Source of the DNA: an uncultured Gemmatimonadaceae bacterium
GTDB taxonomy: Bacteria; Gemmatimonadota; Gemmatimonadetes; Gemmatimonadales; Gemmatimonadaceae
Direction of reading: 5' to 3'
Assembly: GCA_963829055.1 (NCBI GenBank)
Contig: CAWHHI010000016.1
Span: 288,001 to 352,000, forward strand
DNA: 64,000 nt
Part shown: positions 1-64,000 of the stretch, in pieces
Position numbering within the stretch: the stretch's first letter is position 1
Layout: each line of letters starts with the position of its first letter
Notes under the pieces: generated by a model
What the model saw: only the letters and a program-made list of their open reading frames with translations
Told to the model about the DNA's origin: nothing
Database searches by the model: none
Translations under genes and position numbers: made by a program

Positions 1-1
1 C

Positions 2-526
2 GTGTTAGGCGCGCTGGCGGAGCAGCGCGAGCTCGATCTCGAGCTCGACATCTATGGGGTGGCCCAGGATGTTGAAGGCGTTCGATACCGCGAGGAGCTC
101 GTCGCACTCGCGTCCGGTGATCCGCGCGTGCGCGTCTGCGAGCCGCTCGACAGCGACCGCGTGGTGGACACGCTGGCTGGTTACGATGCCACGGTCGTTC
201 CGTCGCAGTGGCTGGAGACCGGCCCGCTCACGGTCCTCGAGTCATTCGCGGCTGGCGTCCCCGTAGTCGGCTCCAACCTTGGTGGAATCGCGGAGCTGGT
301 GGGGCACGATCGAAATGGGTGGCTGGTGCCACACGCGGACATCAAGGCGTGGGGAGCCGCACTGGCACAGCTCACGAGCCATCGCGGTTTCGTGGATCGC
401 CTGCGTGCGGGTGTGCGGCCCCCGCGGTCTACGGATGACGTCGCGCGCGACATGCTCTCCGTGTACGAGGCGATCGTTCCGCGGCGGACGCATCAACGCG
501 TGAGTATTCCGGTCGGGGTGGCGTGA
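2..526 (+). CDS. Glycosyltransferase family 4 (5'-partial)
   Basis: GT-B C-terminal motif VVPSQWLETGPLTVLESFAAGVPVVGSNLGGIAELV; frame open at window edge. Confidence 0.9.
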   Translation: MLGALAEQRELDLELDIYGVAQDVEGVRYREELVALASGDPRVRVCEPLDSDRVVDTLAGYDATVVPSQWLETGPLTVLESFAAGVPVVGSNLGGIAELVGHDRNGWLVPHADIKAWGAALAQLTSHRGFVDRLRAGVRPPRSTDDVARDMLSVYEAIVPRRTHQRVSIPVGVA

Positions 527-1722
527 TGCGCGTGCTCTACGTGCAGTACACGAACCCCGGCGCATATCCACCGCTCGTTCGCGGGGCGCGACTGCTTGCG
601 GAGTCGGGTGCCGAGGTCATGATGCTCGGGACGCGTGTGCGAGGGCTCGATGCGCTCGACGCGCTGCCAATTCCCGGCGTGAATTTCAGGCTCATGGCGG
701 CGGCGTCCGAGGGGTGGCGCCTCAAGGCGCACTACGCTCGTTATGCGGCGTGGGTCGCTCGCGACGGCACGGCCTTCAGGCCGGACTGGATCTACGCGTC
801 CGACCTGCTCTCGGCGCCCATCGCGCGCGCCATCGCGGCGCTGAGCGGCGCACGCATCGTCTACCACGAGCACGACGCGCCGGCGATCGGACACGAGAGC
901 TGGACGATCAAGCGCTGCCTGGAGGCGCGTCAATGGCTGCTGAGACAGGCCGACATCGTCGTCACGCCTAACGCCGAGCGATCGGCGCATCTGTCGAAGG
1001 CGAGCGGCGGCCGCTCGGTCATCACGGTGTGGAATTGCCCGCTGCGCCCGACCGATGCACCGATCCGAGTGCTCAGGAACGAAGGGCTCTGCGTGCTGTT
1101 TCGTGGATCGATCAACAGCGAGCGGTTGCCGCTGACGGTGATCGAGGCGCTGGCGTGTGTCGGCGACGGGACGAGCCTCAACATTGCGGGGTACGAAACC
1201 GTCGGCTCGCGCGGGCACGTCGTCGATCTCGTCACGAGGGCGGAGCGCCTTGGGATCCGCGAGCGCGTCCGCGTGCTCGGCACGATTACCGAGGCGGCTC
1301 TCGCCACGGTTGGGGCGCAGTGTGACGTGGGGCTCGCGTTCATGCCAATGTCGTCGAGCGACGAGAACATGCGTCACATGACCGGCGCGTCGAACAAGGT
1401 GTTCGAGTACCTGTCGCACGGTATCGCGCCGCTCGTGAGCAATCTTCCGGACTGGCGCGCGACGTTCGTCGACCCGGGCTACGCGCTCGAGTGCGATCCG
1501 ACGGACAGCGAGTCGATCGCCGGCGCGCTCGCGTGGGCGGCACAGCACCGGGATGCCGTGCAGGAGATTGCCTCACGCGGGTGGGAGAGGCTCCAGGTGG
1601 ACTGGAACTACGAGTCGCAGTTCGAGCCGGTGCTGCGCGCGATGTGGACATCGCGCCGAGAAACAGTAGCCGCCGCGTCGGGCCCGGCCGATGACGAAGC
1701 AGGGGTGCCATGCGCGTCCTGA
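526..1722 (+). CDS. Glycosyltransferase family 4
   Basis: MRVLYVQY start coupled to the upstream stop (TGATG); SNKVFEYLSHGIAPLVSN motif. Confidence 0.85.
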   Translation: MRVLYVQYTNPGAYPPLVRGARLLAESGAEVMMLGTRVRGLDALDALPIPGVNFRLMAAASEGWRLKAHYARYAAWVARDGTAFRPDWIYASDLLSAPIARAIAALSGARIVYHEHDAPAIGHESWTIKRCLEARQWLLRQADIVVTPNAERSAHLSKASGGRSVITVWNCPLRPTDAPIRVLRNEGLCVLFRGSINSERLPLTVIEALACVGDGTSLNIAGYETVGSRGHVVDLVTRAERLGIRERVRVLGTITEAALATVGAQCDVGLAFMPMSSSDENMRHMTGASNKVFEYLSHGIAPLVSNLPDWRATFVDPGYALECDPTDSESIAGALAWAAQHRDAVQEIASRGWERLQVDWNYESQFEPVLRAMWTSRRETVAAASGPADDEAGVPCAS

Positions 1723-2738
1723 TCCTCGGCGAAGACGCGCCCGGCGGCCTCATGGCATCGTACGCTCGCGGCTTCACCGAGTGCGGCGCCGACGTGCGCA
1801 CGTTCTGCCTTGCGCGCACGTACGGCGCCGTCATGCCCGCTCTCCCGTCACGCGCGTTGCGGCGCCTGGCTGAGCCCGTGCTGCTTCGCGCGTTCAACGA
1901 GAAAGTGACGCGTGAGGCAGGCGGGATCGTCGCGGATCTCGTGTTCGTGATCAAGGGCCATCGGCTGAGCGCGACAACGATAGATGCCGTACGTGAGTCC
2001 GTCGGCGCGCCTGTCGTCAACTTCTATCCCGACGATCCCTTCTCGAACGAGCGCTCGAATCGCCTGGCGTATGGTCCGGATGTGCTCGCGGCGTACGACG
2101 CGTGCTTCACGTTCGCGCGCCATCTCGTCCCGGCGTACGAGAAGGCGGGAACGCAGTCGGTGCACTACCTGCCATTCGCGCGCGATCCAAAGTTGCACGC
2201 GCCTGTTGCGGAGTCAGGCCCGCCAGCATTCGACGTCGTGTTCGTTGGGAATCTGGATGACGTCCGCGTTAGGTTCCTCGACGCGCTGGCGACGGACTAT
2301 CGTGTGGCCGTGTTCGGCGAGCGGACGACCGCGACCGTGCCGCGATCACGAGCGCTCGCACGCGCGACGTTCGGGCCGGCGGCGTATGGTGCCGACCTCG
2401 CGCGCGCCTTGGCGAGCGGCGCGATCTCGCTCAACGTCATGCGGCGCCAGAACGCGCACAGCCATAACATGCGCTCGTTCGAGTCGCCGGCATGTGGCGC
2501 GTTCACGCTGAGTCAGCGAACTCCGGAGCTGACGGAGCTGTTTGCCGAAGGCGAGGAAGTGGTGTGCTTCGGGACGGAGGACGAGCTGCGTGAGGCCGTC
2601 GCGCGCTGGCGCGCAGATGCGAAGGGGCGTGCTATCGTCGCGCGCGCTGGCTACGAGCGCGTTCGCGACGACACGTACGCTCGGCGCGCCGGCACAATCC
2701 TCGAGCGAGTCGGCCTGGTGACCGCGGTGGCGTCTTGA
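1710..2738 (+). CDS. CgeB-like glycosyltransferase (Glyco_trans_1_2)
   Basis: DVVFVGN, ISLNVMR, HNMRSFESPACGAFTLS, ARAGYERV..DTY motifs. Confidence 0.85.
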   Translation: MRVLILGEDAPGGLMASYARGFTECGADVRTFCLARTYGAVMPALPSRALRRLAEPVLLRAFNEKVTREAGGIVADLVFVIKGHRLSATTIDAVRESVGAPVVNFYPDDPFSNERSNRLAYGPDVLAAYDACFTFARHLVPAYEKAGTQSVHYLPFARDPKLHAPVAESGPPAFDVVFVGNLDDVRVRFLDALATDYRVAVFGERTTATVPRSRALARATFGPAAYGADLARALASGAISLNVMRRQNAHSHNMRSFESPACGAFTLSQRTPELTELFAEGEEVVCFGTEDELREAVARWRADAKGRAIVARAGYERVRDDTYARRAGTILERVGLVTAVAS

Positions 2739-4021
2739 TGGGCGCGACCGATGTGGAACCGACGCGAGCCGCGGTGCGCGCATCGGCCCCGAGGCGGCTC
2801 GCGATCTTCACGTCGCATCCGATTCAGTATCAGGCGCCACTGTTCCGCGCACTCGCCGCGTCCGGTCGTGTCGAGCCCACCGTGTACTTCGGATCGAGAC
2901 ACGGCGTCGATGTGTCGATGGACACCGGGTTCGGCACAGCCTTTCGCTGGGATGTTCCGCTGCTCGAAGGGTACGAGCACCTGTTCCTCCCTAACGCGGC
3001 GGCGAAGCCCAATGTCTCGCGGTTCAACGGCGTCCGCCTCAGGAGCCCGGGCGAAATTCTCGCGGCAGGCCGTCACGACGCGCTGCTCGTGCTTGGATGG
3101 CAGACGCGCGCGCATATACAGATGCTGCGCGCGGCGTGGCGCCTGAACATTCCCGTGATGATCCGCGGTGAATCGACGTTGCAGCGCTCTCCGTCCGCCG
3201 GCGTGCGAGCGTTGGCGCGACGGTTCATGTGGTTGCCGGCGCGGCAGCGCGTCTATCGCGCGGCGTTCGACCGGGTCGACGCGTTCCTCGTCATCGGAAC
3301 TCGGAATCGCGACTACTATCGCGCGTTCGGCGTGCCTGACGAGAAGTTCTTCTGGGCGCCGTACGGCGTGGACAACGACTGGTTCTCACTGTCGGAGCCG
3401 GCACGCGGGTTGGCGCGAGACCGCGTCCGACGGCAACTCGACGTGAGCGATGCGAGCGTCGTATTTGCGAGCTCGGCCAAGCTCATCGCGCGCAAGCGTC
3501 CCTTCGATCTCGTGGACGCCGTCGCGACCGTGCGACGCAGGGGCGTCGACGCCCGGGCACTGTTCATCGGCGATGGCGAAGAGCGTGCGGCGATCGAAGC
3601 GCACGCCCGTAGAGCAGGGATTGCGGAGTTCACTCGGATCGCGGGGTTTGTGAATCAGGCTGAGCTACCGGCGTGGTACGCTGCGGCCGACGCACTTGTA
3701 CTTCCGTCCGATTCGCGCGAGACGTGGGGGCTCGTGGTCAACGAAGCCATGGCGGCCGGGTTGCCGGTCGTCGTCAGTGACGCCGCGGGCTGTTCGGTCG
3801 ACCTCGTCCGCGAAGGCGAGAACGGGTTCACGTATCCGTGTGGCGACGTCTCCGCGTTGGCTGAACGCCTCTTCTCGATCGCATCGCTCACGGGCGACGC
3901 ACGGCGTGCGCTCGGCAACCGCTCGCGCGAGATCGTGTCGCAGTTTGGCATTAGCGTTGCGGCGAAGGCGACGATTGACGCGCTCGATACGGTTAGCGGT
4001 CACAGGAAACCCAAGCGATGA
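2738..4021 (+). CDS. Glycosyltransferase family 4
   Basis: LAIFTSHPIQYQAPLFR N-terminus; ETWGLVVNEAMAAGLPVVVSD motif. Confidence 0.9.
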   Translation: MGATDVEPTRAAVRASAPRRLAIFTSHPIQYQAPLFRALAASGRVEPTVYFGSRHGVDVSMDTGFGTAFRWDVPLLEGYEHLFLPNAAAKPNVSRFNGVRLRSPGEILAAGRHDALLVLGWQTRAHIQMLRAAWRLNIPVMIRGESTLQRSPSAGVRALARRFMWLPARQRVYRAAFDRVDAFLVIGTRNRDYYRAFGVPDEKFFWAPYGVDNDWFSLSEPARGLARDRVRRQLDVSDASVVFASSAKLIARKRPFDLVDAVATVRRRGVDARALFIGDGEERAAIEAHARRAGIAEFTRIAGFVNQAELPAWYAAADALVLPSDSRETWGLVVNEAMAAGLPVVVSDAAGCSVDLVREGENGFTYPCGDVSALAERLFSIASLTGDARRALGNRSREIVSQFGISVAAKATIDALDTVSGHRKPKR

Positions 4022-5523
4022 CCGCCATCCCGACTCAGCCGACACAGCCGCCGAACCCGTCGTCGATCATCGGCCTTCGCCTGCTGCTCATAGCGATCGC
4101 GTTGGTTCCGGTCGGCGCACTCGGGTTGCCATCGGAAGTTCCGCAGGAAGCACGCGTGATTGCGTCGCTCTGCTGGGTGCTGTGCCTGGTACCGTCGTGG
4201 CACTACCTGCGGTTGCCGGAACGTCGGCGACCGCCGGTGCCGTTTCTGCCGCTCATTGGCGCGGTCTACCTGTTCTACTACCCGCTGCACCTCGTCCTGG
4301 GCGCCAGTAGCGTCAATTATCTGTTTCGTCTCGAGCCAGCCTTCGACTACGACCGCCCTGTGCAGTACGTACTAGCTGGCTGGGTAGCGTTGCTGCTTGG
4401 CTACTATGGGGGCTCGTCGCTCCGCCTCCATAGCCCGTTCCGGGCCGTCAAACCCACTGATCTTGGAACACTCCGGTCGTGGGGAAAGCTCCTGCTGTGG
4501 GGAGGACTGTTCGTCGACGTCGTGCGTCAGGTCGTGCCGATCCCGATGGTGCTGCGCGGACTGCTCTACTTCACGTCGATGTTCTCGCTGCTCGGCATCT
4601 CGCTGCTCACCATCCTCGCGGTGCAGCACCGGCTTGGCCATCGAGAGCGGTGGGTGCTCTACGCCGGTATTCTCCTGACCGCCCTCCTCCGTGCGGGATC
4701 AGGGCTCATCTCGAACGTTGTGATCCTCGCGATCACGGTGTTCCTCGCGGTGTGGGCCGGTGGAGGCCGCCTGGGCTTCCGCTGGCTGGTCATCGCCGCG
4801 CTGAGCATGAGCGCGATGGTTGGCATGCGAAGCGTTGCCATGGAATACCGAGCACGGTCGTGGTTCGTGGAGACGCAGTTGTCGCTGCCGGGGAAGGCCA
4901 TGCTCATGGGCAAGCTGCTCGTTGACAAGGTGCAGACCGCGGGCGCCGTCGCGACCGTTCAGGACGGCTGGGGAATCGTCGCAGGCCGATCCGCCAATCT
5001 CGATCTACTCGCCGACGTCGTGCGTCAGACGGGCAGCACCGTTCCGTTCTGGGGCGGCGAGACGTATCTCTCACTCGTCGGATTCGCCATCCCCCGATTT
5101 ATCTGGCCAAGCAAACCAACGAAGACGTTGGGTCAGGACTTTGGGCATCGATACGGCTATCTCGATTCGTGGGACACGTGGACATCGATCAATCTTCCGT
5201 TCCTCGTTGAGTTCTACGCGAACTTTGGTGAGATCGGAGTGCTGATCGGCATGGTCATCGTCGGTGTGTTGTATCGCTTGCTGGACAACGACCTGAATCG
5301 CCCCGGGCAGCCATTGCAGGTCACGATCTGCAGCCTGGTGCTCCTCGTGCCACTGCTGAACATCGAGTCGGACTTCTCGCTCGTGTTCGGCGGGCTGTTC
5401 ATGAACGGTGTCGCGCTGTGGGGGCTGCTCATCGCGCTCTCGCAGTTGCCCGCGCGCCGGCGGCGTCGCTCGTGGCACGGCGGTGGAGCGCGTGCGCTCG
5501 GCACCGTTCCTGGAGGCTCGTGA
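4018..5523 (+). CDS. Polytopic membrane protein, probable Wzy-type polysaccharide polymerase
   Basis: About 10 hydrophobic segments, a large loop with IPRFIWPSKP and EFYANFG motifs, position among glycosyltransferase genes. Confidence 0.7.
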   Translation: MTAIPTQPTQPPNPSSIIGLRLLLIAIALVPVGALGLPSEVPQEARVIASLCWVLCLVPSWHYLRLPERRRPPVPFLPLIGAVYLFYYPLHLVLGASSVNYLFRLEPAFDYDRPVQYVLAGWVALLLGYYGGSSLRLHSPFRAVKPTDLGTLRSWGKLLLWGGLFVDVVRQVVPIPMVLRGLLYFTSMFSLLGISLLTILAVQHRLGHRERWVLYAGILLTALLRAGSGLISNVVILAITVFLAVWAGGGRLGFRWLVIAALSMSAMVGMRSVAMEYRARSWFVETQLSLPGKAMLMGKLLVDKVQTAGAVATVQDGWGIVAGRSANLDLLADVVRQTGSTVPFWGGETYLSLVGFAIPRFIWPSKPTKTLGQDFGHRYGYLDSWDTWTSINLPFLVEFYANFGEIGVLIGMVIVGVLYRLLDNDLNRPGQPLQVTICSLVLLVPLLNIESDFSLVFGGLFMNGVALWGLLIALSQLPARRRRRSWHGGGARALGTVPGGS

Positions 5524-6668
5524 TCAAGTCCGGCGCGCTTCCTCCGACTCTCGCCAGTGCCACCGACGCCGCAGAGGCACTCATCGCGCCCCGCGGAGCA
5601 CTCGCGACCGCGACGCTCGCCCCGGCCGGTGACGGGATCGCCTACGCCGCTCGGCTGATCCATCGGGCGATGTCTGATCTCGGCGGGCGCGAGCCGGCGC
5701 TCGTCGAGCTCGGGACCAACGCCACGGAGCACGTCGCGCTGCGCACGCGCGTGCATTTTTTCGCGAGGCTCGCTCGGCTGCAGAGTCTACGGCAGGTCAA
5801 CTGGCTGCTGTTCACGCACGTCGGCATCGCACGCGCGCAGCTGCGCGTGCCGAAACAGTTCCGTCGTCCGTACGCGGTGATGCTGCACGGCATCGAGGCC
5901 TGGAGCGCGACACTCGATGCCGACCGCCGGAGCGTGCTGCGCGAAGCGAGAGTGCGCATTGCGATCTCGCCGCACACCGCTCGTCGCGTGACGGCGGCGC
6001 ATCCTGACCTGCCGCCGATCGAGACATGTCTCCTTGCGTTGCTGCCGGATGAGGAGCAGCCGGATCGCGTGCCGGCCGACGTGCGCGTGGACTACGGACC
6101 TCACGCCGTCGTGATCGTCGGGCGCATGTCCGCCACCGAGCGTTACAAGGGGCACGATCAGCTCCTGCTCGCGTGGGCGCGAGTGGTCGCGGACGTTCCG
6201 GATGCGTCTCTCGTCATAGTGGGTCGTGGTGACGACGTCGCTCGACTACGCGCAAAGGCGGCCGCGCTCGGACTCGGGCGCAGTGTGAACTTCCCCGGCT
6301 TCCTGCCTGACGCGGCGCTGCGGGCCGTCATGCGGCATGCCGCCGTGTTCGCGATGCCGAGTCGCGGCGAAGGGTTCGGGCTCGTATACCTGCAGGCGAT
6401 GCGCGCGGGAATTCCGTGTCTGGGGTCGCGCGATGACGCCGCGAGCGATGTGATCATCGACGGCGAGACCGGCCTGCTCGTGCCGCGCCAGGATCCGGAG
6501 GCGATCACCGGTGCGCTGATTCGTTTGCTCACCGACGACGGTATGCGACACCGGATGGGAGACGCGGGGCGTCGCCGATTCGAGAACACGTTCACGTACC
6601 CGCGCTTCCGCGCACGCCTCGCGGGAATTCTCTCGCGTGCGTTCCCGACGCCGGGGAAGGACCGCTAA
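5520..6668 (+). CDS. Glycosyltransferase family 4
   Basis: GTG start overlapping the upstream stop; VGRM..ERYKGHD and EGFGLVYLQAMRAGIPC motifs. Confidence 0.88.
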   Translation: MIKSGALPPTLASATDAAEALIAPRGALATATLAPAGDGIAYAARLIHRAMSDLGGREPALVELGTNATEHVALRTRVHFFARLARLQSLRQVNWLLFTHVGIARAQLRVPKQFRRPYAVMLHGIEAWSATLDADRRSVLREARVRIAISPHTARRVTAAHPDLPPIETCLLALLPDEEQPDRVPADVRVDYGPHAVVIVGRMSATERYKGHDQLLLAWARVVADVPDASLVIVGRGDDVARLRAKAAALGLGRSVNFPGFLPDAALRAVMRHAAVFAMPSRGEGFGLVYLQAMRAGIPCLGSRDDAASDVIIDGETGLLVPRQDPEAITGALIRLLTDDGMRHRMGDAGRRRFENTFTYPRFRARLAGILSRAFPTPGKDR

Positions 6669-6669
6669 C

Positions 6670-8565
6670 GTGTGCGGGATCGCGGCGGCACTCGGCGTGC
6701 GCGATGCGGAGCGCGTCATCGCGTCGATGTCGCGCGCGGTCGCGCACCGCGGGCCAGACGATGATGGCCACCAGAACCTGATCGGTCGCGATGGCGGAGT
6801 GCAGGGTGCCATCGCGCATCGCCGACTGTCGATTCTCGACCTGACGTCCGCGGGGCATCAGCCGATGATCTCCGCCAACGGGCGGTACACGATCGCGTTC
6901 AACGGCGAGATCTACAACTTCCGTGGGCTGCGGACGGAGCTGGAGCGAGAGGGCATCAACTTTTCGAGCAATGGCGACACAGCCGTGTTGCTCGAGGGCT
7001 GGGCCCGATTCGGTCCGGAGTTCGTGCGGCTGCTCGAAGGCATGTTCGCGTTCGTACTGTGGGACGAGCACGAGCAGGCGCTCTACGTGGCGCGCGACGC
7101 GTTCGGGATCAAACCGCTCTACTACGCACTCGCCGGAACGGGCTTGCTCGTCGCGAGCGAGGTGCGGGCGATCGTCGCGTCAGGCATCGTGCGCGGGCAG
7201 ATCGATCAGCAGGCGCTGGCGGGCTACCTGACGTTTGGCTCGGTTCCCGAGCCCGCGACGATCGTCGCGGGTGTCCGGGCGGTACCGGCAGGCGCGGTGA
7301 TGCGGTTCGACGTCGAGCACGCGTCGTTCCGCGAGGTCGACCGTCGTGGGCCCATCGCGTGGGACGAGGGGAGAGAGCCGGTGCGCGACCGGGCGACGGC
7401 GGCGAAGCTCGTCCGCGGCGCGCTCGAGCGATCGGTGACACGCCACCTCGTGAGCGATGTGCCTGTCGCCGTGTTTCTGTCCGGGGGACTCGATTCGTCC
7501 GTCGTGGCGGCGCTCGCGGCGCGTCATGCCGGCGCGGGCATCGACGGGTTCACCGTCTCGTTCGCCGAGCGACGCTTCGACGAGAGTGCGGTGGCGAAGC
7601 TTGTGGCCGACCGCCATGGGATCCGCCATCATGTGATCCCGTTAGGCGGCGCCGACCTGCTCGCCGCGCTGCCCTCTGCGTTCTCCGCGATGGACCAGCC
7701 GACGCTCGACGGGATCAACACGTATGTGGTCAGCGCGGCCGTTCGCGCTCACGGCGTCAAAGTCGTGCTCTCCGGCCTCGGCGGCGACGAGCTGTTCGGC
7801 GGCTACCCGAGCTTCCGACGCGCTCGTGCGCTGGCGCGGTATGCTCGCGTGCCCGCGCCCGCGCGGTCGCTCGCGGCACGCGTGGCGGCACGCGTGGGCG
7901 GCGTGCGAGCGGCGAAGGTTGCGATCGGCCTGCGATCGGGCGCACCGGCTCATGCGGCGTACCTGGCCTCTCGCACACTTTTCGGCGAGCGTCAGGTCTT
8001 CGCGTTGTGTGGCGCACGGCCATTGTCGGGCGAGAGCGCGCCTGGCGAGATGAGTCTCCTGCAGCAGGTGTCGTTGCACGAGCTCACGGGATACATGCGG
8101 AACACGCTGCTCCGGGATTCGGATGTGTTCAGCATGGCACATGCGCTCGAGCTTCGCGTCCCATTCATCGATGCGGAAGTCGCCGCCACGGCGTTCGGCG
8201 CGGCGGATAACCTCAAGCTGGCGAGCGGTACGTCCAAACCGTTGCTGGTCGACGCCACGCGGGACTTACTGCCTGACGAGGTCTGGAACCGGCCGAAGCA
8301 GGGTTTCGTGCTACCGTTCGCGGACTGGATGAGTGGTACGCTCGCGGCCGAGGTCGACGCCACGTTAGGTGATCGCGATCGCCTGCGAGCGCTCGGTATC
8401 GCGCCCGAAGCGGCGCGCATGGTGTGGTCCGCGTTCGTCAACCGCCAGGCCGGCGTGACCTGGTCCCGCCCCTGGTCGCTGTACTCGCTCGTACGCTGGG
8501 CGGTCGCCAACGGCATCGAAGACGTCGCGGCGGTCGACGCGCGCGCCGAGGTCGTGGCGACGTGA
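6670..8565 (+). CDS. asnB: Asparagine synthase (glutamine-hydrolysing) family amidotransferase
   Basis: N-terminal M-C-G-I (GTG TGC GGG ATC), HRGPD, FNGEIYN, RDAFGIKPLY, LSGGLDS, SGLGGDELFGGY, RPKQGF. Confidence 0.93.
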   Translation: MCGIAAALGVRDAERVIASMSRAVAHRGPDDDGHQNLIGRDGGVQGAIAHRRLSILDLTSAGHQPMISANGRYTIAFNGEIYNFRGLRTELEREGINFSSNGDTAVLLEGWARFGPEFVRLLEGMFAFVLWDEHEQALYVARDAFGIKPLYYALAGTGLLVASEVRAIVASGIVRGQIDQQALAGYLTFGSVPEPATIVAGVRAVPAGAVMRFDVEHASFREVDRRGPIAWDEGREPVRDRATAAKLVRGALERSVTRHLVSDVPVAVFLSGGLDSSVVAALAARHAGAGIDGFTVSFAERRFDESAVAKLVADRHGIRHHVIPLGGADLLAALPSAFSAMDQPTLDGINTYVVSAAVRAHGVKVVLSGLGGDELFGGYPSFRRARALARYARVPAPARSLAARVAARVGGVRAAKVAIGLRSGAPAHAAYLASRTLFGERQVFALCGARPLSGESAPGEMSLLQQVSLHELTGYMRNTLLRDSDVFSMAHALELRVPFIDAEVAATAFGAADNLKLASGTSKPLLVDATRDLLPDEVWNRPKQGFVLPFADWMSGTLAAEVDATLGDRDRLRALGIAPEAARMVWSAFVNRQAGVTWSRPWSLYSLVRWAVANGIEDVAAVDARAEVVAT

Positions 8566-9734
8566 GAGCGCTGCACGTGATTCCATCCGCCGCCCCGGGC
8601 GACGGCGGGCCGAACCTCGCGGTGCGCGCAATCGCGCGTGGTCTTGTCTCCCGGGGCATTGACGTCACCGTCGCGACGACGAACGCGGACGGCGTGAGGA
8701 CGTTGCCGGTGCCGCTCGAGACTCCCGTCATCGACGAAGGTGTCGTCTATCGCTACTTCGCGCGCACCGTGCCCGGATCGTGGAAGTTCTCGTGGCCGCT
8801 CACTCGCTGGTTGTGGGCGAACGCCGGTGGATACGATGTCGTCCACGTACACGCGCTATTCTCGTACGCGACCATTCCAGGTTGTCGCGCTGCCGCGCAC
8901 GCGCCGGTGCCATACGTTCTTCGACCACTCGGAACGCTGAGCGAGTGGAGTCTCGGCCACCGCCGCTGGAAAAAGAAGCCGTACTACGCGCTGCTCGAAC
9001 GATCCCATCTCGAGATGGCAGCGGCCATTCACGTGACGTCGAATGCCGAAGCTGACGATGTCGCCCGCCTCGGCTACGGCGACCGCGCGCGTGTCATTCC
9101 GCTCGGCGTGACCGTGGACGACAAGCTGTGGATGGGTGCACGGCCCGTCGCCACCGAGCGGCCACTGCGGCTGCTGTTCCTGTCGCGTCTTCACGAGAAG
9201 AAGAACGTTCCTCTGTTGCTGCGCGCTCTCGCCAACGTCAGGAGCTCGGCGCGCGACGTGGAGTTGACGATCGCCGGAGACGGCGATCCGCGCTATCGCG
9301 CCGAGCTGTCCGCACTGACCGCTCAGCTCGGACTGGGCGAGCGCGTACGATTCATCGGCCACGTGGATGGGGAAGAGAAGAGACGGGTGCTCTCCGACGC
9401 CGACTGCTTCGTGTTGCCATCCGCGCACGAGAACTTCGGGATCGCTGTGGCGGAAGCGCTCGCCGCGGGACTGCCCGTAATCGTCACGCCGGGCGTAGCG
9501 CTCGCGCCTAACGTTAGTGACGCCGGCGCGGGACTCGTCGCGGACGCCACGGATGACGCGGTCGCCGCGGCCATCGCGTGGGCGGCGGACCACCCGGCGG
9601 CGCTCGTCGAGATGGGCCAGCGCGCGTGGCGTCTTGCACGGACGGACTTGTCCTGGGAGACCACGTGTGCCCGCCTCTCGGATCTCTACACGGAACTGGC
9701 GATGTCGCGCAAACGTCAGGGTCGTCCGGCGTGA
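8562..9734 (+). CDS. Glycosyltransferase family 4
   Basis: GTGA overlap with asnB; FLSRLHEKK and ENFGIAVAEALAAGLPVI motifs. Confidence 0.9.
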   Translation: MRALHVIPSAAPGDGGPNLAVRAIARGLVSRGIDVTVATTNADGVRTLPVPLETPVIDEGVVYRYFARTVPGSWKFSWPLTRWLWANAGGYDVVHVHALFSYATIPGCRAAAHAPVPYVLRPLGTLSEWSLGHRRWKKKPYYALLERSHLEMAAAIHVTSNAEADDVARLGYGDRARVIPLGVTVDDKLWMGARPVATERPLRLLFLSRLHEKKNVPLLLRALANVRSSARDVELTIAGDGDPRYRAELSALTAQLGLGERVRFIGHVDGEEKRRVLSDADCFVLPSAHENFGIAVAEALAAGLPVIVTPGVALAPNVSDAGAGLVADATDDAVAAAIAWAADHPAALVEMGQRAWRLARTDLSWETTCARLSDLYTELAMSRKRQGRPA

Positions 9735-9820
9735 GCGCGCCCCCGGGTGCCGCGAGCGATACCGTCGCGAACGATCCCGATATTGCCTCCGAGCGCGACT
9801 GAAGCGCGGCGCGTGCGCCC

Positions 9821-10678
9821 GTGTCGGCGATCGTGCTGACCTATAACGAAGAGCGAAACCTCCCCGATTGCCTCGCGTCGCTGGCGGGTTGGGTGGAGCA
9901 GCTGTTCGTCGTCGATTCCGGGAGTACCGACAGGACCGTGGCGATCGCACGCGAGGCTGGCGCCGTCGTCATGGAGCACGCGTTCGAGCACTATGGCGCT
10001 CAGCGGAACTGGGCGATCGATCATCTGCCGATCGCATCGCCGTGGACGCTTCACGTTGACGCCGACGAGCGGATAACGCCGGAGTTGCGGGCGTCCATAA
10101 CGGCTGTGCTCGGCAAGAGCGACGGAAGTGCATCGTCGGTTGCGGGGTACCTCGTATCGCGCCGAACGATGTTCATGGGGCGCTGGATACGGCATGGGGG
10201 CCATTACCCCGCGTGGCACCTGCGGCTCACGCGAACGGGCGCCGGCCGGTGCGAGGACCGCCTCTATGACCAGCATTTCTACGTGTCCGGCGCGGTCCAA
10301 AAGCTGCATGGCGACCTCATCGACACGTTGACGCCTGACGTGGCGACGTTCACCGCGCGGCATTTGCGGTGGGCGGCGCTGGAAGCGGCGGAGCACGATG
10401 CACCCCCGGATGCGCGCGGGCGAATTCGTGGACGGCTGGGGACGGACAACGCCATCGAGCAGCGACGCTGGTTGCGAGATTGGTATGCCCGCTTGCCACT
10501 GTTCGTTCGGCCGACCATCTACTTCCTGTACCGTTATTTCGTTAGGCTCGGCTTCCTGGATGGGCGTGCCGGGCTCGTGTTCCATGTGCTGCAAGGCTTC
10601 TGGTTCCGGTTCCTCGTTGATGCCCTTATCCTCGAGCGCCGGCTTCGCCGGAAGGAGGCAGTGGCATCCAAGGAGTAG
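9821..10678 (+). CDS. Glycosyltransferase family 2
   Basis: IVLTYNEERNLPDCL, VVDSGSTDRT, DADE motifs; possible original start at 9731 is interrupted by an in-frame TGA. Confidence 0.9.
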   Translation: MSAIVLTYNEERNLPDCLASLAGWVEQLFVVDSGSTDRTVAIAREAGAVVMEHAFEHYGAQRNWAIDHLPIASPWTLHVDADERITPELRASITAVLGKSDGSASSVAGYLVSRRTMFMGRWIRHGGHYPAWHLRLTRTGAGRCEDRLYDQHFYVSGAVQKLHGDLIDTLTPDVATFTARHLRWAALEAAEHDAPPDARGRIRGRLGTDNAIEQRRWLRDWYARLPLFVRPTIYFLYRYFVRLGFLDGRAGLVFHVLQGFWFRFLVDALILERRLRRKEAVASKE

Positions 10679-10680
10679 GC

Positions 10681-12462
10681 ATGGCGACGTATGTGCTGGG
10701 AATCAATGCGTACCACGGCGATGTCTCGGCCGCCCTCCTGCGCGATGGACAGCTCGTTGCGGCTGTCGAAGAGGAGCGCTTTCGCCGGATCAAGCATTGG
10801 GCTGGATTCCCTACACTCGCCATTCAGAGCGTCCTGGAAATGGCCGGGATCAGCGGCCGCGACGTCCGACACGTCGCCATCAGCCGAGATCCGAAGGCCA
10901 ACCTGCTGCGAAAGGGACTGTTCACGGTCAAGCATCGACCGGACCTCCGCCTCGTCCTCGATCGCGTTCGCAACGCGGGTAAGGTCCGCGACCTCCACGG
11001 CCCGCTGGCATCGGCGCTCGGCGTCCCGCGCGACGACCTGCCCAAGCTGCACTTCGTCGAGCATCACCCCGCCCATCTCGCGAGCGCGTTCTTCGTCTCG
11101 CCGTTCGAAACCGCGGCCTGCTGCGCCATCGACGGATTCGGCGATTTCGTGAGCACGTCGTTCGCGACGGGCATCGGCAATCATCTCGACGTGTTCGACA
11201 AAGTGTACTTCCCGCATTCACTCGGGATGATGTACACCGCGGTCACGCAATTCATCGGCTTTCACGGCTACGGCGACGAGTTCAAGGTCATGGGCCTCGC
11301 GCCTTACGGGCGACCAAAACACGTCGATGCCGTTCGCCAGCTCGTGACGCTCACGGATGACGGGAAGTTCGAGCTCGCGCTCGACTACTTTCGCCACTGG
11401 TCCGACGGCGTCGAGATGGAGTGGGACGATGGCTATCCCACGCTCGGCCGCGTGTACACCGATCGCCTCGGCGACCTGTTAGGCGCCGCTCGCGAGCCGT
11501 CCGCGCCGGTCACCGAGCGCGAAGAGGACATTGCGCACTCGCTGCAGGTGGTGTACGAGGAATGCGCGATGCACGTGCTCAACGGGCTCTGGGAGCGGAC
11601 GCGCCTCGACGCGTTATGCATGGCCGGCGGGTGCGCGATGAACAGCGTCGCGAACGGCAAGATCCGCAAACACACGCCATTCACGTCCGTCTACATCCAG
11701 CCCGCCGCCGGCGACAACGGCACGGCACTCGGCGCTGCGTACTATGTGTGGAACGAGACGCTCGGGTGTTCACGCGAATTCGTGATGGAGCACGGCTACT
11801 GGGGCACGTCTCATGAGGCGGAGCGGGTGGTGGCTTCGATCCCGTCGCGCGACGACGATTGGGTGTACGACGTCGAGGTATGCGAATCGAGTGCGGACGC
11901 CGCGCGCGTTGCCGCAGCGCTTATCGCCGGAGGGAACGTCGTGGGCTGGTATCAGGGACGCATGGAGTGGGGAGCGCGCGCACTCGGCAACCGCAGCATC
12001 CTCGCCGATCCGCGACGCAGCGACGTCCGCGAGTTGATCAACACGAAGATCAAGTTCCGCGAGCGGTTCCGTCCGTTCGCGCCATCGATCGCCGAAGAGG
12101 CGCTGCACGAGTTCTTCGAGGACGCCGCGCCCGACCCGTTCATGCAGCAGGTGTATCCGGTCCGCGCCGAGAAGCGCGCGATCATTCCCGCCGTGACGCA
12201 CGTCGATGGCAGCGGACGCCTGCAGACCGTGAGTGCGCGAACGAACCCGACGTACTACGCGCTGATCAAGGAATTCGAGAAGCTGACAGGCGTGCCCGTC
12301 GTGCTGAACACCAGCTTCAACGAGAACGAGCCGATCGTCGACACGCCGGAGCAAGCCCTCGACTGCTTCATGCGAACGCGCATGGACGCGATCGTGCTGC
12401 ACAACACGATCGTTCGCCGGCAGCCCGCGGAGCGCGACGTGCCCGTGGCCACCGCCCGCTGA
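10681..12462 (+). CDS. O-carbamoyltransferase (NodU/CmcH/TobZ family)
   Basis: AVEEERFRRIKH, EHHPAH, EFKVMGLAPYG, GARALGNRSILADP, RERFRPFAPS, VTHVDGSGRLQTV, LNTSFN. Confidence 0.95.
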   Translation: MATYVLGINAYHGDVSAALLRDGQLVAAVEEERFRRIKHWAGFPTLAIQSVLEMAGISGRDVRHVAISRDPKANLLRKGLFTVKHRPDLRLVLDRVRNAGKVRDLHGPLASALGVPRDDLPKLHFVEHHPAHLASAFFVSPFETAACCAIDGFGDFVSTSFATGIGNHLDVFDKVYFPHSLGMMYTAVTQFIGFHGYGDEFKVMGLAPYGRPKHVDAVRQLVTLTDDGKFELALDYFRHWSDGVEMEWDDGYPTLGRVYTDRLGDLLGAAREPSAPVTEREEDIAHSLQVVYEECAMHVLNGLWERTRLDALCMAGGCAMNSVANGKIRKHTPFTSVYIQPAAGDNGTALGAAYYVWNETLGCSREFVMEHGYWGTSHEAERVVASIPSRDDDWVYDVEVCESSADAARVAAALIAGGNVVGWYQGRMEWGARALGNRSILADPRRSDVRELINTKIKFRERFRPFAPSIAEEALHEFFEDAAPDPFMQQVYPVRAEKRAIIPAVTHVDGSGRLQTVSARTNPTYYALIKEFEKLTGVPVVLNTSFNENEPIVDTPEQALDCFMRTRMDAIVLHNTIVRRQPAERDVPVATAR

Positions 12463-12476
12463 GGGAGGCGTCCGCG

Positions 12477-13835
12477 ATGGACCGAGCCGCAGGAGCGTCG
12501 CTCCTGTTCGTCAATCAGCACTACTTGCCGGATGTCGCCGCCACTGGGCAGTGCCTGGCGGACCTCGCGGAGCATCTCGTGGCCGAGGGTTATCGCGTGG
12601 ATGTGCTCGCGGGGCGCCCGCGCGCAGGGGCAGGGCAGGCCGCTGTACCCGTAGAGGAAGTCATGAACGGCGTCCGCGTGCGCCGCGTCTCGACGACCGC
12701 GTTCGGGCGCCGCACACACATCGGACGGATCGTCGACTACGCGTCGTTCTACGTCGCGGTGTTGGTGAAGCTGCTGTCCGGCCAACGATATGACGGCGTC
12801 GTGTTCCTGACGACGCCGCCGCTCATCTCGCTCGTGGGTCGAATCGCACGCGCAATTCGCGGCCAGCACTACGGCATCTGGTCGATGGATCTGCATCCGG
12901 AAGCGGAGTTGGCGGCCGGCATGCTGCGAGAGCACTCGCTTGCGGCACGGGCGCTCGCGTGGCTCGACGCGCGTGCCTATCGCGGCGCCGACTTCGTCGT
13001 GGACCTCGGCGCGTACATGCGCCAGCGCGTGCTGGACAAAGGAGTGCTGCCCGAGAAATCGCACACCGTCAACATCTGGGGCGGACGCGTGGACGACGTC
13101 GCGGCGCGCGGCGTGAATCCCCTAACGCGGCACCTCGGACTCGACGGCCGGTTCGTCGTGATGTATTCCGGCAACGCGGGGATCGTGCACGATTTCGGCG
13201 CGATCTTCGAGGCGATGCGCGCGCTCCGCGACGACCCACGAATCTATTTCCTGTTCGTCGGTGGAGGCCCACGGCGCGCCGAGGTGGAGACGTTCGCGCA
13301 GCGTGAGGGCATCACGAACTTCTCGTATCACGACTACTTCCCGCGCGAGATGCTGCGACACTCGCTGTCGGTCGCCGACGTCCATCTCATCTCGCTCCGC
13401 CAGCGATTCGTCGGCATCTCGGTGCCGAGCAAGTTGTATGGTGCCATGGCATCCTCGCGGCCGATCCTGTTCGTGGGACCGAAGCAGTGCGAGACGGCTG
13501 ACGCGATCCGTGCTGCCCGCTGTGGGGTCACCGTTGATCCGAGTGAGAATGGAGACCCTGCCGCTGGCGCGCGTGTGGCCGACGTCCTCCGGGCGTGGGC
13601 GGACGTGCCGCTCGTAGGTGAGGAGCTCGGGGCACGAGGGCGCGTGGCGTTCGCCGAGCGATACGACCACCACCTGAGCTGTAGGGCGTTCGAGACCATC
13701 TTGCGCGGCTCGTGGGGTGACCGTGACGATCCACAGCGGGCTGCCCCGGTGAGCCAACCAGTCCGCTCGTCCGTACTGCCTACAACCGCGACTCCCCACG
13801 CCCGAGCGAGCGACCCGCCAACTGCGGCGCGATGA
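12477..13835 (+). CDS. Glycosyltransferase family 4 (WbuB/WcaI-like)
   Basis: FVNQHYLPD, YSGNAG..HDF, SVPSKLYGAMASSRPI; GGGAGG RBS upstream. Confidence 0.88.
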   Translation: MDRAAGASLLFVNQHYLPDVAATGQCLADLAEHLVAEGYRVDVLAGRPRAGAGQAAVPVEEVMNGVRVRRVSTTAFGRRTHIGRIVDYASFYVAVLVKLLSGQRYDGVVFLTTPPLISLVGRIARAIRGQHYGIWSMDLHPEAELAAGMLREHSLAARALAWLDARAYRGADFVVDLGAYMRQRVLDKGVLPEKSHTVNIWGGRVDDVAARGVNPLTRHLGLDGRFVVMYSGNAGIVHDFGAIFEAMRALRDDPRIYFLFVGGGPRRAEVETFAQREGITNFSYHDYFPREMLRHSLSVADVHLISLRQRFVGISVPSKLYGAMASSRPILFVGPKQCETADAIRAARCGVTVDPSENGDPAAGARVADVLRAWADVPLVGEELGARGRVAFAERYDHHLSCRAFETILRGSWGDRDDPQRAAPVSQPVRSSVLPTTATPHARASDPPTAAR

Positions 13836-13955
13836 CGGCGCCATCGCCCTCGTCGCGAACTTGTGTGGCTATCGAGGCGAACTCACATTTACCGCGTCGC
13901 TACTCGACGGCCGTCCGCAGGACGCGATGGGATCGAGTCCCCCATTATCTCACTA

Positions 13956-15029
<1,074 letters not shown>

Positions 15030-15743
15030 GCGGCGACGTACAGCGACTCGCGGCGACGCCACTCGTCGCCCTGGTCGATGAAGCGTGCAGGATCATACCC
15101 TGTTTCCTCGACGTGCTCGAAGCCGACGGCTTCGAGCCGTCGCTGCATCAGGGCCAGGTCCCACGCGAACTGGTGGTCCCCGCCCATGCGGAACGCCTGG
15201 TTCACGATCTCGATGTCCGTGTCGAACGGCACCGCGGCGCCGCCGAGCTGCCGCATGGCATTGAAGAATGCGGAGTCGTGACGCACGTACGCGCTGATGT
15301 AACGCGCGGCGTCAGGCACGATGATGCGGAGCTCACCGCCGGCCTCGAGGACGCGGAAGCACTCCGCGAGCACCGGCATGACTTCGTCTGGAAATCGCAG
15401 GTGCTCGAAGAAGTGCTCGCAGTGGATGCGTCGCGCACTGGCGTCGTCGAGCGGCAAGCCCCAGCGCACATCCCAGCGGATGCCGCCGGGCGGGCTCACC
15501 ATGAGGTCGATGGGCGTCCAGCCGTCGCACTGGTGGAATCCGGCGCCGAGGTTGAGCGAGAGTCCGCGGGCGTGCCGAAGCTGGCGAACGGCGCGCTGAT
15601 TCGCTGGCGTTAGGCAGCGGAGCCGAGCGGCCTGCACGGCGGCTTCACTCTTGAGCGCCTCCACGAACTGGGTCGAGAACAGCCCCGTCGCGACGCGGTG
15701 TTTCCAGCCCATGGCTAGACAGCCTCCATCGTCGGAGGAGCAG

Positions 15744-15880
15744 GTCATTCCGAGCGGCGTTGTCATTCCGAGCGAACGAAGTGAGTCGAGGAATCCTCGG
15801 ACTGCCTGGTAGAGGGCTCTCTACCGGGACACCAAGGATTCCGTCGACTGCGCGCCTCCGGCGCTCCGCTCGGAATGACA
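15744..15880. repeat. Nested palindromic (REP/MITE-like) intergenic element
   Basis: Perfect 14-bp terminal IR TGTCATTCCGAGCG (15761-15774) / CGCTCGGAATGACA (15867-15880), two inner stems, and an extra left-end copy at 15744. Confidence 0.85.
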
Positions 15881-15884
15881 CGAC

Positions 15885-16535
15885 TCACGGAGCCACCCAG
15901 ATCGCCGTGTCGGCGACGCCGTTCTCCGTCCACTGCCGCTGCCACCCCGCGACGGCGTCCTGGAACTCCACCCACGTCGGCGACAGCGGCTCGTCTGCCG
16001 CGCCGCGCGAGCTCGGCGCGCGACTCGATGACGGCAGAAACCAGTTCACGTTGTCCACGATGAGCAGCGCCCCGGGACGGAGCTTCGGAATGACCGCGAG
16101 CGCGCACGCGCTCCGATACATACCGTCCACGAGTGCGAAATCGACCGATCGGGGCCCGAACACGTCAACCGCCCGCACGTATTCGGACGCGAACATCGCC
16201 GCGATCCACTCCGGCGTCTCGACGCGCTCCGGCTCCACCGGCAGCAGGCGGTAGTCGACGTTGATGATGCCGACGTCCTCGAGCTGGTCCGAGACGATGG
16301 CGTGCCACCCTGCGTCGTGCTCGACACTCACGAGACGCCCCACTCGCTGCGCAAACCAGCGCGTGCTGCGCCCAGATCCCCACTCGATGCCAACGTGGTC
16401 AGGACGCAGCCACGCGTCCAGCACCTTGGTCGCCTCGGCAGTAAGCCAGGGCGCATTGGGGTGCATGCGTTGGTGCATGGCCAGGCGGACGCGATCGGCC
16501 ACGTAGCGTGGCCGAAGCAGCTGGGACGGGCGCAT
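15885..16535 (-). CDS. Class I SAM-dependent methyltransferase
   Basis: PWLT, IEWGSGRSTRWF, VSVEHD, FALVDG..R, LRPGALLIVDN motifs. Confidence 0.82.
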   Translation of the reverse strand: MRPSQLLRPRYVADRVRLAMHQRMHPNAPWLTAEATKVLDAWLRPDHVGIEWGSGRSTRWFAQRVGRLVSVEHDAGWHAIVSDQLEDVGIINVDYRLLPVEPERVETPEWIAAMFASEYVRAVDVFGPRSVDFALVDGMYRSACALAVIPKLRPGALLIVDNVNWFLPSSSRAPSSRGAADEPLSPTWVEFQDAVAGWQRQWTENGVADTAIWVAP

Positions 16536-16598
16536 TGCCCAAACTAACATCCAAGTTCCGTGCCCGCGGCCCCGACAGTAGGCCACCCCAAACGCGAA

Positions 16599-16623
16599 CG
16601 GCCACCTCGGTTGGAGGCGGCCG
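16599..16623 (-). terminator. Probable intrinsic terminator of tRNA-Val
   Basis: Minus strand CGGCCGCCTC-CAACC-GAGGTGGCCG followed by TTCGCGTTT. Confidence 0.6.
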
Positions 16624-16646
16624 CCGGTTTTGCAATGGATTTGGAG

Positions 16647-16720
16647 TGGTCGCGCAGGGACTCGAACCCCGGACCTCTGGTATGTGAGACCAGCGCTCTA
16701 ACCAGCTGAGCTACGCGACC
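16647..16720 (-). tRNA. tRNA-Val(CAC)
   Basis: GGTCGCGTAGCTCAGCTGGTTAGAGCGCTGGTCT-CAC-ATACCAGAGGTCCGGGGTTCGAGTCCCTGCGCGACCA cloverleaf; CCA not encoded directly after the discriminator. Confidence 0.95.
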
Positions 16721-17111
16721 TGAAACGCCACCGGAACGACCTGACGCAACGCTCCGAGCGAGCGCGGAAGTCTAATGGAGGGTTGAGGCTCAAGCCACCC
16801 CCGTCCGCTGGTCGACCCGGCGTCTGCTCAGCCGCGCCAGGTTCAAGAGACACACCGCGACCGTGCACGGGTGGACGGCGGCTGCGCGCCTCCGACCAGT
16901 GCGCCTGGCACCGCCGGTGCGCCGTTGACCTCGCAGCGCGGACGCTGCGACCGCTGGTCATCCGCCGAGAGGGTCGACCCTTCGCAACGACGGCGCGCCT
17001 CATATTTGCGACACGGCGACCACTCGTTAGGTAGGCGATCGTGTCTGCGGCGGTGACTCGCGTTTTTCGAACGACAACCGCGCACCGGCGAGCGTGCCGA
17101 AGGCAAGGCCG

Positions 17112-17261
17112 GTGAGCCTGAGCATCGGGGTCGTGACACGGGAATGGCTTCAACCTGTAGCCGCGCTCGGCTGCGCCGTCCTCCAGAAGCCGTGCGACAT
17201 CGTTGATCTCACGCGCGTCGCCGTAGCGTGCGAGGCGTCGGCGGACCCGAGCGCGTCGTAA
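17112..17261 (+). pseudogene. Possible remnant of a response-regulator receiver domain (C-terminal half)
   Basis: Reads VSLSIGVVTREWLQPVAALGCAVLQKPCDIVDLTRVA; the L-x-KP-x-D..L pattern resembles receiver beta5-alpha5; no N-terminal half seen. Confidence 0.3.
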
Positions 17262-17396
17262 GGAGTCCCCGCGGTCTATCGGACGAGCGGTCAGCGCTGC
17301 ATGTTTGTTGGGGTCCCTAGGTTTACCGATACGCTCGGCATGCACCGACTCTGGTGCAGCCCACGGACAGGCCGGCCAACCGCTACCGGTGGCCCT

Positions 17397-17714
17397 ATGT
17401 CCAATGCCAATGCGTCCGATCTGAACCGCGCTCCATCCCCCGATCCAGGCGATCGCCTCCACGCCGTCGCGGAAGCGGTCACGCACGACCCGCAGTTCGT
17501 GGACCTCCAAGCGCGCGCGGACGTTCGCGCTGCCGATGTCGAGGACCTCGTCGCGGAAGTCGCTGCGCGGTTGCGGGCCGTCTGTGCCCATCTCGACGAC
17601 GACCATTTCGCCGCGCTGGTGCTCGACATCGCGCGCACGAAGGTGCGGTTCGCCAGCAGGGATCTCAGCATGGGATTGCCGGTGTTCGGCCGCAACCCGT
17701 CAGGGCGCAGTTAG
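17397..17714 (+). CDS. Small hypothetical protein
   Basis: GC3-rich ORF with amphipathic helical content (VAARLRAVCAHLDDDHFAALVLDIARTK). Confidence 0.6.
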   Translation: MSNANASDLNRAPSPDPGDRLHAVAEAVTHDPQFVDLQARADVRAADVEDLVAEVAARLRAVCAHLDDDHFAALVLDIARTKVRFASRDLSMGLPVFGRNPSGRS

Positions 17715-17772
17715 TCCGCGACGGGCGATGACAGTCTCAGCCGCGTGGCATTGGCTCTGCTCAACGGTCTTC

Positions 17773-18126
17773 ATGCCAACCGATTCACGAACGCCTTTCG
17801 CGACCCCCGACGGCGAGCACCCCAGTGCTCTAGCACGCGAACTCGTGAGTGAGGCAGCTGCGGACTACGGGCGCGTGCGGAAGGCGACGATAGCGGGTGT
17901 CGCCCCTGTGGGCAGCGGCGCGGCGGCGGCGTCGGCCCACGACACGCTGCGCGCCGCGGTGGTCGCCTACGCGAAGGCCCTTTGCTCCACCGGCGTGCCG
18001 GCCGAGCGCGCGGTCGTCGGGGTCACGTCGGCGGTCGAGGCGGCGCTGGCGCTCGACGAGCTGGAGCGCCGCGCCTGCGTGGGGAGTGCCGTTCGGTGGG
18101 CGATCACGGCGTACAACGACGCCTGA
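17773..18126 (+). CDS. Small hypothetical protein
   Basis: GC3-rich ORF (LRAAVVAYAKALCSTGVPAERAVV...AVRWAITAY). Confidence 0.6.
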   Translation: MPTDSRTPFATPDGEHPSALARELVSEAAADYGRVRKATIAGVAPVGSGAAAASAHDTLRAAVVAYAKALCSTGVPAERAVVGVTSAVEAALALDELERRACVGSAVRWAITAYNDA

Positions 18127-18529
18127 CGCGAACGTGAGGGGATGCGACTGCGGGCCGTCGACGCGGGGGTGTGGTACTGGTGCGCGCCCTTGTCGGGAAT
18201 CGCCCACCACCCGCGGCGCCGGCTACCAACGCAGCGCGCCCGCGTGGGGTTCGGCGGTCGGAGTTCACGGTTCCGGGCCGCGCCACCGTACACACGGTGT
18301 ACGAGGGGAGACGCCTCGCGCGCCGTGCTAAAAAGCACGAGCCGTTCCACGCCGAATTGATAGGGATGCCAAACGTTCGGTGCGCGGATTCGACCGCAAC
18401 GCGATGTTACCGCGAACGACACGCCGCCGCCGTGCGACAGCCGTTGCGCGACAGCTACAAACTTGGGGGCAACGCATAGGCTTTCGAGGGCGCGCCGACT
18501 AAGAAGGACGGTTACAACGCGTTAGGGAA

Positions 18530-18603
18530 TGGGCCCTGCAGGGCTCGAACCTGCGACCGTTGGATTATGAGTCCACTGCTCTAACCGACTGAGCTAAGGG
18601 CCC
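18530..18603 (-). tRNA. tRNA with CAT anticodon, probably tRNA-Ile2
   Basis: GGGCCCTTAGCTCAGTCGGTTAGAGCAGTGGACT-CAT-AATCCAACGGTCGCAGGTTCGAGCCCTGCAGGGCCCA; C4:G69 and C5:G68 pairs and a paired G1:C72 fit Ile2 rather than fMet. Confidence 0.88.
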
Positions 18604-18711
18604 GACGTCGGCAAGTTACTCCAAGCGCGAGAAGCAGCAAGCGAGCGCCGTAGCGTCAGGGTTCTCCGCACGCGTTCGCCCGCCTGACGGCCTCCTTCCG
18701 AGGGCCTCGCG

Positions 18712-19725
18712 TCACGCGCAGTGCAGCTCGTACGCCTCGACGATCTCCTCGGGCGTCACCGTCGCCGCGCCAAGCTTCCCGACCTCGACGCCCGCCGCGA
18801 AGTTCGCCACGACCGCCGCCTCGTACGCCGTCGCGCCCGCCGCGAGTGACGTCGCCAGATATGCCGTCACCGTGTCACCCGCGCCGACCACGTCATACAC
18901 ATCGCGCGCCGTCGTCGGAATCCGCCGCACGTGCCCGTCCGCCGCGATGAGCGCCATGCCGCGTTCGCCGAGCGTGAGCAACAGATGCTCGACGCCGAGT
19001 CGCTCGAACGTGGCCGGCAGGGCCTCGGGATGCTCGAGATCCACCGCCGCACCCATCGCCGCCTCGAGCTCTCGGCGGTTCGGCTTGAACACGGTCGCCC
19101 CGCGATACGAGAAGAAGTTCCGGTACTTCGGGTCGACGACGATCGGGATCTTCCGCCTGCGTGCGATAGCAATCGCCCCCTCGATCACACGGGGAACGAG
19201 CACGCCCTTGTTGTAGTCCTCGAGCACCAGCGCGTCCGCCACTTCGACCGCGGCAGCCACCGCCTCCAACATGCGGTCGGCATCGTGGGGCGCGAGGTCG
19301 GCGTCGTCCTCTTCGTCGAAGCGCACGACCTGCTGCGCTCGCGCGAGCACGCGCGTCTTTCGCGTCGTCGGTCGCGGAACCTCCACGAGCGCGCTCGCGT
19401 CGCGTTGCACGTCGCGCAGCATCCGCCGCAGTGTGCGTCCCGGCTCGTCATCCCCGACGGCGGCAACCAATGCGCACGACGCGCCTGCCGCCGCGACGTT
19501 CTGCGCGACGTTGGCCGCGCCGCCGAGTGCGTGTTTCGTCTCACGAACACGGACCACAGGGACGGGAGCTTCGGGCGAGATGCGATCGACGTCGCCGCGC
19601 AGATACACGTCGAGCATTGCGTCGCCCACAACCGCGACACGACGACCGCGCGCCGCGTCGAGCAGGGCATCGAGACGATCGCGCGCGATGAGCGGCGCGC
19701 GGGACGAAGACACGGCGTTCGGCAT
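18712..19725 (-). CDS. hldA: D-glycero-beta-D-manno-heptose-7-phosphate kinase (RfaE domain I, PfkB family)
   Basis: VVGDAMLDVYLRGDVDRISPEAPVPV, GGAANVA, DYNKG, DVVGAGDTV. Confidence 0.92.
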   Translation of the reverse strand: MPNAVSSSRAPLIARDRLDALLDAARGRRVAVVGDAMLDVYLRGDVDRISPEAPVPVVRVRETKHALGGAANVAQNVAAAGASCALVAAVGDDEPGRTLRRMLRDVQRDASALVEVPRPTTRKTRVLARAQQVVRFDEEDDADLAPHDADRMLEAVAAAVEVADALVLEDYNKGVLVPRVIEGAIAIARRRKIPIVVDPKYRNFFSYRGATVFKPNRRELEAAMGAAVDLEHPEALPATFERLGVEHLLLTLGERGMALIAADGHVRRIPTTARDVYDVVGAGDTVTAYLATSLAAGATAYEAAVVANFAAGVEVGKLGAATVTPEEIVEAYELHCA

Positions 19726-19848
19726 GCGCGGCAAGCTAGGCGACCGAACGCTGCACGGTCAACAGCCCCATCCGCAGGCGGCACGAGCCTTGCCTTCCTG
19801 CTCGCAAACACGCGGCGCGGCCTGACGCCCGTCCACGCACTCAACTTC

Positions 19849-20664
19849 TTGCCTCCGATACTCGACCGGCTCAACGACGCTGCGAAACGGAAAGTCCTAG
19901 CGCTGCAGGATTACTTCATCCTGGCGTGGAATGCTTTGCGTTTCATTTTCGCCCGCCCGTTCTACGGCGGCGATCTGGTGCAGCAGATGGACGCGATCGG
20001 AGTGCAATCGCTCGGAATCGTCCTTCTCACCGGCTTCTTCACCGGGATGGTGCTCGCTCTGCAGTCGGCGGTGCAGCTTCAGACGTTCGGCGCTTCGATG
20101 TACATGGGACGCCTCGTCTCGGCGTCGATGATCCGCGAGCTCGGGCCCGTGCTGGCTGGCCTCATGGTGGCCGGTCGCGTCGGCTCCGGTATCGCCGCGC
20201 AACTCGGCTCCATGAAAGTCACCGAGCAGATCGACGCCCTCAACACCCTCGGCACCGATCCGATCAAGAAGCTCGTCGTTCCGCGCGTCCTGGCGGCGCT
20301 GATCATGTTGCCGGTTCTCACGATCATCAACGACTGCGTCGGTATCGTCGGCGGCAATCTCATCGCGCAGTTCTATCTCGATGTGCCGACGAGTCTCTAC
20401 TGGCGCACGGTGTGGGAGCAGGTCGCGTCAGACGGCTTCGTACTCCGCTTCATCCCTAACGACTTCGTGCAGGGGCTCACGAAGCCGTTCGTCTTTGGGG
20501 GCATCATTTCCATCACGGCCTGCTATTTCGGTCTCAACACGACGGGCGGCACTGAAGGCGTCGGCATCAGCACGACGCGCACGGTGGTCACCTCCAGCAT
20601 TCTGATTCTCGTCCTCGACTATTTCCTGACCCAGATCCTGTTGTCCGTGCTGGTGGCGCCGTGA
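19849..20664 (+). CDS. mlaE: MlaE-family ABC transporter permease (start uncertain)
   Basis: RELGPVLAGLMVAGRVGSGIAAQLGSMKVTEQIDAL signature. Confidence 0.92.
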   Translation: MPPILDRLNDAAKRKVLALQDYFILAWNALRFIFARPFYGGDLVQQMDAIGVQSLGIVLLTGFFTGMVLALQSAVQLQTFGASMYMGRLVSASMIRELGPVLAGLMVAGRVGSGIAAQLGSMKVTEQIDALNTLGTDPIKKLVVPRVLAALIMLPVLTIINDCVGIVGGNLIAQFYLDVPTSLYWRTVWEQVASDGFVLRFIPNDFVQGLTKPFVFGGIISITACYFGLNTTGGTEGVGISTTRTVVTSSILILVLDYFLTQILLSVLVAP

Positions 20665-21626
20665 TCGATAACGAGCCCGGCGCACCGTCAGGCCCTGCTG
20701 CGCCGCCGGAAGCTCCGGATCCGTCTCGTCCGCTGGACGCTGGCGAGATCGCGGACGCGCACGAGCGCCGCGCGGACGATGTCATTCGACGGAAGCAGGA
20801 AGAGCGTGTGCGGACCGCCATTCAGTCCGAGCTGTCGGAGGATGACGCTGACGCTGCACCACGCCCCCGCGCTGAAGACCCCGGTCCGCTCGAAGACGCG
20901 GTCATCGAGCTCGAGCGCGTGTATCTCTCGTTCGACCGGCCGATTCTCGAGGACGTGTCGTTCGCGGCGTTTCCGGGTGAGACCGTCGTCATCGTCGGTG
21001 AGTCCGGGACGGGAAAATCGACGACGCTCAAGCTCATTCTGCGCCTGTTGCAGCCTGACAGCGGCCGCGTGTACGTGAGCGGGAACGATATCGCCGGGCT
21101 CTCGTTTACCGAGGCGCTCGCGGTCCGTCAGAAGATGGGCATGGTGTTTCAGAGCGCCGCCTTGTTCGACTCCATGACGGTGTTCGAAAACGTCGCTTAC
21201 CCCCTCCGCGAGCATACCGACCTGGACGACGACGAGATCGAGGCACGCGTTCGCCAGAAACTCGAGTTCGTCGACCTCACGCCTGACGAGGTCATGGACC
21301 GCCTGCCCGCCGAGTTGTCCGGTGGCATGAAGAAGCGCGTGGGCATCGCGCGCGGCATGGCCAACAACGCCGAGATCATGCTGTACGACGAGCCGACGTC
21401 CGGGCTCGATCCACTAACGACCGCTACCATCACGCGACTGATCATGAAGCTCCAGCGGGAGCTGAACGTGACCAGTATCGTCGTGTCGCACGACATCCGG
21501 TCGGCCTTTCGCATGGGGACCCACATTGCCCTCCTGGCCGATCGCTCGATCCGATTCTTCGGTACGCCGGAAGAGATGGCTGCGTCCGACGACCGGTACA
21601 TCCGCGATTTCCTCGGAGGCTTTTGA
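20661..21626 (+). CDS. mlaF: MlaF-family ABC transporter ATPase
   Basis: Walker A GESGTGKS, LSGGMKKRV, YDEPTSGLDP. Confidence 0.92.
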   Translation: MIDNEPGAPSGPAAPPEAPDPSRPLDAGEIADAHERRADDVIRRKQEERVRTAIQSELSEDDADAAPRPRAEDPGPLEDAVIELERVYLSFDRPILEDVSFAAFPGETVVIVGESGTGKSTTLKLILRLLQPDSGRVYVSGNDIAGLSFTEALAVRQKMGMVFQSAALFDSMTVFENVAYPLREHTDLDDDEIEARVRQKLEFVDLTPDEVMDRLPAELSGGMKKRVGIARGMANNAEIMLYDEPTSGLDPLTTATITRLIMKLQRELNVTSIVVSHDIRSAFRMGTHIALLADRSIRFFGTPEEMAASDDRYIRDFLGGF

Positions 21627-21629
21627 GCC

Positions 21630-22607
21630 ATGAAGCGCGCCACGTCCATTACCTGGGAACAACTCAAGGTTGGCGCGATGATCATCGTCGCCATCGGAGT
21701 TCTCACACTCGCCATGTTCAAACTCGGCGAAGCGGCGAACCTGTTCGCCAAGCATTATCAACTCGTGGCGCTGTTGCCGAGCGTGAACGGCCTGCGCGTG
21801 GGAGGCTCCGTCACCGTTGCCGGGCAGCTTGCCGGTACCGTGTCGGCGATCGAATTCCTGCCACCTGACGCGGATACGACCCGGAACCTGCGCGTGACGG
21901 TCGAGATCGATCAGTCGCTGCAGCAGCAGGTACGCGAAGACTCGCGCGCGAGGATCCGCACGTTAGGCCTGCTCGGCGACAAGATCGTGGACATCTCGCC
22001 CGGCACGCCGCGTTATGCCGTGCTGCCGCAGAACGACACGCTGCAGGTGGAGACAGCGCTCGACTACGAGGCCGTTCTCGTGCAGGCGAGCGGCGCGGTC
22101 TCCGACATGGTGCAGCTCACGCGCGACCTGCGCGGCATCACGGGCGGCCTCGCGCGCGGCGAGGGTACGGTGGGCCAGCTGCTCACGAACCGCTCGCTGT
22201 ACGATGAGTTGAACGGGACGCTCGCTCGCACGAATACGCTCCTCACGCGCCTCCAGGCGCCTAACGGGAGCTTCGCGAAATTGCTCGACGATCCCGCGAT
22301 GTATCAGAACCTGACCGGTATGATCGGCTCGGTCGACTCACTCGTCCGCCAGATGCGATCGGAGAACGGCACGGTCGGCAAACTGCTCGCCAACGATTCG
22401 TTGTACACGCATCTCGTCGGCATCACGTCGGGGGCGGATTCGCTGCTCAAGCAATTGTCGCACGGCAATGGTCTCGCTTCGAAGATGCTCAACGATCAGC
22501 AGCTCTACGAGCAGCTCACGAAGACGATCACGGACCTGAACGCGATCCTCGCCGACGTGCGGAAGAACCCGAAGAAGTACACGAAGGGTATGATCACCGT
22601 TTTCTAG
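21630..22607 (+). CDS. mlaD: MlaD/MCE family protein
   Basis: N-terminal TM helix, GLRVGGSVTVAG, TLGLLGDKIVDISPG, GTVGQLL helical repeats. Confidence 0.9.
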   Translation: MKRATSITWEQLKVGAMIIVAIGVLTLAMFKLGEAANLFAKHYQLVALLPSVNGLRVGGSVTVAGQLAGTVSAIEFLPPDADTTRNLRVTVEIDQSLQQQVREDSRARIRTLGLLGDKIVDISPGTPRYAVLPQNDTLQVETALDYEAVLVQASGAVSDMVQLTRDLRGITGGLARGEGTVGQLLTNRSLYDELNGTLARTNTLLTRLQAPNGSFAKLLDDPAMYQNLTGMIGSVDSLVRQMRSENGTVGKLLANDSLYTHLVGITSGADSLLKQLSHGNGLASKMLNDQQLYEQLTKTITDLNAILADVRKNPKKYTKGMITVF

Positions 22608-22675
22608 CGCGTGGCCAGAGCGGCTGTCTGCTGAGGAGTCGGGGCCGGCACGCAGTTCGTCAGACCGGTTAACTT

Positions 22676-22712
22676 GGAGGCGCCGCGGACGCTCGCGGCG
22701 CCTCCTTCGTTT
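22676..22712 (+). terminator. Intrinsic terminator after mlaEFD
   Basis: Perfect 12-bp stem GGAGGCGCCGCG / CGCGGCGCCTCC followed by TTCGTTT. Confidence 0.7.
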
Positions 22713-22730
22713 CCGCTGACACCACCTCGA

Positions 22731-23723
22731 TTGCGCCAATTTGATCTCGACATCGTGGTCACGCGTGGCAGCGGCATCGAGTCGCGGCACCGCGTGCACG
22801 CGGCCGTCGTCGATGCGGATGGGAAGGCGGTCGGCGGAGCGCGCGAGCCCTCCACCGTCACCATGTGGCGCTCCTGCGCCAAGCCGTTCCAGGTCATGCC
22901 GCTCCTGTCATCCGGCGGCTTCGACGAAGTCGGGTGGGGCGATGACGAGCTGGCGCTGGCGTGCGCGTCTCATGGCGGCGAGCCGGAACACGTGGCGATC
23001 GCCGAGTCGATGCTGCGGGACCTGGGGCTCGAAGAAGGCGACCTGGTCTGCGGACCGCATGAGCCCCTCTCGCCGCGCGGCGCTCGAGTTATCCGCGACT
23101 CGGGCGAGCGCCCCACGCGGCTGCACAACAACTGCTCCGGAAAACACGCCGCGATGCTCGCGCGCGCGCACTTCGCGGGCTGGACGCTCGAAGGCTACGA
23201 ACGCGATGGCCATCCGGTGCAGGCCGCCGCACTCGAAGAGGTATCGCGCTGGACCGGCGTGCCCGAGCCCAACATCCTTCGCGCCATCGACGGCTGCGGC
23301 GTCGTCGTGTTCGGGCTCTCGCTCGACGCCATGGCGCGCGCCTACGGACGCTTCGCTGGCGCTGCCGCCCGGGGCGACGAGATCCCTGCGCGGATCGCGA
23401 GGGCGATCGCGACACGACCGTTCGTGTTCGGCGGTACGGATCGGTTCGATTCGCTCGTCGTCGAAGAGACAGCGGGCCGTGTCATTTCGAAGGTCGGTGC
23501 CGAGGGGGTGCACAGCGTCGCCGTCCTCGAACAGGGGGTCGGATTCGCACTGAAAGTCGAGGACGGCGCAACGCGGGCGCAGTATCCCGCCGTCCTGCAC
23601 ATGCTCCAGCTCCTCGGTGCGCTTCCCGAACGCTTGTCGCCACGTCTCGCCGAATATGCGCGCACACGCATCCGCAACACGCGCGGAGAAGTGGTGGGCG
23701 AACTACTCCCTGCGGGCGCCTGA
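22731..23723 (+). CDS. L-asparaginase II family protein (start approximate)
   Basis: RSCAKPFQ, CASHGGEPEH, HNNCSGKH, DGCG, KVGAEGV, KVEDG motifs. Confidence 0.88.
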   Translation: MRQFDLDIVVTRGSGIESRHRVHAAVVDADGKAVGGAREPSTVTMWRSCAKPFQVMPLLSSGGFDEVGWGDDELALACASHGGEPEHVAIAESMLRDLGLEEGDLVCGPHEPLSPRGARVIRDSGERPTRLHNNCSGKHAAMLARAHFAGWTLEGYERDGHPVQAAALEEVSRWTGVPEPNILRAIDGCGVVVFGLSLDAMARAYGRFAGAAARGDEIPARIARAIATRPFVFGGTDRFDSLVVEETAGRVISKVGAEGVHSVAVLEQGVGFALKVEDGATRAQYPAVLHMLQLLGALPERLSPRLAEYARTRIRNTRGEVVGELLPAGA

Positions 23724-23780
23724 CGCGTGCCGTGTCCGCGTTCGACCGCCGCGCAGCTCCCGCTGCGATAGTTCGCCCCC

Positions 23781-24450
23781 ATGCTCAAGGAAACGATGAC
23801 GCGCGCGCCCGCGGACGATGGTACCGTTGCTTCACCTGCCGCGCTCGACGCGGAAACACACGCGCTCGTGCGGCTGGCTGGTATCATCACCGCAGGGAGT
23901 GAGATTCAGATCCGTGCATCGCTCGTCCACGCTGCGGCCGCGTGCCGGCCGGAGTGGGTGGAGGAAGTCGTGCTGCAGTCATATCTGTTCGCCGGGTTCC
24001 CGCGCGCCCTCAACGCCGCACGCGAATGGCGGCGCATTTCCGGACGCTCGGCCCCCGATAGCGATGAGGGAGAAGACTTCGACCAGGCGTCACGCTGGCG
24101 TACCGAAGGGGAGGCCACGTGCGCGATAGTGTACGGTCCGTTCTACGAGCGCTTGCGGCACAACATCCGCGCAGTTGCATCCGGCGCTGGACGCCTGGAT
24201 GATCGTGGAAGGGTATGGCAAAGTGCTCTCGCGCCAGGCACTCGACCTTCGTCGTCGAGAGCTGTGCATCGTGAGCGCGTGCGCGATGGCACGCCAGGAT
24301 CGTCAGCTGCATTCGCACCTGCACGGGGCCAAACACGCCGGGGCGTCGCCCGAAGAAGTGCTCGGTGCGATCAACGCCGTCGCGGACCTGCTTGGTCCGG
24401 ACGACACACGCCGGTATCACCAACTGTTCGCGCGAGTGTTAGGCAGATGA
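23781..24450 (+). CDS. Carboxymuconolactone decarboxylase/AhpD family protein, frameshift near 24172
   Basis: LQSYLFAGFPRALNA then, in another frame, LHPALDAWMIVEGYGKVLSR..RELCIV..QLHSHLHGA. Confidence 0.82.
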
Positions 24451-24472
24451 TCGCGCATGGGGCTCGCTGATC

Positions 24473-25489
24473 GTGTTCATTGATCGTGTGGTGGTTCGCG
24501 TCGAAGCCGGAACGGGTGGGTCGGGCGCGAGCTCGTTCCGCCGCGAGAAGTTCGTTCCCATGGGCGGTCCCGACGGCGGCGACGGCGGCAAGGGCGGAGA
24601 CGTGATCGTGCGGGGGGATGACAACCTCGCGACGCTGCTCGACTACACCTACCGAGACAACTGGACGGCCGAACGCGGCGAGCACGGGATGGGCTCGAAC
24701 AAGACTGGACGCTCGGGCTCGGACGTCGTGCTCCCAGTGCCGCCTGGCACCGTCATTCGCGAAGTCGGAGGCGCGCACCTCGGCGAAATCCTCGCGCACG
24801 GCGACGAGATCATCGTCGCTCGTGGAGGGCGAGGCGGGAAGGGGAACGCATTCTTCGCGACCGCGACGCATCAGTCACCGCGCGAATGGCAGCCAGGCGA
24901 GGAAGGCGAGCAGCGCGCGCTGGAGCTCGAGCTCAAGCTCATTGCGGATGTCGGGCTGGTGGGGAAGCCTAACGCTGGGAAGTCCACACTGCTCTCCGTG
25001 ATCTCGGCCGCGCGCCCGAAGATCGCCGACTACCCCTTCACCACGCTGTCACCCAACCTCGGCGTCGTACAGCTCACCGATGGTCGAACGTTCGTCGTCG
25101 CGGACATTCCGGGCATCATCGAAGGTGCCCATGAAGGGAAGGGCCTTGGCCTCCAGTTCCTTCGCCACGTGGAGCGGACGCGCGTGCTGGCGTTCCTCAT
25201 CCCGATCGACGCCATGGACTGGCAACAGGAATACGACGAGCTGCGACACGAAGTAGCGGCCTACTCCGCCGAGTTGGCCCAGAAGCCTCACTGCGTGGTG
25301 TTCACCAAGATGGACTTGTTAGGCGAGGACTTCGTCCCTCCCATCGAGACCCCAAATGCGTTCGGCTCCTTCGCCATCAGCGCCGCGGCACGTACCGGCC
25401 TCGATACGCTACTCGCCGGTTGGTGGCGCCAACTGCTGGGGATGCGGAAGTCGACCCAACGCCGTGAGGGAAGCGCTCAGCTCCCCTGA
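24473..25489 (+). CDS. obgE: GTPase ObgE
   Basis: MFID..FRREKFVPMGGPDGGDGG, GKPNAGKS, KIADYPFTTL, DIPGIIEGA. Confidence 0.97.
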   Translation: MFIDRVVVRVEAGTGGSGASSFRREKFVPMGGPDGGDGGKGGDVIVRGDDNLATLLDYTYRDNWTAERGEHGMGSNKTGRSGSDVVLPVPPGTVIREVGGAHLGEILAHGDEIIVARGGRGGKGNAFFATATHQSPREWQPGEEGEQRALELELKLIADVGLVGKPNAGKSTLLSVISAARPKIADYPFTTLSPNLGVVQLTDGRTFVVADIPGIIEGAHEGKGLGLQFLRHVERTRVLAFLIPIDAMDWQQEYDELRHEVAAYSAELAQKPHCVVFTKMDLLGEDFVPPIETPNAFGSFAISAAARTGLDTLLAGWWRQLLGMRKSTQRREGSAQLP

Positions 25490-26523
25490 CTTTCGAATCG
25501 ACGCCCTGGCACTCGCGCTCGCGCCAGGTGTCGGCCCGCGAAAATACCGCGAGCGCACGCAGGGTTTCGGATCCGCCGCTCAGGCATTCGGCGCGACCAT
25601 TCCCGCGGGCCAGCAATCACGTCTTCGCGACGAAGCCGTCCGGGCGGTCGGCCGACGGCGAGCGTTGTGGCGCGCGACTCCTGATGATCGGCGACGCCGA
25701 CTATCCGGCGCCGCTGCTCGACCTCGGCGATCCACCGCCGTTCCTGTTCGTCCTCGGTGAGCTGTCCCGCGTGACGGATCCGGCCGTCGCGATTGTAGGG
25801 ACGCGGCGCGCGACGGCGTACGGAGAACGAGTGACAACGGCGCTGAGCGGCGCTCTCGCAGCCGCAGGCGCGACTGTCGTGAGCGGGATGGCTCGCGGCA
25901 TCGACGCCGCCGCGCACCGCGCCGCGCTGGCGCGCGGCGGCATCACGGTCGCCGTGTTAGGCACCGGCGTCGACGTCGCGTACCCCGTCGGGCACCGATC
26001 GCTACATCGAGCAATCGCGCAGCATGGCGCTGTGATTTCCGAGTTCCCATGCGGAGTGCACGCCCAGCCGGCGTCGTTTCCACGACGGAACCGGATCATT
26101 GCGGCGCTGGCGCAGCTGACGCTCGTCATCGAGGCCGGCATCGGGAGCGGAGCGCTGATCACCGCTGAGCATGCGGCCGATCTCGGGCGAGATGTGGCGG
26201 CCGTTCCCGGCCAGGTCGATTCGCCGCAGAGCGCAGGGTCGAACGCGCTCATTCGCGACGGCGTGCACACCGTGCTCTCGGCGGCGGATGCGCTGTCGCT
26301 GGTCAAGCTCGCGGACCCGGCAACGCGTCGCGACATCACACCGACGCTCCAGGGTGACGAGCGCGCCGTCTGGACGGCGCTCGCCGATGGCGCGACGCCG
26401 ATCGACATCCTGACAGAGCGGGCCGGCCTCACGCCTCGCCGTGCGCTCGCGGCGGTGACGGCGCTCGAGTTGGGCGATCTCATCGAAACGTTGCCCACCG
26501 GCGAGTTGCGGCGACGTCGGTAG
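25464..26523 (+). CDS. dprA: DNA-processing protein DprA, frameshift near 25650
   Basis: PGVGP N-terminus; YP..L..DPP, VAIVGTRRAT.YG, VSGMARGIDAAAH, FPRRNRIIA, SGALITA. Confidence 0.92.
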
Positions 26524-26626
26524 GCCGAGGGGAGGAGCGGTGGGGCAGTCCGACGCTGGAGTAGGTGCCTAACGATTCCGGTCGGCGAACGTCATCGGTT
26601 CAGCGTCGATGCAACTGGACGCGGAT

Positions 26627-26940
26627 AACGGCAACGGCCAGTTCACCGCGAAGGACGCAAGGGACTGCTTCGGAACGCATCCAGACGAAGGACGAACGGA
26701 TGCGCCATCTGACGGACTGACTCGCAGCACGCGACGGATGCTCTCGCGGCCAGTTTCGAGGCACGGCCTCGGAACCATTCAATTGGTGTCCCGGCGGTTG
26801 CCAAAAGCCGTCGCGAGGCTTCCGATCGCGATCGGATCAGGCCTTCAGATCCGGCCATCGTTTCGTCCTTCGTCTGAGATGCTGGCCGAAGCAGTTTCCG
26901 CGTCCTCCGCGCTGACCGGCGGTGAACGGCTGTTGCCGTT
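26627..26940. repeat. Long imperfect inverted-repeat element (about 90-bp arms)
   Basis: Arms 26627-26712 and 26845-26940 are reverse complements, including CAGACGAAGGACGAA/TTCGTCCTTCGTCTG (15/15) and ACTGCTTCGG/CCGAAGCAGT (10/10). Confidence 0.85.
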
Positions 26941-27038
26941 GCTTTGCGCTTGCAGTCGGACCGATCGACGGTGCTTGTCGTCTCGCGTCGAGCGGCGCCA
27001 ATCAAAATGTCGGACGCGGTCGACCACTATATTTCCGT

Positions 27039-28153
27039 GTGCCGCCTCGCCACGTCTACGTTCACGTTCCGTTCTGCGCTCGTCGCTGCTCCTACTGCGA
27101 CTTCGCCATCGCCGTGCGCCATCGGGTCCCGGCGGATGAGTATGCACGCGCGATCGCCCGTGAGCTCGAGCTCAGGGCGTTAGGCGGCTCCGACGCCACC
27201 GTCGACACGATCTACCTCGGCGGTGGGACGCCCTCGCTGCTCGGACCCGATGGCGTCAGGCGCGTGATCGACATCGTGTCCGAACGCTTCCCGCCGGCAT
27301 CCGGCGCCGAGATCACGATCGAAGCCAATCCCGACGACGTCAACGCCGCGTCGGTAGCGGGATGGCGCGCCGCTGGCGTGAATCGCGTGTCCCTCGGTGT
27401 GCAATCGTTTCATCCGAATGCGCTCGCGTGGATGCACCGCACGCACGGCGCAGATCAGATCACCGTCGCCGCGAATGCGCTGGCGGATGGCGGGATGGAG
27501 AACTGGTCGCTCGATCTCATCTTCGCGCTTCCCGAAGCGCTCGAGCGCGATTGGGCGCGTGATCTCGATGCGGCCATCGCGCTTGCGCCGCCGCACATCT
27601 CGCTCTACGGCCTGACGGTCGAATCGCACACCCCCATCGCGCGCTGGCGAGATCGTGGCGATACCGTCGAGGGCAGCGAGGACGTCTACGAGCGCGAGTA
27701 CCTCCACGCCGACGAAACGCTTCGTGGCGCCGGCTACGCGCACTACGAGGTCTCGAACTTCGGCAAACCGGCCGGACGTCTCGGCACAACAAGAGTTACT
27801 GGACCGGCGCGTCGTACGTCGGTCTTGGTCCGGCCGCTCACGGCTACAATGGCTTCGAGCGGCGCTGGAACGAGCGCGAATACGCGGCGTGGCTCCGCTG
27901 CGTGAACGAAGGCAAGGATCCTCTCGGTGGAGCTGAATCGCTCACGCCCGAGAACCGTACCTCCGAGGAGGTGTACCTTGGCTTACGGACCAGCGACGGT
28001 CTCGCCTTGCTGCCGAACGAGCGGGAAGCCGTTCGACCGTGGGTCGACGCCGGTTGGGGCACTGTCGATTCGGACCGACTTCGCCTCACCGCAACGGGTT
28101 GGCTGCGACTGGACGCACTTGCCGCGTCCTTGACGATGCTCAGAAGTCGTTAG
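27039..28153 (+). CDS. hemW: Radical SAM heme chaperone HemW, frameshift near 27770
   Basis: YVHVPFCARRCSYCDF, YLGGGTPS, YEVSNF, then SRHNKSYW and GLGPAAH in the shifted frame. Confidence 0.92.
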
Positions 28154-28159
28154 TACATT
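28130..28159 (+). promoter_or_regulatory. Sigma70-type promoter of hrcA, probably leaderless
   Basis: TTGACG (28130-35), 18-nt spacer, TACATT (28154-59), then 7 nt to the ATG at 28167; no SD. Confidence 0.6.
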
Positions 28160-28166
28160 TATACTT

Positions 28167-29212
28167 ATGACATTCGCCGAGCTCTCAGAACGCGAACGCC
28201 GCGTGCTCGAAGCCGTCATCCAGAGCTACGTGGAGACGGCGGAGCCCGCTGGCTCGCGCACGATCTCGCGTCGCTTCGGCATCGGTGTGTCGCCGGCGAC
28301 GATCCGGAACACGATGAGCGACCTGGAAGAGAAGGGGTACCTCTTCCATCCGCACACGTCCGCCGGTCGGGTGCCCACGGACATCGCCTATCGCCTGTAC
28401 GTCGACTCGCTCATGCGTGTCGCACCCGATCGCGAGCTCCGACCGCGACCTGCTGGCCGAGCACCTGACGGCCAGCGGTGGGTCGACGATCGAGACGATT
28501 CTGCGCCGCGCCGCCCAGACGCTCTCCGTGCTGACCCAGGAGCTGGGAATGGCGGTCGGCCCACGGCTCGATCAGATCGTGCTTCAGCGGCTCGAGCTCG
28601 TCCGTCTGTCGAGCGAGCGGCTGGTGCTCGTGCTGTCGCTACACGGCGGCGCGGTGCGAACGATCTTCGTCGAGGTCGGTGAGCAGATCGCCGACAACGC
28701 ACTGGCCGAGGTCTCGGTGGTGCTGAACGAGCGCCTTGCCGGCCTGACACTGTCGGAGATCCGCTCGTCACTCGCGGCTCGCCTGCGTGATGCCAAGTCG
28801 ATCGTGGGTGGCCACGAGCTACTGAACATCTTCGTGCAGGAGCGCGAGTCGATCTTCGATGATCCGCTCAAGCGCGACGAGAGTCTCGTGCTCGGTCAAA
28901 CGTCCGTCCTCGCCGAGCAGCCCGAGTTCGCGTCGAGCGACAAGATGCGCCGGCTGCTCGACGCTTACGGAATCGAACGAGCATTCGACGGAGATCCTCC
29001 GCCGGCGCCACGTGAGCCCAGGCGTGTCGATCACGATCGGCAACGAGCACGGCGATCCGCGCTTCGAGAACTTCACGATCGTGACCTCGGAGTACCGTGC
29101 TGGCTCGCTCGCGGGCGTCATCGGCGTGATTGGCCCGACGCGAATGCCGTACGAGAAGGTGATCGCCGTGGTCACCCATGCGTCGAGACTCGTGTCGGAC
29201 CTGCTCGACTGA
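28167..29212 (+). CDS. hrcA: Heat-inducible transcription repressor HrcA, frameshifts near 28422 and 28965
   Basis: SPATIRNTMSDLEEKGYLFHPHTSAGRVPT; C-terminal GVIGPTRMPY. Confidence 0.95.
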
Positions 29213-29308
29213 CGCCGCTGCGTTTGAGTAGCACTCAGCGTCACCCAGCCACCAGCACGACCACCCAGCAACAAGCCGCTCAAAATTTCGAATTAGCTTC
29301 ACGGCTCT

Positions 29309-30452
29309 ATGGCTGACTATTACTCCGTCCTCGGCGTCCCGAATACCGCGTCCGACGACGAAATCAAGAAGTCCTATCGCAAGCTCGCGATGCAGTTTCA
29401 CCCCGACCGCAACAATGGGTCGCAGTGAAGCCGAGGAGAAGTTCAAGGAGATCACGGAGGCGTATGACGTCCTCCGCGATCCCAACAAGCGCGCGGCGTA
29501 TGATCGCTACGGTGAAGCCGGACTGCGCGGTGCGGCTGGTGGTGGCGGGTTCCACCACGTGGATCTCTCCGAAGCGCTCGGCATCTTCATGCGCGATTTC
29601 GGCGGCTTCGGTGGACTCGGCGACCTCTTCGGCGCCAGCGGCGGCGGGCGACGTCAGGGCAACAGCCGCACGGGCACGGACGTCAAGTTCACCGTCGAGC
29701 TGACGCTCCAGGAAGTCGCGACCGGCGTTCAGAAGACGTTCAACGCGAAGCTGCTCGATCCGTGCGACCGCTGCGAAGGTTCAGGCGCGGAGCAGGGATC
29801 GAAGCCGCAGCGCTGCACGACGTGTAACGGATCCGGCGAGGTGCGGCGCGCTCAGCGCTCGTTCTTCGGCCAGTTCGTGAGCGTGGCGCCGTGCCCGACC
29901 TGTTCGGGTGAAGGCACCGTCATCGCGGCGCCGTGCAAGAAGTGTCGAGGCGAAGGACGCGTCCGCGGCGATCACTCGATTCCGGTGCAGATCCCGCCCG
30001 GCGTCGCGACCGGGCAGTACATGACGCTGCGCGGCCTCGGCAACGCGGGCCCGCGGGGCGGACCGCGTGGCGACGTGCTCGTCGTCTTCGAGGTCGCGGA
30101 CGATCCTCGCTTCGAGCGCGACGGTGAGGACCTCTACTGCGAGGTGCTGGTGTCGTATCCGCAGCTCGTGTTAGGCGCGGACGTGGAAGTACCGGCCGTG
30201 ACGACGAACGTCTCGCTGCGCGTTCCGCCCGGTACGCAGAGCGGACAGGTGTTCAACGTTCGTGGCCGCGGACTTCCGCGCGTGAACGCGTCCGGCGTCG
30301 GCGACCTGCACGTCCGCGTGCAGCTCTGGACGCCCGACTCCGTCACGCGCGAGGAGGAGGCGTTGCTGCGGAAGCTGGCCGAGACGCAGCAGACGCCACA
30401 GTCGCGCGAGAAGGGGTTCTGGACGCGCATGAAGGAAGCGCTCGGCGCCTAA
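29309..30452 (+). CDS. dnaJ: Chaperone DnaJ, frameshift near 29422
   Basis: [16 protein letters not shown]-domain, G/F region, four CxxCxGxG repeats. Confidence 0.96.
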
Positions 30453-30484
30453 CGCGTGGGTCGCCTGACAGCAGTGAACGCTCC

Positions 30485-31310
30485 ATGAGCTGGCTCTCGG
30501 TTCGCGTCGTGCCCGCTCAGGAGCGCGACGCGGCGATGGCGGCGCTGTTCGCCGCCGGGGCGCAGGGTGTGCACGAGGACGGCAATGCGCTGGTGACGCA
30601 CTTTCCGCCCGAGACCGACATGGACGGCGTCACCATGGCCGTTCGCGACAGCCGATCCAGGGGCTGACGTGACGGTCGGCCGAGCGGCCGACACCGACTG
30701 GTCGGAGTCGTGGAAGGCATCTGCTCTCGACGCAGGTCGTGGGCGCGCTTCGCATCGCGCCGCCGTGGCTCGCCGCCGATCTCGACCCGACGAAGCACCA
30801 TTGTCGTTGATCCCGGGCATGGCGTTCGGCACCGGCGATCATCCGACGACGCGATCGGTCGCTCGACTCATGCAGCGGATTCCGATCGCGGGCGCGCGAG
30901 TCGCGGACCTTGGTGCTGGAAGCGCCGTGCTCGCGATCGCCGCGGCGAAGCTCGGCGCGCGCACGGTAACGGCGGTCGAGCTCGATCCGGACGCGATCGG
31001 CAACGCGAACGAGAACGTGGAGCGCAACGACGTCGCCGATCTCGTGCACGTGGTCGAGGGCGATGCTCTTCTTCTGTTGCCGCTACTGGCGCCACTCGAC
31101 GTCATCTTCGCGAACATTCTGTCGAGCGTCCACCTGCGTCTGCTGCCGGTGATGGCGCCAGCTTTGAGCGACGGCGGCCGCGGAATACTCAGTGGCATTC
31201 TCGTCGAGGAGCGCGCATTGCTCGTCGAGGTGCTCGACACATCCGGTTGGCAGATCATCGACGAGGACGTCGAGGACATCTGGTGGAGCGCGACGATCTC
31301 GCGTCGCTAG
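30485..31310 (+). CDS. prmA: Ribosomal protein L11 methyltransferase, several frameshifts
   Basis: PGMAFGTGDHPTT, DLGAGSAVLAIAAAKLGA, ILSGIL; follows dnaJ. Confidence 0.9.
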
Positions 31311-32055
31311 CCGGCTTCTTCGCCGGCGCGGCAGCCGCTGGTCCGAGGCGGCGTCGCGCGGCTCGGCGAAGATGCGGCGCATCACATCCGCGTGCGACGG
31401 CTCAACGTCGGCGAGCGAGTGTTTCTCGCGGATGGCGCAGGCGCTCAGGCCGTCGGCTCCATCGTTCGCCTGTCCAGGAAGGACGCGGACGTGTCCGTCG
31501 ACGACGTCGCTCGGTTCGATGCACCCTCCCCGGTGCATCTCGTCGTGCCCGTCGCCGATCGCGACCGCATGCTCTGGTGCGCGGAGAAATGCGCGGAGCT
31601 CGGCGCGTCGACGTGGCGGCCGATCCTGTGGAATCGATCGCGAAGCGTCTCACCTCGCGGCGAGGGCGACGGCGTTCGCGGAGAAAGTCCGTGCACGGAT
31701 GACGTCGGCGCTGCTCCAGTCACATTCGGCGTGGCTGCCTGACGTGCTGGCCGACAGTGCGCTCGAGCAAGCGATCGCCGCCCTGCCCGCCGGGTGGTAC
31801 GCGCCTCGTGCTCGACGTCAGCGGCGAGCCGATCGCCGCCATGCGGTTCAGGAGTCCCGGTGACGATCGCGGTCGGACCGGAAGGAGGAATCGAGCCCGG
31901 GGAGCTTGCCGTCCTTCGCGATGCTGGCTTCCGCACGGCGTCGCGTTGGCGCGAACGTTCTGCGCTTCGAGACCGCCGCGGTCGCCGCCCTCGCCATCGT
32001 GCGGAGCACGCTCGCGGCTTCACCAGAACCGACTGACGCATTGACCAATGGCTGA
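31283..32055 (+). CDS. rsmE: 16S rRNA m3U1498 methyltransferase, several frameshifts
   Basis: HHIRVRRL, EKCAELGA, VGPEGG, LRFETAA found in successive frames. Confidence 0.85.
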
Positions 32056-32390
32056 CGACTGTCTGTTCTGCCGTATCGTTCGCAAGGAAATCCCGGTCAC
32101 GCTGGTCGCCGAGGACGAGCACTCGATCGCGTTCCGCGATATCAATCCGCAGGCGCCGGTGCACGTTCTCGTGATCCCGCGCGCTCACGTCGCGTCGCTC
32201 GACAAGGCCGACGACGCTGCAGATGATCGGTCGGCTGTCGCTCATGGCGGCGGAGATCGCACGCGCCGAAGGGGTGAGCGCGAGTGGTTACCGCACCGTG
32301 ATGAACACGAACTCGGCGGCCGGTCAGACGGTCTTCCACGTACACCTGCATTTGCTTGGCGGCCGATCGATGCACTGGCCGCCCGGGTGA
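32048..32390 (+). CDS. Histidine triad (HINT) nucleotide-binding protein, frameshift near 32220
   Basis: [39 protein letters not shown]. Confidence 0.9.
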
Positions 32391-32413
32391 TGCGACCCTA
32401 GGTTTTCTCGGCG

Positions 32414-32857
32414 ATGACATCGCTTCTCGCGCGCCTCCAGGAAGACCTCGGCACGGCGCGTAAAGCCAGAAACCAGGCAGCGGTGATCGTGATCGGCACG
32501 GCGATCTCGGATGTGAAGAACCGCGAGATCGAGCTGCGCCGCGACGTCACCGACGAAGACGTGGTCGACGTCATCCGGAAATCCATCAAGCGGCGACGTG
32601 AGGCGATCGAGCTGTATCTCACGGCGAAGCGCGAAGACCTCGTCGCGAAGGAACGCGCCGAGCTCGCGACGCTCGAGGGGTATCTTCCAGCGCAGGTCGA
32701 TGATGCCGAGATCCGTACCGCCGTTCGCGCGGCAATTGCAGGTGGCGCAGCTAATATCGGCGCCGTGATGGGGCGCGTCGTACCGCAGTTCAAGGGACGC
32801 GCCGAAGGCAGCACGATCAACGCGATCGCACGCGAGGAGCTGAGCAGGCAAGGGTGA
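32414..32857 (+). CDS. GatB/YqeY domain protein
   Basis: KSIKRRREAIE.Y, YLPAQ, IGAVMGRV..KGRAEG. Confidence 0.9.
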   Translation: MTSLLARLQEDLGTARKARNQAAVIVIGTAISDVKNREIELRRDVTDEDVVDVIRKSIKRRREAIELYLTAKREDLVAKERAELATLEGYLPAQVDDAEIRTAVRAAIAGGAANIGAVMGRVVPQFKGRAEGSTINAIAREELSRQG

Positions 32858-32878
32858 TCCCGTCGCCCATGGTCCATC

Positions 32879-32923
32879 GAGCCCGAACGAGCGGTTGCCG
32901 CCGCCCGGTCGGGTTTTTCGTTT
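32879..32923 (+). terminator. Probable intrinsic terminator
   Basis: GAGCCCGA..GAGCGG / CCGCCC..TCGGGTTTTT imperfect stem with a U-tract. Confidence 0.55.
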
Positions 32924-32942
32924 CATATCGATGGTGGTGTAT

Positions 32943-35343
32943 GTGAACGCGCACGCACTCGCGGTACTCGAATTTCAACGCACGCTGGACGTCGTCGCTG
33001 GCCACGCGTCATCGGCGGCGGGTGCGGAGCACGTGCGCGGTTTGCGCCCCGGCGACGACGTCGCGGAGATCGAGCGCGAGCACGCGCGCGTCACGGCGAT
33101 GCGCGCGCTCGTGACCGCCGACGCGCCATGGTCGCCCGAGGCCATTCCCGACATCGCGCGAACCTTGCCGCGGCTCCGCGTCGAGGGAACCGCACTGCCA
33201 GGCCCGGAACTGCTCTCCACGCTCGTGCTGTTGCGCTCATCGCGCCGGACGGCTGAAGCGCTGCGCGATCCACGGCGCCCGACCGTAGCGACCGCCGTAC
33301 TCTCTCCGATCGTCGCAAACCTCGTGTCCGCCAAGGCGGAAGAGGCGGCGTTGGAGCGCGTGCTGGCGGACGACGGCAGCGTGCGCGACGACGCGTCGCC
33401 ACAGCTGCGTCGGCTTCGCCGCGAGCTTCGTGGTGCCGAGGCGGAGCTGATTCGGCTGCTCGAGCGGATCATGTCGCGGCTCGAGTCGCACCAGCAGGTG
33501 CCCGGACATGTCCGTGACCGTGCGGAACGGTCGCTACGTGATTCCTGTGCGTCGGGAAGGACGTGGCGCCGTCGGCGGCATCGTTCACGACACGTCGGGC
33601 TCGGGCGCGACGCTGTTCGTCGAGCCACCCGCAGCCGTGGAGGAAGGGAACCGCATTCGCGAGCTCGAGATCGAGGAGATCCGCGAAGTCGATCGCATCC
33701 TGCTCGAAGCCACCGACCGCATCCGTCCGTTGCACGACGATCTCGTCGCGTCGCTCGAAGCACTCGTTATGCTCGATTCGCTGTACGGACGCGCGCGTTA
33801 TGCGATCGCGTACCAGTGCGCGCACGCCGAGCTGTCGACGCCGAGCGCGGGGTTCGCGATCAAGAATGGTCGGCATCCGTTGCTGCTTGCGCAGGGCATC
33901 GCCGTCGTGCCGTTCGACCTCGAGATGGGGCCCGACGAACGTACGCTGCTGGTCTCCGGCCCGAACACCGGCGGCAAGACGGTGCTGCTCAAATCGCTCG
34001 CGCTCATTTCCGCGCTCGTGCAGTCGGGAATTCCCGCGCCGGTCGCGGCCGGCAGTCGCGTCGCCGTGTTCGACAACGTGTTCGCCGACATCGGAGACGA
34101 GCAGTCCATCGAAGCGAGCCTGTCGACGTTCAGTGCGCACCTCAAGAACCTCGGCGAGATTCTCGTTGCCGCGACGCCGCAGTCGCTCGTGCTCGTCGAC
34201 GAGCTCGGATCCGGCACCGACCCGATCGAAGGCGCCGCGCTCGGCGGGGCGATCCTCGAGGAGCTGACGCGACGCGGGTCCATGACGATCGCGACGACGC
34301 ACCTCGGCGCGCTCAAGGAGCTGGCGACCGAGGTCCCAGGCGTCGTGAACGCGTCGTTGCAGTTCGACGCGGCGGCGCTCGCGCCGACGTACCGGCTCAT
34401 CAAGGGCGTCCCCGGGCGGTCGTACGGCATCAGCATTGCGCGACGCCTGGGACTTCGCGGCGACGTGCTCGATCGCGCGGAGGAGCGGATCCCGCAGAAC
34501 GAGCGTGACGTCAATCGATTGCTCGCGGACCTCGAGGTGCGCGACGCCGACATGGCGAAGCGCGAGCGCAACGTCGCGATCGACGAGGAGAACGTGCAGG
34601 CGCGTGCGCACCGACTCGCGGAGCGCGAACAGCGCATTCGCCAGCGCGAGCGTGAGCTCGAGAAGGAGTCACGCGCCGGTGCTCGCCGCTATCTCCTGGA
34701 CGCACGCAACGAGATCGAGCGCGCGATCCGTGAGTTGCGCGAGGCGGGCGCTGCAGGCCTCGACGAGCAGGCCCGGATGGCGCGTCAGGGTGTGGAGCGA
34801 CTTGCCGCGCAGCACGGAGATGCGCTCGCCGCGATCGACCGGCGCGAACGAGATGCCACCGGCGCGGACGACGACGGCGTCGAGGCCGATGACGGGCTGC
34901 CTAACGAAGGCGACGTCGTCGAGATCACGACGCTCGATGACAGGCTCGGCCGCGTACTCGAGCGGCGCGATGATGACGCGGTCGTGGCCGTCGGCGGCAT
35001 CAAGATGACGCTGCCGTTGACGGCGCTGCGTCGCTCGCGGAAGCAGCAGCCGCGCGAACGCGAGACCGTTCCGCTGTTGGGTGACGTGCCTGACGAGTAC
35101 ATCGCGACCGAGATCGATCTGCGCGGCCAGCGCGTTGGCGACATTGACGATCTGGTCATGCAGGCGGTCGATGCCGCTGTGCGTGCAGACCTCAAGTCGC
35201 TGCGCATCATCCACGGCAAGGGAACCGGTGCGCTGCGAGCACGCGTGACGGAAATGCTGCGGAAGGACACGCGGGTGAAATCGTTCCGTCTCGGCGCGTG
35301 GAACGAAGGCGGCACCGGCGTGACGCTCGCGGAGTTCGCCTGA
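32943..35343 (+). CDS. mutS2: Endonuclease MutS2, frameshift near 33505
   Basis: GPNTGGKT, DIGDEQSIEASLSTFS, DELGSGTDP, C-terminal Smr domain IIHGKGTG. Confidence 0.95.
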
Positions 35344-35362
35344 CCGTGCCCAGGTCGTTCGC

Positions 35363-37293
35363 ATGATCCCCGACGAGGACGTCGAGCGCGTTCGCGACAA
35401 CGCCGACATCGTGCAGATCATCGGCGAGCACGTGAGCCTGAAACGTGTGGGCACGGACTGGCGCGGACCGTGCCCGTTCCATCAGGGCACGCATCGCAAC
35501 TTCTCGGTGTCGACGAAGAAGCGCATGTACTATTGCTTCGTCTGCCACGCCGGCGGCGACGTCTTCAACTTTCTGCAGAAGCGACTCGGGATGGACTGGC
35601 CTTCGGCGGTGCGGGCAGTGGCCGACAAGTCCGGCATCGAGATCCGCGAGGTCGAGACTCGTCGCGAAGGCCCCGACCCACGCGAGCCCGTGTGGGAGCT
35701 CAACGCAGCGGCGGCCGAGTATTTCCAGCGCATGCTGTGGGATGAGGACATTGGCCAGCCGGCGCGCGAGTACCTCGCGAAGCGAAACGTGTCGCGTGAG
35801 GCGGGGCAGCGGTTCGGCCTCGGCTTTGCCCCACGCGAGATCGGGTTGCTGCGGAGCTATCTGAATACGCTTGGCTATGACGATGCTCGTCTCCTGAGCG
35901 GCGGCTTGCTCGTGCAGCGAGAGGAGGCCGAGGAGCCACGTCCCCGCTTTCGCGGGCGCCTCATGTTCCCCATCTATGACGCGTCAGGACGACCGTCTGG
36001 ATTCGGCGGGCGCCTCATCGGCCCCGGTGAACCGAAGTATCTGAACTCGTCGGACTCCCCGACGTTCACCAAGGGTCGTTTGCTGTACGGTCTGAACTGG
36101 GCTCGCCATGCGATTCGTCGGGACGAGCGGTTGTTGCTCGTCGAGGGCTACTTCGACGTCGTGCGTCTCGTGCTCGCGGGCATCGAGACCGTCGTCGCAC
36201 CGTTGGGCACCGCGCTCACTGATGAGCAGGCGTCGATGATCGCGCGTCAGACGAAGAACGTGTTTCTGCTCTACGACAGTGATACGGCGGGGCAGAAGGC
36301 CACGTTCCGTGCGGGTGACCTGCTCCTGTCGCAGGGAGTTTCCGTTCGTGTGGTGACCCTGCCCGACGGCGAGGATCCCGACACGTTCGTCGACACGCAT
36401 GGTCCAGCGGCGCTCGAGTCACACATTGAGGCGGCCGTCGATGTCTTCGATCGAAAGGTGCAGATCCTCGAGCGCCAGGGCTGGTTCGCGGATCTGCATC
36501 GGCGACGCCGCGCCATCGACCGTCTGCTGCCGACCATCCGAGTCACTGCCGATCCCGTCACGCGCGACATGTACATCGCTCGTGCGAGTGAGGCGTCCGG
36601 TGTCGATCGCGCGGTGCTCGCGCGAGAAGCCGCCAACGATGGCGGCGCGCGGAATTCGCGACCCCGAACGGCCGCCCCGTCCGCTCCACCGCCTGACGAG
36701 CAGCAGCCAGACCTCCGCATGGGCGACAGGCGTGCCGGCGATCGCCGCGATCCGCCGGTTGCACGACCACCTCGCGTCGGGCCCTCAGTCGAGCGATATC
36801 TGCTCCGTGTGATTCTCGCGCATCCCGCGTATCTCGAGCTGGCGGCTGAAGCGGATGTCGGACCAGCGACAGTTTCCAGGACGCCGCGGTATCGTGAGAT
36901 CTTCGAGACGCTCGCGACGCTCGGCGCGGACGCTCCGCCCGAGCTCGTGATCAAGGAATTGTCGGAGGACGCAGCGGCGGCGTACGACCAGATGCTCGGC
37001 GAGCCGCCCGAGTCCATTGTCAATCTCGAGCAGACGTACCGTGACACGATCGCGACGCGTCCGGACGCGCGAGCTGAAGGACAGGAATGCAGAAATGCAA
37101 CCGACTCATGGCGACCGCGCGCGGCATCGACGAAAAGAATGCGCTGCTCGCCGAGATGACGGCGAACAAGCGACAGGCCGAAGCCCTGCAGGTCGACGAC
37201 GTGATGCACGTTACCAAGCGCGACGCGCGACATGCGACGATCACGCATCAAACGCCGCGTCACCGCGGCGCACACTCCACAGGGAGGGCATGA
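35363..37293 (+). CDS. dnaG: DNA primase, C-terminal frameshifts near 37070-37100
   Basis: CPFH..CFVC zinc finger, RFRGRLMFPI, PKYLNS, VEGYFDV, YDSD TOPRIM. Confidence 0.95.
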
Positions 37294-37998
37294 GTGCATC
37301 AGGATCTCGAGGCGCTGCTCGCATTGCAGGCCGATGACGATGTGATCGATGAACTGAACGGCAAGCTGAGGGCGCTCGGGCCGCGCTTCTCCGAGCTCGA
37401 GCGTCGACGGAAAGCGATCGTCGATCATCTCGCCGCCGCCGAGGCGAGCACCGCCGCGGACGAGCGAAAACATCGCGAGCTCGAAGGTCGGCTCTCCGAC
37501 CACAAGCAGCGCCAGGAGCGCAACCTCGCTCACCTCGATTCGGTGAAGCGAATGCGCGAGGCGACCGCCGCGATGGCGCAGGTCGAGCAGGCGCGAAAGA
37601 TTCTCATCGAGGAAGAGTCGGAGCTGCAATCGCTCGCGCGTCGCATTGCCGATGGACACAAGGCGATCGCCGCTCACCGCGAAGCGCTCGCGGCGCAGGA
37701 CGAGGAGCAGGCTGCCGAGCGTGAGGTGCTCGGGCAGGAGCGCGCGGAAATCGAAGGCTCTCTCGCGGAAGCGCGCGCCAAGCGAACGCAGACGTCCAGC
37801 CACGTTCCAAAATCCATCCTCGCCAAGTACGATCGAATCCGTGGTCGCAAAGGTGAGCGCGCGATCTTCCCTCTGCGCGGGCCATCGTGTGGGCACTGCG
37901 ACACCGCCATTCCGCTGCAGCGTCGGAATCAAATGGCGGGCACCGGTGCGATCGAAGTCTGCGAGGCGTGCGGAGTGCTTCTGTATGCAACGCCATGA
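37294..37998 (+). CDS. Coiled-coil protein with C-terminal C4 zinc ribbon
   Basis: Long coiled coil, YDRIR, CGHC...CEACGVLLY. Confidence 0.85.
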   Translation: MHQDLEALLALQADDDVIDELNGKLRALGPRFSELERRRKAIVDHLAAAEASTAADERKHRELEGRLSDHKQRQERNLAHLDSVKRMREATAAMAQVEQARKILIEEESELQSLARRIADGHKAIAAHREALAAQDEEQAAEREVLGQERAEIEGSLAEARAKRTQTSSHVPKSILAKYDRIRGRKGERAIFPLRGPSCGHCDTAIPLQRRNQMAGTGAIEVCEACGVLLYATP

Positions 37999-38036
37999 TG
38001 CTTGTTGGGGGTATGGGTCCCCAATAGCTTGACCGG

Positions 38037-39785
38037 GTGACCGCACCCCCCATTCGCCCACGTCTCAAGCCGCGTTGGGTTTTTCCGCCGGAGCCTGATC
38101 CGACCGCTGTCGAGGCGCTCGCCGCGGAGCTGCATCTGCCAACGACTCGTTTGTCGGCTTTTGCTCGTCCGCGGGTACTCGGCGGTCGAGCCGGCGAAGC
38201 ACTTCCTTCGCCCGCGGCTGGAGCGATTGCACTCGCCGCACGGTCTGCCTGACGCGGCCGTTGCCGTCGAGCGACTCGGTCCGCGCCGCGCGTGACGCCG
38301 AAACGGTGCTCATCCACGGCGATTACGACGTCGACGGCATCTGCGCCACGACGCTACTCACGAGGTCGCTGCGCTATTTCGGTGCGCGCCCCGTCCCGTT
38401 CATTCCGCGCCGCCTCGAGGACGGCTACGACCTGAGCGAAGCCGGCGTTCGCGCGGCTCGTGAGGCAGGGGCGAAGCTCGTCGTGACGTGCGATTGCGGC
38501 ACGAGCGCGCTCAAGCCCATCCAGGCGTTGTGTGAGTCGGGCGTCGACGTCATCGTCACCGACCATCACTTGCCGGGCGGTCCGCTGCCCGAGTGTCTCG
38601 CGGTGCTGAACCCGAAACGACACGGGTCGGAGTATCCCGACAAGGATCTCGCCGCGGTGGGCGTCGCGTTCAAGCTCATGCTCGCGCTCGCGGAGAAGCT
38701 CGGCGCGAATGCGAACTTCGTCTACAACATGCTGGACCTGGTCGCGCTCGCGACCATCGCGGACGTCGCGCCGCTTCGCGGTGAGAATCGGATCTTCGCG
38801 AAGTACGGTCTCAAGCTCATGGCGGAGACGCCGCACGTCGGCTTGCGCGCGCTCATGCGCGCGTCAGGCATGGACGGCAAACCGCTCACCGCCGGCCGCG
38901 TCGGCTTCATCCTCGCGCCGCGATCTGAACGCCGCCGGCCGCATCGGTCACGCCATGCAAGGCGTCGAGCTGCTGATGTCGGATTCGGAGCCACAGGCGA
39001 ATCGCATCGCGCGCGAGCTCGAGGAAATGAACAGGAAGCGGCAGGAGATCGATCGCGCCACGCTCGAAGCAGCGCGCCGTCGCGTCGACGCCCTCGATCT
39101 CGACAACACGTTCGGCATCGTGCTGGCGGAACAGGGTTGGCACCCGGGAGTCATCGGCATCGTCGCGTCGCGCATCGTCGAGGAGACCGGGCGGCCGACG
39201 ATCATGATTGCGCTCGACGGCGATCAGGGGAAAGGCTCGGGTCGAGCGCCCTCGCCCTTCGACCTGCACGCGGGTCTCACCGAGTGTCGCGACTTGCTCA
39301 TTCGGTATGGCGGCCACCGCGCGGCGGCCGGCGTGACGATCGAGGCGTCGCGCGTGGACGCATTCGCGGAACGCTTCAACGAGGTTGCTCGCGCGACGCT
39401 GCGTCGTGAAGACCTGCAGCCAGAGCTCAGGATCGACGCCGAGATCTCGATCGATCAGGTGACCGACGACCTCGAGGGAATGCTCCGGCACTTCGAGCCG
39501 TTCGGCGTCGGCAACCCGTCGCCGGTGTTCGTCTCGCGCGGAGCGCGTATCGCCACGCCGCCCCGCGTGGTCGGGCAGCGATGGACTCAAGATCCGTCTC
39601 GCCGGCTCCCCACACGATCGTGACGCGTTAGGCTGGGGCATGGGCGACCTCGCGCCGGAGCTGTCGCCGGGCATGTTGGTCGACCTCGCGTACCGGGTCG
39701 AGCGCGACACGTATCAGGGCGAGAGTCGGTTGCAGCTGCGCATTGCCGACATCCGGATGGCAGGGACGGCTCCGGCGGCGGATAG
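38037..39785 (+). CDS. recJ: ssDNA exonuclease RecJ, several frameshifts
   Basis: HGDYDVDG, TCDCG, TDHH, NAAGR, GGHRAAAG, EPFGVGNP. Confidence 0.93.
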
Positions 39786-39794
39786 CCGTTAGGC

Positions 39795-40306
39795 ATGCGT
39801 ATCGTGGCGGGGCGGTGGCGCGGCCGGCGCATACGCCCACCCGACGATGACCGCGTCCGTCCGACCGCGGATCGTGTGCGAGAGGCGTGGATGAGCATCG
39901 TCCAGCCCTACCTCGTCGGCGCGCGTGTGCTGGATCTGTTCGCTGGATCGGGCGCGTTAGGCCTGGAAGCGCTGTCTCGCGGGGCGGCGTCCTCCGACTG
40001 CGTGGAGGTCAGCGTTGCCGGCGTGCGCGCGATCAAGGAGAACGCGGAGACGCTTGGTGCAGGGGACGCGTTGAGCGTCCATCGCGCGGATGCCATTCGC
40101 TTCATCGCGAAGCTCGACGCCGGCGCGTTCGACGTCGCGTTCGCCGATCCACCGTACGGCCAGGGACTCGCGACGGCTGTCGCGGAACGCTGGCTTGCCG
40201 TCCCTTTCGCGATCTCGTCTCGGCATCGAGCATAGCTCGAAGGAAAAGCTGCCCGCAGGTGACACGAGGAAGTACGGCACGACGTCGATCACGTTCTATC
40301 GTGCCG

Positions 40307-40329
<23 letters not shown>
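39795..40329 (+). CDS. rsmD: 16S rRNA m2G966 methyltransferase, frameshift near 40215
   Basis: MRIVAG, RPTADRVRE, LDLFAGSGALGLEALSRGA, DPPY. Confidence 0.92.
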
Positions 40330-41887
<1,558 letters not shown>

Positions 41888-41891
<4 letters not shown>

Positions 41892-42220
41892 GCTTCTCGA
41901 TCAAGAAGCAGGGAGAGATTTGCGTGGTTGATGTCGAAGGTCAGCTCATCGTCGGTAACCGGCAGGAGCTGAAGCAGAAGGTTCTCGATGAGTTGGAGAA
42001 GGGCGAGAAGAAGTTTCTGATCGATTTCAGTCAGACCGGCTACATCGATAGCTCGGGTCTGGGCGTTCTCGTGTCGCTCTCCAAGAAAATTCGCGAGCAG
42101 GGGGGCGAGCTTCGCCTCGCGAATCTCAACGACGACCTCAAGACCCTGTTCGAACTGACGAAGCTCGATACGTTGTTCCAGATCGCGGATACGCGCGAAC
42201 GGGCCCTCGAAAGCTTCTGA
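41888..42220 (+). CDS. STAS-domain anti-sigma factor antagonist (RsbV/SpoIIAA-like)
   Basis: [11 protein letters not shown] phospho-Ser motif, LFELTKL. Confidence 0.92.
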
Positions 42221-42316
42221 AAACGTCCGACCGCCCCCGGCGGTCTCCACGGGCACGCAGGCGCAGCGCGGCAGCAGTCCAGGCCGCGCTGCGCCTCATT
42301 CCATAACCCCTACGCA

Positions 42317-42777
42317 ATGATTGCTGGCGAGAGCGACGAGCGAGCCCGCGACACACACGTCCGTGTGGCGTTCGACAGGCTGATCCCGAGCGACGTCCGC
42401 GAGATCGAACCGATCGTCGAGCAGGTCACCCGCGAATGCCGCGTGCTCGCGCTGCCAGCGCGCCAGTGCGCGCTGAACGTTCCCGTCGCCCTTACCGAGG
42501 CGCTCAGCAACGCGATCCTGCGGGGCAATCGCGGCGCGCGCGACAAGCAGGTCCGCGTGAGAGCCGTCGTGAGCGACACCGCGCTGGTGCTCGAGGTAGC
42601 CGACGAAGGCACTGGATTCGACCTCGACGCCTGTACCATCGATCCGACGAGCCCGGGCAATCTCGAGCGCGAAGATGGACGCGGGTCTGTTTCTCATGCG
42701 GTCGCTTGATGGATCGCGTCGAGCGCTATGGCGATAACGCCCACAACGTGGTCCGCCTGACTCTGAACCGCTTGTGA
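42317..42777 (+). CDS. Anti-sigma factor Ser kinase (RsbW-like), frameshift near 42687
   Basis: ALTEALSNAILRGN, DEGTGFD, GRG(LFL) then LMDRVE. Confidence 0.88.
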
Positions 42778-44372
42778 AAGAACTGGGCGCGGTGCTCGCC
42801 TCGTTCAGCGAGGCTACGCAGTGCGGCGCCGTCGTCTGGACGCAGCCGCCCGGCGGAGGCGCGCTCACCGCGGAAGTAGGTTCGCCCATTGGCGATCCTC
42901 CGGCCATCGTCGAGCTCATCCCCGCCGGCGCGGCCGCCGCGGTGGAGGTGCACACGCCGAGCGGCAGCATGCTCGTTCAATCGCTGCCGGGACCGCGCCG
43001 CGCGTGGCTCGCGCTGGGACCGTGCGCGAATCGCGTCGCGCCGTCGCGCGGCTGGCTCAAGTTCCTGCTGCCGGTCGTGACGCACTACCGGCAAGCGTCT
43101 CTCGAAGTCGAGCACGCCGCGAACGAGCTCGCGGAGCGCTACGAGGAGATCAATCTCCTCTACACCACGAGCGAGATTCTCGGTCGAACGGTGTCGTTGG
43201 AAGAAGCCGCGGCGACCATTCTGCACGAGATCTCGGAGACCGTCGGCGCTCGTCGCGCTTCCATTCTCGTGCACGAGGAAGTTGGCGGCACACTGCAGGT
43301 CGTCGCCGCACTCGGCGTCGCGGGCGCGGCCACGCCGGCGATCGACCTGGGCGATGAATGCAGCGTTTCGGCGAATGTCTTTCGCTCGCGGAAATCGATG
43401 ATCGCCGAAGATGGCGAGATGCTGTGCGACCAGGAGCAATCGTACCGGCGCGGTACGATGCTGTCCGTGCCGATCATGTGGACCGGCCCTGACGGAGCGC
43501 GACCGCTGGGCGTCGTGAACCTGTCGGACAGGCGGTCGGGCCAGCCGTTTTCCGCCGGCGATCAGAAGCTGGTGGAAGCCATCGCGACGCAGATCGGCAC
43601 CGCTATTCAGAACGCTCGTCTCGTGAGCGCGTCGCTCAATCAGCAGCGGCTCGTGTACGAGATGAGTCTGGCGCACGACCTCCAGATGAAGCTCCTGCCC
43701 GCAACGTCTGTCGTCGCGCCAGAGGCGGAGGTCGCCGCACGGGTGCTCCCCGCGGAAAGCGTCGGCGGTGACTTCTACCATCTGTTCAGACTCGGTGGTC
43801 GTCGCACCGGCGTCATGATCGGCGACGTGTCGAGCCACGGCTATCGGGCGGCGCTCATCATGGCACTCGCGATGAGCGCGTCCGCGATTCACGCGCAGAC
43901 GACGATCGATGCGGCCGAGACGCTGGCCGCCCTTCTGGCGTCCCTGCGTGACGAGCTGGAGTCGACCGAGATGTTCATCACCGTCTTCTACGGCGTGATC
44001 GACCCGACCGTCGGTGTGCTGCGCTATGCGAACACGGGGCACCCGCACGCGTTCGTGATCACGGCCGATGGAACGGTCTCGCGTCTGCCGGCGCTCGATC
44101 CCCCGTTAGGCATGACGACTGGGCGTCCCGATGGCGCGTCACGACCGTGGCGCCGCGGCTCGGATCTGCTGCTGCTGTTCACCGACGGGGTGAGCGACGC
44201 ACAGAATGACGCCGGCGTGCGCCTCGGCGAGCAGCCGGTGCTCGATATCGTGTTGCAGCATCGGACGGAGCCTACGGCCATGATCCTCGACCGCGTCTTC
44301 GAGGCCCTCAGCGCGCACGTCGGCGAGTCGCCGCGCCCTGACGACCTGGCGCTCGTCATCGTTCGTAACTGA
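42774..44372 (+). CDS. GAF + PP2C/SpoIIE phosphatase (RsbU-like)
   Basis: GAF domain (..F..GDQKLVEAIATQIGTAIQNARL), VGGDFY, GDVSSHG, FTDGV, DDLA. Confidence 0.92.
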   Translation: MKELGAVLASFSEATQCGAVVWTQPPGGGALTAEVGSPIGDPPAIVELIPAGAAAAVEVHTPSGSMLVQSLPGPRRAWLALGPCANRVAPSRGWLKFLLPVVTHYRQASLEVEHAANELAERYEEINLLYTTSEILGRTVSLEEAAATILHEISETVGARRASILVHEEVGGTLQVVAALGVAGAATPAIDLGDECSVSANVFRSRKSMIAEDGEMLCDQEQSYRRGTMLSVPIMWTGPDGARPLGVVNLSDRRSGQPFSAGDQKLVEAIATQIGTAIQNARLVSASLNQQRLVYEMSLAHDLQMKLLPATSVVAPEAEVAARVLPAESVGGDFYHLFRLGGRRTGVMIGDVSSHGYRAALIMALAMSASAIHAQTTIDAAETLAALLASLRDELESTEMFITVFYGVIDPTVGVLRYANTGHPHAFVITADGTVSRLPALDPPLGMTTGRPDGASRPWRRGSDLLLLFTDGVSDAQNDAGVRLGEQPVLDIVLQHRTEPTAMILDRVFEALSAHVGESPRPDDLALVIVRN

Positions 44373-44424
44373 GTCTGCGACCGATGCGCGTGCGTGATGG
44401 CGGTGATCGCGCGTCGACCACAAG

Positions 44425-45231
44425 ATGAGCGTCGACCTTCCGCACCCGCGCAAACGCCTCGGCCAGCACTTTCTCGTCGACCGCGCCGCCCTCGAACGTA
44501 TCGCCGACGCGCTGGCGCCTAACAAGGACGACACAGTCGTGGAGATCGGCCCAGGGCGGGGCGCCCTCACCGATCTGCTGTGCGCACGCGCGAAGCGGGT
44601 CATCGCCATCGAGCTCGATCGCGATCTCGCGCCGTATCTTCGCGACCGCTACCGCGCAGCGGGGAATGTCGAGATCATCGAGCGCGATGTACTCGAGGTG
44701 AATCTCGCCGAGATTGCCGGGGAGGAATTTCTGCTCGCCGGGAACGTGCCGTACTACATCACGACCCCGATCCTCTTTCATGCGCTCCAGCCGCCACGCG
44801 CGGTCCGCGCGGTGTATCTCGTTCAGCAGGAGGTCGCCGAGCGAGTCGTCGCGCCGCCTGGATCGCGCACGTACGGCGCGCTCTCTGTCAACGTGCAGGG
44901 TTTCGCGCATGCCGAGTTGGTCGGCCGCGTGCCGTCGGGCGCATTCAAGCCGCCGCCGAAAGTGGAGTCAGCGATCCTTCGTGTCACGCCTCGGACTGAT
45001 CCGGTTGTTGCGGAAGCAGACGAGCGCGCATTCCGGACACTCGTGCAGAGCGCGTTTGGACTTCGCAGGAAGCAAATGCGTCGCGTTATGCGGACGGTCG
45101 CCCATCTCGATGTCGAGGCAAGCGAGGGAGTGCTCGACGCCGCGGGCATCGACCCCGAATGTCGTCCGGAGACTCTTGCGCCTGACGATTTCGCTCGGCT
45201 GCTGCGTGCGCTTGGCGAAGCGCGACGTTGA
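44425..45231 (+). CDS. rsmA: 16S rRNA dimethyladenosine transferase
   Basis: RKRLGQHFL, VEIGPGRG, GNVPYYITTP, F.PPPKVES. Confidence 0.96.
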   Translation: MSVDLPHPRKRLGQHFLVDRAALERIADALAPNKDDTVVEIGPGRGALTDLLCARAKRVIAIELDRDLAPYLRDRYRAAGNVEIIERDVLEVNLAEIAGEEFLLAGNVPYYITTPILFHALQPPRAVRAVYLVQQEVAERVVAPPGSRTYGALSVNVQGFAHAELVGRVPSGAFKPPPKVESAILRVTPRTDPVVAEADERAFRTLVQSAFGLRRKQMRRVMRTVAHLDVEASEGVLDAAGIDPECRPETLAPDDFARLLRALGEARR

Positions 45232-45246
45232 ACGTCGCCGACCGGG

Positions 45247-45873
45247 TCAGCGGTCGCGGTTGGTGAGCGCGAAGGAGAGTCCTTCCAGCTCCATCGCCAT
45301 GTTCACGTTCTTGAGCGTGACATCGGCGGGGACCTGTATCTGCACCGGCGCGAAGTTGAGGAGCGCGCGAATGCCGGCACCGATCAGCCGATCGACGACA
45401 GCCTGCGCTTCATCGCCAGGTGTCGTGAGCACCGCGATATCGGGGTGCTCCTCTGCGATGTCCCGCTCGATCGTGTCCATGCCACGAACCGTCAGCGAAT
45501 CCCACTTCGTCCCAATCTTGTTCGGGTCGCGGTCGTAGACGGCGATCACGCGGAAGCCGCGTTGGCGAAATCCGCGATACTGGGCGAGTGCGGTACCGAT
45601 CTTCCCCGCGCCGACGATGATGACCTGCCACTCCCGGCGCAGTCCGAGGATTTCGCGCAGCGAGTCGGTGAGCTCGGGGACCGAATAGCCGAGTCCGCGC
45701 TTTCCGAACGACCCGAAGAAGGAGAGGTCCTTCCGCACCTGCGCCGATGTCGTTCCGCCGCGTCGCGCCAAGTCGTCGCTCGATATCGTCACGACTCCTC
45801 GTTGAGCGGACTCCTCGAGAAATCGTAGATAGAGCGACAGGCGTCGGACGGTGGAGTCGGCGATTCGTCTCAC
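45247..45873 (-). CDS. rex: Redox-sensing transcriptional repressor Rex
   Basis: STVRRLSLYLR, QVRKDLSFFGSFGKRGLGY, IVGAGKIG, LNFAP. Confidence 0.96.
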   Translation of the reverse strand: MRRIADSTVRRLSLYLRFLEESAQRGVVTISSDDLARRGGTTSAQVRKDLSFFGSFGKRGLGYSVPELTDSLREILGLRREWQVIIVGAGKIGTALAQYRGFRQRGFRVIAVYDRDPNKIGTKWDSLTVRGMDTIERDIAEEHPDIAVLTTPGDEAQAVVDRLIGAGIRALLNFAPVQIQVPADVTLKNVNMAMELEGLSFALTNRDR

Positions 45874-45884
45874 GGCGGGATGGC

Positions 45885-45902
45885 TTGTGAAATCATTCAC
45901 AA
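45885..45902. promoter_or_regulatory. Rex operator (ROP)
   Basis: TTGTGAA-ATCA-TTCACAA, exact match to the TTGTGAA-N4-TTCACAA consensus, 11 nt upstream of the rex start. Confidence 0.9.
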
Positions 45903-45972
45903 GTTATTCGCGGTGGGAGAAATCGGGAATAGGTAGCCATACCGAACAAAAGCCACATATATATTGGCGCCC

Positions 45973-46978
45973 ATGACGTCAGGCCTCCAACTACGCCCCG
46001 CAGAGCAGGTCCTCGTGTCGCGTGCGAGAGACTTCCTCGCGGCGGGTCCGTCCGACGCGGTCGACCTGATCGCCCACGTCTGTCAGCTGCCGGGACCTCC
46101 GCGGTTTGTGGCGGACCACATGGCCATGGCACTGCTCGCTCCGTGGGAAGAATTCGCGCGTGAGAGCAATGGTCGTTGGAAGCTCGCGTCGGCCGGCGCA
46201 GCGGAGCGCCTACGACGCGCCGTCCGTACCCGCGCCGACCAATGCGCCATTACCGGAAGGGCCGTTGCCGCCGAAGCTCGGCAGACCCCGACGCTCGTCC
46301 GTCCCGTCAGTTCCTCGGCACTCCGCAGCGAGCAGCGTCGCCGATCGCCTCGCGGACCTTTCCTACGTTGTGGTCGATGTCGAGACAACGGGCGGTCAGC
46401 CATACGGGGCCGACCGGATCACGGAGATCGCAGCAGTGATCGTGCAGGGCGGGGAGATCAAGCGCGTGTACGAGACGCTGGTGAACCCGCAGCGACCCAT
46501 TCCGCCCATGGTCACGTCGATCACGAACATCACGTGGAACATGGTCCGGAATGCCCCGACGTTTCGCGACATCGTGCATGACGTGGCAGACGCACTCCGC
46601 GGCCACGTCTTCGTCGCGCATAACGCGGGGTTCGACTGGCGCTTCGTCACCGCCGAGATCGCGCGAGCGACAGGCGAGCGGTTGGAAGGGCGTCAGCTGT
46701 GCACGGTGCGGCTTGCCCGGAGACTGTTACCCCAGTTGTCCCGCCGTTCGCTGGATCACGTGAGTCGGTTCTATGGCGTCGAGAATACGGCACGCCATCG
46801 CGCGGGCGGAGACGCTGTCGCGACCGCTCACTGCCTTCTCCGAATGCTGAAGGACGCGCGAGATCGCGGTTGCCATACGTGGCCCGAGTTGGAGACATTG
46901 CTTCGCACGCCGACGCGCGGCCGTCGCCGCCGGCGCCAGGCAATGCCGCATCCGATGGATCGCGACACGACGGCCTGA
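45973..46978 (+). CDS. DEDDh 3'-5' exonuclease (DnaQ-like) with N-terminal extension, frameshift near 46200
   Basis: VVVDVETTG, FVAHNAGFD, CTVRLAR, HRAGGDA. Confidence 0.88.
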
Positions 46979-47003
46979 TCTTCCCGCACTTGGCACCACT
47001 CGT

Positions 47004-47882
47004 ATGACGACCACACTCGCCCCGCTCGTCGAAACGCTGGCCGTCGGCCGGCTTCGCATTCACACGATTCAGGCGGGCGGGCAGAAGCTCGACGGCGGAG
47101 CAATGTTCGGGGTCGTGCCGAAGCCGCTCTGGGAACGGCGCATTGCGCCGGACGAGCGCAATCGCATCCAGCTCGGCATGCGCTGCGTGTTGATCGAGCA
47201 CGAATCGACGTTGGTCCTCGTCGATACGGGCGCCGGGAACAAGGAGACATCGAAGTTCCACGACATCTACGGCCTCGAGAACGCCGGCGCGAACGGACGG
47301 ACGCTGCTCGAGGACGGGCTGTCGCAGATCGGCGTTAGGCCGGAGGACATCGGGATCGTGATCGACACGCACCTCCATTTCGATCACGCCGGCGGCAACA
47401 CGTACGTCGAAGAGGGCGGGGAGCCGCGGCTGTCATTTCCGAACGCCCGCTACATCGTGCAGCGTGGCGAGTGGGTGTACGCCACGCACCCGAACGAGCG
47501 AACGGCCGGGAGCTACTTCGCCCACAACTACGCGCCGGTCGTCGCCGCCGACCGTTTCGATTTCGTGGACGGCGAGCGGGAGATCGTGCACGGGGTCCGA
47601 GTCGTTCCTACGCCCGGTCATACGCCGTTTCACCAGTCGGTCCTGATCGAGTCCGACGGCGAGACGGCGTTCTACGCGGCGGACCTGGTGCCGACGGCGT
47701 CGCATTTGCCGCTGCCGTGGATCATGGGGTACGACGTCGAACCCCTGGTGACACTGGAGACCAAGCGGGCGATGCTCGGCCACGCGGCCCGGGACGGCTG
47801 GCTGGTGATCTTCGAACACGACGCGAAGGTGGGATCCGGCCGTTTGCGGGTTGACGGCAAGGGCTTCGCCTTGGAGTCTTGA
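47004..47882 (+). CDS. MBL-fold metallo-hydrolase (YtnP-like)
   Basis: LDGGAMFGVVPKPLW, THLHFDHAGG, PGHTPFH, WIMGYD. Confidence 0.9.
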   Translation: MTTTLAPLVETLAVGRLRIHTIQAGGQKLDGGAMFGVVPKPLWERRIAPDERNRIQLGMRCVLIEHESTLVLVDTGAGNKETSKFHDIYGLENAGANGRTLLEDGLSQIGVRPEDIGIVIDTHLHFDHAGGNTYVEEGGEPRLSFPNARYIVQRGEWVYATHPNERTAGSYFAHNYAPVVAADRFDFVDGEREIVHGVRVVPTPGHTPFHQSVLIESDGETAFYAADLVPTASHLPLPWIMGYDVEPLVTLETKRAMLGHAARDGWLVIFEHDAKVGSGRLRVDGKGFALES

Positions 47883-47963
47883 TCCGCCCTCCGCCCTCCG
47901 CCCTCCGCCCTCCGCCCTCCGGCCGCTGTTGGCCTCCTTCCTACGGCCTCCTTCCTCTGGCCT
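47883..47963. repeat. Heptamer tandem repeat (TCCGCCC)x5 plus (GGCCTCCTTCCT-NN)x2
   Basis: Five perfect copies at 47883-47917; 14-nt unit duplicated at 47931-47958. Confidence 0.85.
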
Positions 47964-47969
47964 GGCGCC

Positions 47970-47998
47970 TTGACGATCCGTTCAGGCACTCCTAAGTT
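47970..47998 (+). promoter_or_regulatory. Sigma70-type promoter of infC-rpmI-rplT
   Basis: TTGACG, 17-nt spacer, TAAGTT. Confidence 0.7.
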
Positions 47999-48013
47999 AC
48001 GGCCTTACAATGT

Positions 48014-48153
48014 GGTAAGCAGAGCGAAGACGCTCTCACCCTCTGGCCTCGTTAGTCGCCGACCGGCGAGTGCTGCAGGAGTTCTCGAAGCGCGCCAGCC
48101 TCGTCCTGAGGCTGGCGCCTAGCGGGCTCCGTGCGGGGGTCCGCATTTTTTTT
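48014..48153 (+). promoter_or_regulatory. L20-leader-like cis-regulatory RNA with terminator
   Basis: TAAGCAGAGCGAAGACGCTCTCACC hairpin, internal stems, then GCGGGCTCC..GGGGGTCCGC followed by A and a T-run, upstream of infC. Confidence 0.6.
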
Positions 48154-48216
48154 GGCCGTCACCTCGCTGAACTCGCGTTAGGCACACGGCCGCCATTCCT
48201 CTCGAGGAGCACGGTT

Positions 48217-48732
48217 ATTCAGGACAACACGAAGCGCGTCCGCGTCAATCGTCAGATCCGCATCAGCCCCCTCCGCGTCATCGCGGCAGACGGGAGTCAG
48301 ATGGGAATTCTGGATCTGGATGCCGCGCTGGCAGCCGCACAAGAGCAAGGCTTGGATCTGGTCGAAGTAGCGCCAACCGCGCGACCGCCTGTCGTCCGCA
48401 TCATGGACTACGGGAAGTTCAAATTCGAACAGGCCAAGATGGCTCGCCAGGCCAAGAAGAAGCAGCACGTGATCCATCTCAAGGAAGTGAAGTACCGCCC
48501 TGGGATCGAGGAACACGACTTCGAGACAAAGACGCGCCATGCCCGCCGGTTTCTCGGTGAGGGCAATAAGGTCAAGGTCACCCTCATGTTCCGCGGTCGG
48601 CAGATCGCACACCCAGAGCTGGGGAGGGCCGTGGTCGAGCGAGTCGCTGCCGATCTCGCGGATGTCGCGAAGATCGAGAGCGATGCGAAGATGGAAGGAA
48701 AATCGATGACCATGATTCTCACGCCGAAATGA
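48217..48732 (+). CDS. infC: Translation initiation factor IF-3, ATT start
   Basis: GAGGAG SD 7 nt before [36 protein letters not shown]. Confidence 0.96.
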
Positions 48733-48745
48733 GCGAGTGCGCGTT

Positions 48746-48943
48746 ATGCCGAAAATGAAAAGCCACCGCGGAGCGAGAAAGCGCTTCTCGGTGACAGGGA
48801 CGGGCAAGGTGAAGCGCTCCAAAGCGTTCAAGAGCCACATCCTCACGAAGAAAACCTCCAAGCGGAAGCGGAATCTTCGCCGCTCGACGACCGTCGCCAC
48901 GAATGGAGAAGCCAAGAACCTGAAGCGCCTGCTTCTCGCCTAG
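48746..48943 (+). CDS. rpmI: 50S ribosomal protein L35
   Basis: [25 protein letters not shown]. Confidence 0.97.
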
Positions 48944-48955
48944 GGAGGAACACCG

Positions 48956-49318
48956 ATGCCTCGCGTCAAATCGAACGTCGTGCGCTTGAAGCGCAAAAAG
49001 AAAATCATGAAGGCCGCTCGCGGTGCGTTCGGCGCACGGAGCAAGCTGTGGAGACCGGCCAAGGAGACCGTCGAGCGCGGCTGGCGTTATGCCTATCGCG
49101 ATCGCCGCAACAAGAAGCGCGACTTCCGGAAGCTCTGGATCACGCGCATCAACGCTGCCGCCCATCAGAACGACATGAGCTACAGCGTGTTCATGCACGG
49201 GCTCAAGCAGGCCGGCATCGAAGTCGACCGAAAGATCCTGGCCGACATCGCCGTCCACGACCCGGCGGCGTTTACCACGCTCGTCGACAAGGTGCGGTCG
49301 GCGCTGAGCGCAGCGTGA
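48956..49318 (+). CDS. rplT: 50S ribosomal protein L20
   Basis: [35 protein letters not shown]. Confidence 0.97.
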
Positions 49319-49325
49319 TGACAAC

Positions 49326-49479
49326 GGGGACTGGGGAATAGGGACTGGGGACTGGAACTCCATCGCCAACGACCGCTCTACAAGCACAGCGGCGGCAGCG
49401 TGACCTAACGTCACTGCTGCCGCCGTTCGCGTTATTGCGTTCCGCCAGTCCCCGCAGTCCCAGTCCCGAGTCCCGATTC
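49326..49479. repeat. Inverted heptamer arrays flanking a terminator-like hairpin
   Basis: GGGGACT-type x4 at 49326-49353; AGTCCC(G/C)-type x4 at 49445-49475; central stem 49388-49427. Confidence 0.8.
49388..49427 (+). terminator. Probable terminator after rplT
   Basis: AGCGGCGGCAGCGTGAC-CTAAC-GTCACTGCTGCCGCCGTT followed by CGCGTTATT. Confidence 0.6.
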
Positions 49480-50502
49480 GTGACCATCCAGGATTATCTC
49501 GACGAAGCCCAGGCGCTCGAGCGCGAGCTCGACGAGCGCTTGCAACAGATCGAGCCCGCGACGCGCATCGATGTCGTGAAGGGCCAGTTGCGTGATTGGC
49601 GCGCACGTCTCGATCAGCTGCAGAAGTCCATCACGACGGTCCCGCCTGACGCGCGGCGCGACGCCGGCATCGCGCTGAATCGCGTTCGCAGCGGCTTCGA
49701 AGATGCGATGGCGCAACGCGAGGCTGCCGCGACCGGCTCTGGAGCGCAGGCCGCGGCCGATCTCACCATGCCCGCGCGCGAGCGTTGGCGCGGCGGCAGA
49801 CACCCCGTCACGCTCGTCATTCGCGAGATCCGCGAGATCTTCCGCGAGCTCGGCTTCACGGTCGCGTTAGGCCCCGAGGCCGAGACCGAGTGGTACAACT
49901 TCGGCGCGCTGAACTTCCCGCCGGACCACCCGGCCATGGATGCGCACGACACGTTGTACCTCGGACCCGGATCGCTGCTGCGGACGCACACATCGCCCGT
50001 GCAGGTGCGCACGATGCAGCGCTGGGCGCCGCCCATTCGCATCCTCGCCCCCGGCAACGTCTATCGCCGCGACTTCTTCGACCCGTCGCACGCTCCGATG
50101 TTCTCGCAGATCGAGGGGCTGTCCGTCGACGAGGGCGTGAGCTTCGTCGATCTCAAGGCGACGCTCACGAACTTCGCGCGACGCTTCTTCGGTACCGCGC
50201 GCACGCGCTTCCGTCCGAGCTACTTCCCGTTCACGGAGCCGTCGGCCGAGATGGACGCGCAGTGCGGCGTGTGTGGTGGCTCGGGATGCCCGACGTGCAA
50301 GGGCACCGGGTGGATCGAGATCCTCGGCAGCGGCATGGTGCATCCGGCTGTGCTCGAGTCGGCGGGCATCGACAGCGAGCGCTACACCGGCTGGGCGTTC
50401 GGCATGGGTCCTGGCCGCATCGCGATGTCGCGTTACGGCATTCCCGACATTCGTCTCCTTTACGATTCCGACGTGCGTTTCCTGGAGCAGCTCGCGCGAT
50501 GA
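49480..50502 (+). CDS. pheS: Phenylalanine--tRNA ligase alpha subunit
   Basis: NFGALNFPPDHPA, LRTHTSPVQ, FRPSYFPFTEPS, WIEILGSGMVHP. Confidence 0.97.
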   Translation: MTIQDYLDEAQALERELDERLQQIEPATRIDVVKGQLRDWRARLDQLQKSITTVPPDARRDAGIALNRVRSGFEDAMAQREAAATGSGAQAAADLTMPARERWRGGRHPVTLVIREIREIFRELGFTVALGPEAETEWYNFGALNFPPDHPAMDAHDTLYLGPGSLLRTHTSPVQVRTMQRWAPPIRILAPGNVYRRDFFDPSHAPMFSQIEGLSVDEGVSFVDLKATLTNFARRFFGTARTRFRPSYFPFTEPSAEMDAQCGVCGGSGCPTCKGTGWIEILGSGMVHPAVLESAGIDSERYTGWAFGMGPGRIAMSRYGIPDIRLLYDSDVRFLEQLAR

Positions 50503-52982
50503 ACGTTTCGTACAACTGGCTGAAAGATTTCGTCGATATCGACCTGAGCCCGGTCGCGCTCGGTGACCTGATCACGTCGCGAGCCGCTACCGTCGACGCC
50601 GTGGAGTCGCTGCGCGACGATCTCCGGCAGTTCGTCGTCGCGCGTGTCGTCGAGTGTGCACGCCATCCCGACAGCGATCACCTCTCGGTGACGAAGGTGG
50701 ACGCCGGCACTGGCGAGCTGCTCGACGTCGTGTGCGGCGCGCCTAACGTTCAGGCCGGCAAGCTCTACCCGTTCGCGAAGACGGGAACGAAGATGCCCGC
50801 AGGCTTCACGATCGAGCGTCGGAAGATCCGCGGCGCGGTCTCGAACGGGATGCTGTGCTCGGCGCGCGAGATCGGCTTGGGCGAGGAGCAGGACGGCATC
50901 CTCGAGCTCAACGTCGACGTTCCACCCGGGACGCCGCTGCTCGACGCGATTCCGTCGGTCTCCGACGCGCGCCTCGTCGTCGACGTGGGCGCCAACCGAC
51001 CCGATCTACTCTCGCACCTGGGCGTTGCACGCGAGGTCGCCGCGGCCCTCGGCAAACCACTCGAGATGCAGCGCGCCGCGGCCCAGATCGCGAATGCCTC
51101 CCGTCCGCCGGTTCCCATCGGGTCGACCACGCGCACGGGCGTCACGGGCGGCGTCAGCGTCACCATCGAAGACGTGGACGGCTGCCCACGCTATCTCGGA
51201 GCGGTTGTCCGCGGCGTCCGCGTCGGACCAAGCCCGGATTGGCTGGTGCAGCGGCTTGATGGTGCGGGCGTTCGCTCTATCAACAACGTCGTAGACATCA
51301 CGAACTTCATGCTGCTCGGCTTCGGCCAGCCGATGCACGCGTTCGACGCGAAGCGTCTTGCGGGCCCCGCGATCATCGTGCGCCGTGCAAAGGCTGGCGA
51401 GAAGCTCGTAACGCTCGACGGAATCGAACGCTCGCTGACGGAGGACATGTGCGTCATCGCTGACGGCGAGCGCGCACAGGCACTGGCGGGGGTGATGGGC
51501 GGCCGCGACTCCGAAGTCTCGTCCGAGACGACCGACATCTTTCTCGAGGTCGCGTCGTTCAACCCGCGGCGCGTGCGACAGATGCGCCGCGCACTCTCAC
51601 TTTCTACTGAAGCCAGCTATCGCTTCGAGCGTGGTACCGATGCCGCGTCAGCGCCTGAGCGCTTGCAGCAGGCCGTCGCGCTTATCATCGCGCTCGCGGG
51701 AGGGACGGCGGAGCCCGCGGTTGACGTCTATCCGGTGCCGCGCGTCGCAGGGCCGCTCGTTGTCCGCGTCGCACGGGTCAAGCAGGTGCTCGGCGAACCG
51801 ATTCCTGCCGCTCGCATCGTGCAGTTGCTGCGCTCGATCGGATTCGCTGGCGAGGTTCGCCCCGGGACCGAGATGCTCACTGGCAACGAAGAGATTGTCG
51901 TGAGCGCGCCAACGTGGCGGCAGGATATCGTGGCCGAAATCGACGTGATCGAGGAGGTCGCTCGGCTGCACGGCTACGACTCCCTCTCTGATCAGCTGCG
52001 TCCGTTTCGCGTCGGCAATGTTCCCGACGCGCCGAACTTCGATCTGGACTCCCACATCCAGGATATGCTCGCAGGTGAGGGACTGTTCGAGGTCCGTCCC
52101 CTGCCGTTCGTGGCTGGCGACGACGCCACTCACGTCCGCGTCGCGAATCCGCTCGCTGAGAACGAGGGGCACCTCCGCACGTCCATCCTCGAGACGCTCA
52201 CGAGCCGCGCGGAGTTCAATCTGTCGCACATGGAAGGGAACGTGCGCCTGTTCGAAGTGGGTGCCGTGTTCGCGCCTCGGGCAGGATCCGCACTCCCGCT
52301 CGAGCGCAGGAGCGTGGGCGTAATTGTCATGGGCGATCGGCGCCCGCCGCATTTCACCGATCCGAAGCCACCGCGCTACGACCAGTGGGATGCCAAGGCC
52401 CTGGCCGAGAGGCTGGTCGAGGTGGCGGTGCCCGATGCGCGCGCGGTCTTCGTTCCGGCGGACGCTGCGTCGCAGGCGGACGGAGCGCTCTGGACAATCG
52501 AGCTCAATGGCACTGCGCGAGGGACGGTCCGAACGGTGCCGCTCGATGCACCTGTGTGGGCCTCAACAGCCTACGGCATCGAGCTGGACCTGGGTGTCGT
52601 CGAATCGGCGGACGTCGCGGCTCCGGGCAAGTCGATTCATGGACAGACTGCGACATCCCCGCCGCTGAAGCACGCGCAGTTCAAGCCGTTGCCGTCGACG
52701 CCGGCGGCTCAGATCGATCTCGCGCTGCTCGTGCCGGAATCGCTGCAGGCCGCGGAGGTCGAGCGGGTGATCCGGAACAACGGAGGCGACCTGCTGGAGC
52801 GATTGTCGTTGTTCGACGAGTTCCGTGGCCAGGGTCTGCCGGCGGGGACGCGAAGCCTCGCGTGGCGATTGACGTTCCGCGACGCAACGCGCACTCTACG
52901 CGACAAGGAGATCGAAGGCCGCACCAACAAAATCCTACGTGCCCTGGAAGGAGAGCTCGGTGTCCGACAGCGCAGCGCCTGA
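50499..52982 (+). CDS. pheT: Phenylalanine--tRNA ligase beta subunit
   Basis: VSYNWL, HPDSDHL, VCGAPN, NRPDLLSHLG, FGQPMHAFD, RFERG, C-terminal FDX-ACB domain. Confidence 0.97.
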   Translation: MNVSYNWLKDFVDIDLSPVALGDLITSRAATVDAVESLRDDLRQFVVARVVECARHPDSDHLSVTKVDAGTGELLDVVCGAPNVQAGKLYPFAKTGTKMPAGFTIERRKIRGAVSNGMLCSAREIGLGEEQDGILELNVDVPPGTPLLDAIPSVSDARLVVDVGANRPDLLSHLGVAREVAAALGKPLEMQRAAAQIANASRPPVPIGSTTRTGVTGGVSVTIEDVDGCPRYLGAVVRGVRVGPSPDWLVQRLDGAGVRSINNVVDITNFMLLGFGQPMHAFDAKRLAGPAIIVRRAKAGEKLVTLDGIERSLTEDMCVIADGERAQALAGVMGGRDSEVSSETTDIFLEVASFNPRRVRQMRRALSLSTEASYRFERGTDAASAPERLQQAVALIIALAGGTAEPAVDVYPVPRVAGPLVVRVARVKQVLGEPIPAARIVQLLRSIGFAGEVRPGTEMLTGNEEIVVSAPTWRQDIVAEIDVIEEVARLHGYDSLSDQLRPFRVGNVPDAPNFDLDSHIQDMLAGEGLFEVRPLPFVAGDDATHVRVANPLAENEGHLRTSILETLTSRAEFNLSHMEGNVRLFEVGAVFAPRAGSALPLERRSVGVIVMGDRRPPHFTDPKPPRYDQWDAKALAERLVEVAVPDARAVFVPADAASQADGALWTIELNGTARGTVRTVPLDAPVWASTAYGIELDLGVVESADVAAPGKSIHGQTATSPPLKHAQFKPLPSTPAAQIDLALLVPESLQAAEVERVIRNNGGDLLERLSLFDEFRGQGLPAGTRSLAWRLTFRDATRTLRDKEIEGRTNKILRALEGELGVRQRSA

Positions 52983-53262
52983 CCTGGGGTCGTTCCACGA
53001 ACTGGAGCAGCTCGTCCGCAACCTCGGCGACGAGCTCGCGGGTTTTCGCAGGCGAGCGCTTTCCGCCGAGACCCGGCTCAGGGCGCTCGAGGCGATGAAT
53101 GGCCCTGCCGATCTCTTCTCGCACGAGCGTCTCGCTGCCGCCGAGCAGGAGAACGCGGACCTGAAGCGCCGACTGGCGGCCGCGACCGAGCGCACCAATC
53201 AGGTCGTGGCCCAGCTGCGCTTTCTTCGCCAACAGCACGAGCGGGCCGGGAGCGATCGATGA
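52960..53262 (+). CDS. Small coiled-coil protein (ZapB-like position)
   Basis: Heptad-rich ORF between pheT and zapA. Confidence 0.7.
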   Translation: MSDSAAPDLGSFHELEQLVRNLGDELAGFRRRALSAETRLRALEAMNGPADLFSHERLAAAEQENADLKRRLAAATERTNQVVAQLRFLRQQHERAGSDR

Positions 53263-53564
53263 GCGAGAAGCGCAGTTCGGTGAAGGTGACGATCGTGGGG
53301 CAGGAGCTGACTATCCGCAGCGAAGCCAGCCCTGAGCACACGCGCGACGTGGCGGCATACGTCGACAAGACGATCCGTGGGATCATGAATGCCGGCGCTG
53401 CCGTGGAGTCCAGCCGAGCCGCGATTCTCGCCGCGCTTCAGATCACTGATGAGCTGTTCCGTGCGCGCGCTGCTCAGCGAGAGCTCGACGAGTCAATGCA
53501 ATCGCTCAGCTCCGAGGTCCGCCGCTGGCTTCCTCCAGCCAAGCGAGCCGGCACCGCCGGCTGA
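53259..53564 (+). CDS. zapA: Cell division protein ZapA
   Basis: VKVTIVGQELTI, VAAYVD, AILAALQITDELF. Confidence 0.92.
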   Translation: MSEKRSSVKVTIVGQELTIRSEASPEHTRDVAAYVDKTIRGIMNAGAAVESSRAAILAALQITDELFRARAAQRELDESMQSLSSEVRRWLPPAKRAGTAG

Positions 53565-53578
53565 AGGACCCTGTCAGC

Positions 53579-53765
53579 CCCTGATGCCGACGCGGAACGC
53601 GACAGTTCGCACCGGCGCGCGTTAGGGCGCGATTGCGCTCGGGCCCAGCGCAGGGTAGCTTCTCGCAAGCGACCAGTCGAGCTGTAGGTCCAAGTACCCT
53701 TTGCAGTTAGGCCGTCCCATCCCGCGCCCTTCGCCGGTGCCGGCTCGGATTGCCCCTGTATCGGG
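53579..53765 (+). ncRNA. ssrS: 6S RNA
   Basis: zapA-X-rny synteny; about 187-nt rod: CCTGATGC/GTATCGGG closing stem, bubble, GCACCGGCG..AGGGCGCG / CGCGCCCT..CGCCGGTGC, AGGGTA/TACCCT. Confidence 0.75.
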
Positions 53766-53831
53766 AGACCACAGCGCGCAGTGGTTCCCTTTATCTCCTC
53801 GGCACTAGCCGGGGTGGAGCATAGATCAAAC

Positions 53832-55419
53832 ATGAATTCAACGGCACTCAGTGCTGCGCTCGGCGTATTGGTCATAATCGCCTCCGCAGCCTTTTTCTTT
53901 TTTGGGAAACGTCTGGGCCACGCAGCGGAACGCCAGGCGCAGGCACTTGCGAAGGGAACCGCTGAACAGACCGCAACGCGCATCGTCGGCGAAGCCGAGC
54001 GCGAAGCGGAATCACTGCGGAAGAGCGCAGTGATCTCGGGTAAGGAAGAACTGATCAAGCTCCGCGAAAACTGGGAGGTCGAAGCGCGACGTCGCCGCGA
54101 GGAAGTGGAACGCGAAGAGAAGCGCGTCCAGGACCGCGAGGCTGTGCTCGACCGGAAGTTCGACGTCCTCGAAGGACGCGAGAAGGATGTTGGCCGACGC
54201 GGCAGCGAGCTCGGTCGGAAAGAGAAAACGATCGCCGAACGTGAGCAGGAGCTCGAGCGCTTGATGGGCGAAGAGCGGCGCCGCCTCGAAGTCCTCGCTG
54301 GTATCTCGGCGGAGCAGGCGAAGGCGGAGCTGATTCACCGGCTCGAGGCGGAGGCGGAAGCAGATGCGGCCAACAGGCTGCGAGAGATTCGCGAGAGCGC
54401 CAAACGCAACGCCGAGCGAGAGGCCCGAAAGATTGTCGCCCTCGCCGTTCAGCGTATCGCGGCCGAGCAGACTGCCGAGATCGCGGTCTCGGCGGTGAGC
54501 CTTCCGAACGATGAGATGAAGGGCCGCATCATCGGGCGCGAGGGACGCAACATTCGCGCGTTCGAGCTCGCGACCGGCGTCGATGTCATCATCGACGACA
54601 CGCCGGACACCGTGGTGGTGTCTTGCTTCGATCCGGTGCGCCGCGAAGTGGCGCGACTTGCGCTCGAGAAGCTCGTGTCCGATGGCCGCATTCACCCGGG
54701 TCGCATCGAGGAAGTCGTCAACAAGGCGAAGCGCGAAGTCGAGGTCGGCATCATCGAGACCGGCGAGCAGGCCGCGTATGAAACCGGCGTCACGGGTCTG
54801 CATCCGGAGATCATCAAGCTCATCGGGCGCATGAAGTGGCGCACGAGCTACGGGCAGAACATCCTGGCGCACTCGAAGGAAGTTGCGTTTCTCGCCGGGC
54901 ATCATGGCGGCGGAGCTCGGCCTCGACGTCACGATGGCGAAGCGCGGCGCGCTCCTGCATGACATCGGCAAGGTGCTCACGCACGAACACGAAGGAACGC
55001 ACGTACAGCTTGGCGTCGAGGTGGCAACCAAGTATGGTGAGAACCCGCTCGTGGTGAACTGCATCGCGGCGCACCATGACGACGTTCCGCACGAGAGTGA
55101 AGTGTCGGTGCTCGTTCAGGCCGCTGATGCAATCTCCGGGTCGCGGCCTGGTGCGCGTCGCGAAGCGTTCGAGACGTACGTGAAGCGGCTCGAAGGTCTC
55201 GAGCGCATTGCGTCGAGCTACCGCGGCGTCGAGAAAGTGTTCGCCATTCAGGCTGGGCGAGAGATTCGCATATTGGTCACGCCGGACGATGTCGACGACG
55301 TGCGCATGTCATCGCTGTCCGAGGAGATCGCGCGGCGGATAGAGGCGGAGCTCCAGTATCCTGGACAGATCAAGGTCGTGGTCATTCGCGAGACACGGGC
55401 GGTGGACTTTGCACGCTGA
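53832..55419 (+). CDS. rny: Ribonuclease Y, frameshift near 54897
   Basis: N-terminal TM helix, coiled coil, KH domain [16 protein letters not shown] domain LLHDIGK. Confidence 0.96.
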
Positions 55420-56326
55420 CACGGACACGGTGGACACAGCTTCTGCGACGCTCATCGACGGCGCAGCCATCGGGCGGCTCGTGCGCGCCGACGTTGCGCG
55501 CGACGTCGCGCGACTGCAGGCACTCGGCGTCGTACCCGGCCTCACGGTCGTTCTCGTCGGCGACGATCCCGCGAGCGCCGTCTACGTGCGCTCGAAGGGC
55601 AAGGCGTGCGAAGAGGCGGGGATGCACGGCGAGACGATCCGCATGCCCGCCGACGCAACCGAAGAGCAACTGCTCGCGCAGGTCGATGCGCTGAACGACG
55701 ACCCACGGGTGCATGGCATTCTCGTGCAGATGCCGCTCCCGCGTCACATGTCCGCGGACAAGGTTATCCGTCGCATCCGTCCGGAGAAGGACGTCGACGG
55801 CTTTCATCCCGTGAACGTTGGGAAGCTCAGCATTGGCGAGCGTGATGGCTTCGTTCCATGCACGCCCGCGGGTGCCATCGAGCTGCTCGTTCGCAGCGGT
55901 GTGGACACGCGCGGCAAGGATGCCGTCATCGTTGGGCGCAGCAACATCGTCGGGAAGCCGATGGCGGCGCTGCTCATGCAGGACGCACCCGGCGGCAATG
56001 CTACCGTGACCGTGTGTCACAGCCGCACCGTCGATCTCGCGTCGCACACGCGTCGCGCGGACATCCTCGTGGCGGCCATCGGGAAGCCGGAGATGATCAC
56101 CGGCGACATGATCAAGCCAGGCGCTGTGGTCATCGACGTCGGGATCAATCGCGTGAACGACAGCTCGGTGGCGAAAGGCTATCGCATCGTCGGCGACGTG
56201 CATTTCGCGTCCGCGCGCGCGGTCGCGTCGCTGATCACGCCCGTGCCCGGCGGCGTCGGTCCGATGACGATCGCCATGCTCATGCAGAATACCGTTCGCG
56301 CGGCGGCGCAGATCGCCGGCGTGTGA
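55409..56326 (+). CDS. folD: Methylenetetrahydrofolate dehydrogenase/cyclohydrolase
   Basis: [47 protein letters not shown]. Confidence 0.97.
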
Positions 56327-57697
56327 CGGCACGGCGTCGCGGCGCCGCGCCGTCCGCCTCGTTAGGCGAGCTGGAGCTGTTCGGAGCCGATTCGCCGGCT
56401 CCTCCCAAGCGTGAGACGAAGCGCGACACGTCGCGCGCGTCTGATCGATCGTCGCGCGCCGTGCCCCCGCCGCCACCGCGCGTGGAACGCATGGTGCGCG
56501 AGGAGGAGGCCGTTCCCGGAACGACTGCTGGTGCCGCGGTCTCGGTGATGGCGCTGACGTGCACGGCGAAGGACGTCCTCGAGGGGGCGTTCATGCCGCT
56601 CTGGGTCAGAGGCGAGGTCTCCGACTTCAAGGCGCATCGCAACGGCCACTGGTACTTTTCCCTCCGCGACGCCGACGCCCAGATCCGCTGCGTCGCGTGG
56701 GCGCGCGACCGTCGCATCCCCGCCCGCCCCGATGACGGGATGCAGATCGCCGCGTTAGGCCAGTTGACCGTCTACGCGGCTCGCGGTGACATGCAGTTCG
56801 CCGTCACGCGAATGGAGGCGGAAGGAGACGGCCTGTGGCGGAAGGCACTCGACCTCACGCGCGCGCGACTCCACGCCGAGGGTCTGCTGGATCCAGCGCG
56901 CAAGCGTCGTCTGCCGCAGCACCCGCGTCGCATTGCCGTCATCACCAGCCGCGACGGTGCCGCGCTGCGCGACATCTTCGCCGTTGCACAGCGGCGATGT
57001 CCGTCCGTCGAGATCGTGCTCGTGCCCGCGGCGGTGCAGGGTGACACCGCTCCTGAATCGTTATGCTATGCGCTCGATCAGGTCGCGCGGTGGGCGGATG
57101 CGGACGTGCTCATCATCGGGCGTGGTGGCGGCGCGCGCGAGGATCTGTGGGCGTTCAACGACGAGCGCGTCGCTCGCGCGCTGGCGGCGTGTCCCATTCC
57201 GACCATCTCGGCCGTCGGCCATGAGATCGACATCTCGATCTGTGACCTCGTGGCGGATCTCCGCGCAGCAACGCCGTCTGCCGCGGCCGAGGCCGCGGTC
57301 CCGGTACAGGCGGAGATCCGGGAACGACTGCGCGCGTCCGCGGAGTTGCTGACCGATCTGACGGCCGATCACGTTTCGCGCGCGAAGCTGCGGGCGGCTG
57401 ACGCAGCGCGACGTGTCGTCTCCGGCGCGGCGCGGCGCGTGGATCGGCGGCGTCTGGAACTGCAGTCCGCGGCGGTCGCGCTCAACGCGCTGAGTCCGTT
57501 GGCGACGTTGGAGCGCGGCTACGCGATCGTCCGAACGCGGCGATGGGAAAACCGTCCGATCAGCGTCGACACTGGCAGCCGGCAGCGCGGTCGATGTCGT
57601 CTTCCGCGATGGTGTCGCGTCGGCCACGATCGAACGCGTCACGCCTAACGTCGTGGACGGTTCGGTCCCGGCCGGCACAACGGGAGAGGACCGGTGA
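56323..57697 (+). CDS. xseA: Exodeoxyribonuclease VII large subunit, frameshift near 57535
   Basis: [48 protein letters not shown]. Confidence 0.93.
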
Positions 57698-57898
57698 GCT
57701 TCGAGACGAGCCTCGAGCGCCTCGAGTCCATCTCGGCGCGACTGGAAGACGAGGAGCTCGAGCTGGACGCCGCGCTCGCGTTGTTCGAGGAGGGCATTGC
57801 GGAGTTGCGTGCGGCGTCGGCATTTCTCGCCGAGGCGGAAACGCGCCTCAAACTACTGACTGAGGCAGCGGACGGAGTATTTCGCGTCGACACTCTGC

Positions 57899-57906
<8 letters not shown>
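57694..57906 (+). CDS. xseB: Exodeoxyribonuclease VII small subunit
   Basis: [25 protein letters not shown]. Confidence 0.93.
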
Positions 57907-58795
<889 letters not shown>

Positions 58796-58845
58796 GATGC
58801 CGGTGAGATGGAAGCGCGAGTGCTGCTCATGACCTCGAACCGCAC

Positions 58846-60772
58846 ATGATACTTCTCGACCGAATCAAGTCGCCCGCCGATCTCAAGAAGCTGAGCCGCG
58901 AGGAGCTGGCCGCGCTGGCCGGCGAGATGCGTGCACGCCTCATCGATGTCTGCTCGCGCACGGGCGGACACATCGGCGCGGGACTCGGCGTCGTCGAGTT
59001 GACGATCGCGCTGCACTACTGCTTCGACACGCCGGTCGACCAGATCGTCTGGGACGTAGGTCACCAGGGCTACCCGCACAAGATTCTCACCGGACGCGAC
59101 GACCGCCTCGACACGTTGCGGCAAGAGGGCGGGCTGTCCGGCTTTCTGAAGCGGGCCGAGAGCGAGTATGACGTGTTCGGCGCAGGTCACGCGGCTACGG
59201 CGATCTCCGCGGCACTCGGCGTCGCCGTCGGACGCGACATTCGCGACGAGAAATTCAAGGTCGTCGCTGTCCTGGGCGACGGCGCGCTGACGTCGGGGCT
59301 CGCGTACGAGGGGCTGAACAACGCCGGCGCATTCGGACCGGGACATCATCGTCGTGCTCAACGACAACGAGATGTCGATCGCGCCGAACGTCGGTGCCAT
59401 CTCGAAGTACCTGAACTCCGTCCAGCGCAATCCGCTCTACAACCGGCTCCGATCGAAGATCGGTGAGGTCGCCGACAACCTGAGCGAAAAGGGGCCGGGC
59501 GTGCTGTCCAGCGCCGGCGCGATGGTCCGTCGGTGGGAAGAGAGCGTGAAGGCGTTCCTCACGCCGGGCGTGCTGTTCGAGGAGCTCGGTTTCCGCTACT
59601 TCGGGCCGATCGACGGACACGACCTCGACGTGCTCGTCGACACGTTAGGCGCGGTGCGCACCATGACCGGCCCGCGGCTCGTGCACGTCGTGACACAGAA
59701 AGGGAGAGGCTTCCCCGCCGGTGAACGCGGCGCCGGTGCAGCGGAGAAGTGGCATGCGCTTCCGCCGGGTCATGATCCGGCAACGGGCAATCAGCTCGCC
59801 GCTGCCTCCGGAAACCCGCAGTACACCAAGGTGTTCGGCGAGGGACTCGCCGTGCTCATGTCCGAGCGCGATGACGTCGCCTGCATCACGGCCGCGATGC
59901 CGAGCGGCACGGGCACCGGTGTCGTCGCGAAGGCGCACCCGAAGCGGTTCTTCGACGTCGGCATCGCGGAAGGCCATGCGGTGACGTTCGCAGCCGGCCT
60001 CGCTACGCGCGGGATTCGGCCAGTCGTCGCGATCTACTCGACGTTCCTGCAACGCGCCTTCGACAACATCATTCACGACGTCGCGCTGCAGCACCTGCCC
60101 GTCCTGTTCTGCATGGATCGGGCGGGACTCGTCGGCGAGGACGGCGAGACGCACATGGGGCTCTACGACATCGCGTACATGCTGGCGGTGCCCGGCATGA
60201 CCGTCACCGCGCCGAAGGACGGCGGCGAGATGCTCGCGCTGCTCCGTACCGCGCTCGCGCACGAGGACGGCCCCATGTCGATCAGGTATCCTCGTGCGCC
60301 GCTGCCGGCGCCCGCACCCGCCATGGCCGATGTCACGTCGATCCCGTACGGGACGTGGGACGTCGTTAGGCGTGCGGCCGCTGGAGCCGAGGTCGCGATT
60401 CTCGCCGTCGGAACCATGGTCGCCCCCTCACTCGAGGCGGCGGAGACGCTCGCGGCCGATGGCTTGGAGGTCAGCGTGGTGAACTGCCGGTTCCTGAAGC
60501 CGTACGACGAGTTGACGCTGGCCGCAGTGATGTCCGAGCACCGCAAACTGCTCGTCGTGGAAGAAGGCACGGTGATCAACGGCTTCGGGGCATATATGGC
60601 GTCCGTCGTTCAGCGCCTCGATCCGGATATCCGCGTCGAGGCGCATGGAGTTCCCGATCGCGTGATCTACGCGGCATCGCGCGCGCGTCAGCTCGCGTCG
60701 TGCGGGCTCGATGCCGCTGGCATCGCAGCGCGCGTCCGCGCCCTTCACGAGAGCGAGGCGCTCACCGGGTGA
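58846..60772 (+). CDS. dxs: 1-deoxy-D-xylulose-5-phosphate synthase, frameshift near 59330
   Basis: [50 protein letters not shown]. Confidence 0.96.
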
Positions 60773-61648
60773 TTCGCCTCGGAGTCGTTGGCCACCGCGG
60801 CTATGACGGCCTCGCCGAGATTCTCAGTACCGTATTCCGCTTCGCCGGTGAGCTCGAGCTCGAGCCCATCTTCGAGCCGGACCTGCTCGACGTCGCTCCC
60901 GGGGCGGGACGCCTCGAGACGAGCACGGAGATCGACGCGCTCGCTCACGCTCGGTGGCGATGGGACCCTGCTTCGTGGGGCTCGGCTCCTCGGCGGGCGG
61001 CCCGTGCCTATTCTCGGAATCAATCTCGGAAGGCTCGGCTTTCTCACGAGCTGCGGTCGCGACGAGACAGAGCTCGCGCTGCGCCGCCTCGCCGCTGGTG
61101 ATTACCTCGCCGAGCGGCGGATGCAGCTCGAGGCGCAAGCGATCGACCGGGCGGGCAGCGGCCGCAAACGCTGGTTCGCGCTCAATGACGTCGTGCTGCA
61201 CAAGGGTGGATTCGCACGCGTGCTGCATCTGAGCGTCTCCGCGAACGGCGATCCGGTGGGCACGTACGCCGCGGACGGCATCGTGTTCTCGACGCCGACG
61301 GGCTCGACGGCGTATAGCCTGTCCGCCGGTGGGCCGGTGGTCGTGCCGACGCTCGAGTCCATCGTGCTCACGCCGATCTCTGCGCACACACTCGCGATTC
61401 GACCACTCGTCCTGGCTGCGGATACGGAGCTCCGCGTGCATACGGATGATGGCCCCGACGAGCTTCTGGTGACGGTGGACGGGCAGGTGGGCACGACATT
61501 CGGTATCGGCGAGACGCTCATGGTGCGCCGCGCTGACCGCCACGCGCTCATCGTCCGCTTTCCCGGGTCCACGTTCTTCTCGGTGCTCACGCGCAAGCTC
61601 GGATGGGGTGGACTCGCGGACCGAGACGGTACGCCGCCGGCATGCTGA
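60769..61648 (+). CDS. nadK: NAD kinase, frameshift near 60943
   Basis: LGGDGTLL, GINLGRLGFL, LNDVV, STPTGSTAYSLSAGGP. Confidence 0.95.
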
Positions 61649-63348
61649 CCGAGTTACGCATCAAGAATTTCGCGATCATCGAGTCGCTCACGCTGCCGCT
61701 CGCACCGGGGTTCAACGTGTTGTCGGGTGAAACGGGAGCGGGCAAGTCGATCATCGTTGGCGCGTTAGGCCTCCTGCTCGGTGAACGTGCGAGCGGAGAT
61801 CTCATCCGCACCGGCGCGGACCGCGCGGTCGTCGAAGGCGTGTTCGACATCGCGGGACACACATCGGCCGCGTCCGTGCTCGACGAGCGCGGCGTCGACG
61901 TGGAGAACGACACGGTGGTGCTGCGTCGTGAGGTGAACGCCACCGGACGCGCGCGCGCATGGGTGAACGGCAGCACGGTCACGGCCGCGGTGCTCGCGGA
62001 AGTCGGTCGCCTGCTCGTGAACCTGCACGGCCAGCACGAAGCGCAGACGCTCCTCGACACGGACGCGCAGCGCCAGATCCTCGATGCGTTCGGCGGCGCG
62101 ACCGAGCAGGCGAACCAGCTTCGCGTCGCGTACGAGGCGCTTTCGGCGGTCCGACGCGACATCCAGACGCTCGAGTCGCGTCGGTCGGAAGCCGAACGGC
62201 GCGCGGACTACCTGCGGCACGTCTCGCAGGAGATCGACGCGGCGCGCCTGGTCGCCGGCGAGGAAGAGCGGCTCGAGGACGAGGCGCGGCGGCTGGAGCA
62301 TGCCGAGGAGCTCCGGTCACTCGCGCAGGGGATGACCGGGATCCTCGAGGGTGACGAGGACGCGGTGCTCCAGCGGCTTGCCGCCGTACAGCGCTCGCTC
62401 GCGAGCATTCAGCGTATCGATCCGTCGCTCGCGCGCCTGCAGGAGACGTTCGACGCGGCCTTCTACGGGCTCGAGGAGCTCGCTCGCGAGCTCGTCGCGT
62501 ATGAGGAAGGCATCGAGCTGGATCCAGAACGGCTCGCCGAGGTGGAGCGGCGGCGCGACCTCATCTTTCGCCTAACGAAGAAATACGGCCCGGAGATCGG
62601 CGACGTGCTCGAGACCGCGCAGCGCGCACGAGCCGAGCTGGATCTGGTCGACTCCGCGGCGTTCGACATCCGGCAGTTAGGGGAGCGCGAGCGCGCCGCT
62701 GCGGCTCGCGTCAGTGAAGCGGCCGCTGCGCTGACCGCGCTTCGCGTGGCGGCGGCCGATCGCCTCGCTCGCGCGGTCGATCAGGTCCTGCCAGACCTCG
62801 GGATCGCCGATGGACGGTTCACTGCGGCGCTCTCACCGCGCCCGGAGATCGGCGCAACGGGCGCCGAGGATGTGGAGTTCCGAGTGGCGCTCAACCTCGG
62901 GCACGACGCCCGTCCACTCGCGCGGGTCGCGTCAGGCGGTGAGCTCTCGCGTGTCATGCTCGCGCTCAAGACCATTCTGGCGCGTCTCGATCACGTTCCG
63001 ACGCTCGTCTTCGATGAGGTCGACGCTGGCATTGGTGGTCGCGTCGGCCTGCAGGTGGGCGAGACCATGCGCCGTGTCGCCGCGCACCATCAGGTCTTCG
63101 CCATTTCTCACCTTCCGCAGATCGCCGCCCGCGCGCACCACCACATCGTCGTGGCGAAAGGCGCGCGCGAAGGTGTCACGACCGCCGACACCCGCGTGCT
63201 CGACGGCGACGCCCGAGTCATCGAGATCGCGCGGATGCTTGGCGGTGATCCCGAGAGCGAGGTCAGTCAGGCGCACGCTCGCGAGCTCCTCGCGACCGCT
63301 GCGGTGCCTGACCCTTCCAGAGCGCCGCGGCGATCGAAGAAGCGTTAG
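61642..63348 (+). CDS. recN: DNA repair protein RecN
   Basis: LSGETGAGKS, HGQHE, ASGGELSR, FDEVDAGIGG, SHLPQIAA. Confidence 0.96.
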   Translation: MLTELRIKNFAIIESLTLPLAPGFNVLSGETGAGKSIIVGALGLLLGERASGDLIRTGADRAVVEGVFDIAGHTSAASVLDERGVDVENDTVVLRREVNATGRARAWVNGSTVTAAVLAEVGRLLVNLHGQHEAQTLLDTDAQRQILDAFGGATEQANQLRVAYEALSAVRRDIQTLESRRSEAERRADYLRHVSQEIDAARLVAGEEERLEDEARRLEHAEELRSLAQGMTGILEGDEDAVLQRLAAVQRSLASIQRIDPSLARLQETFDAAFYGLEELARELVAYEEGIELDPERLAEVERRRDLIFRLTKKYGPEIGDVLETAQRARAELDLVDSAAFDIRQLGERERAAAARVSEAAAALTALRVAAADRLARAVDQVLPDLGIADGRFTAALSPRPEIGATGAEDVEFRVALNLGHDARPLARVASGGELSRVMLALKTILARLDHVPTLVFDEVDAGIGGRVGLQVGETMRRVAAHHQVFAISHLPQIAARAHHHIVVAKGAREGVTTADTRVLDGDARVIEIARMLGGDPESEVSQAHARELLATAAVPDPSRAPRRSKKR

Positions 63349-63352
63349 GCGA

Positions 63353-64000
63353 TCACTGGCTGGCGGCGGCAGCGGGGCGCGCCGGGCGCATGGGCGCGCC
63401 GAACAACCGCGTGTAGTATCGCAGCGAAATCTGGGTATTGAACTGCTTCGGGACGTATCCCGATCCGCTCATCGTCTGCCAGTGCACGATCTGGATCTCG
63501 ACCGGCAGACGCGCGCGACCGCGGTCGAACGCGCTCAGCGTCGAGAAGCTTGCGCCACCGCCGATTCGCTGCTCCGTCTGCTCGGTGCCCACACCGAGAA
63601 TGCTCGCGTCGAGCACGACGGGCACGCCCTCGGGGCCGTCCACCGTGAACGTTCCCGTGTACTTGTCCTCCGCCTTTCGCCGGTAGCGCCAGTGCAATGA
63701 CAGGGAGATGTATTCGTTGTACACGTAACGCGGGCTCGCCTCGAGCTCCATGTAGTCGCCGAGGTCTCGCGTAACGGTCTGCTCACGATATTCCGCCGTG
63801 AACGGATTGCGCGGGACATCCGGAATGCGCAACGGCAGCTCGTCCTGGAGCTGAACGCCGATGCGGGCGACGACGGATGCCCACAGCCGTCGGCCGAACA
63901 CCATGTCGAGTGCGCCGTTGCCTTCCACGTCTGTCTGGCCGTCCCCGGTGCCGACGTCTACCAGCTCATTCGGCTTGTCGACCTGACCCGTACCGAGTCG
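63353..64000 (-). CDS. Hypothetical protein (5'-partial), beta-strand-rich, possibly outer membrane
   Basis: Frame open to the window edge (..GTGDGQTDVEG..); alternating aromatic/polar strands ending ISLRYYTRLF. Confidence 0.65.
   Translation of the reverse strand, partial: RLGTGQVDKPNELVDVGTGDGQTDVEGNGALDMVFGRRLWASVVARIGVQLQDELPLRIPDVPRNPFTAEYREQTVTRDLGDYMELEASPRYVYNEYISLSLHWRYRRKAEDKYTGTFTVDGPEGVPVVLDASILGVGTEQTEQRIGGGASFSTLSAFDRGRARLPVEIQIVHWQTMSGSGYVPKQFNTQISLRYYTRLFGAPMRPARPAAAASQ

Follow-up and report, generated by a model that had tools for sequence, protein, structure and literature searches.

The window, a 64,000-nt stretch of a Gemmatimonadaceae assembly (G000; 7.78 Mb, 86% complete) from a soil bacterium, carries glycosyltransferase, mla, obg, dprA, dnaJ, mutS2, pheS, pheT, dxs and recN genes, among others, and a non-palindromic word, GTTAGG/CCTAAC, lies within and between them. 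By exact match search we found 48 copies (32 on the + strand and 16 on the -), all at the coordinates listed in the initial annotation and with none missed by it, whereas 100 dinucleotide-preserving shuffles gave a mean of 5.45 (sd 2.49, largest 13). Recounting also returned its 29 full CGTTAGGC octamers among the 48, against a shuffled mean of 1.05 (largest 5), and 48 of the 49 TTAGG in the window lay within GTTAGG, the single one lacking the flanking G being at 47991, as noted before. The copies are given below with the coordinates of the 6-mer (8-mer, the full CGTTAGGC; 6-mer, GTTAGG); retention was scored in five congeners, G001-G005.

4..9, +, 6-mer, glycosyltransferase CDS, sense
967..972, -, 8-mer, glycosyltransferase CDS, antisense; kept in G001, G002, G003, G005
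2268..2273, +, 6-mer, glycosyltransferase CDS; kept in G001 only
2990..2995, -, 6-mer, glycosyltransferase CDS, antisense
7641..7646, +, 8-mer, asparagine synthase CDS, x-CG TTA GGC frame; kept in 5/5 congeners
8364..8369, +, 6-mer, asparagine synthase CDS
9507..9512, -, 8-mer, glycosyltransferase CDS, antisense; G000-specific
10541..10546, +, 8-mer, GT2 CDS; kept in 5/5
11478..11483, +, 6-mer, carbamoyltransferase CDS; G000-specific
13121..13126, -, 6-mer, glycosyltransferase CDS, antisense
14558..14563, -, 8-mer, GDP-mannose dehydratase CDS, antisense
14954..14959, +, 6-mer, GDP-mannose dehydratase CDS
15609..15614, +, 8-mer, unknown CDS on - strand
17026..17031, +, 6-mer, outside called genes
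18521..18526, +, 6-mer, outside called genes, adjoins tRNA 18530-18603
20455..20460, -, 6-mer, MlaE CDS, antisense
21962..21967, +, 8-mer, MlaD CDS
22260..22265, -, 8-mer, MlaD CDS, antisense
24438..24443, +, 6-mer, intergenic, upstream of obg
24968..24973, -, 8-mer, Obg CDS, antisense; G000-specific
25318..25323, +, 6-mer, Obg CDS; kept in 5/5
25956..25961, +, 6-mer, DprA CDS; kept in 5/5
26568..26573, -, 8-mer, directly downstream of dprA
27179..27184, +, 8-mer, radical SAM CDS
30170..30175, +, 6-mer, DnaJ CDS; kept in 5/5
30448..30453, -, 8-mer, TAA stop of dnaJ (GCC-TAA-CG)
34900..34905, -, 8-mer, MutS2 CDS, antisense
39627..39632, +, 8-mer, intergenic
39788..39793, +, 8-mer, intergenic, directly upstream of rsmD-like gene
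39956..39961, +, 8-mer, RsmD-like CDS
44105..44110, +, 8-mer, SpoIIE-type phosphatase CDS
44518..44523, -, 6-mer, KsgA CDS, antisense
47334..47339, +, 8-mer, metallo-beta-lactamase-fold CDS
48177..48182, +, 8-mer, IF3 CDS; G000-specific
49404..49409, -, 6-mer, intergenic, between L20 and pheS
49866..49871, +, 8-mer, PheS CDS; kept in 5/5
50742..50747, -, 8-mer, PheT CDS, antisense
53621..53626, +, 6-mer, intergenic, upstream of RNase Y
53706..53711, +, 6-mer, intergenic, upstream of RNase Y
56361..56366, +, 8-mer, 35 nt past folD stop
56754..56759, +, 8-mer, outside called genes
57644..57649, -, 8-mer, unknown CDS on - strand
59644..59649, +, 8-mer, Dxs CDS; kept in 5/5
60365..60370, +, 8-mer, Dxs CDS, GTT-AGG frame
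61764..61769, +, 8-mer, RecN CDS; G000-specific
62571..62576, -, 8-mer, RecN CDS, antisense; kept in 5/5
62676..62681, +, 6-mer, RecN CDS; G000-specific
63344..63349, +, 8-mer, TAG stop of recN (CGT-TAG-GC)

Genome-wide, G000 contains 7,103 GTTAGG and 5,004 CGTTAGGC copies; Markov models predict 297 (order 0), 131 (order 1), 102 (order 2) or 258 (order 3) of the octamer, which ranks first by observed/expected ratio among 8-mers with at least 300 copies. Called coding sequences hold 3,228 copies, 21-fold more than the 155.8 ± 10.9 left after synonymous-codon shuffling within genes. The initial annotation had proposed to dismiss the motif if codon shuffles reproduced it, if related words were equally frequent, or if it were not enriched in the rest of the genome and its relatives; instead, GTTAGC, GTTAGA and CTTAGG number 356, 162 and 144 in G000, and all six other genomes of the genus are rich (2,501-5,112 copies). 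We found no published description of the word (C)GTTAGGC(R) in the literature.

In G000 the word uses every permitted frame and either strand, and it also occurs between genes. That it is written into genes through rare codons in several frames, as had been proposed from the window, is borne out by TTA codons, 1,861 of 2,841 of which (called genes) lie within it. Stop codons also fall within the word (218 of 1,672 TAG and 297 of 807 TAA; 515 of 6,480 called genes in total), including the two already recognized in the window, where CCTAAC at 30448-30453 ends dnaJ (29415-30452) and GTTAGG at 63344-63349 ends recN (61603-63348), and density per nucleotide in the first 50 nt past stops is 2.7-fold above that in coding sequence. 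The two strands carry 2,547 (forward) and 2,457 (reverse) octamers, and 51.7% of adjacent copies have like orientation. On contig C16, where GC skew switches near 550 kb, GTTAGG counts are 239+/179- before the switch and 260+/279- after it, an almost nil replichore polarity (57% and 52%) that leaves the polar Chi/KOPS-type signal considered earlier unsupported. Copies avoid one another within ~250 bp: we counted 214 gaps below 100 bp (623 expected) and 334 of 100-200 bp (568 expected), and when equal numbers of sites were drawn randomly from all peptide-compatible positions, 161.6 ± 11.5 gaps fell below 100 bp, compared with 27 observed. Pairs at ≤60 bp in G000 (+- 24, -+ 18, ++ 37, -- 31) showed no excess of close inverted pairs, which could be terminators.

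Copies in G000 were retained at 77-78% nucleotide identity in G001 (31/43), G002 (28/41) and G005 (23/34), and in G003 and G004 at 12/35 and 15/41, compared with 23-25% for phase-matched control 6-mers; retention among congeners is about three times that of matched words. Of the 37 sites that aligned across six genomes, all six share 8, another 12 are singletons and most others track clades. Richness is patchy: the word is abundant in independent assemblies of four genera, while most relatives are depleted, and both states occur within one genus (66 copies in G155 versus 3,479-4,141 in its congeners). One genus uses a dialect, CGTTTGGC (925 copies in G010 versus 110 for the control; control level in 40 other genomes), and G127 tolerates other bases at the 5' C (0.51) but hardly at the 3' C, which is strict (0.97). 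The three longest motif-free stretches hold second copies, ~50% identical, of single-copy housekeeping genes, suggesting that they are foreign or chimeric. Given the 21-fold excess over codon shuffles, the use of all permitted frames and intergenic DNA, conservation above controls and even spacing, the suggestion of maintenance at the DNA level, as for HIP1 and uptake sequences, is supported.

Our favored, tentative reading, to which we assign a probability of about 0.4, is that molecular drive has spread (C)GTTAGGC(R) as a self-tag for uptake or recombination, in the manner of DUS/USS. It brings together an abundance that codon and peptide constraints do not explain, symmetry between the strands, regular spacing, positions at permissive sites, conservation alongside ongoing gains in particular lineages, dialects, the lack of the word in foreign-looking DNA and the presence of uptake genes. 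The window carries dprA (25684-26520), as first annotated, and elsewhere G000 has ComEC (C16:789233-790018), a type IV pilus gene cluster on C12 (two PilA, PilMNO and PilQ) and a weak, partial ComEA-type match in an 81-residue frame. Neither ComEC nor ComEA-type HHH_3 tracks richness, each being found in 40 of 41 relatives whether rich or poor; an unknown protein linked to the pilus turned up in 36 of 41. A literature search returned no paper on competence or biased uptake in Gemmatimonadota. We envisage that an ongoing sequence-specific process, and not coding or composition, would make and keep the word in certain Gemmatimonadaceae lineages. Uptake or recombination may be the step that reads it: a DNA-binding component of the transformation pathway would favor double-stranded fragments with the word, homologous recombination of tagged fragments would spread word-creating mutations, and this drive, not selection for a cellular function, would maintain it. 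Purifying selection on proteins would limit copies to synonymous codons, stops and the 50-100 nt just past gene ends, and close pairs would be rare because a single tag per few hundred bases would suffice for a fragment, a nearby second copy gaining nothing. This mechanism is the one accepted for DUS/USS. Against an uptake tag count the uptake genes, which do not separate rich from poor genomes, the lack of excess close inverted pairs, the short core, the patchy distribution and the failure to identify a receptor; the ~250-bp avoidance range is also shorter than typical uptake fragments, and the model does not explain why the word is identical to an integron core.

That core (the R box, GTTRRRY, of integron attC/attI) takes exactly the form of the word in the R' of attC sites of this order, an identity absent from the initial annotation. 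In motif-poor relatives the few copies form one-strand clusters in cassette arrays adjoining the integrase IntI, with attC sites ending GATC-CGTTAGGC-GGC (logo, 51 sites), and G000 has its own IntI (265.7 bits; cut-off 265), whose attC-like sites bear the word. An integron integrase or other Xer/IntI-family recombinase could read the word, with copies serving or resulting from its binding, perhaps as secondary sites of cassette insertion; an 8/8 agreement with an established recombination core would hardly arise by chance, and genome-wide copies in four genera (following base G 0.43-0.54, A 0.23-0.33) share with attC R' sites a preference for a purine after the word. We nevertheless consider this improbable. 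IntI was found in 29 of 41 relatives irrespective of richness; searches for it gave nothing in rich G002 and G004 and only a fragment in the richest genome, G014. Genome-wide copies are solitary, lie in frame inside housekeeping genes, lack the partner boxes (inverse core and L boxes) and hairpin of attC, and differ from it at the -2 and -3 flanks, while the G010 dialect violates the GTTRRRY rule in a genome that gave no IntI match. Precise cassette insertion or excision would not turn a site into the word, and insertion sites within essential genes would be harmful.

Even spacing with avoidance below ~250 bp, strand symmetry and conservation above neutral controls would also fit an array of binding sites for an abundant chromosomal protein (nucleoid-associated, condensin/loader-type or a repair landmark), kept by selection for ~1 site/kb, and HIP1 offers a precedent, since Xu et al. 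argued that selection keeps it and connected it with nucleoid structure (PMC5861425). An array of this kind is nonetheless unlikely: positions turn over quickly between congeners, as the singletons show, an essential architectural role would be odd where entire sister lineages, such as G155, lack the word, no candidate protein was found, and the pile-up at stop codons resembles cheapest placement, not placement by need. A methyltransferase with biased short-patch repair, or a need for the word to be methylated (HIP1/Dcm-Vsr type), also draws on HIP1, which is tied to two methylases (PMC13756078), and on one-step neighbors such as CGTTGGGC, which in a small sample are rarer in G000 (33 per Mb) than in the poor genome G008 (78 per Mb). 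This explanation, one of the initial candidates, is weakened and improbable: PF01555, PF02384 and PF00145 gave zero matches in G000 (86% complete), rich G127 had none bar a 26-bit partial, rich G167 had PF02384 only and poor G155 had several; these families do not track richness. Nor does the single D12-class candidate in G000 (27 bits), which has orthologues in 7 poor genomes and none found in rich G014, and repair drive does not predict close-pair avoidance. In its favor, the A at position 5 of CCTAAC matches the format of many non-palindromic m6A sites. Over-representation is the criterion used in finding Chi sites, and the word, as the most over-represented 8-mer, absent from foreign-looking DNA and distributed as patchily as mobile defense genes, might be a Chi-like or defense-type self mark whose dense copies lead a helicase-nuclease or immune system to spare tagged DNA. 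This is very unlikely, however, since the over-representation is far beyond known Chi values and since RecC and AddAB do not track richness: none of 5 genomes gave a RecC (PF04257) match, and searches of rich G001, G002, G005, G014 and G127 returned no AddAB-type nuclease domain, which is weak in G167, in short frames in G000 and intact in many poor genomes. Chi sites and the KOPS/AIMS polar octamers are likewise over-represented core-genome 8-mers, but they are strongly co-oriented with replication, whereas the word is nearly apolar, and they are read by RecBCD/AddAB or FtsK, whereas most of the rich genomes searched lack AddAB/RecC. That the enrichment is an artefact, whether of assembly, of composition, of codon usage or of a family of dispersed repeats, has a negligible probability; nothing was found in favor of this, the codon shuffles, Markov models and dinucleotide shuffles fall short 17- to 49-fold, sequence logos around copies show no conservation past ~10 bp, and the word is rich in independent assemblies. 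G000 also carries a MITE-like repeat, which is separate from the word.

The word much resembles the tags with which Neisseria and Haemophilus recognize their own DNA. The DUS of Neisseriaceae, whose reader is the minor pilin ComP, and the USS of Pasteurellaceae are also short non-palindromic words at ~1/kb, found inside genes and past gene ends, lineage-specific with dialects and missing from foreign DNA; they show either orientation and no replichore bias, and are reported to be spaced more evenly than chance with no orientation bias (PMC1939737), with uptake bias plus recombination given as the simplest explanation (PMC1939737, PMC3630211, PMC3868556). By contrast, the word is in another phylum, Gemmatimonadota; its core is shorter (7-8 bp), it lacks inverted-repeat terminator pairs, no ComP-like receptor was identified, it coincides with the attC core, and its on/off distribution is far patchier than in Neisseriaceae or Pasteurellaceae, even within one genus. 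Cyanobacterial HIP1 (GCGATCGC) is similarly described as an 8-mer of 15- to 300-fold hyper-abundance, with non-random spacing and conservation both inside genes and between them, and missing from exceptional lineages (PMC5861425, PMC13756078). HIP1, however, is palindromic and recognized by two methylases (PMC13756078), whereas the word is asymmetric and the rich Gemmatimonadaceae genomes share none of the classic DNA methyltransferase families searched; HIP1 spans most of a phylum and the word only scattered genera. HIP1 is now proposed to act in transformation (PMC5861425, PMC13756078, bioRxiv 10.1101/2024.09.10.611283).

The initial annotation had listed 48 occurrences of the 6-mer GTTAGG/CCTAAC in the window, and every coordinate proved exact (32 on the + strand, 16 on the - strand), as did its count of 29 that extend to the full 8-mer CGTTAGGC (hereafter, the word). 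Dinucleotide-preserving shuffles of the window gave 5.45 6-mers (largest 13) and 1.05 8-mers (largest 5), bearing out the reported excess, and 48 of the 49 TTAGG in the window lie inside GTTAGG, the single one not preceded by G being that at 47991. By Pfam, the window holds ordinary housekeeping genes; the presence of dprA was confirmed, and the stop codons of both dnaJ and recN are indeed provided by the word.

25684-26520, DprA
29415-30452, DnaJ, stop codon provided by the word
61603-63348, RecN, stop codon provided by the word; nearest named relatives are Gemmatimonadaceae (Roseisolibacter sp., 75%)
Other window genes: a glycosyltransferase cluster, Mla transport, Obg, HrcA, PrmA, MutS2, DnaG, KsgA, IF3, L20, PheS/T, RNase Y, FolD, IspA, Dxs and NAD kinase

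The enrichment extends to the whole genome of the window (G000; 7,784,024 bases, 20 contigs, 66-67% G+C) and to all six other members of its genus (G001-G006; 2,501-5,112 copies each). G000 contains 7,103 GTTAGG and 5,004 copies of the word (2,547 forward, 2,457 reverse), where Markov models of orders 0 to 3 predict 297, 131, 102 and 258 of the latter, a 17- to 49-fold excess. No other 8-mer with 300 copies or more has a higher order-3 observed/expected ratio than the word, and those ranked directly below it are words that overlap it. Related 6-mers are far rarer genome-wide (GTTAGC 356, GTTAGA 162, CTTAGG 144), and 7,103 of 7,392 TTAGG are GTTAGG. The sequence logo reads C(0.90)-GTTAGG-C(0.79), with weak flanks (G/T at -2, G/A 3' of the word), and is flat past about 10 bp, leading us to reject a longer repeat element.

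To analyze coding context, we used a purpose-written codon-usage ORF caller (6,489 genes, 74% of the genome); since it undercalls, CDS and intergenic figures are approximate. In called genes, the word occupies all frames that avoid an in-frame stop.

Reading frames of the 8-mer in called genes of G000
xCG-TTA-GGC, 1,268
xxC-GTT-AGG-C, 449
xGC-CTA-ACG, 598
xxG-CCT-AAC-G, 913

The rare-codon usage described earlier was reproduced: 1,861 of 2,841 TTA codons in called genes fall within the 6-mer, along with 790 of 4,025 CTA and 1,324 of 8,936 CCT codons. Shuffling synonymous codons within genes (20 replicates) left 155.8 +- 10.9 8-mers compared with 3,228 observed, a 21-fold excess, and 579 +- 21 6-mers compared with 4,534. 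Of the 8-mer-compatible peptide contexts, 10.8% to 57.7% encode the word. At motif codons, amino-acid identity is 0.62-0.71, no different from the 0.66-0.67 found overall, and there is therefore no sign that proteins were bent to accommodate it.

On the window's contig (C16, of which the window is 288001-352000), GC skew switches sign near 550 kb, with GTTAGG at 239+/179- before this point and 260+/279- after it. The G-rich strand thus carries 57% of the copies before the switch and 52% after it, so that the replichore polarity by which the initial annotation had proposed to recognize Chi or KOPS was rejected; neighboring copies share orientation in 51.7% of cases. Close copies are depleted relative to an exponential model (214 versus 623 expected for gaps of 0-100 bp; 334 versus 568 for 100-200 bp), and gap lengths peak at 300-600 bp. 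When equal numbers of sites were drawn at random from peptide-compatible positions, we obtained 161.6 +- 11.5 gaps below 100 bp and 141.6 of 100-200 bp, versus 27 and 62 observed; because the deficit persists against this null, avoidance of close copies is not a coding artefact. Per-nucleotide density rises from ~4.2 in CDS to 11.3 in the 50 nt that follow the stop codon and 129 within the stop codon, where the word supplies 218 of 1,672 TAG and 297 of 807 TAA codons (together 515 of 6,480 called genes). The post-stop enrichment consists of single copies rather than pairs, and inverted pairs within 60 bp showed no excess in G000 (+- 24, -+ 18, ++ 37, -- 31), arguing against a role as terminator-type inverted pairs.

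We then followed individual sites in orthologue alignments. Congeners share 77-78% aligned DNA identity with the window, and the copies of G000 are intact at 31/43 sites in G001, 28/41 in G002 and 23/34 in G005 (68-72%), and at 12/35 in G003 and 15/41 in G004; phase-matched control 6-mers are kept at 23-25%. Within the 32.1 kb that align in all six genomes, the word is present at 37 sites in one genome or more; 8 are common to all, 12 are singletons, and most others follow the RecN clades. Orthologous positions without the motif have GC-richer neighbors of it (GTTCGG 17, GCTCGG 14, GTCAGG 8). The conservation, clade pattern and singletons together indicate that sites are inherited, protected and still arising in every lineage. 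Motif density in the G003/G004 subclade is half that of the denser subclade of the genus.

Across the order, we tallied by hand 201 genomes at least 80% complete, taking the reversed word as control (three unpublished genomes, G013, G094 and G212, served solely as motif-poor rows). Five genomes reach at least 10 times the control: G000, three members of genus g46 (G127, G159, G215) and G167. Eleven others, including members of the two other families, lie at 2.5 to 9 times the control, and most of the remainder have copies far below it. Rich and poor states, with many or few copies, occur within a single genus: in g46, 66 copies in G155 contrast with 3,479-4,141 in its three congeners, with recN-locus identities of 72-74% between G155 and the congeners and 82-83% among the latter. 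RecN identity to G000 is only 61% for the richest genome found, G014 (6,360 copies in 5.1 Mb); the RecNs of the poor genera of G015 (75%) and G011 (70%) are nearer. On a RecN tree of 39 rows, built by a quick method with G006 and G013 left out, richness changes at least twice, a reading qualified by a weak backbone that is also compatible with one origin. G014 has the word at 11 of 37 G000 sites, through common descent or convergence at conserved compatible peptides. The same logo, 3' purine included, is seen in G014 and G167. In that of G127, the 5' C is loosely kept (0.51) and the 3' C nearly invariant (0.97), and the flanks differ between g1/g9, g46 and g49. One genome, G010, carries a dialect, CGTTTGGC, with 925 copies versus 110 for the control and control levels in 40 other genomes; it additionally has 605 CGTTAGGC and is enriched in CGTTATGC. 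No 8-mer of comparable enrichment was found in 180 kb sampled from G008, a poor genome. Near-identical DNA was found as contigs in 20 sequencing runs, and near-identical strains in 16 studies.

The word also has a counterpart in integrons. Integron recombination sites (attC) have an R' core, GTTRRRY, paired with an inverse core and L boxes in a hairpin of 50-150 nt, and they form arrays beside intI. GTTAGGC fits this core. In two poor relatives, G027 and G025, the few copies lie on one strand at ~550-bp spacing and adjoin IntI, forming textbook cassette arrays whose attC reads GCCTAAC-...-CAGCTTAAGCGCGATC-CGTTAGGC-GGC (51 sites). The identity of the word with the attC core is thus real. The array attC sites are highly uniform, at ~95 nt.

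G027:C95, cassette array, ~29 cassettes in 24 kb
G027:C80, cassette array
G027:C43, cassette array
G025:C3, cassette array
G025:C26, cassette array
G000:C20:208041-208958, - strand, IntI, 265.7 bits (TIGR02249 cut-off 265)
G000:C20:205102, 205717 and 207189, attC-like sites with the word, on the 3'-end side of intI rather than upstream as in classical integrons

Folding the flanks of copies near the G000 intI gave attC-like pairing for a few only. Genome-wide, copies sit inside housekeeping genes rather than in arrays beside intI and lack attC architecture, with no excess of CCTAAC...GTTAGG pairs in G000. IntI occurs in 29 of 41 relatives irrespective of richness; searches of rich G002 and G004 found none, and rich G014 has only a fragment. 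The presence of IntI does not track richness.

To look for a factor that reads the word, we profiled candidates by presence and absence and did not find a specificity factor among them. The methyltransferase suggested by the initial annotation did not emerge: PF01555, PF02384 and PF00145 have no match in G000, none is common to G000, G127, G167 and G014, and poor G155 has several. A regular-expression search for [DNS]PP[YFW] and C5 motifs, followed by Pfam on 20 of 78 candidate frames, turned up one weak D12-like gene in G000; its orthologues occur in 15 of 41 genomes, 7 poor ones included, and none was found in rich G014. RecC was detected in 0 of 5 genomes, and an AddAB-type domain was not found in five rich genomes and was weak or broken in two more, a patchy pattern that does not track richness. 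The proposed co-occurrence with ComEA likewise failed, as ComEA-type HHH_3 and ComEC are each present in 40 of 41 relatives. Besides three unknown proteins, the type IV pilus cluster of G000 encodes two PilA, PilMNO and PilQ, and these pilus, ComEC and ComEA-type genes indicate that DNA-import machinery is present. A 388-residue protein with no Pfam family, encoded between pilA and pilM (G000:C12:399334-400497, - strand), occurs in 36 of 41 relatives; as candidate readers, ComEC, the ComEA-type protein and this protein are all too near-universal to track the word.

The 388-residue protein shows 51-56% identity within the genus versus 86-90% for RecN, and four congeners also encode a paralogue of it at 35-36% identity; judged by such comparisons, it is a fast-evolving, putatively pilus-associated protein. 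In G000, the AddAB-type domains (C15:11673-16010) lie in frames of 258 and 339 residues versus more than 1,000 in relatives, and the ComEA-type match (C12:494302-494424) is weak and partial, in an 81-residue frame; these short frames may reflect gene disruption or frameshift errors in the long reads. Intact AddAB-type genes occur in half-density G003 and G004; in the denser subclade, G001, G002 and G005 have no match, G000 has the short frames only and G006 has a match, a pattern that may be chance.

We consider a DNA uptake or recombination tag the best candidate function, at a probability of about 0.4, ranked first because most features match the uptake sequences of Neisseriaceae (DUS) and Pasteurellaceae (USS) and a molecular-drive account. 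Passages of PMC1939737 list for DUS/USS strand symmetry, even spacing, cheapest-site placement, conserved sites that nonetheless turn over, dialects and a lack of copies in foreign DNA. The word is likewise specific and non-palindromic, recurs roughly once per kb in both orientations equally and without replication polarity, is spaced more evenly than random and has clade-specific dialects (CGTTTGGC in G010 only, and the flank differences). The competence machinery (DprA, ComEC, pilus) is encoded, but equally so in motif-poor relatives, and is therefore permissive only. Unlike the word, DUS/USS frequently form close inverted terminator pairs after genes; further mismatches are the short core and the extreme patchiness. 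Our second choice, possible but unlikely, is an array of protein-binding sites under selection, comparable to the cyanobacterial 8-mer HIP1. As with HIP1, sites are conserved past neutral expectation (68-72% versus 24%, in the closer congeners); HIP1, however, is palindromic, whereas the reverse complement of CGTTAGGC is GCCTAACG, and HIP1 has cognate orphan methyltransferases, whereas none of the families searched is shared here. HIP1 has itself been proposed as an uptake signal in a passage of PMC13756078, so that these two classes may converge.

The lack of a shared PF01555, PF02384 or PF00145 family among rich genomes also makes methylation or repair an improbable source of the word. We give similarly little credence to an IntI/Xer-related origin: the match to the R' core and the identical 8-mer in relatives' attC speak for it, but richness is independent of IntI and the copies have neither paired inverse core/L-box hairpins nor an arrangement beside intI. 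Less probable still is a Chi-like or defence role, as Chi and KOPS are strongly co-oriented with replication and the word has near-nil polarity, and the cognate RecBCD or AddAB is missing, weak or broken in most rich genomes searched and does not track the word. The uptake reading could be extended, speculatively and with low probability as a whole, to a switchable genome-tagging system that borrowed the integron recombination core as a password. In some Gemmatimonadaceae, an import or recombination factor would recognize (C)GTTAGGC(R), the R-box with which every integron cassette of the order ends. It would favor the import of free cassettes and of DNA from kin, and molecular drive would stamp the word into the chromosome thousands of times. 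Within a genus-level time span, lineages would acquire the factor, lose it or change its specificity (as to CGTTTGGC). If true, such a tag would connect natural transformation and self-recognition to the traffic of integron cassettes.

To our knowledge, hyper-abundant genome words are confined to few lineages (DUS, USS, HIP1), and we know of no study of natural transformation or integron cassette traffic in Gemmatimonadota. How such words originate, by drive or selection, and what reads them are long-standing questions. The word adds an independent example from a poorly studied soil phylum, and the natural on/off contrasts among close relatives (66 versus 3,479-4,141 copies in g46, two-fold between subclades of the window's genus, and the dialect) offer material for phylogenetic profiling of the reader's identity and of the pace at which tags are built and erased. 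Since the word matches the attC core exactly, cassette capture and DNA import may be connected, an idea open to testing; constructs for transforming these bacteria may need to carry the word. Our searches, with partial literature coverage, for the strings, Gemmatimonadota transformation or uptake, integron/attC and over-represented octamers found no published description of the word. Passages of PMC1939737, PMC5861425 and PMC13756078 treat the identity of the receptor for USS and what HIP1 does as open questions.

The word could also serve as a sharp marker when Gemmatimonadaceae assemblies are binned or screened for foreign or chimeric DNA. The three longest word-free stretches in G000 (31-48 kb; C6:6854-55038, C11:7377-44055 and C6:591809-623330), two of them at 70-73% G+C, hold second, ~50% identical copies of the single-copy genes for FtsK, DAHP synthase, chorismate synthase and FolD, and some of these copies are broken into two frames. 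Such second housekeeping copies speak against prophages, and foreign origin or chimeric assembly is the probable explanation for the stretches; the assembly's contamination rating is 3.95%. Within the window, an intergenic MITE-like dispersed repeat with terminal inverted repeats GTCATTCCGAGCG...CGCTCGGAATGAC has 363 blastn matches in G000 and dozens of copies in G001, G003, G004 and G005; considered as a source of the word, it proved unrelated to it. One copy of the motif (18521-18526) abuts a tRNA gene.

15744-15885, MITE-like repeat
16647-16720, - strand, tRNA gene
18530-18603, - strand, tRNA gene abutted by the copy at 18521-18526
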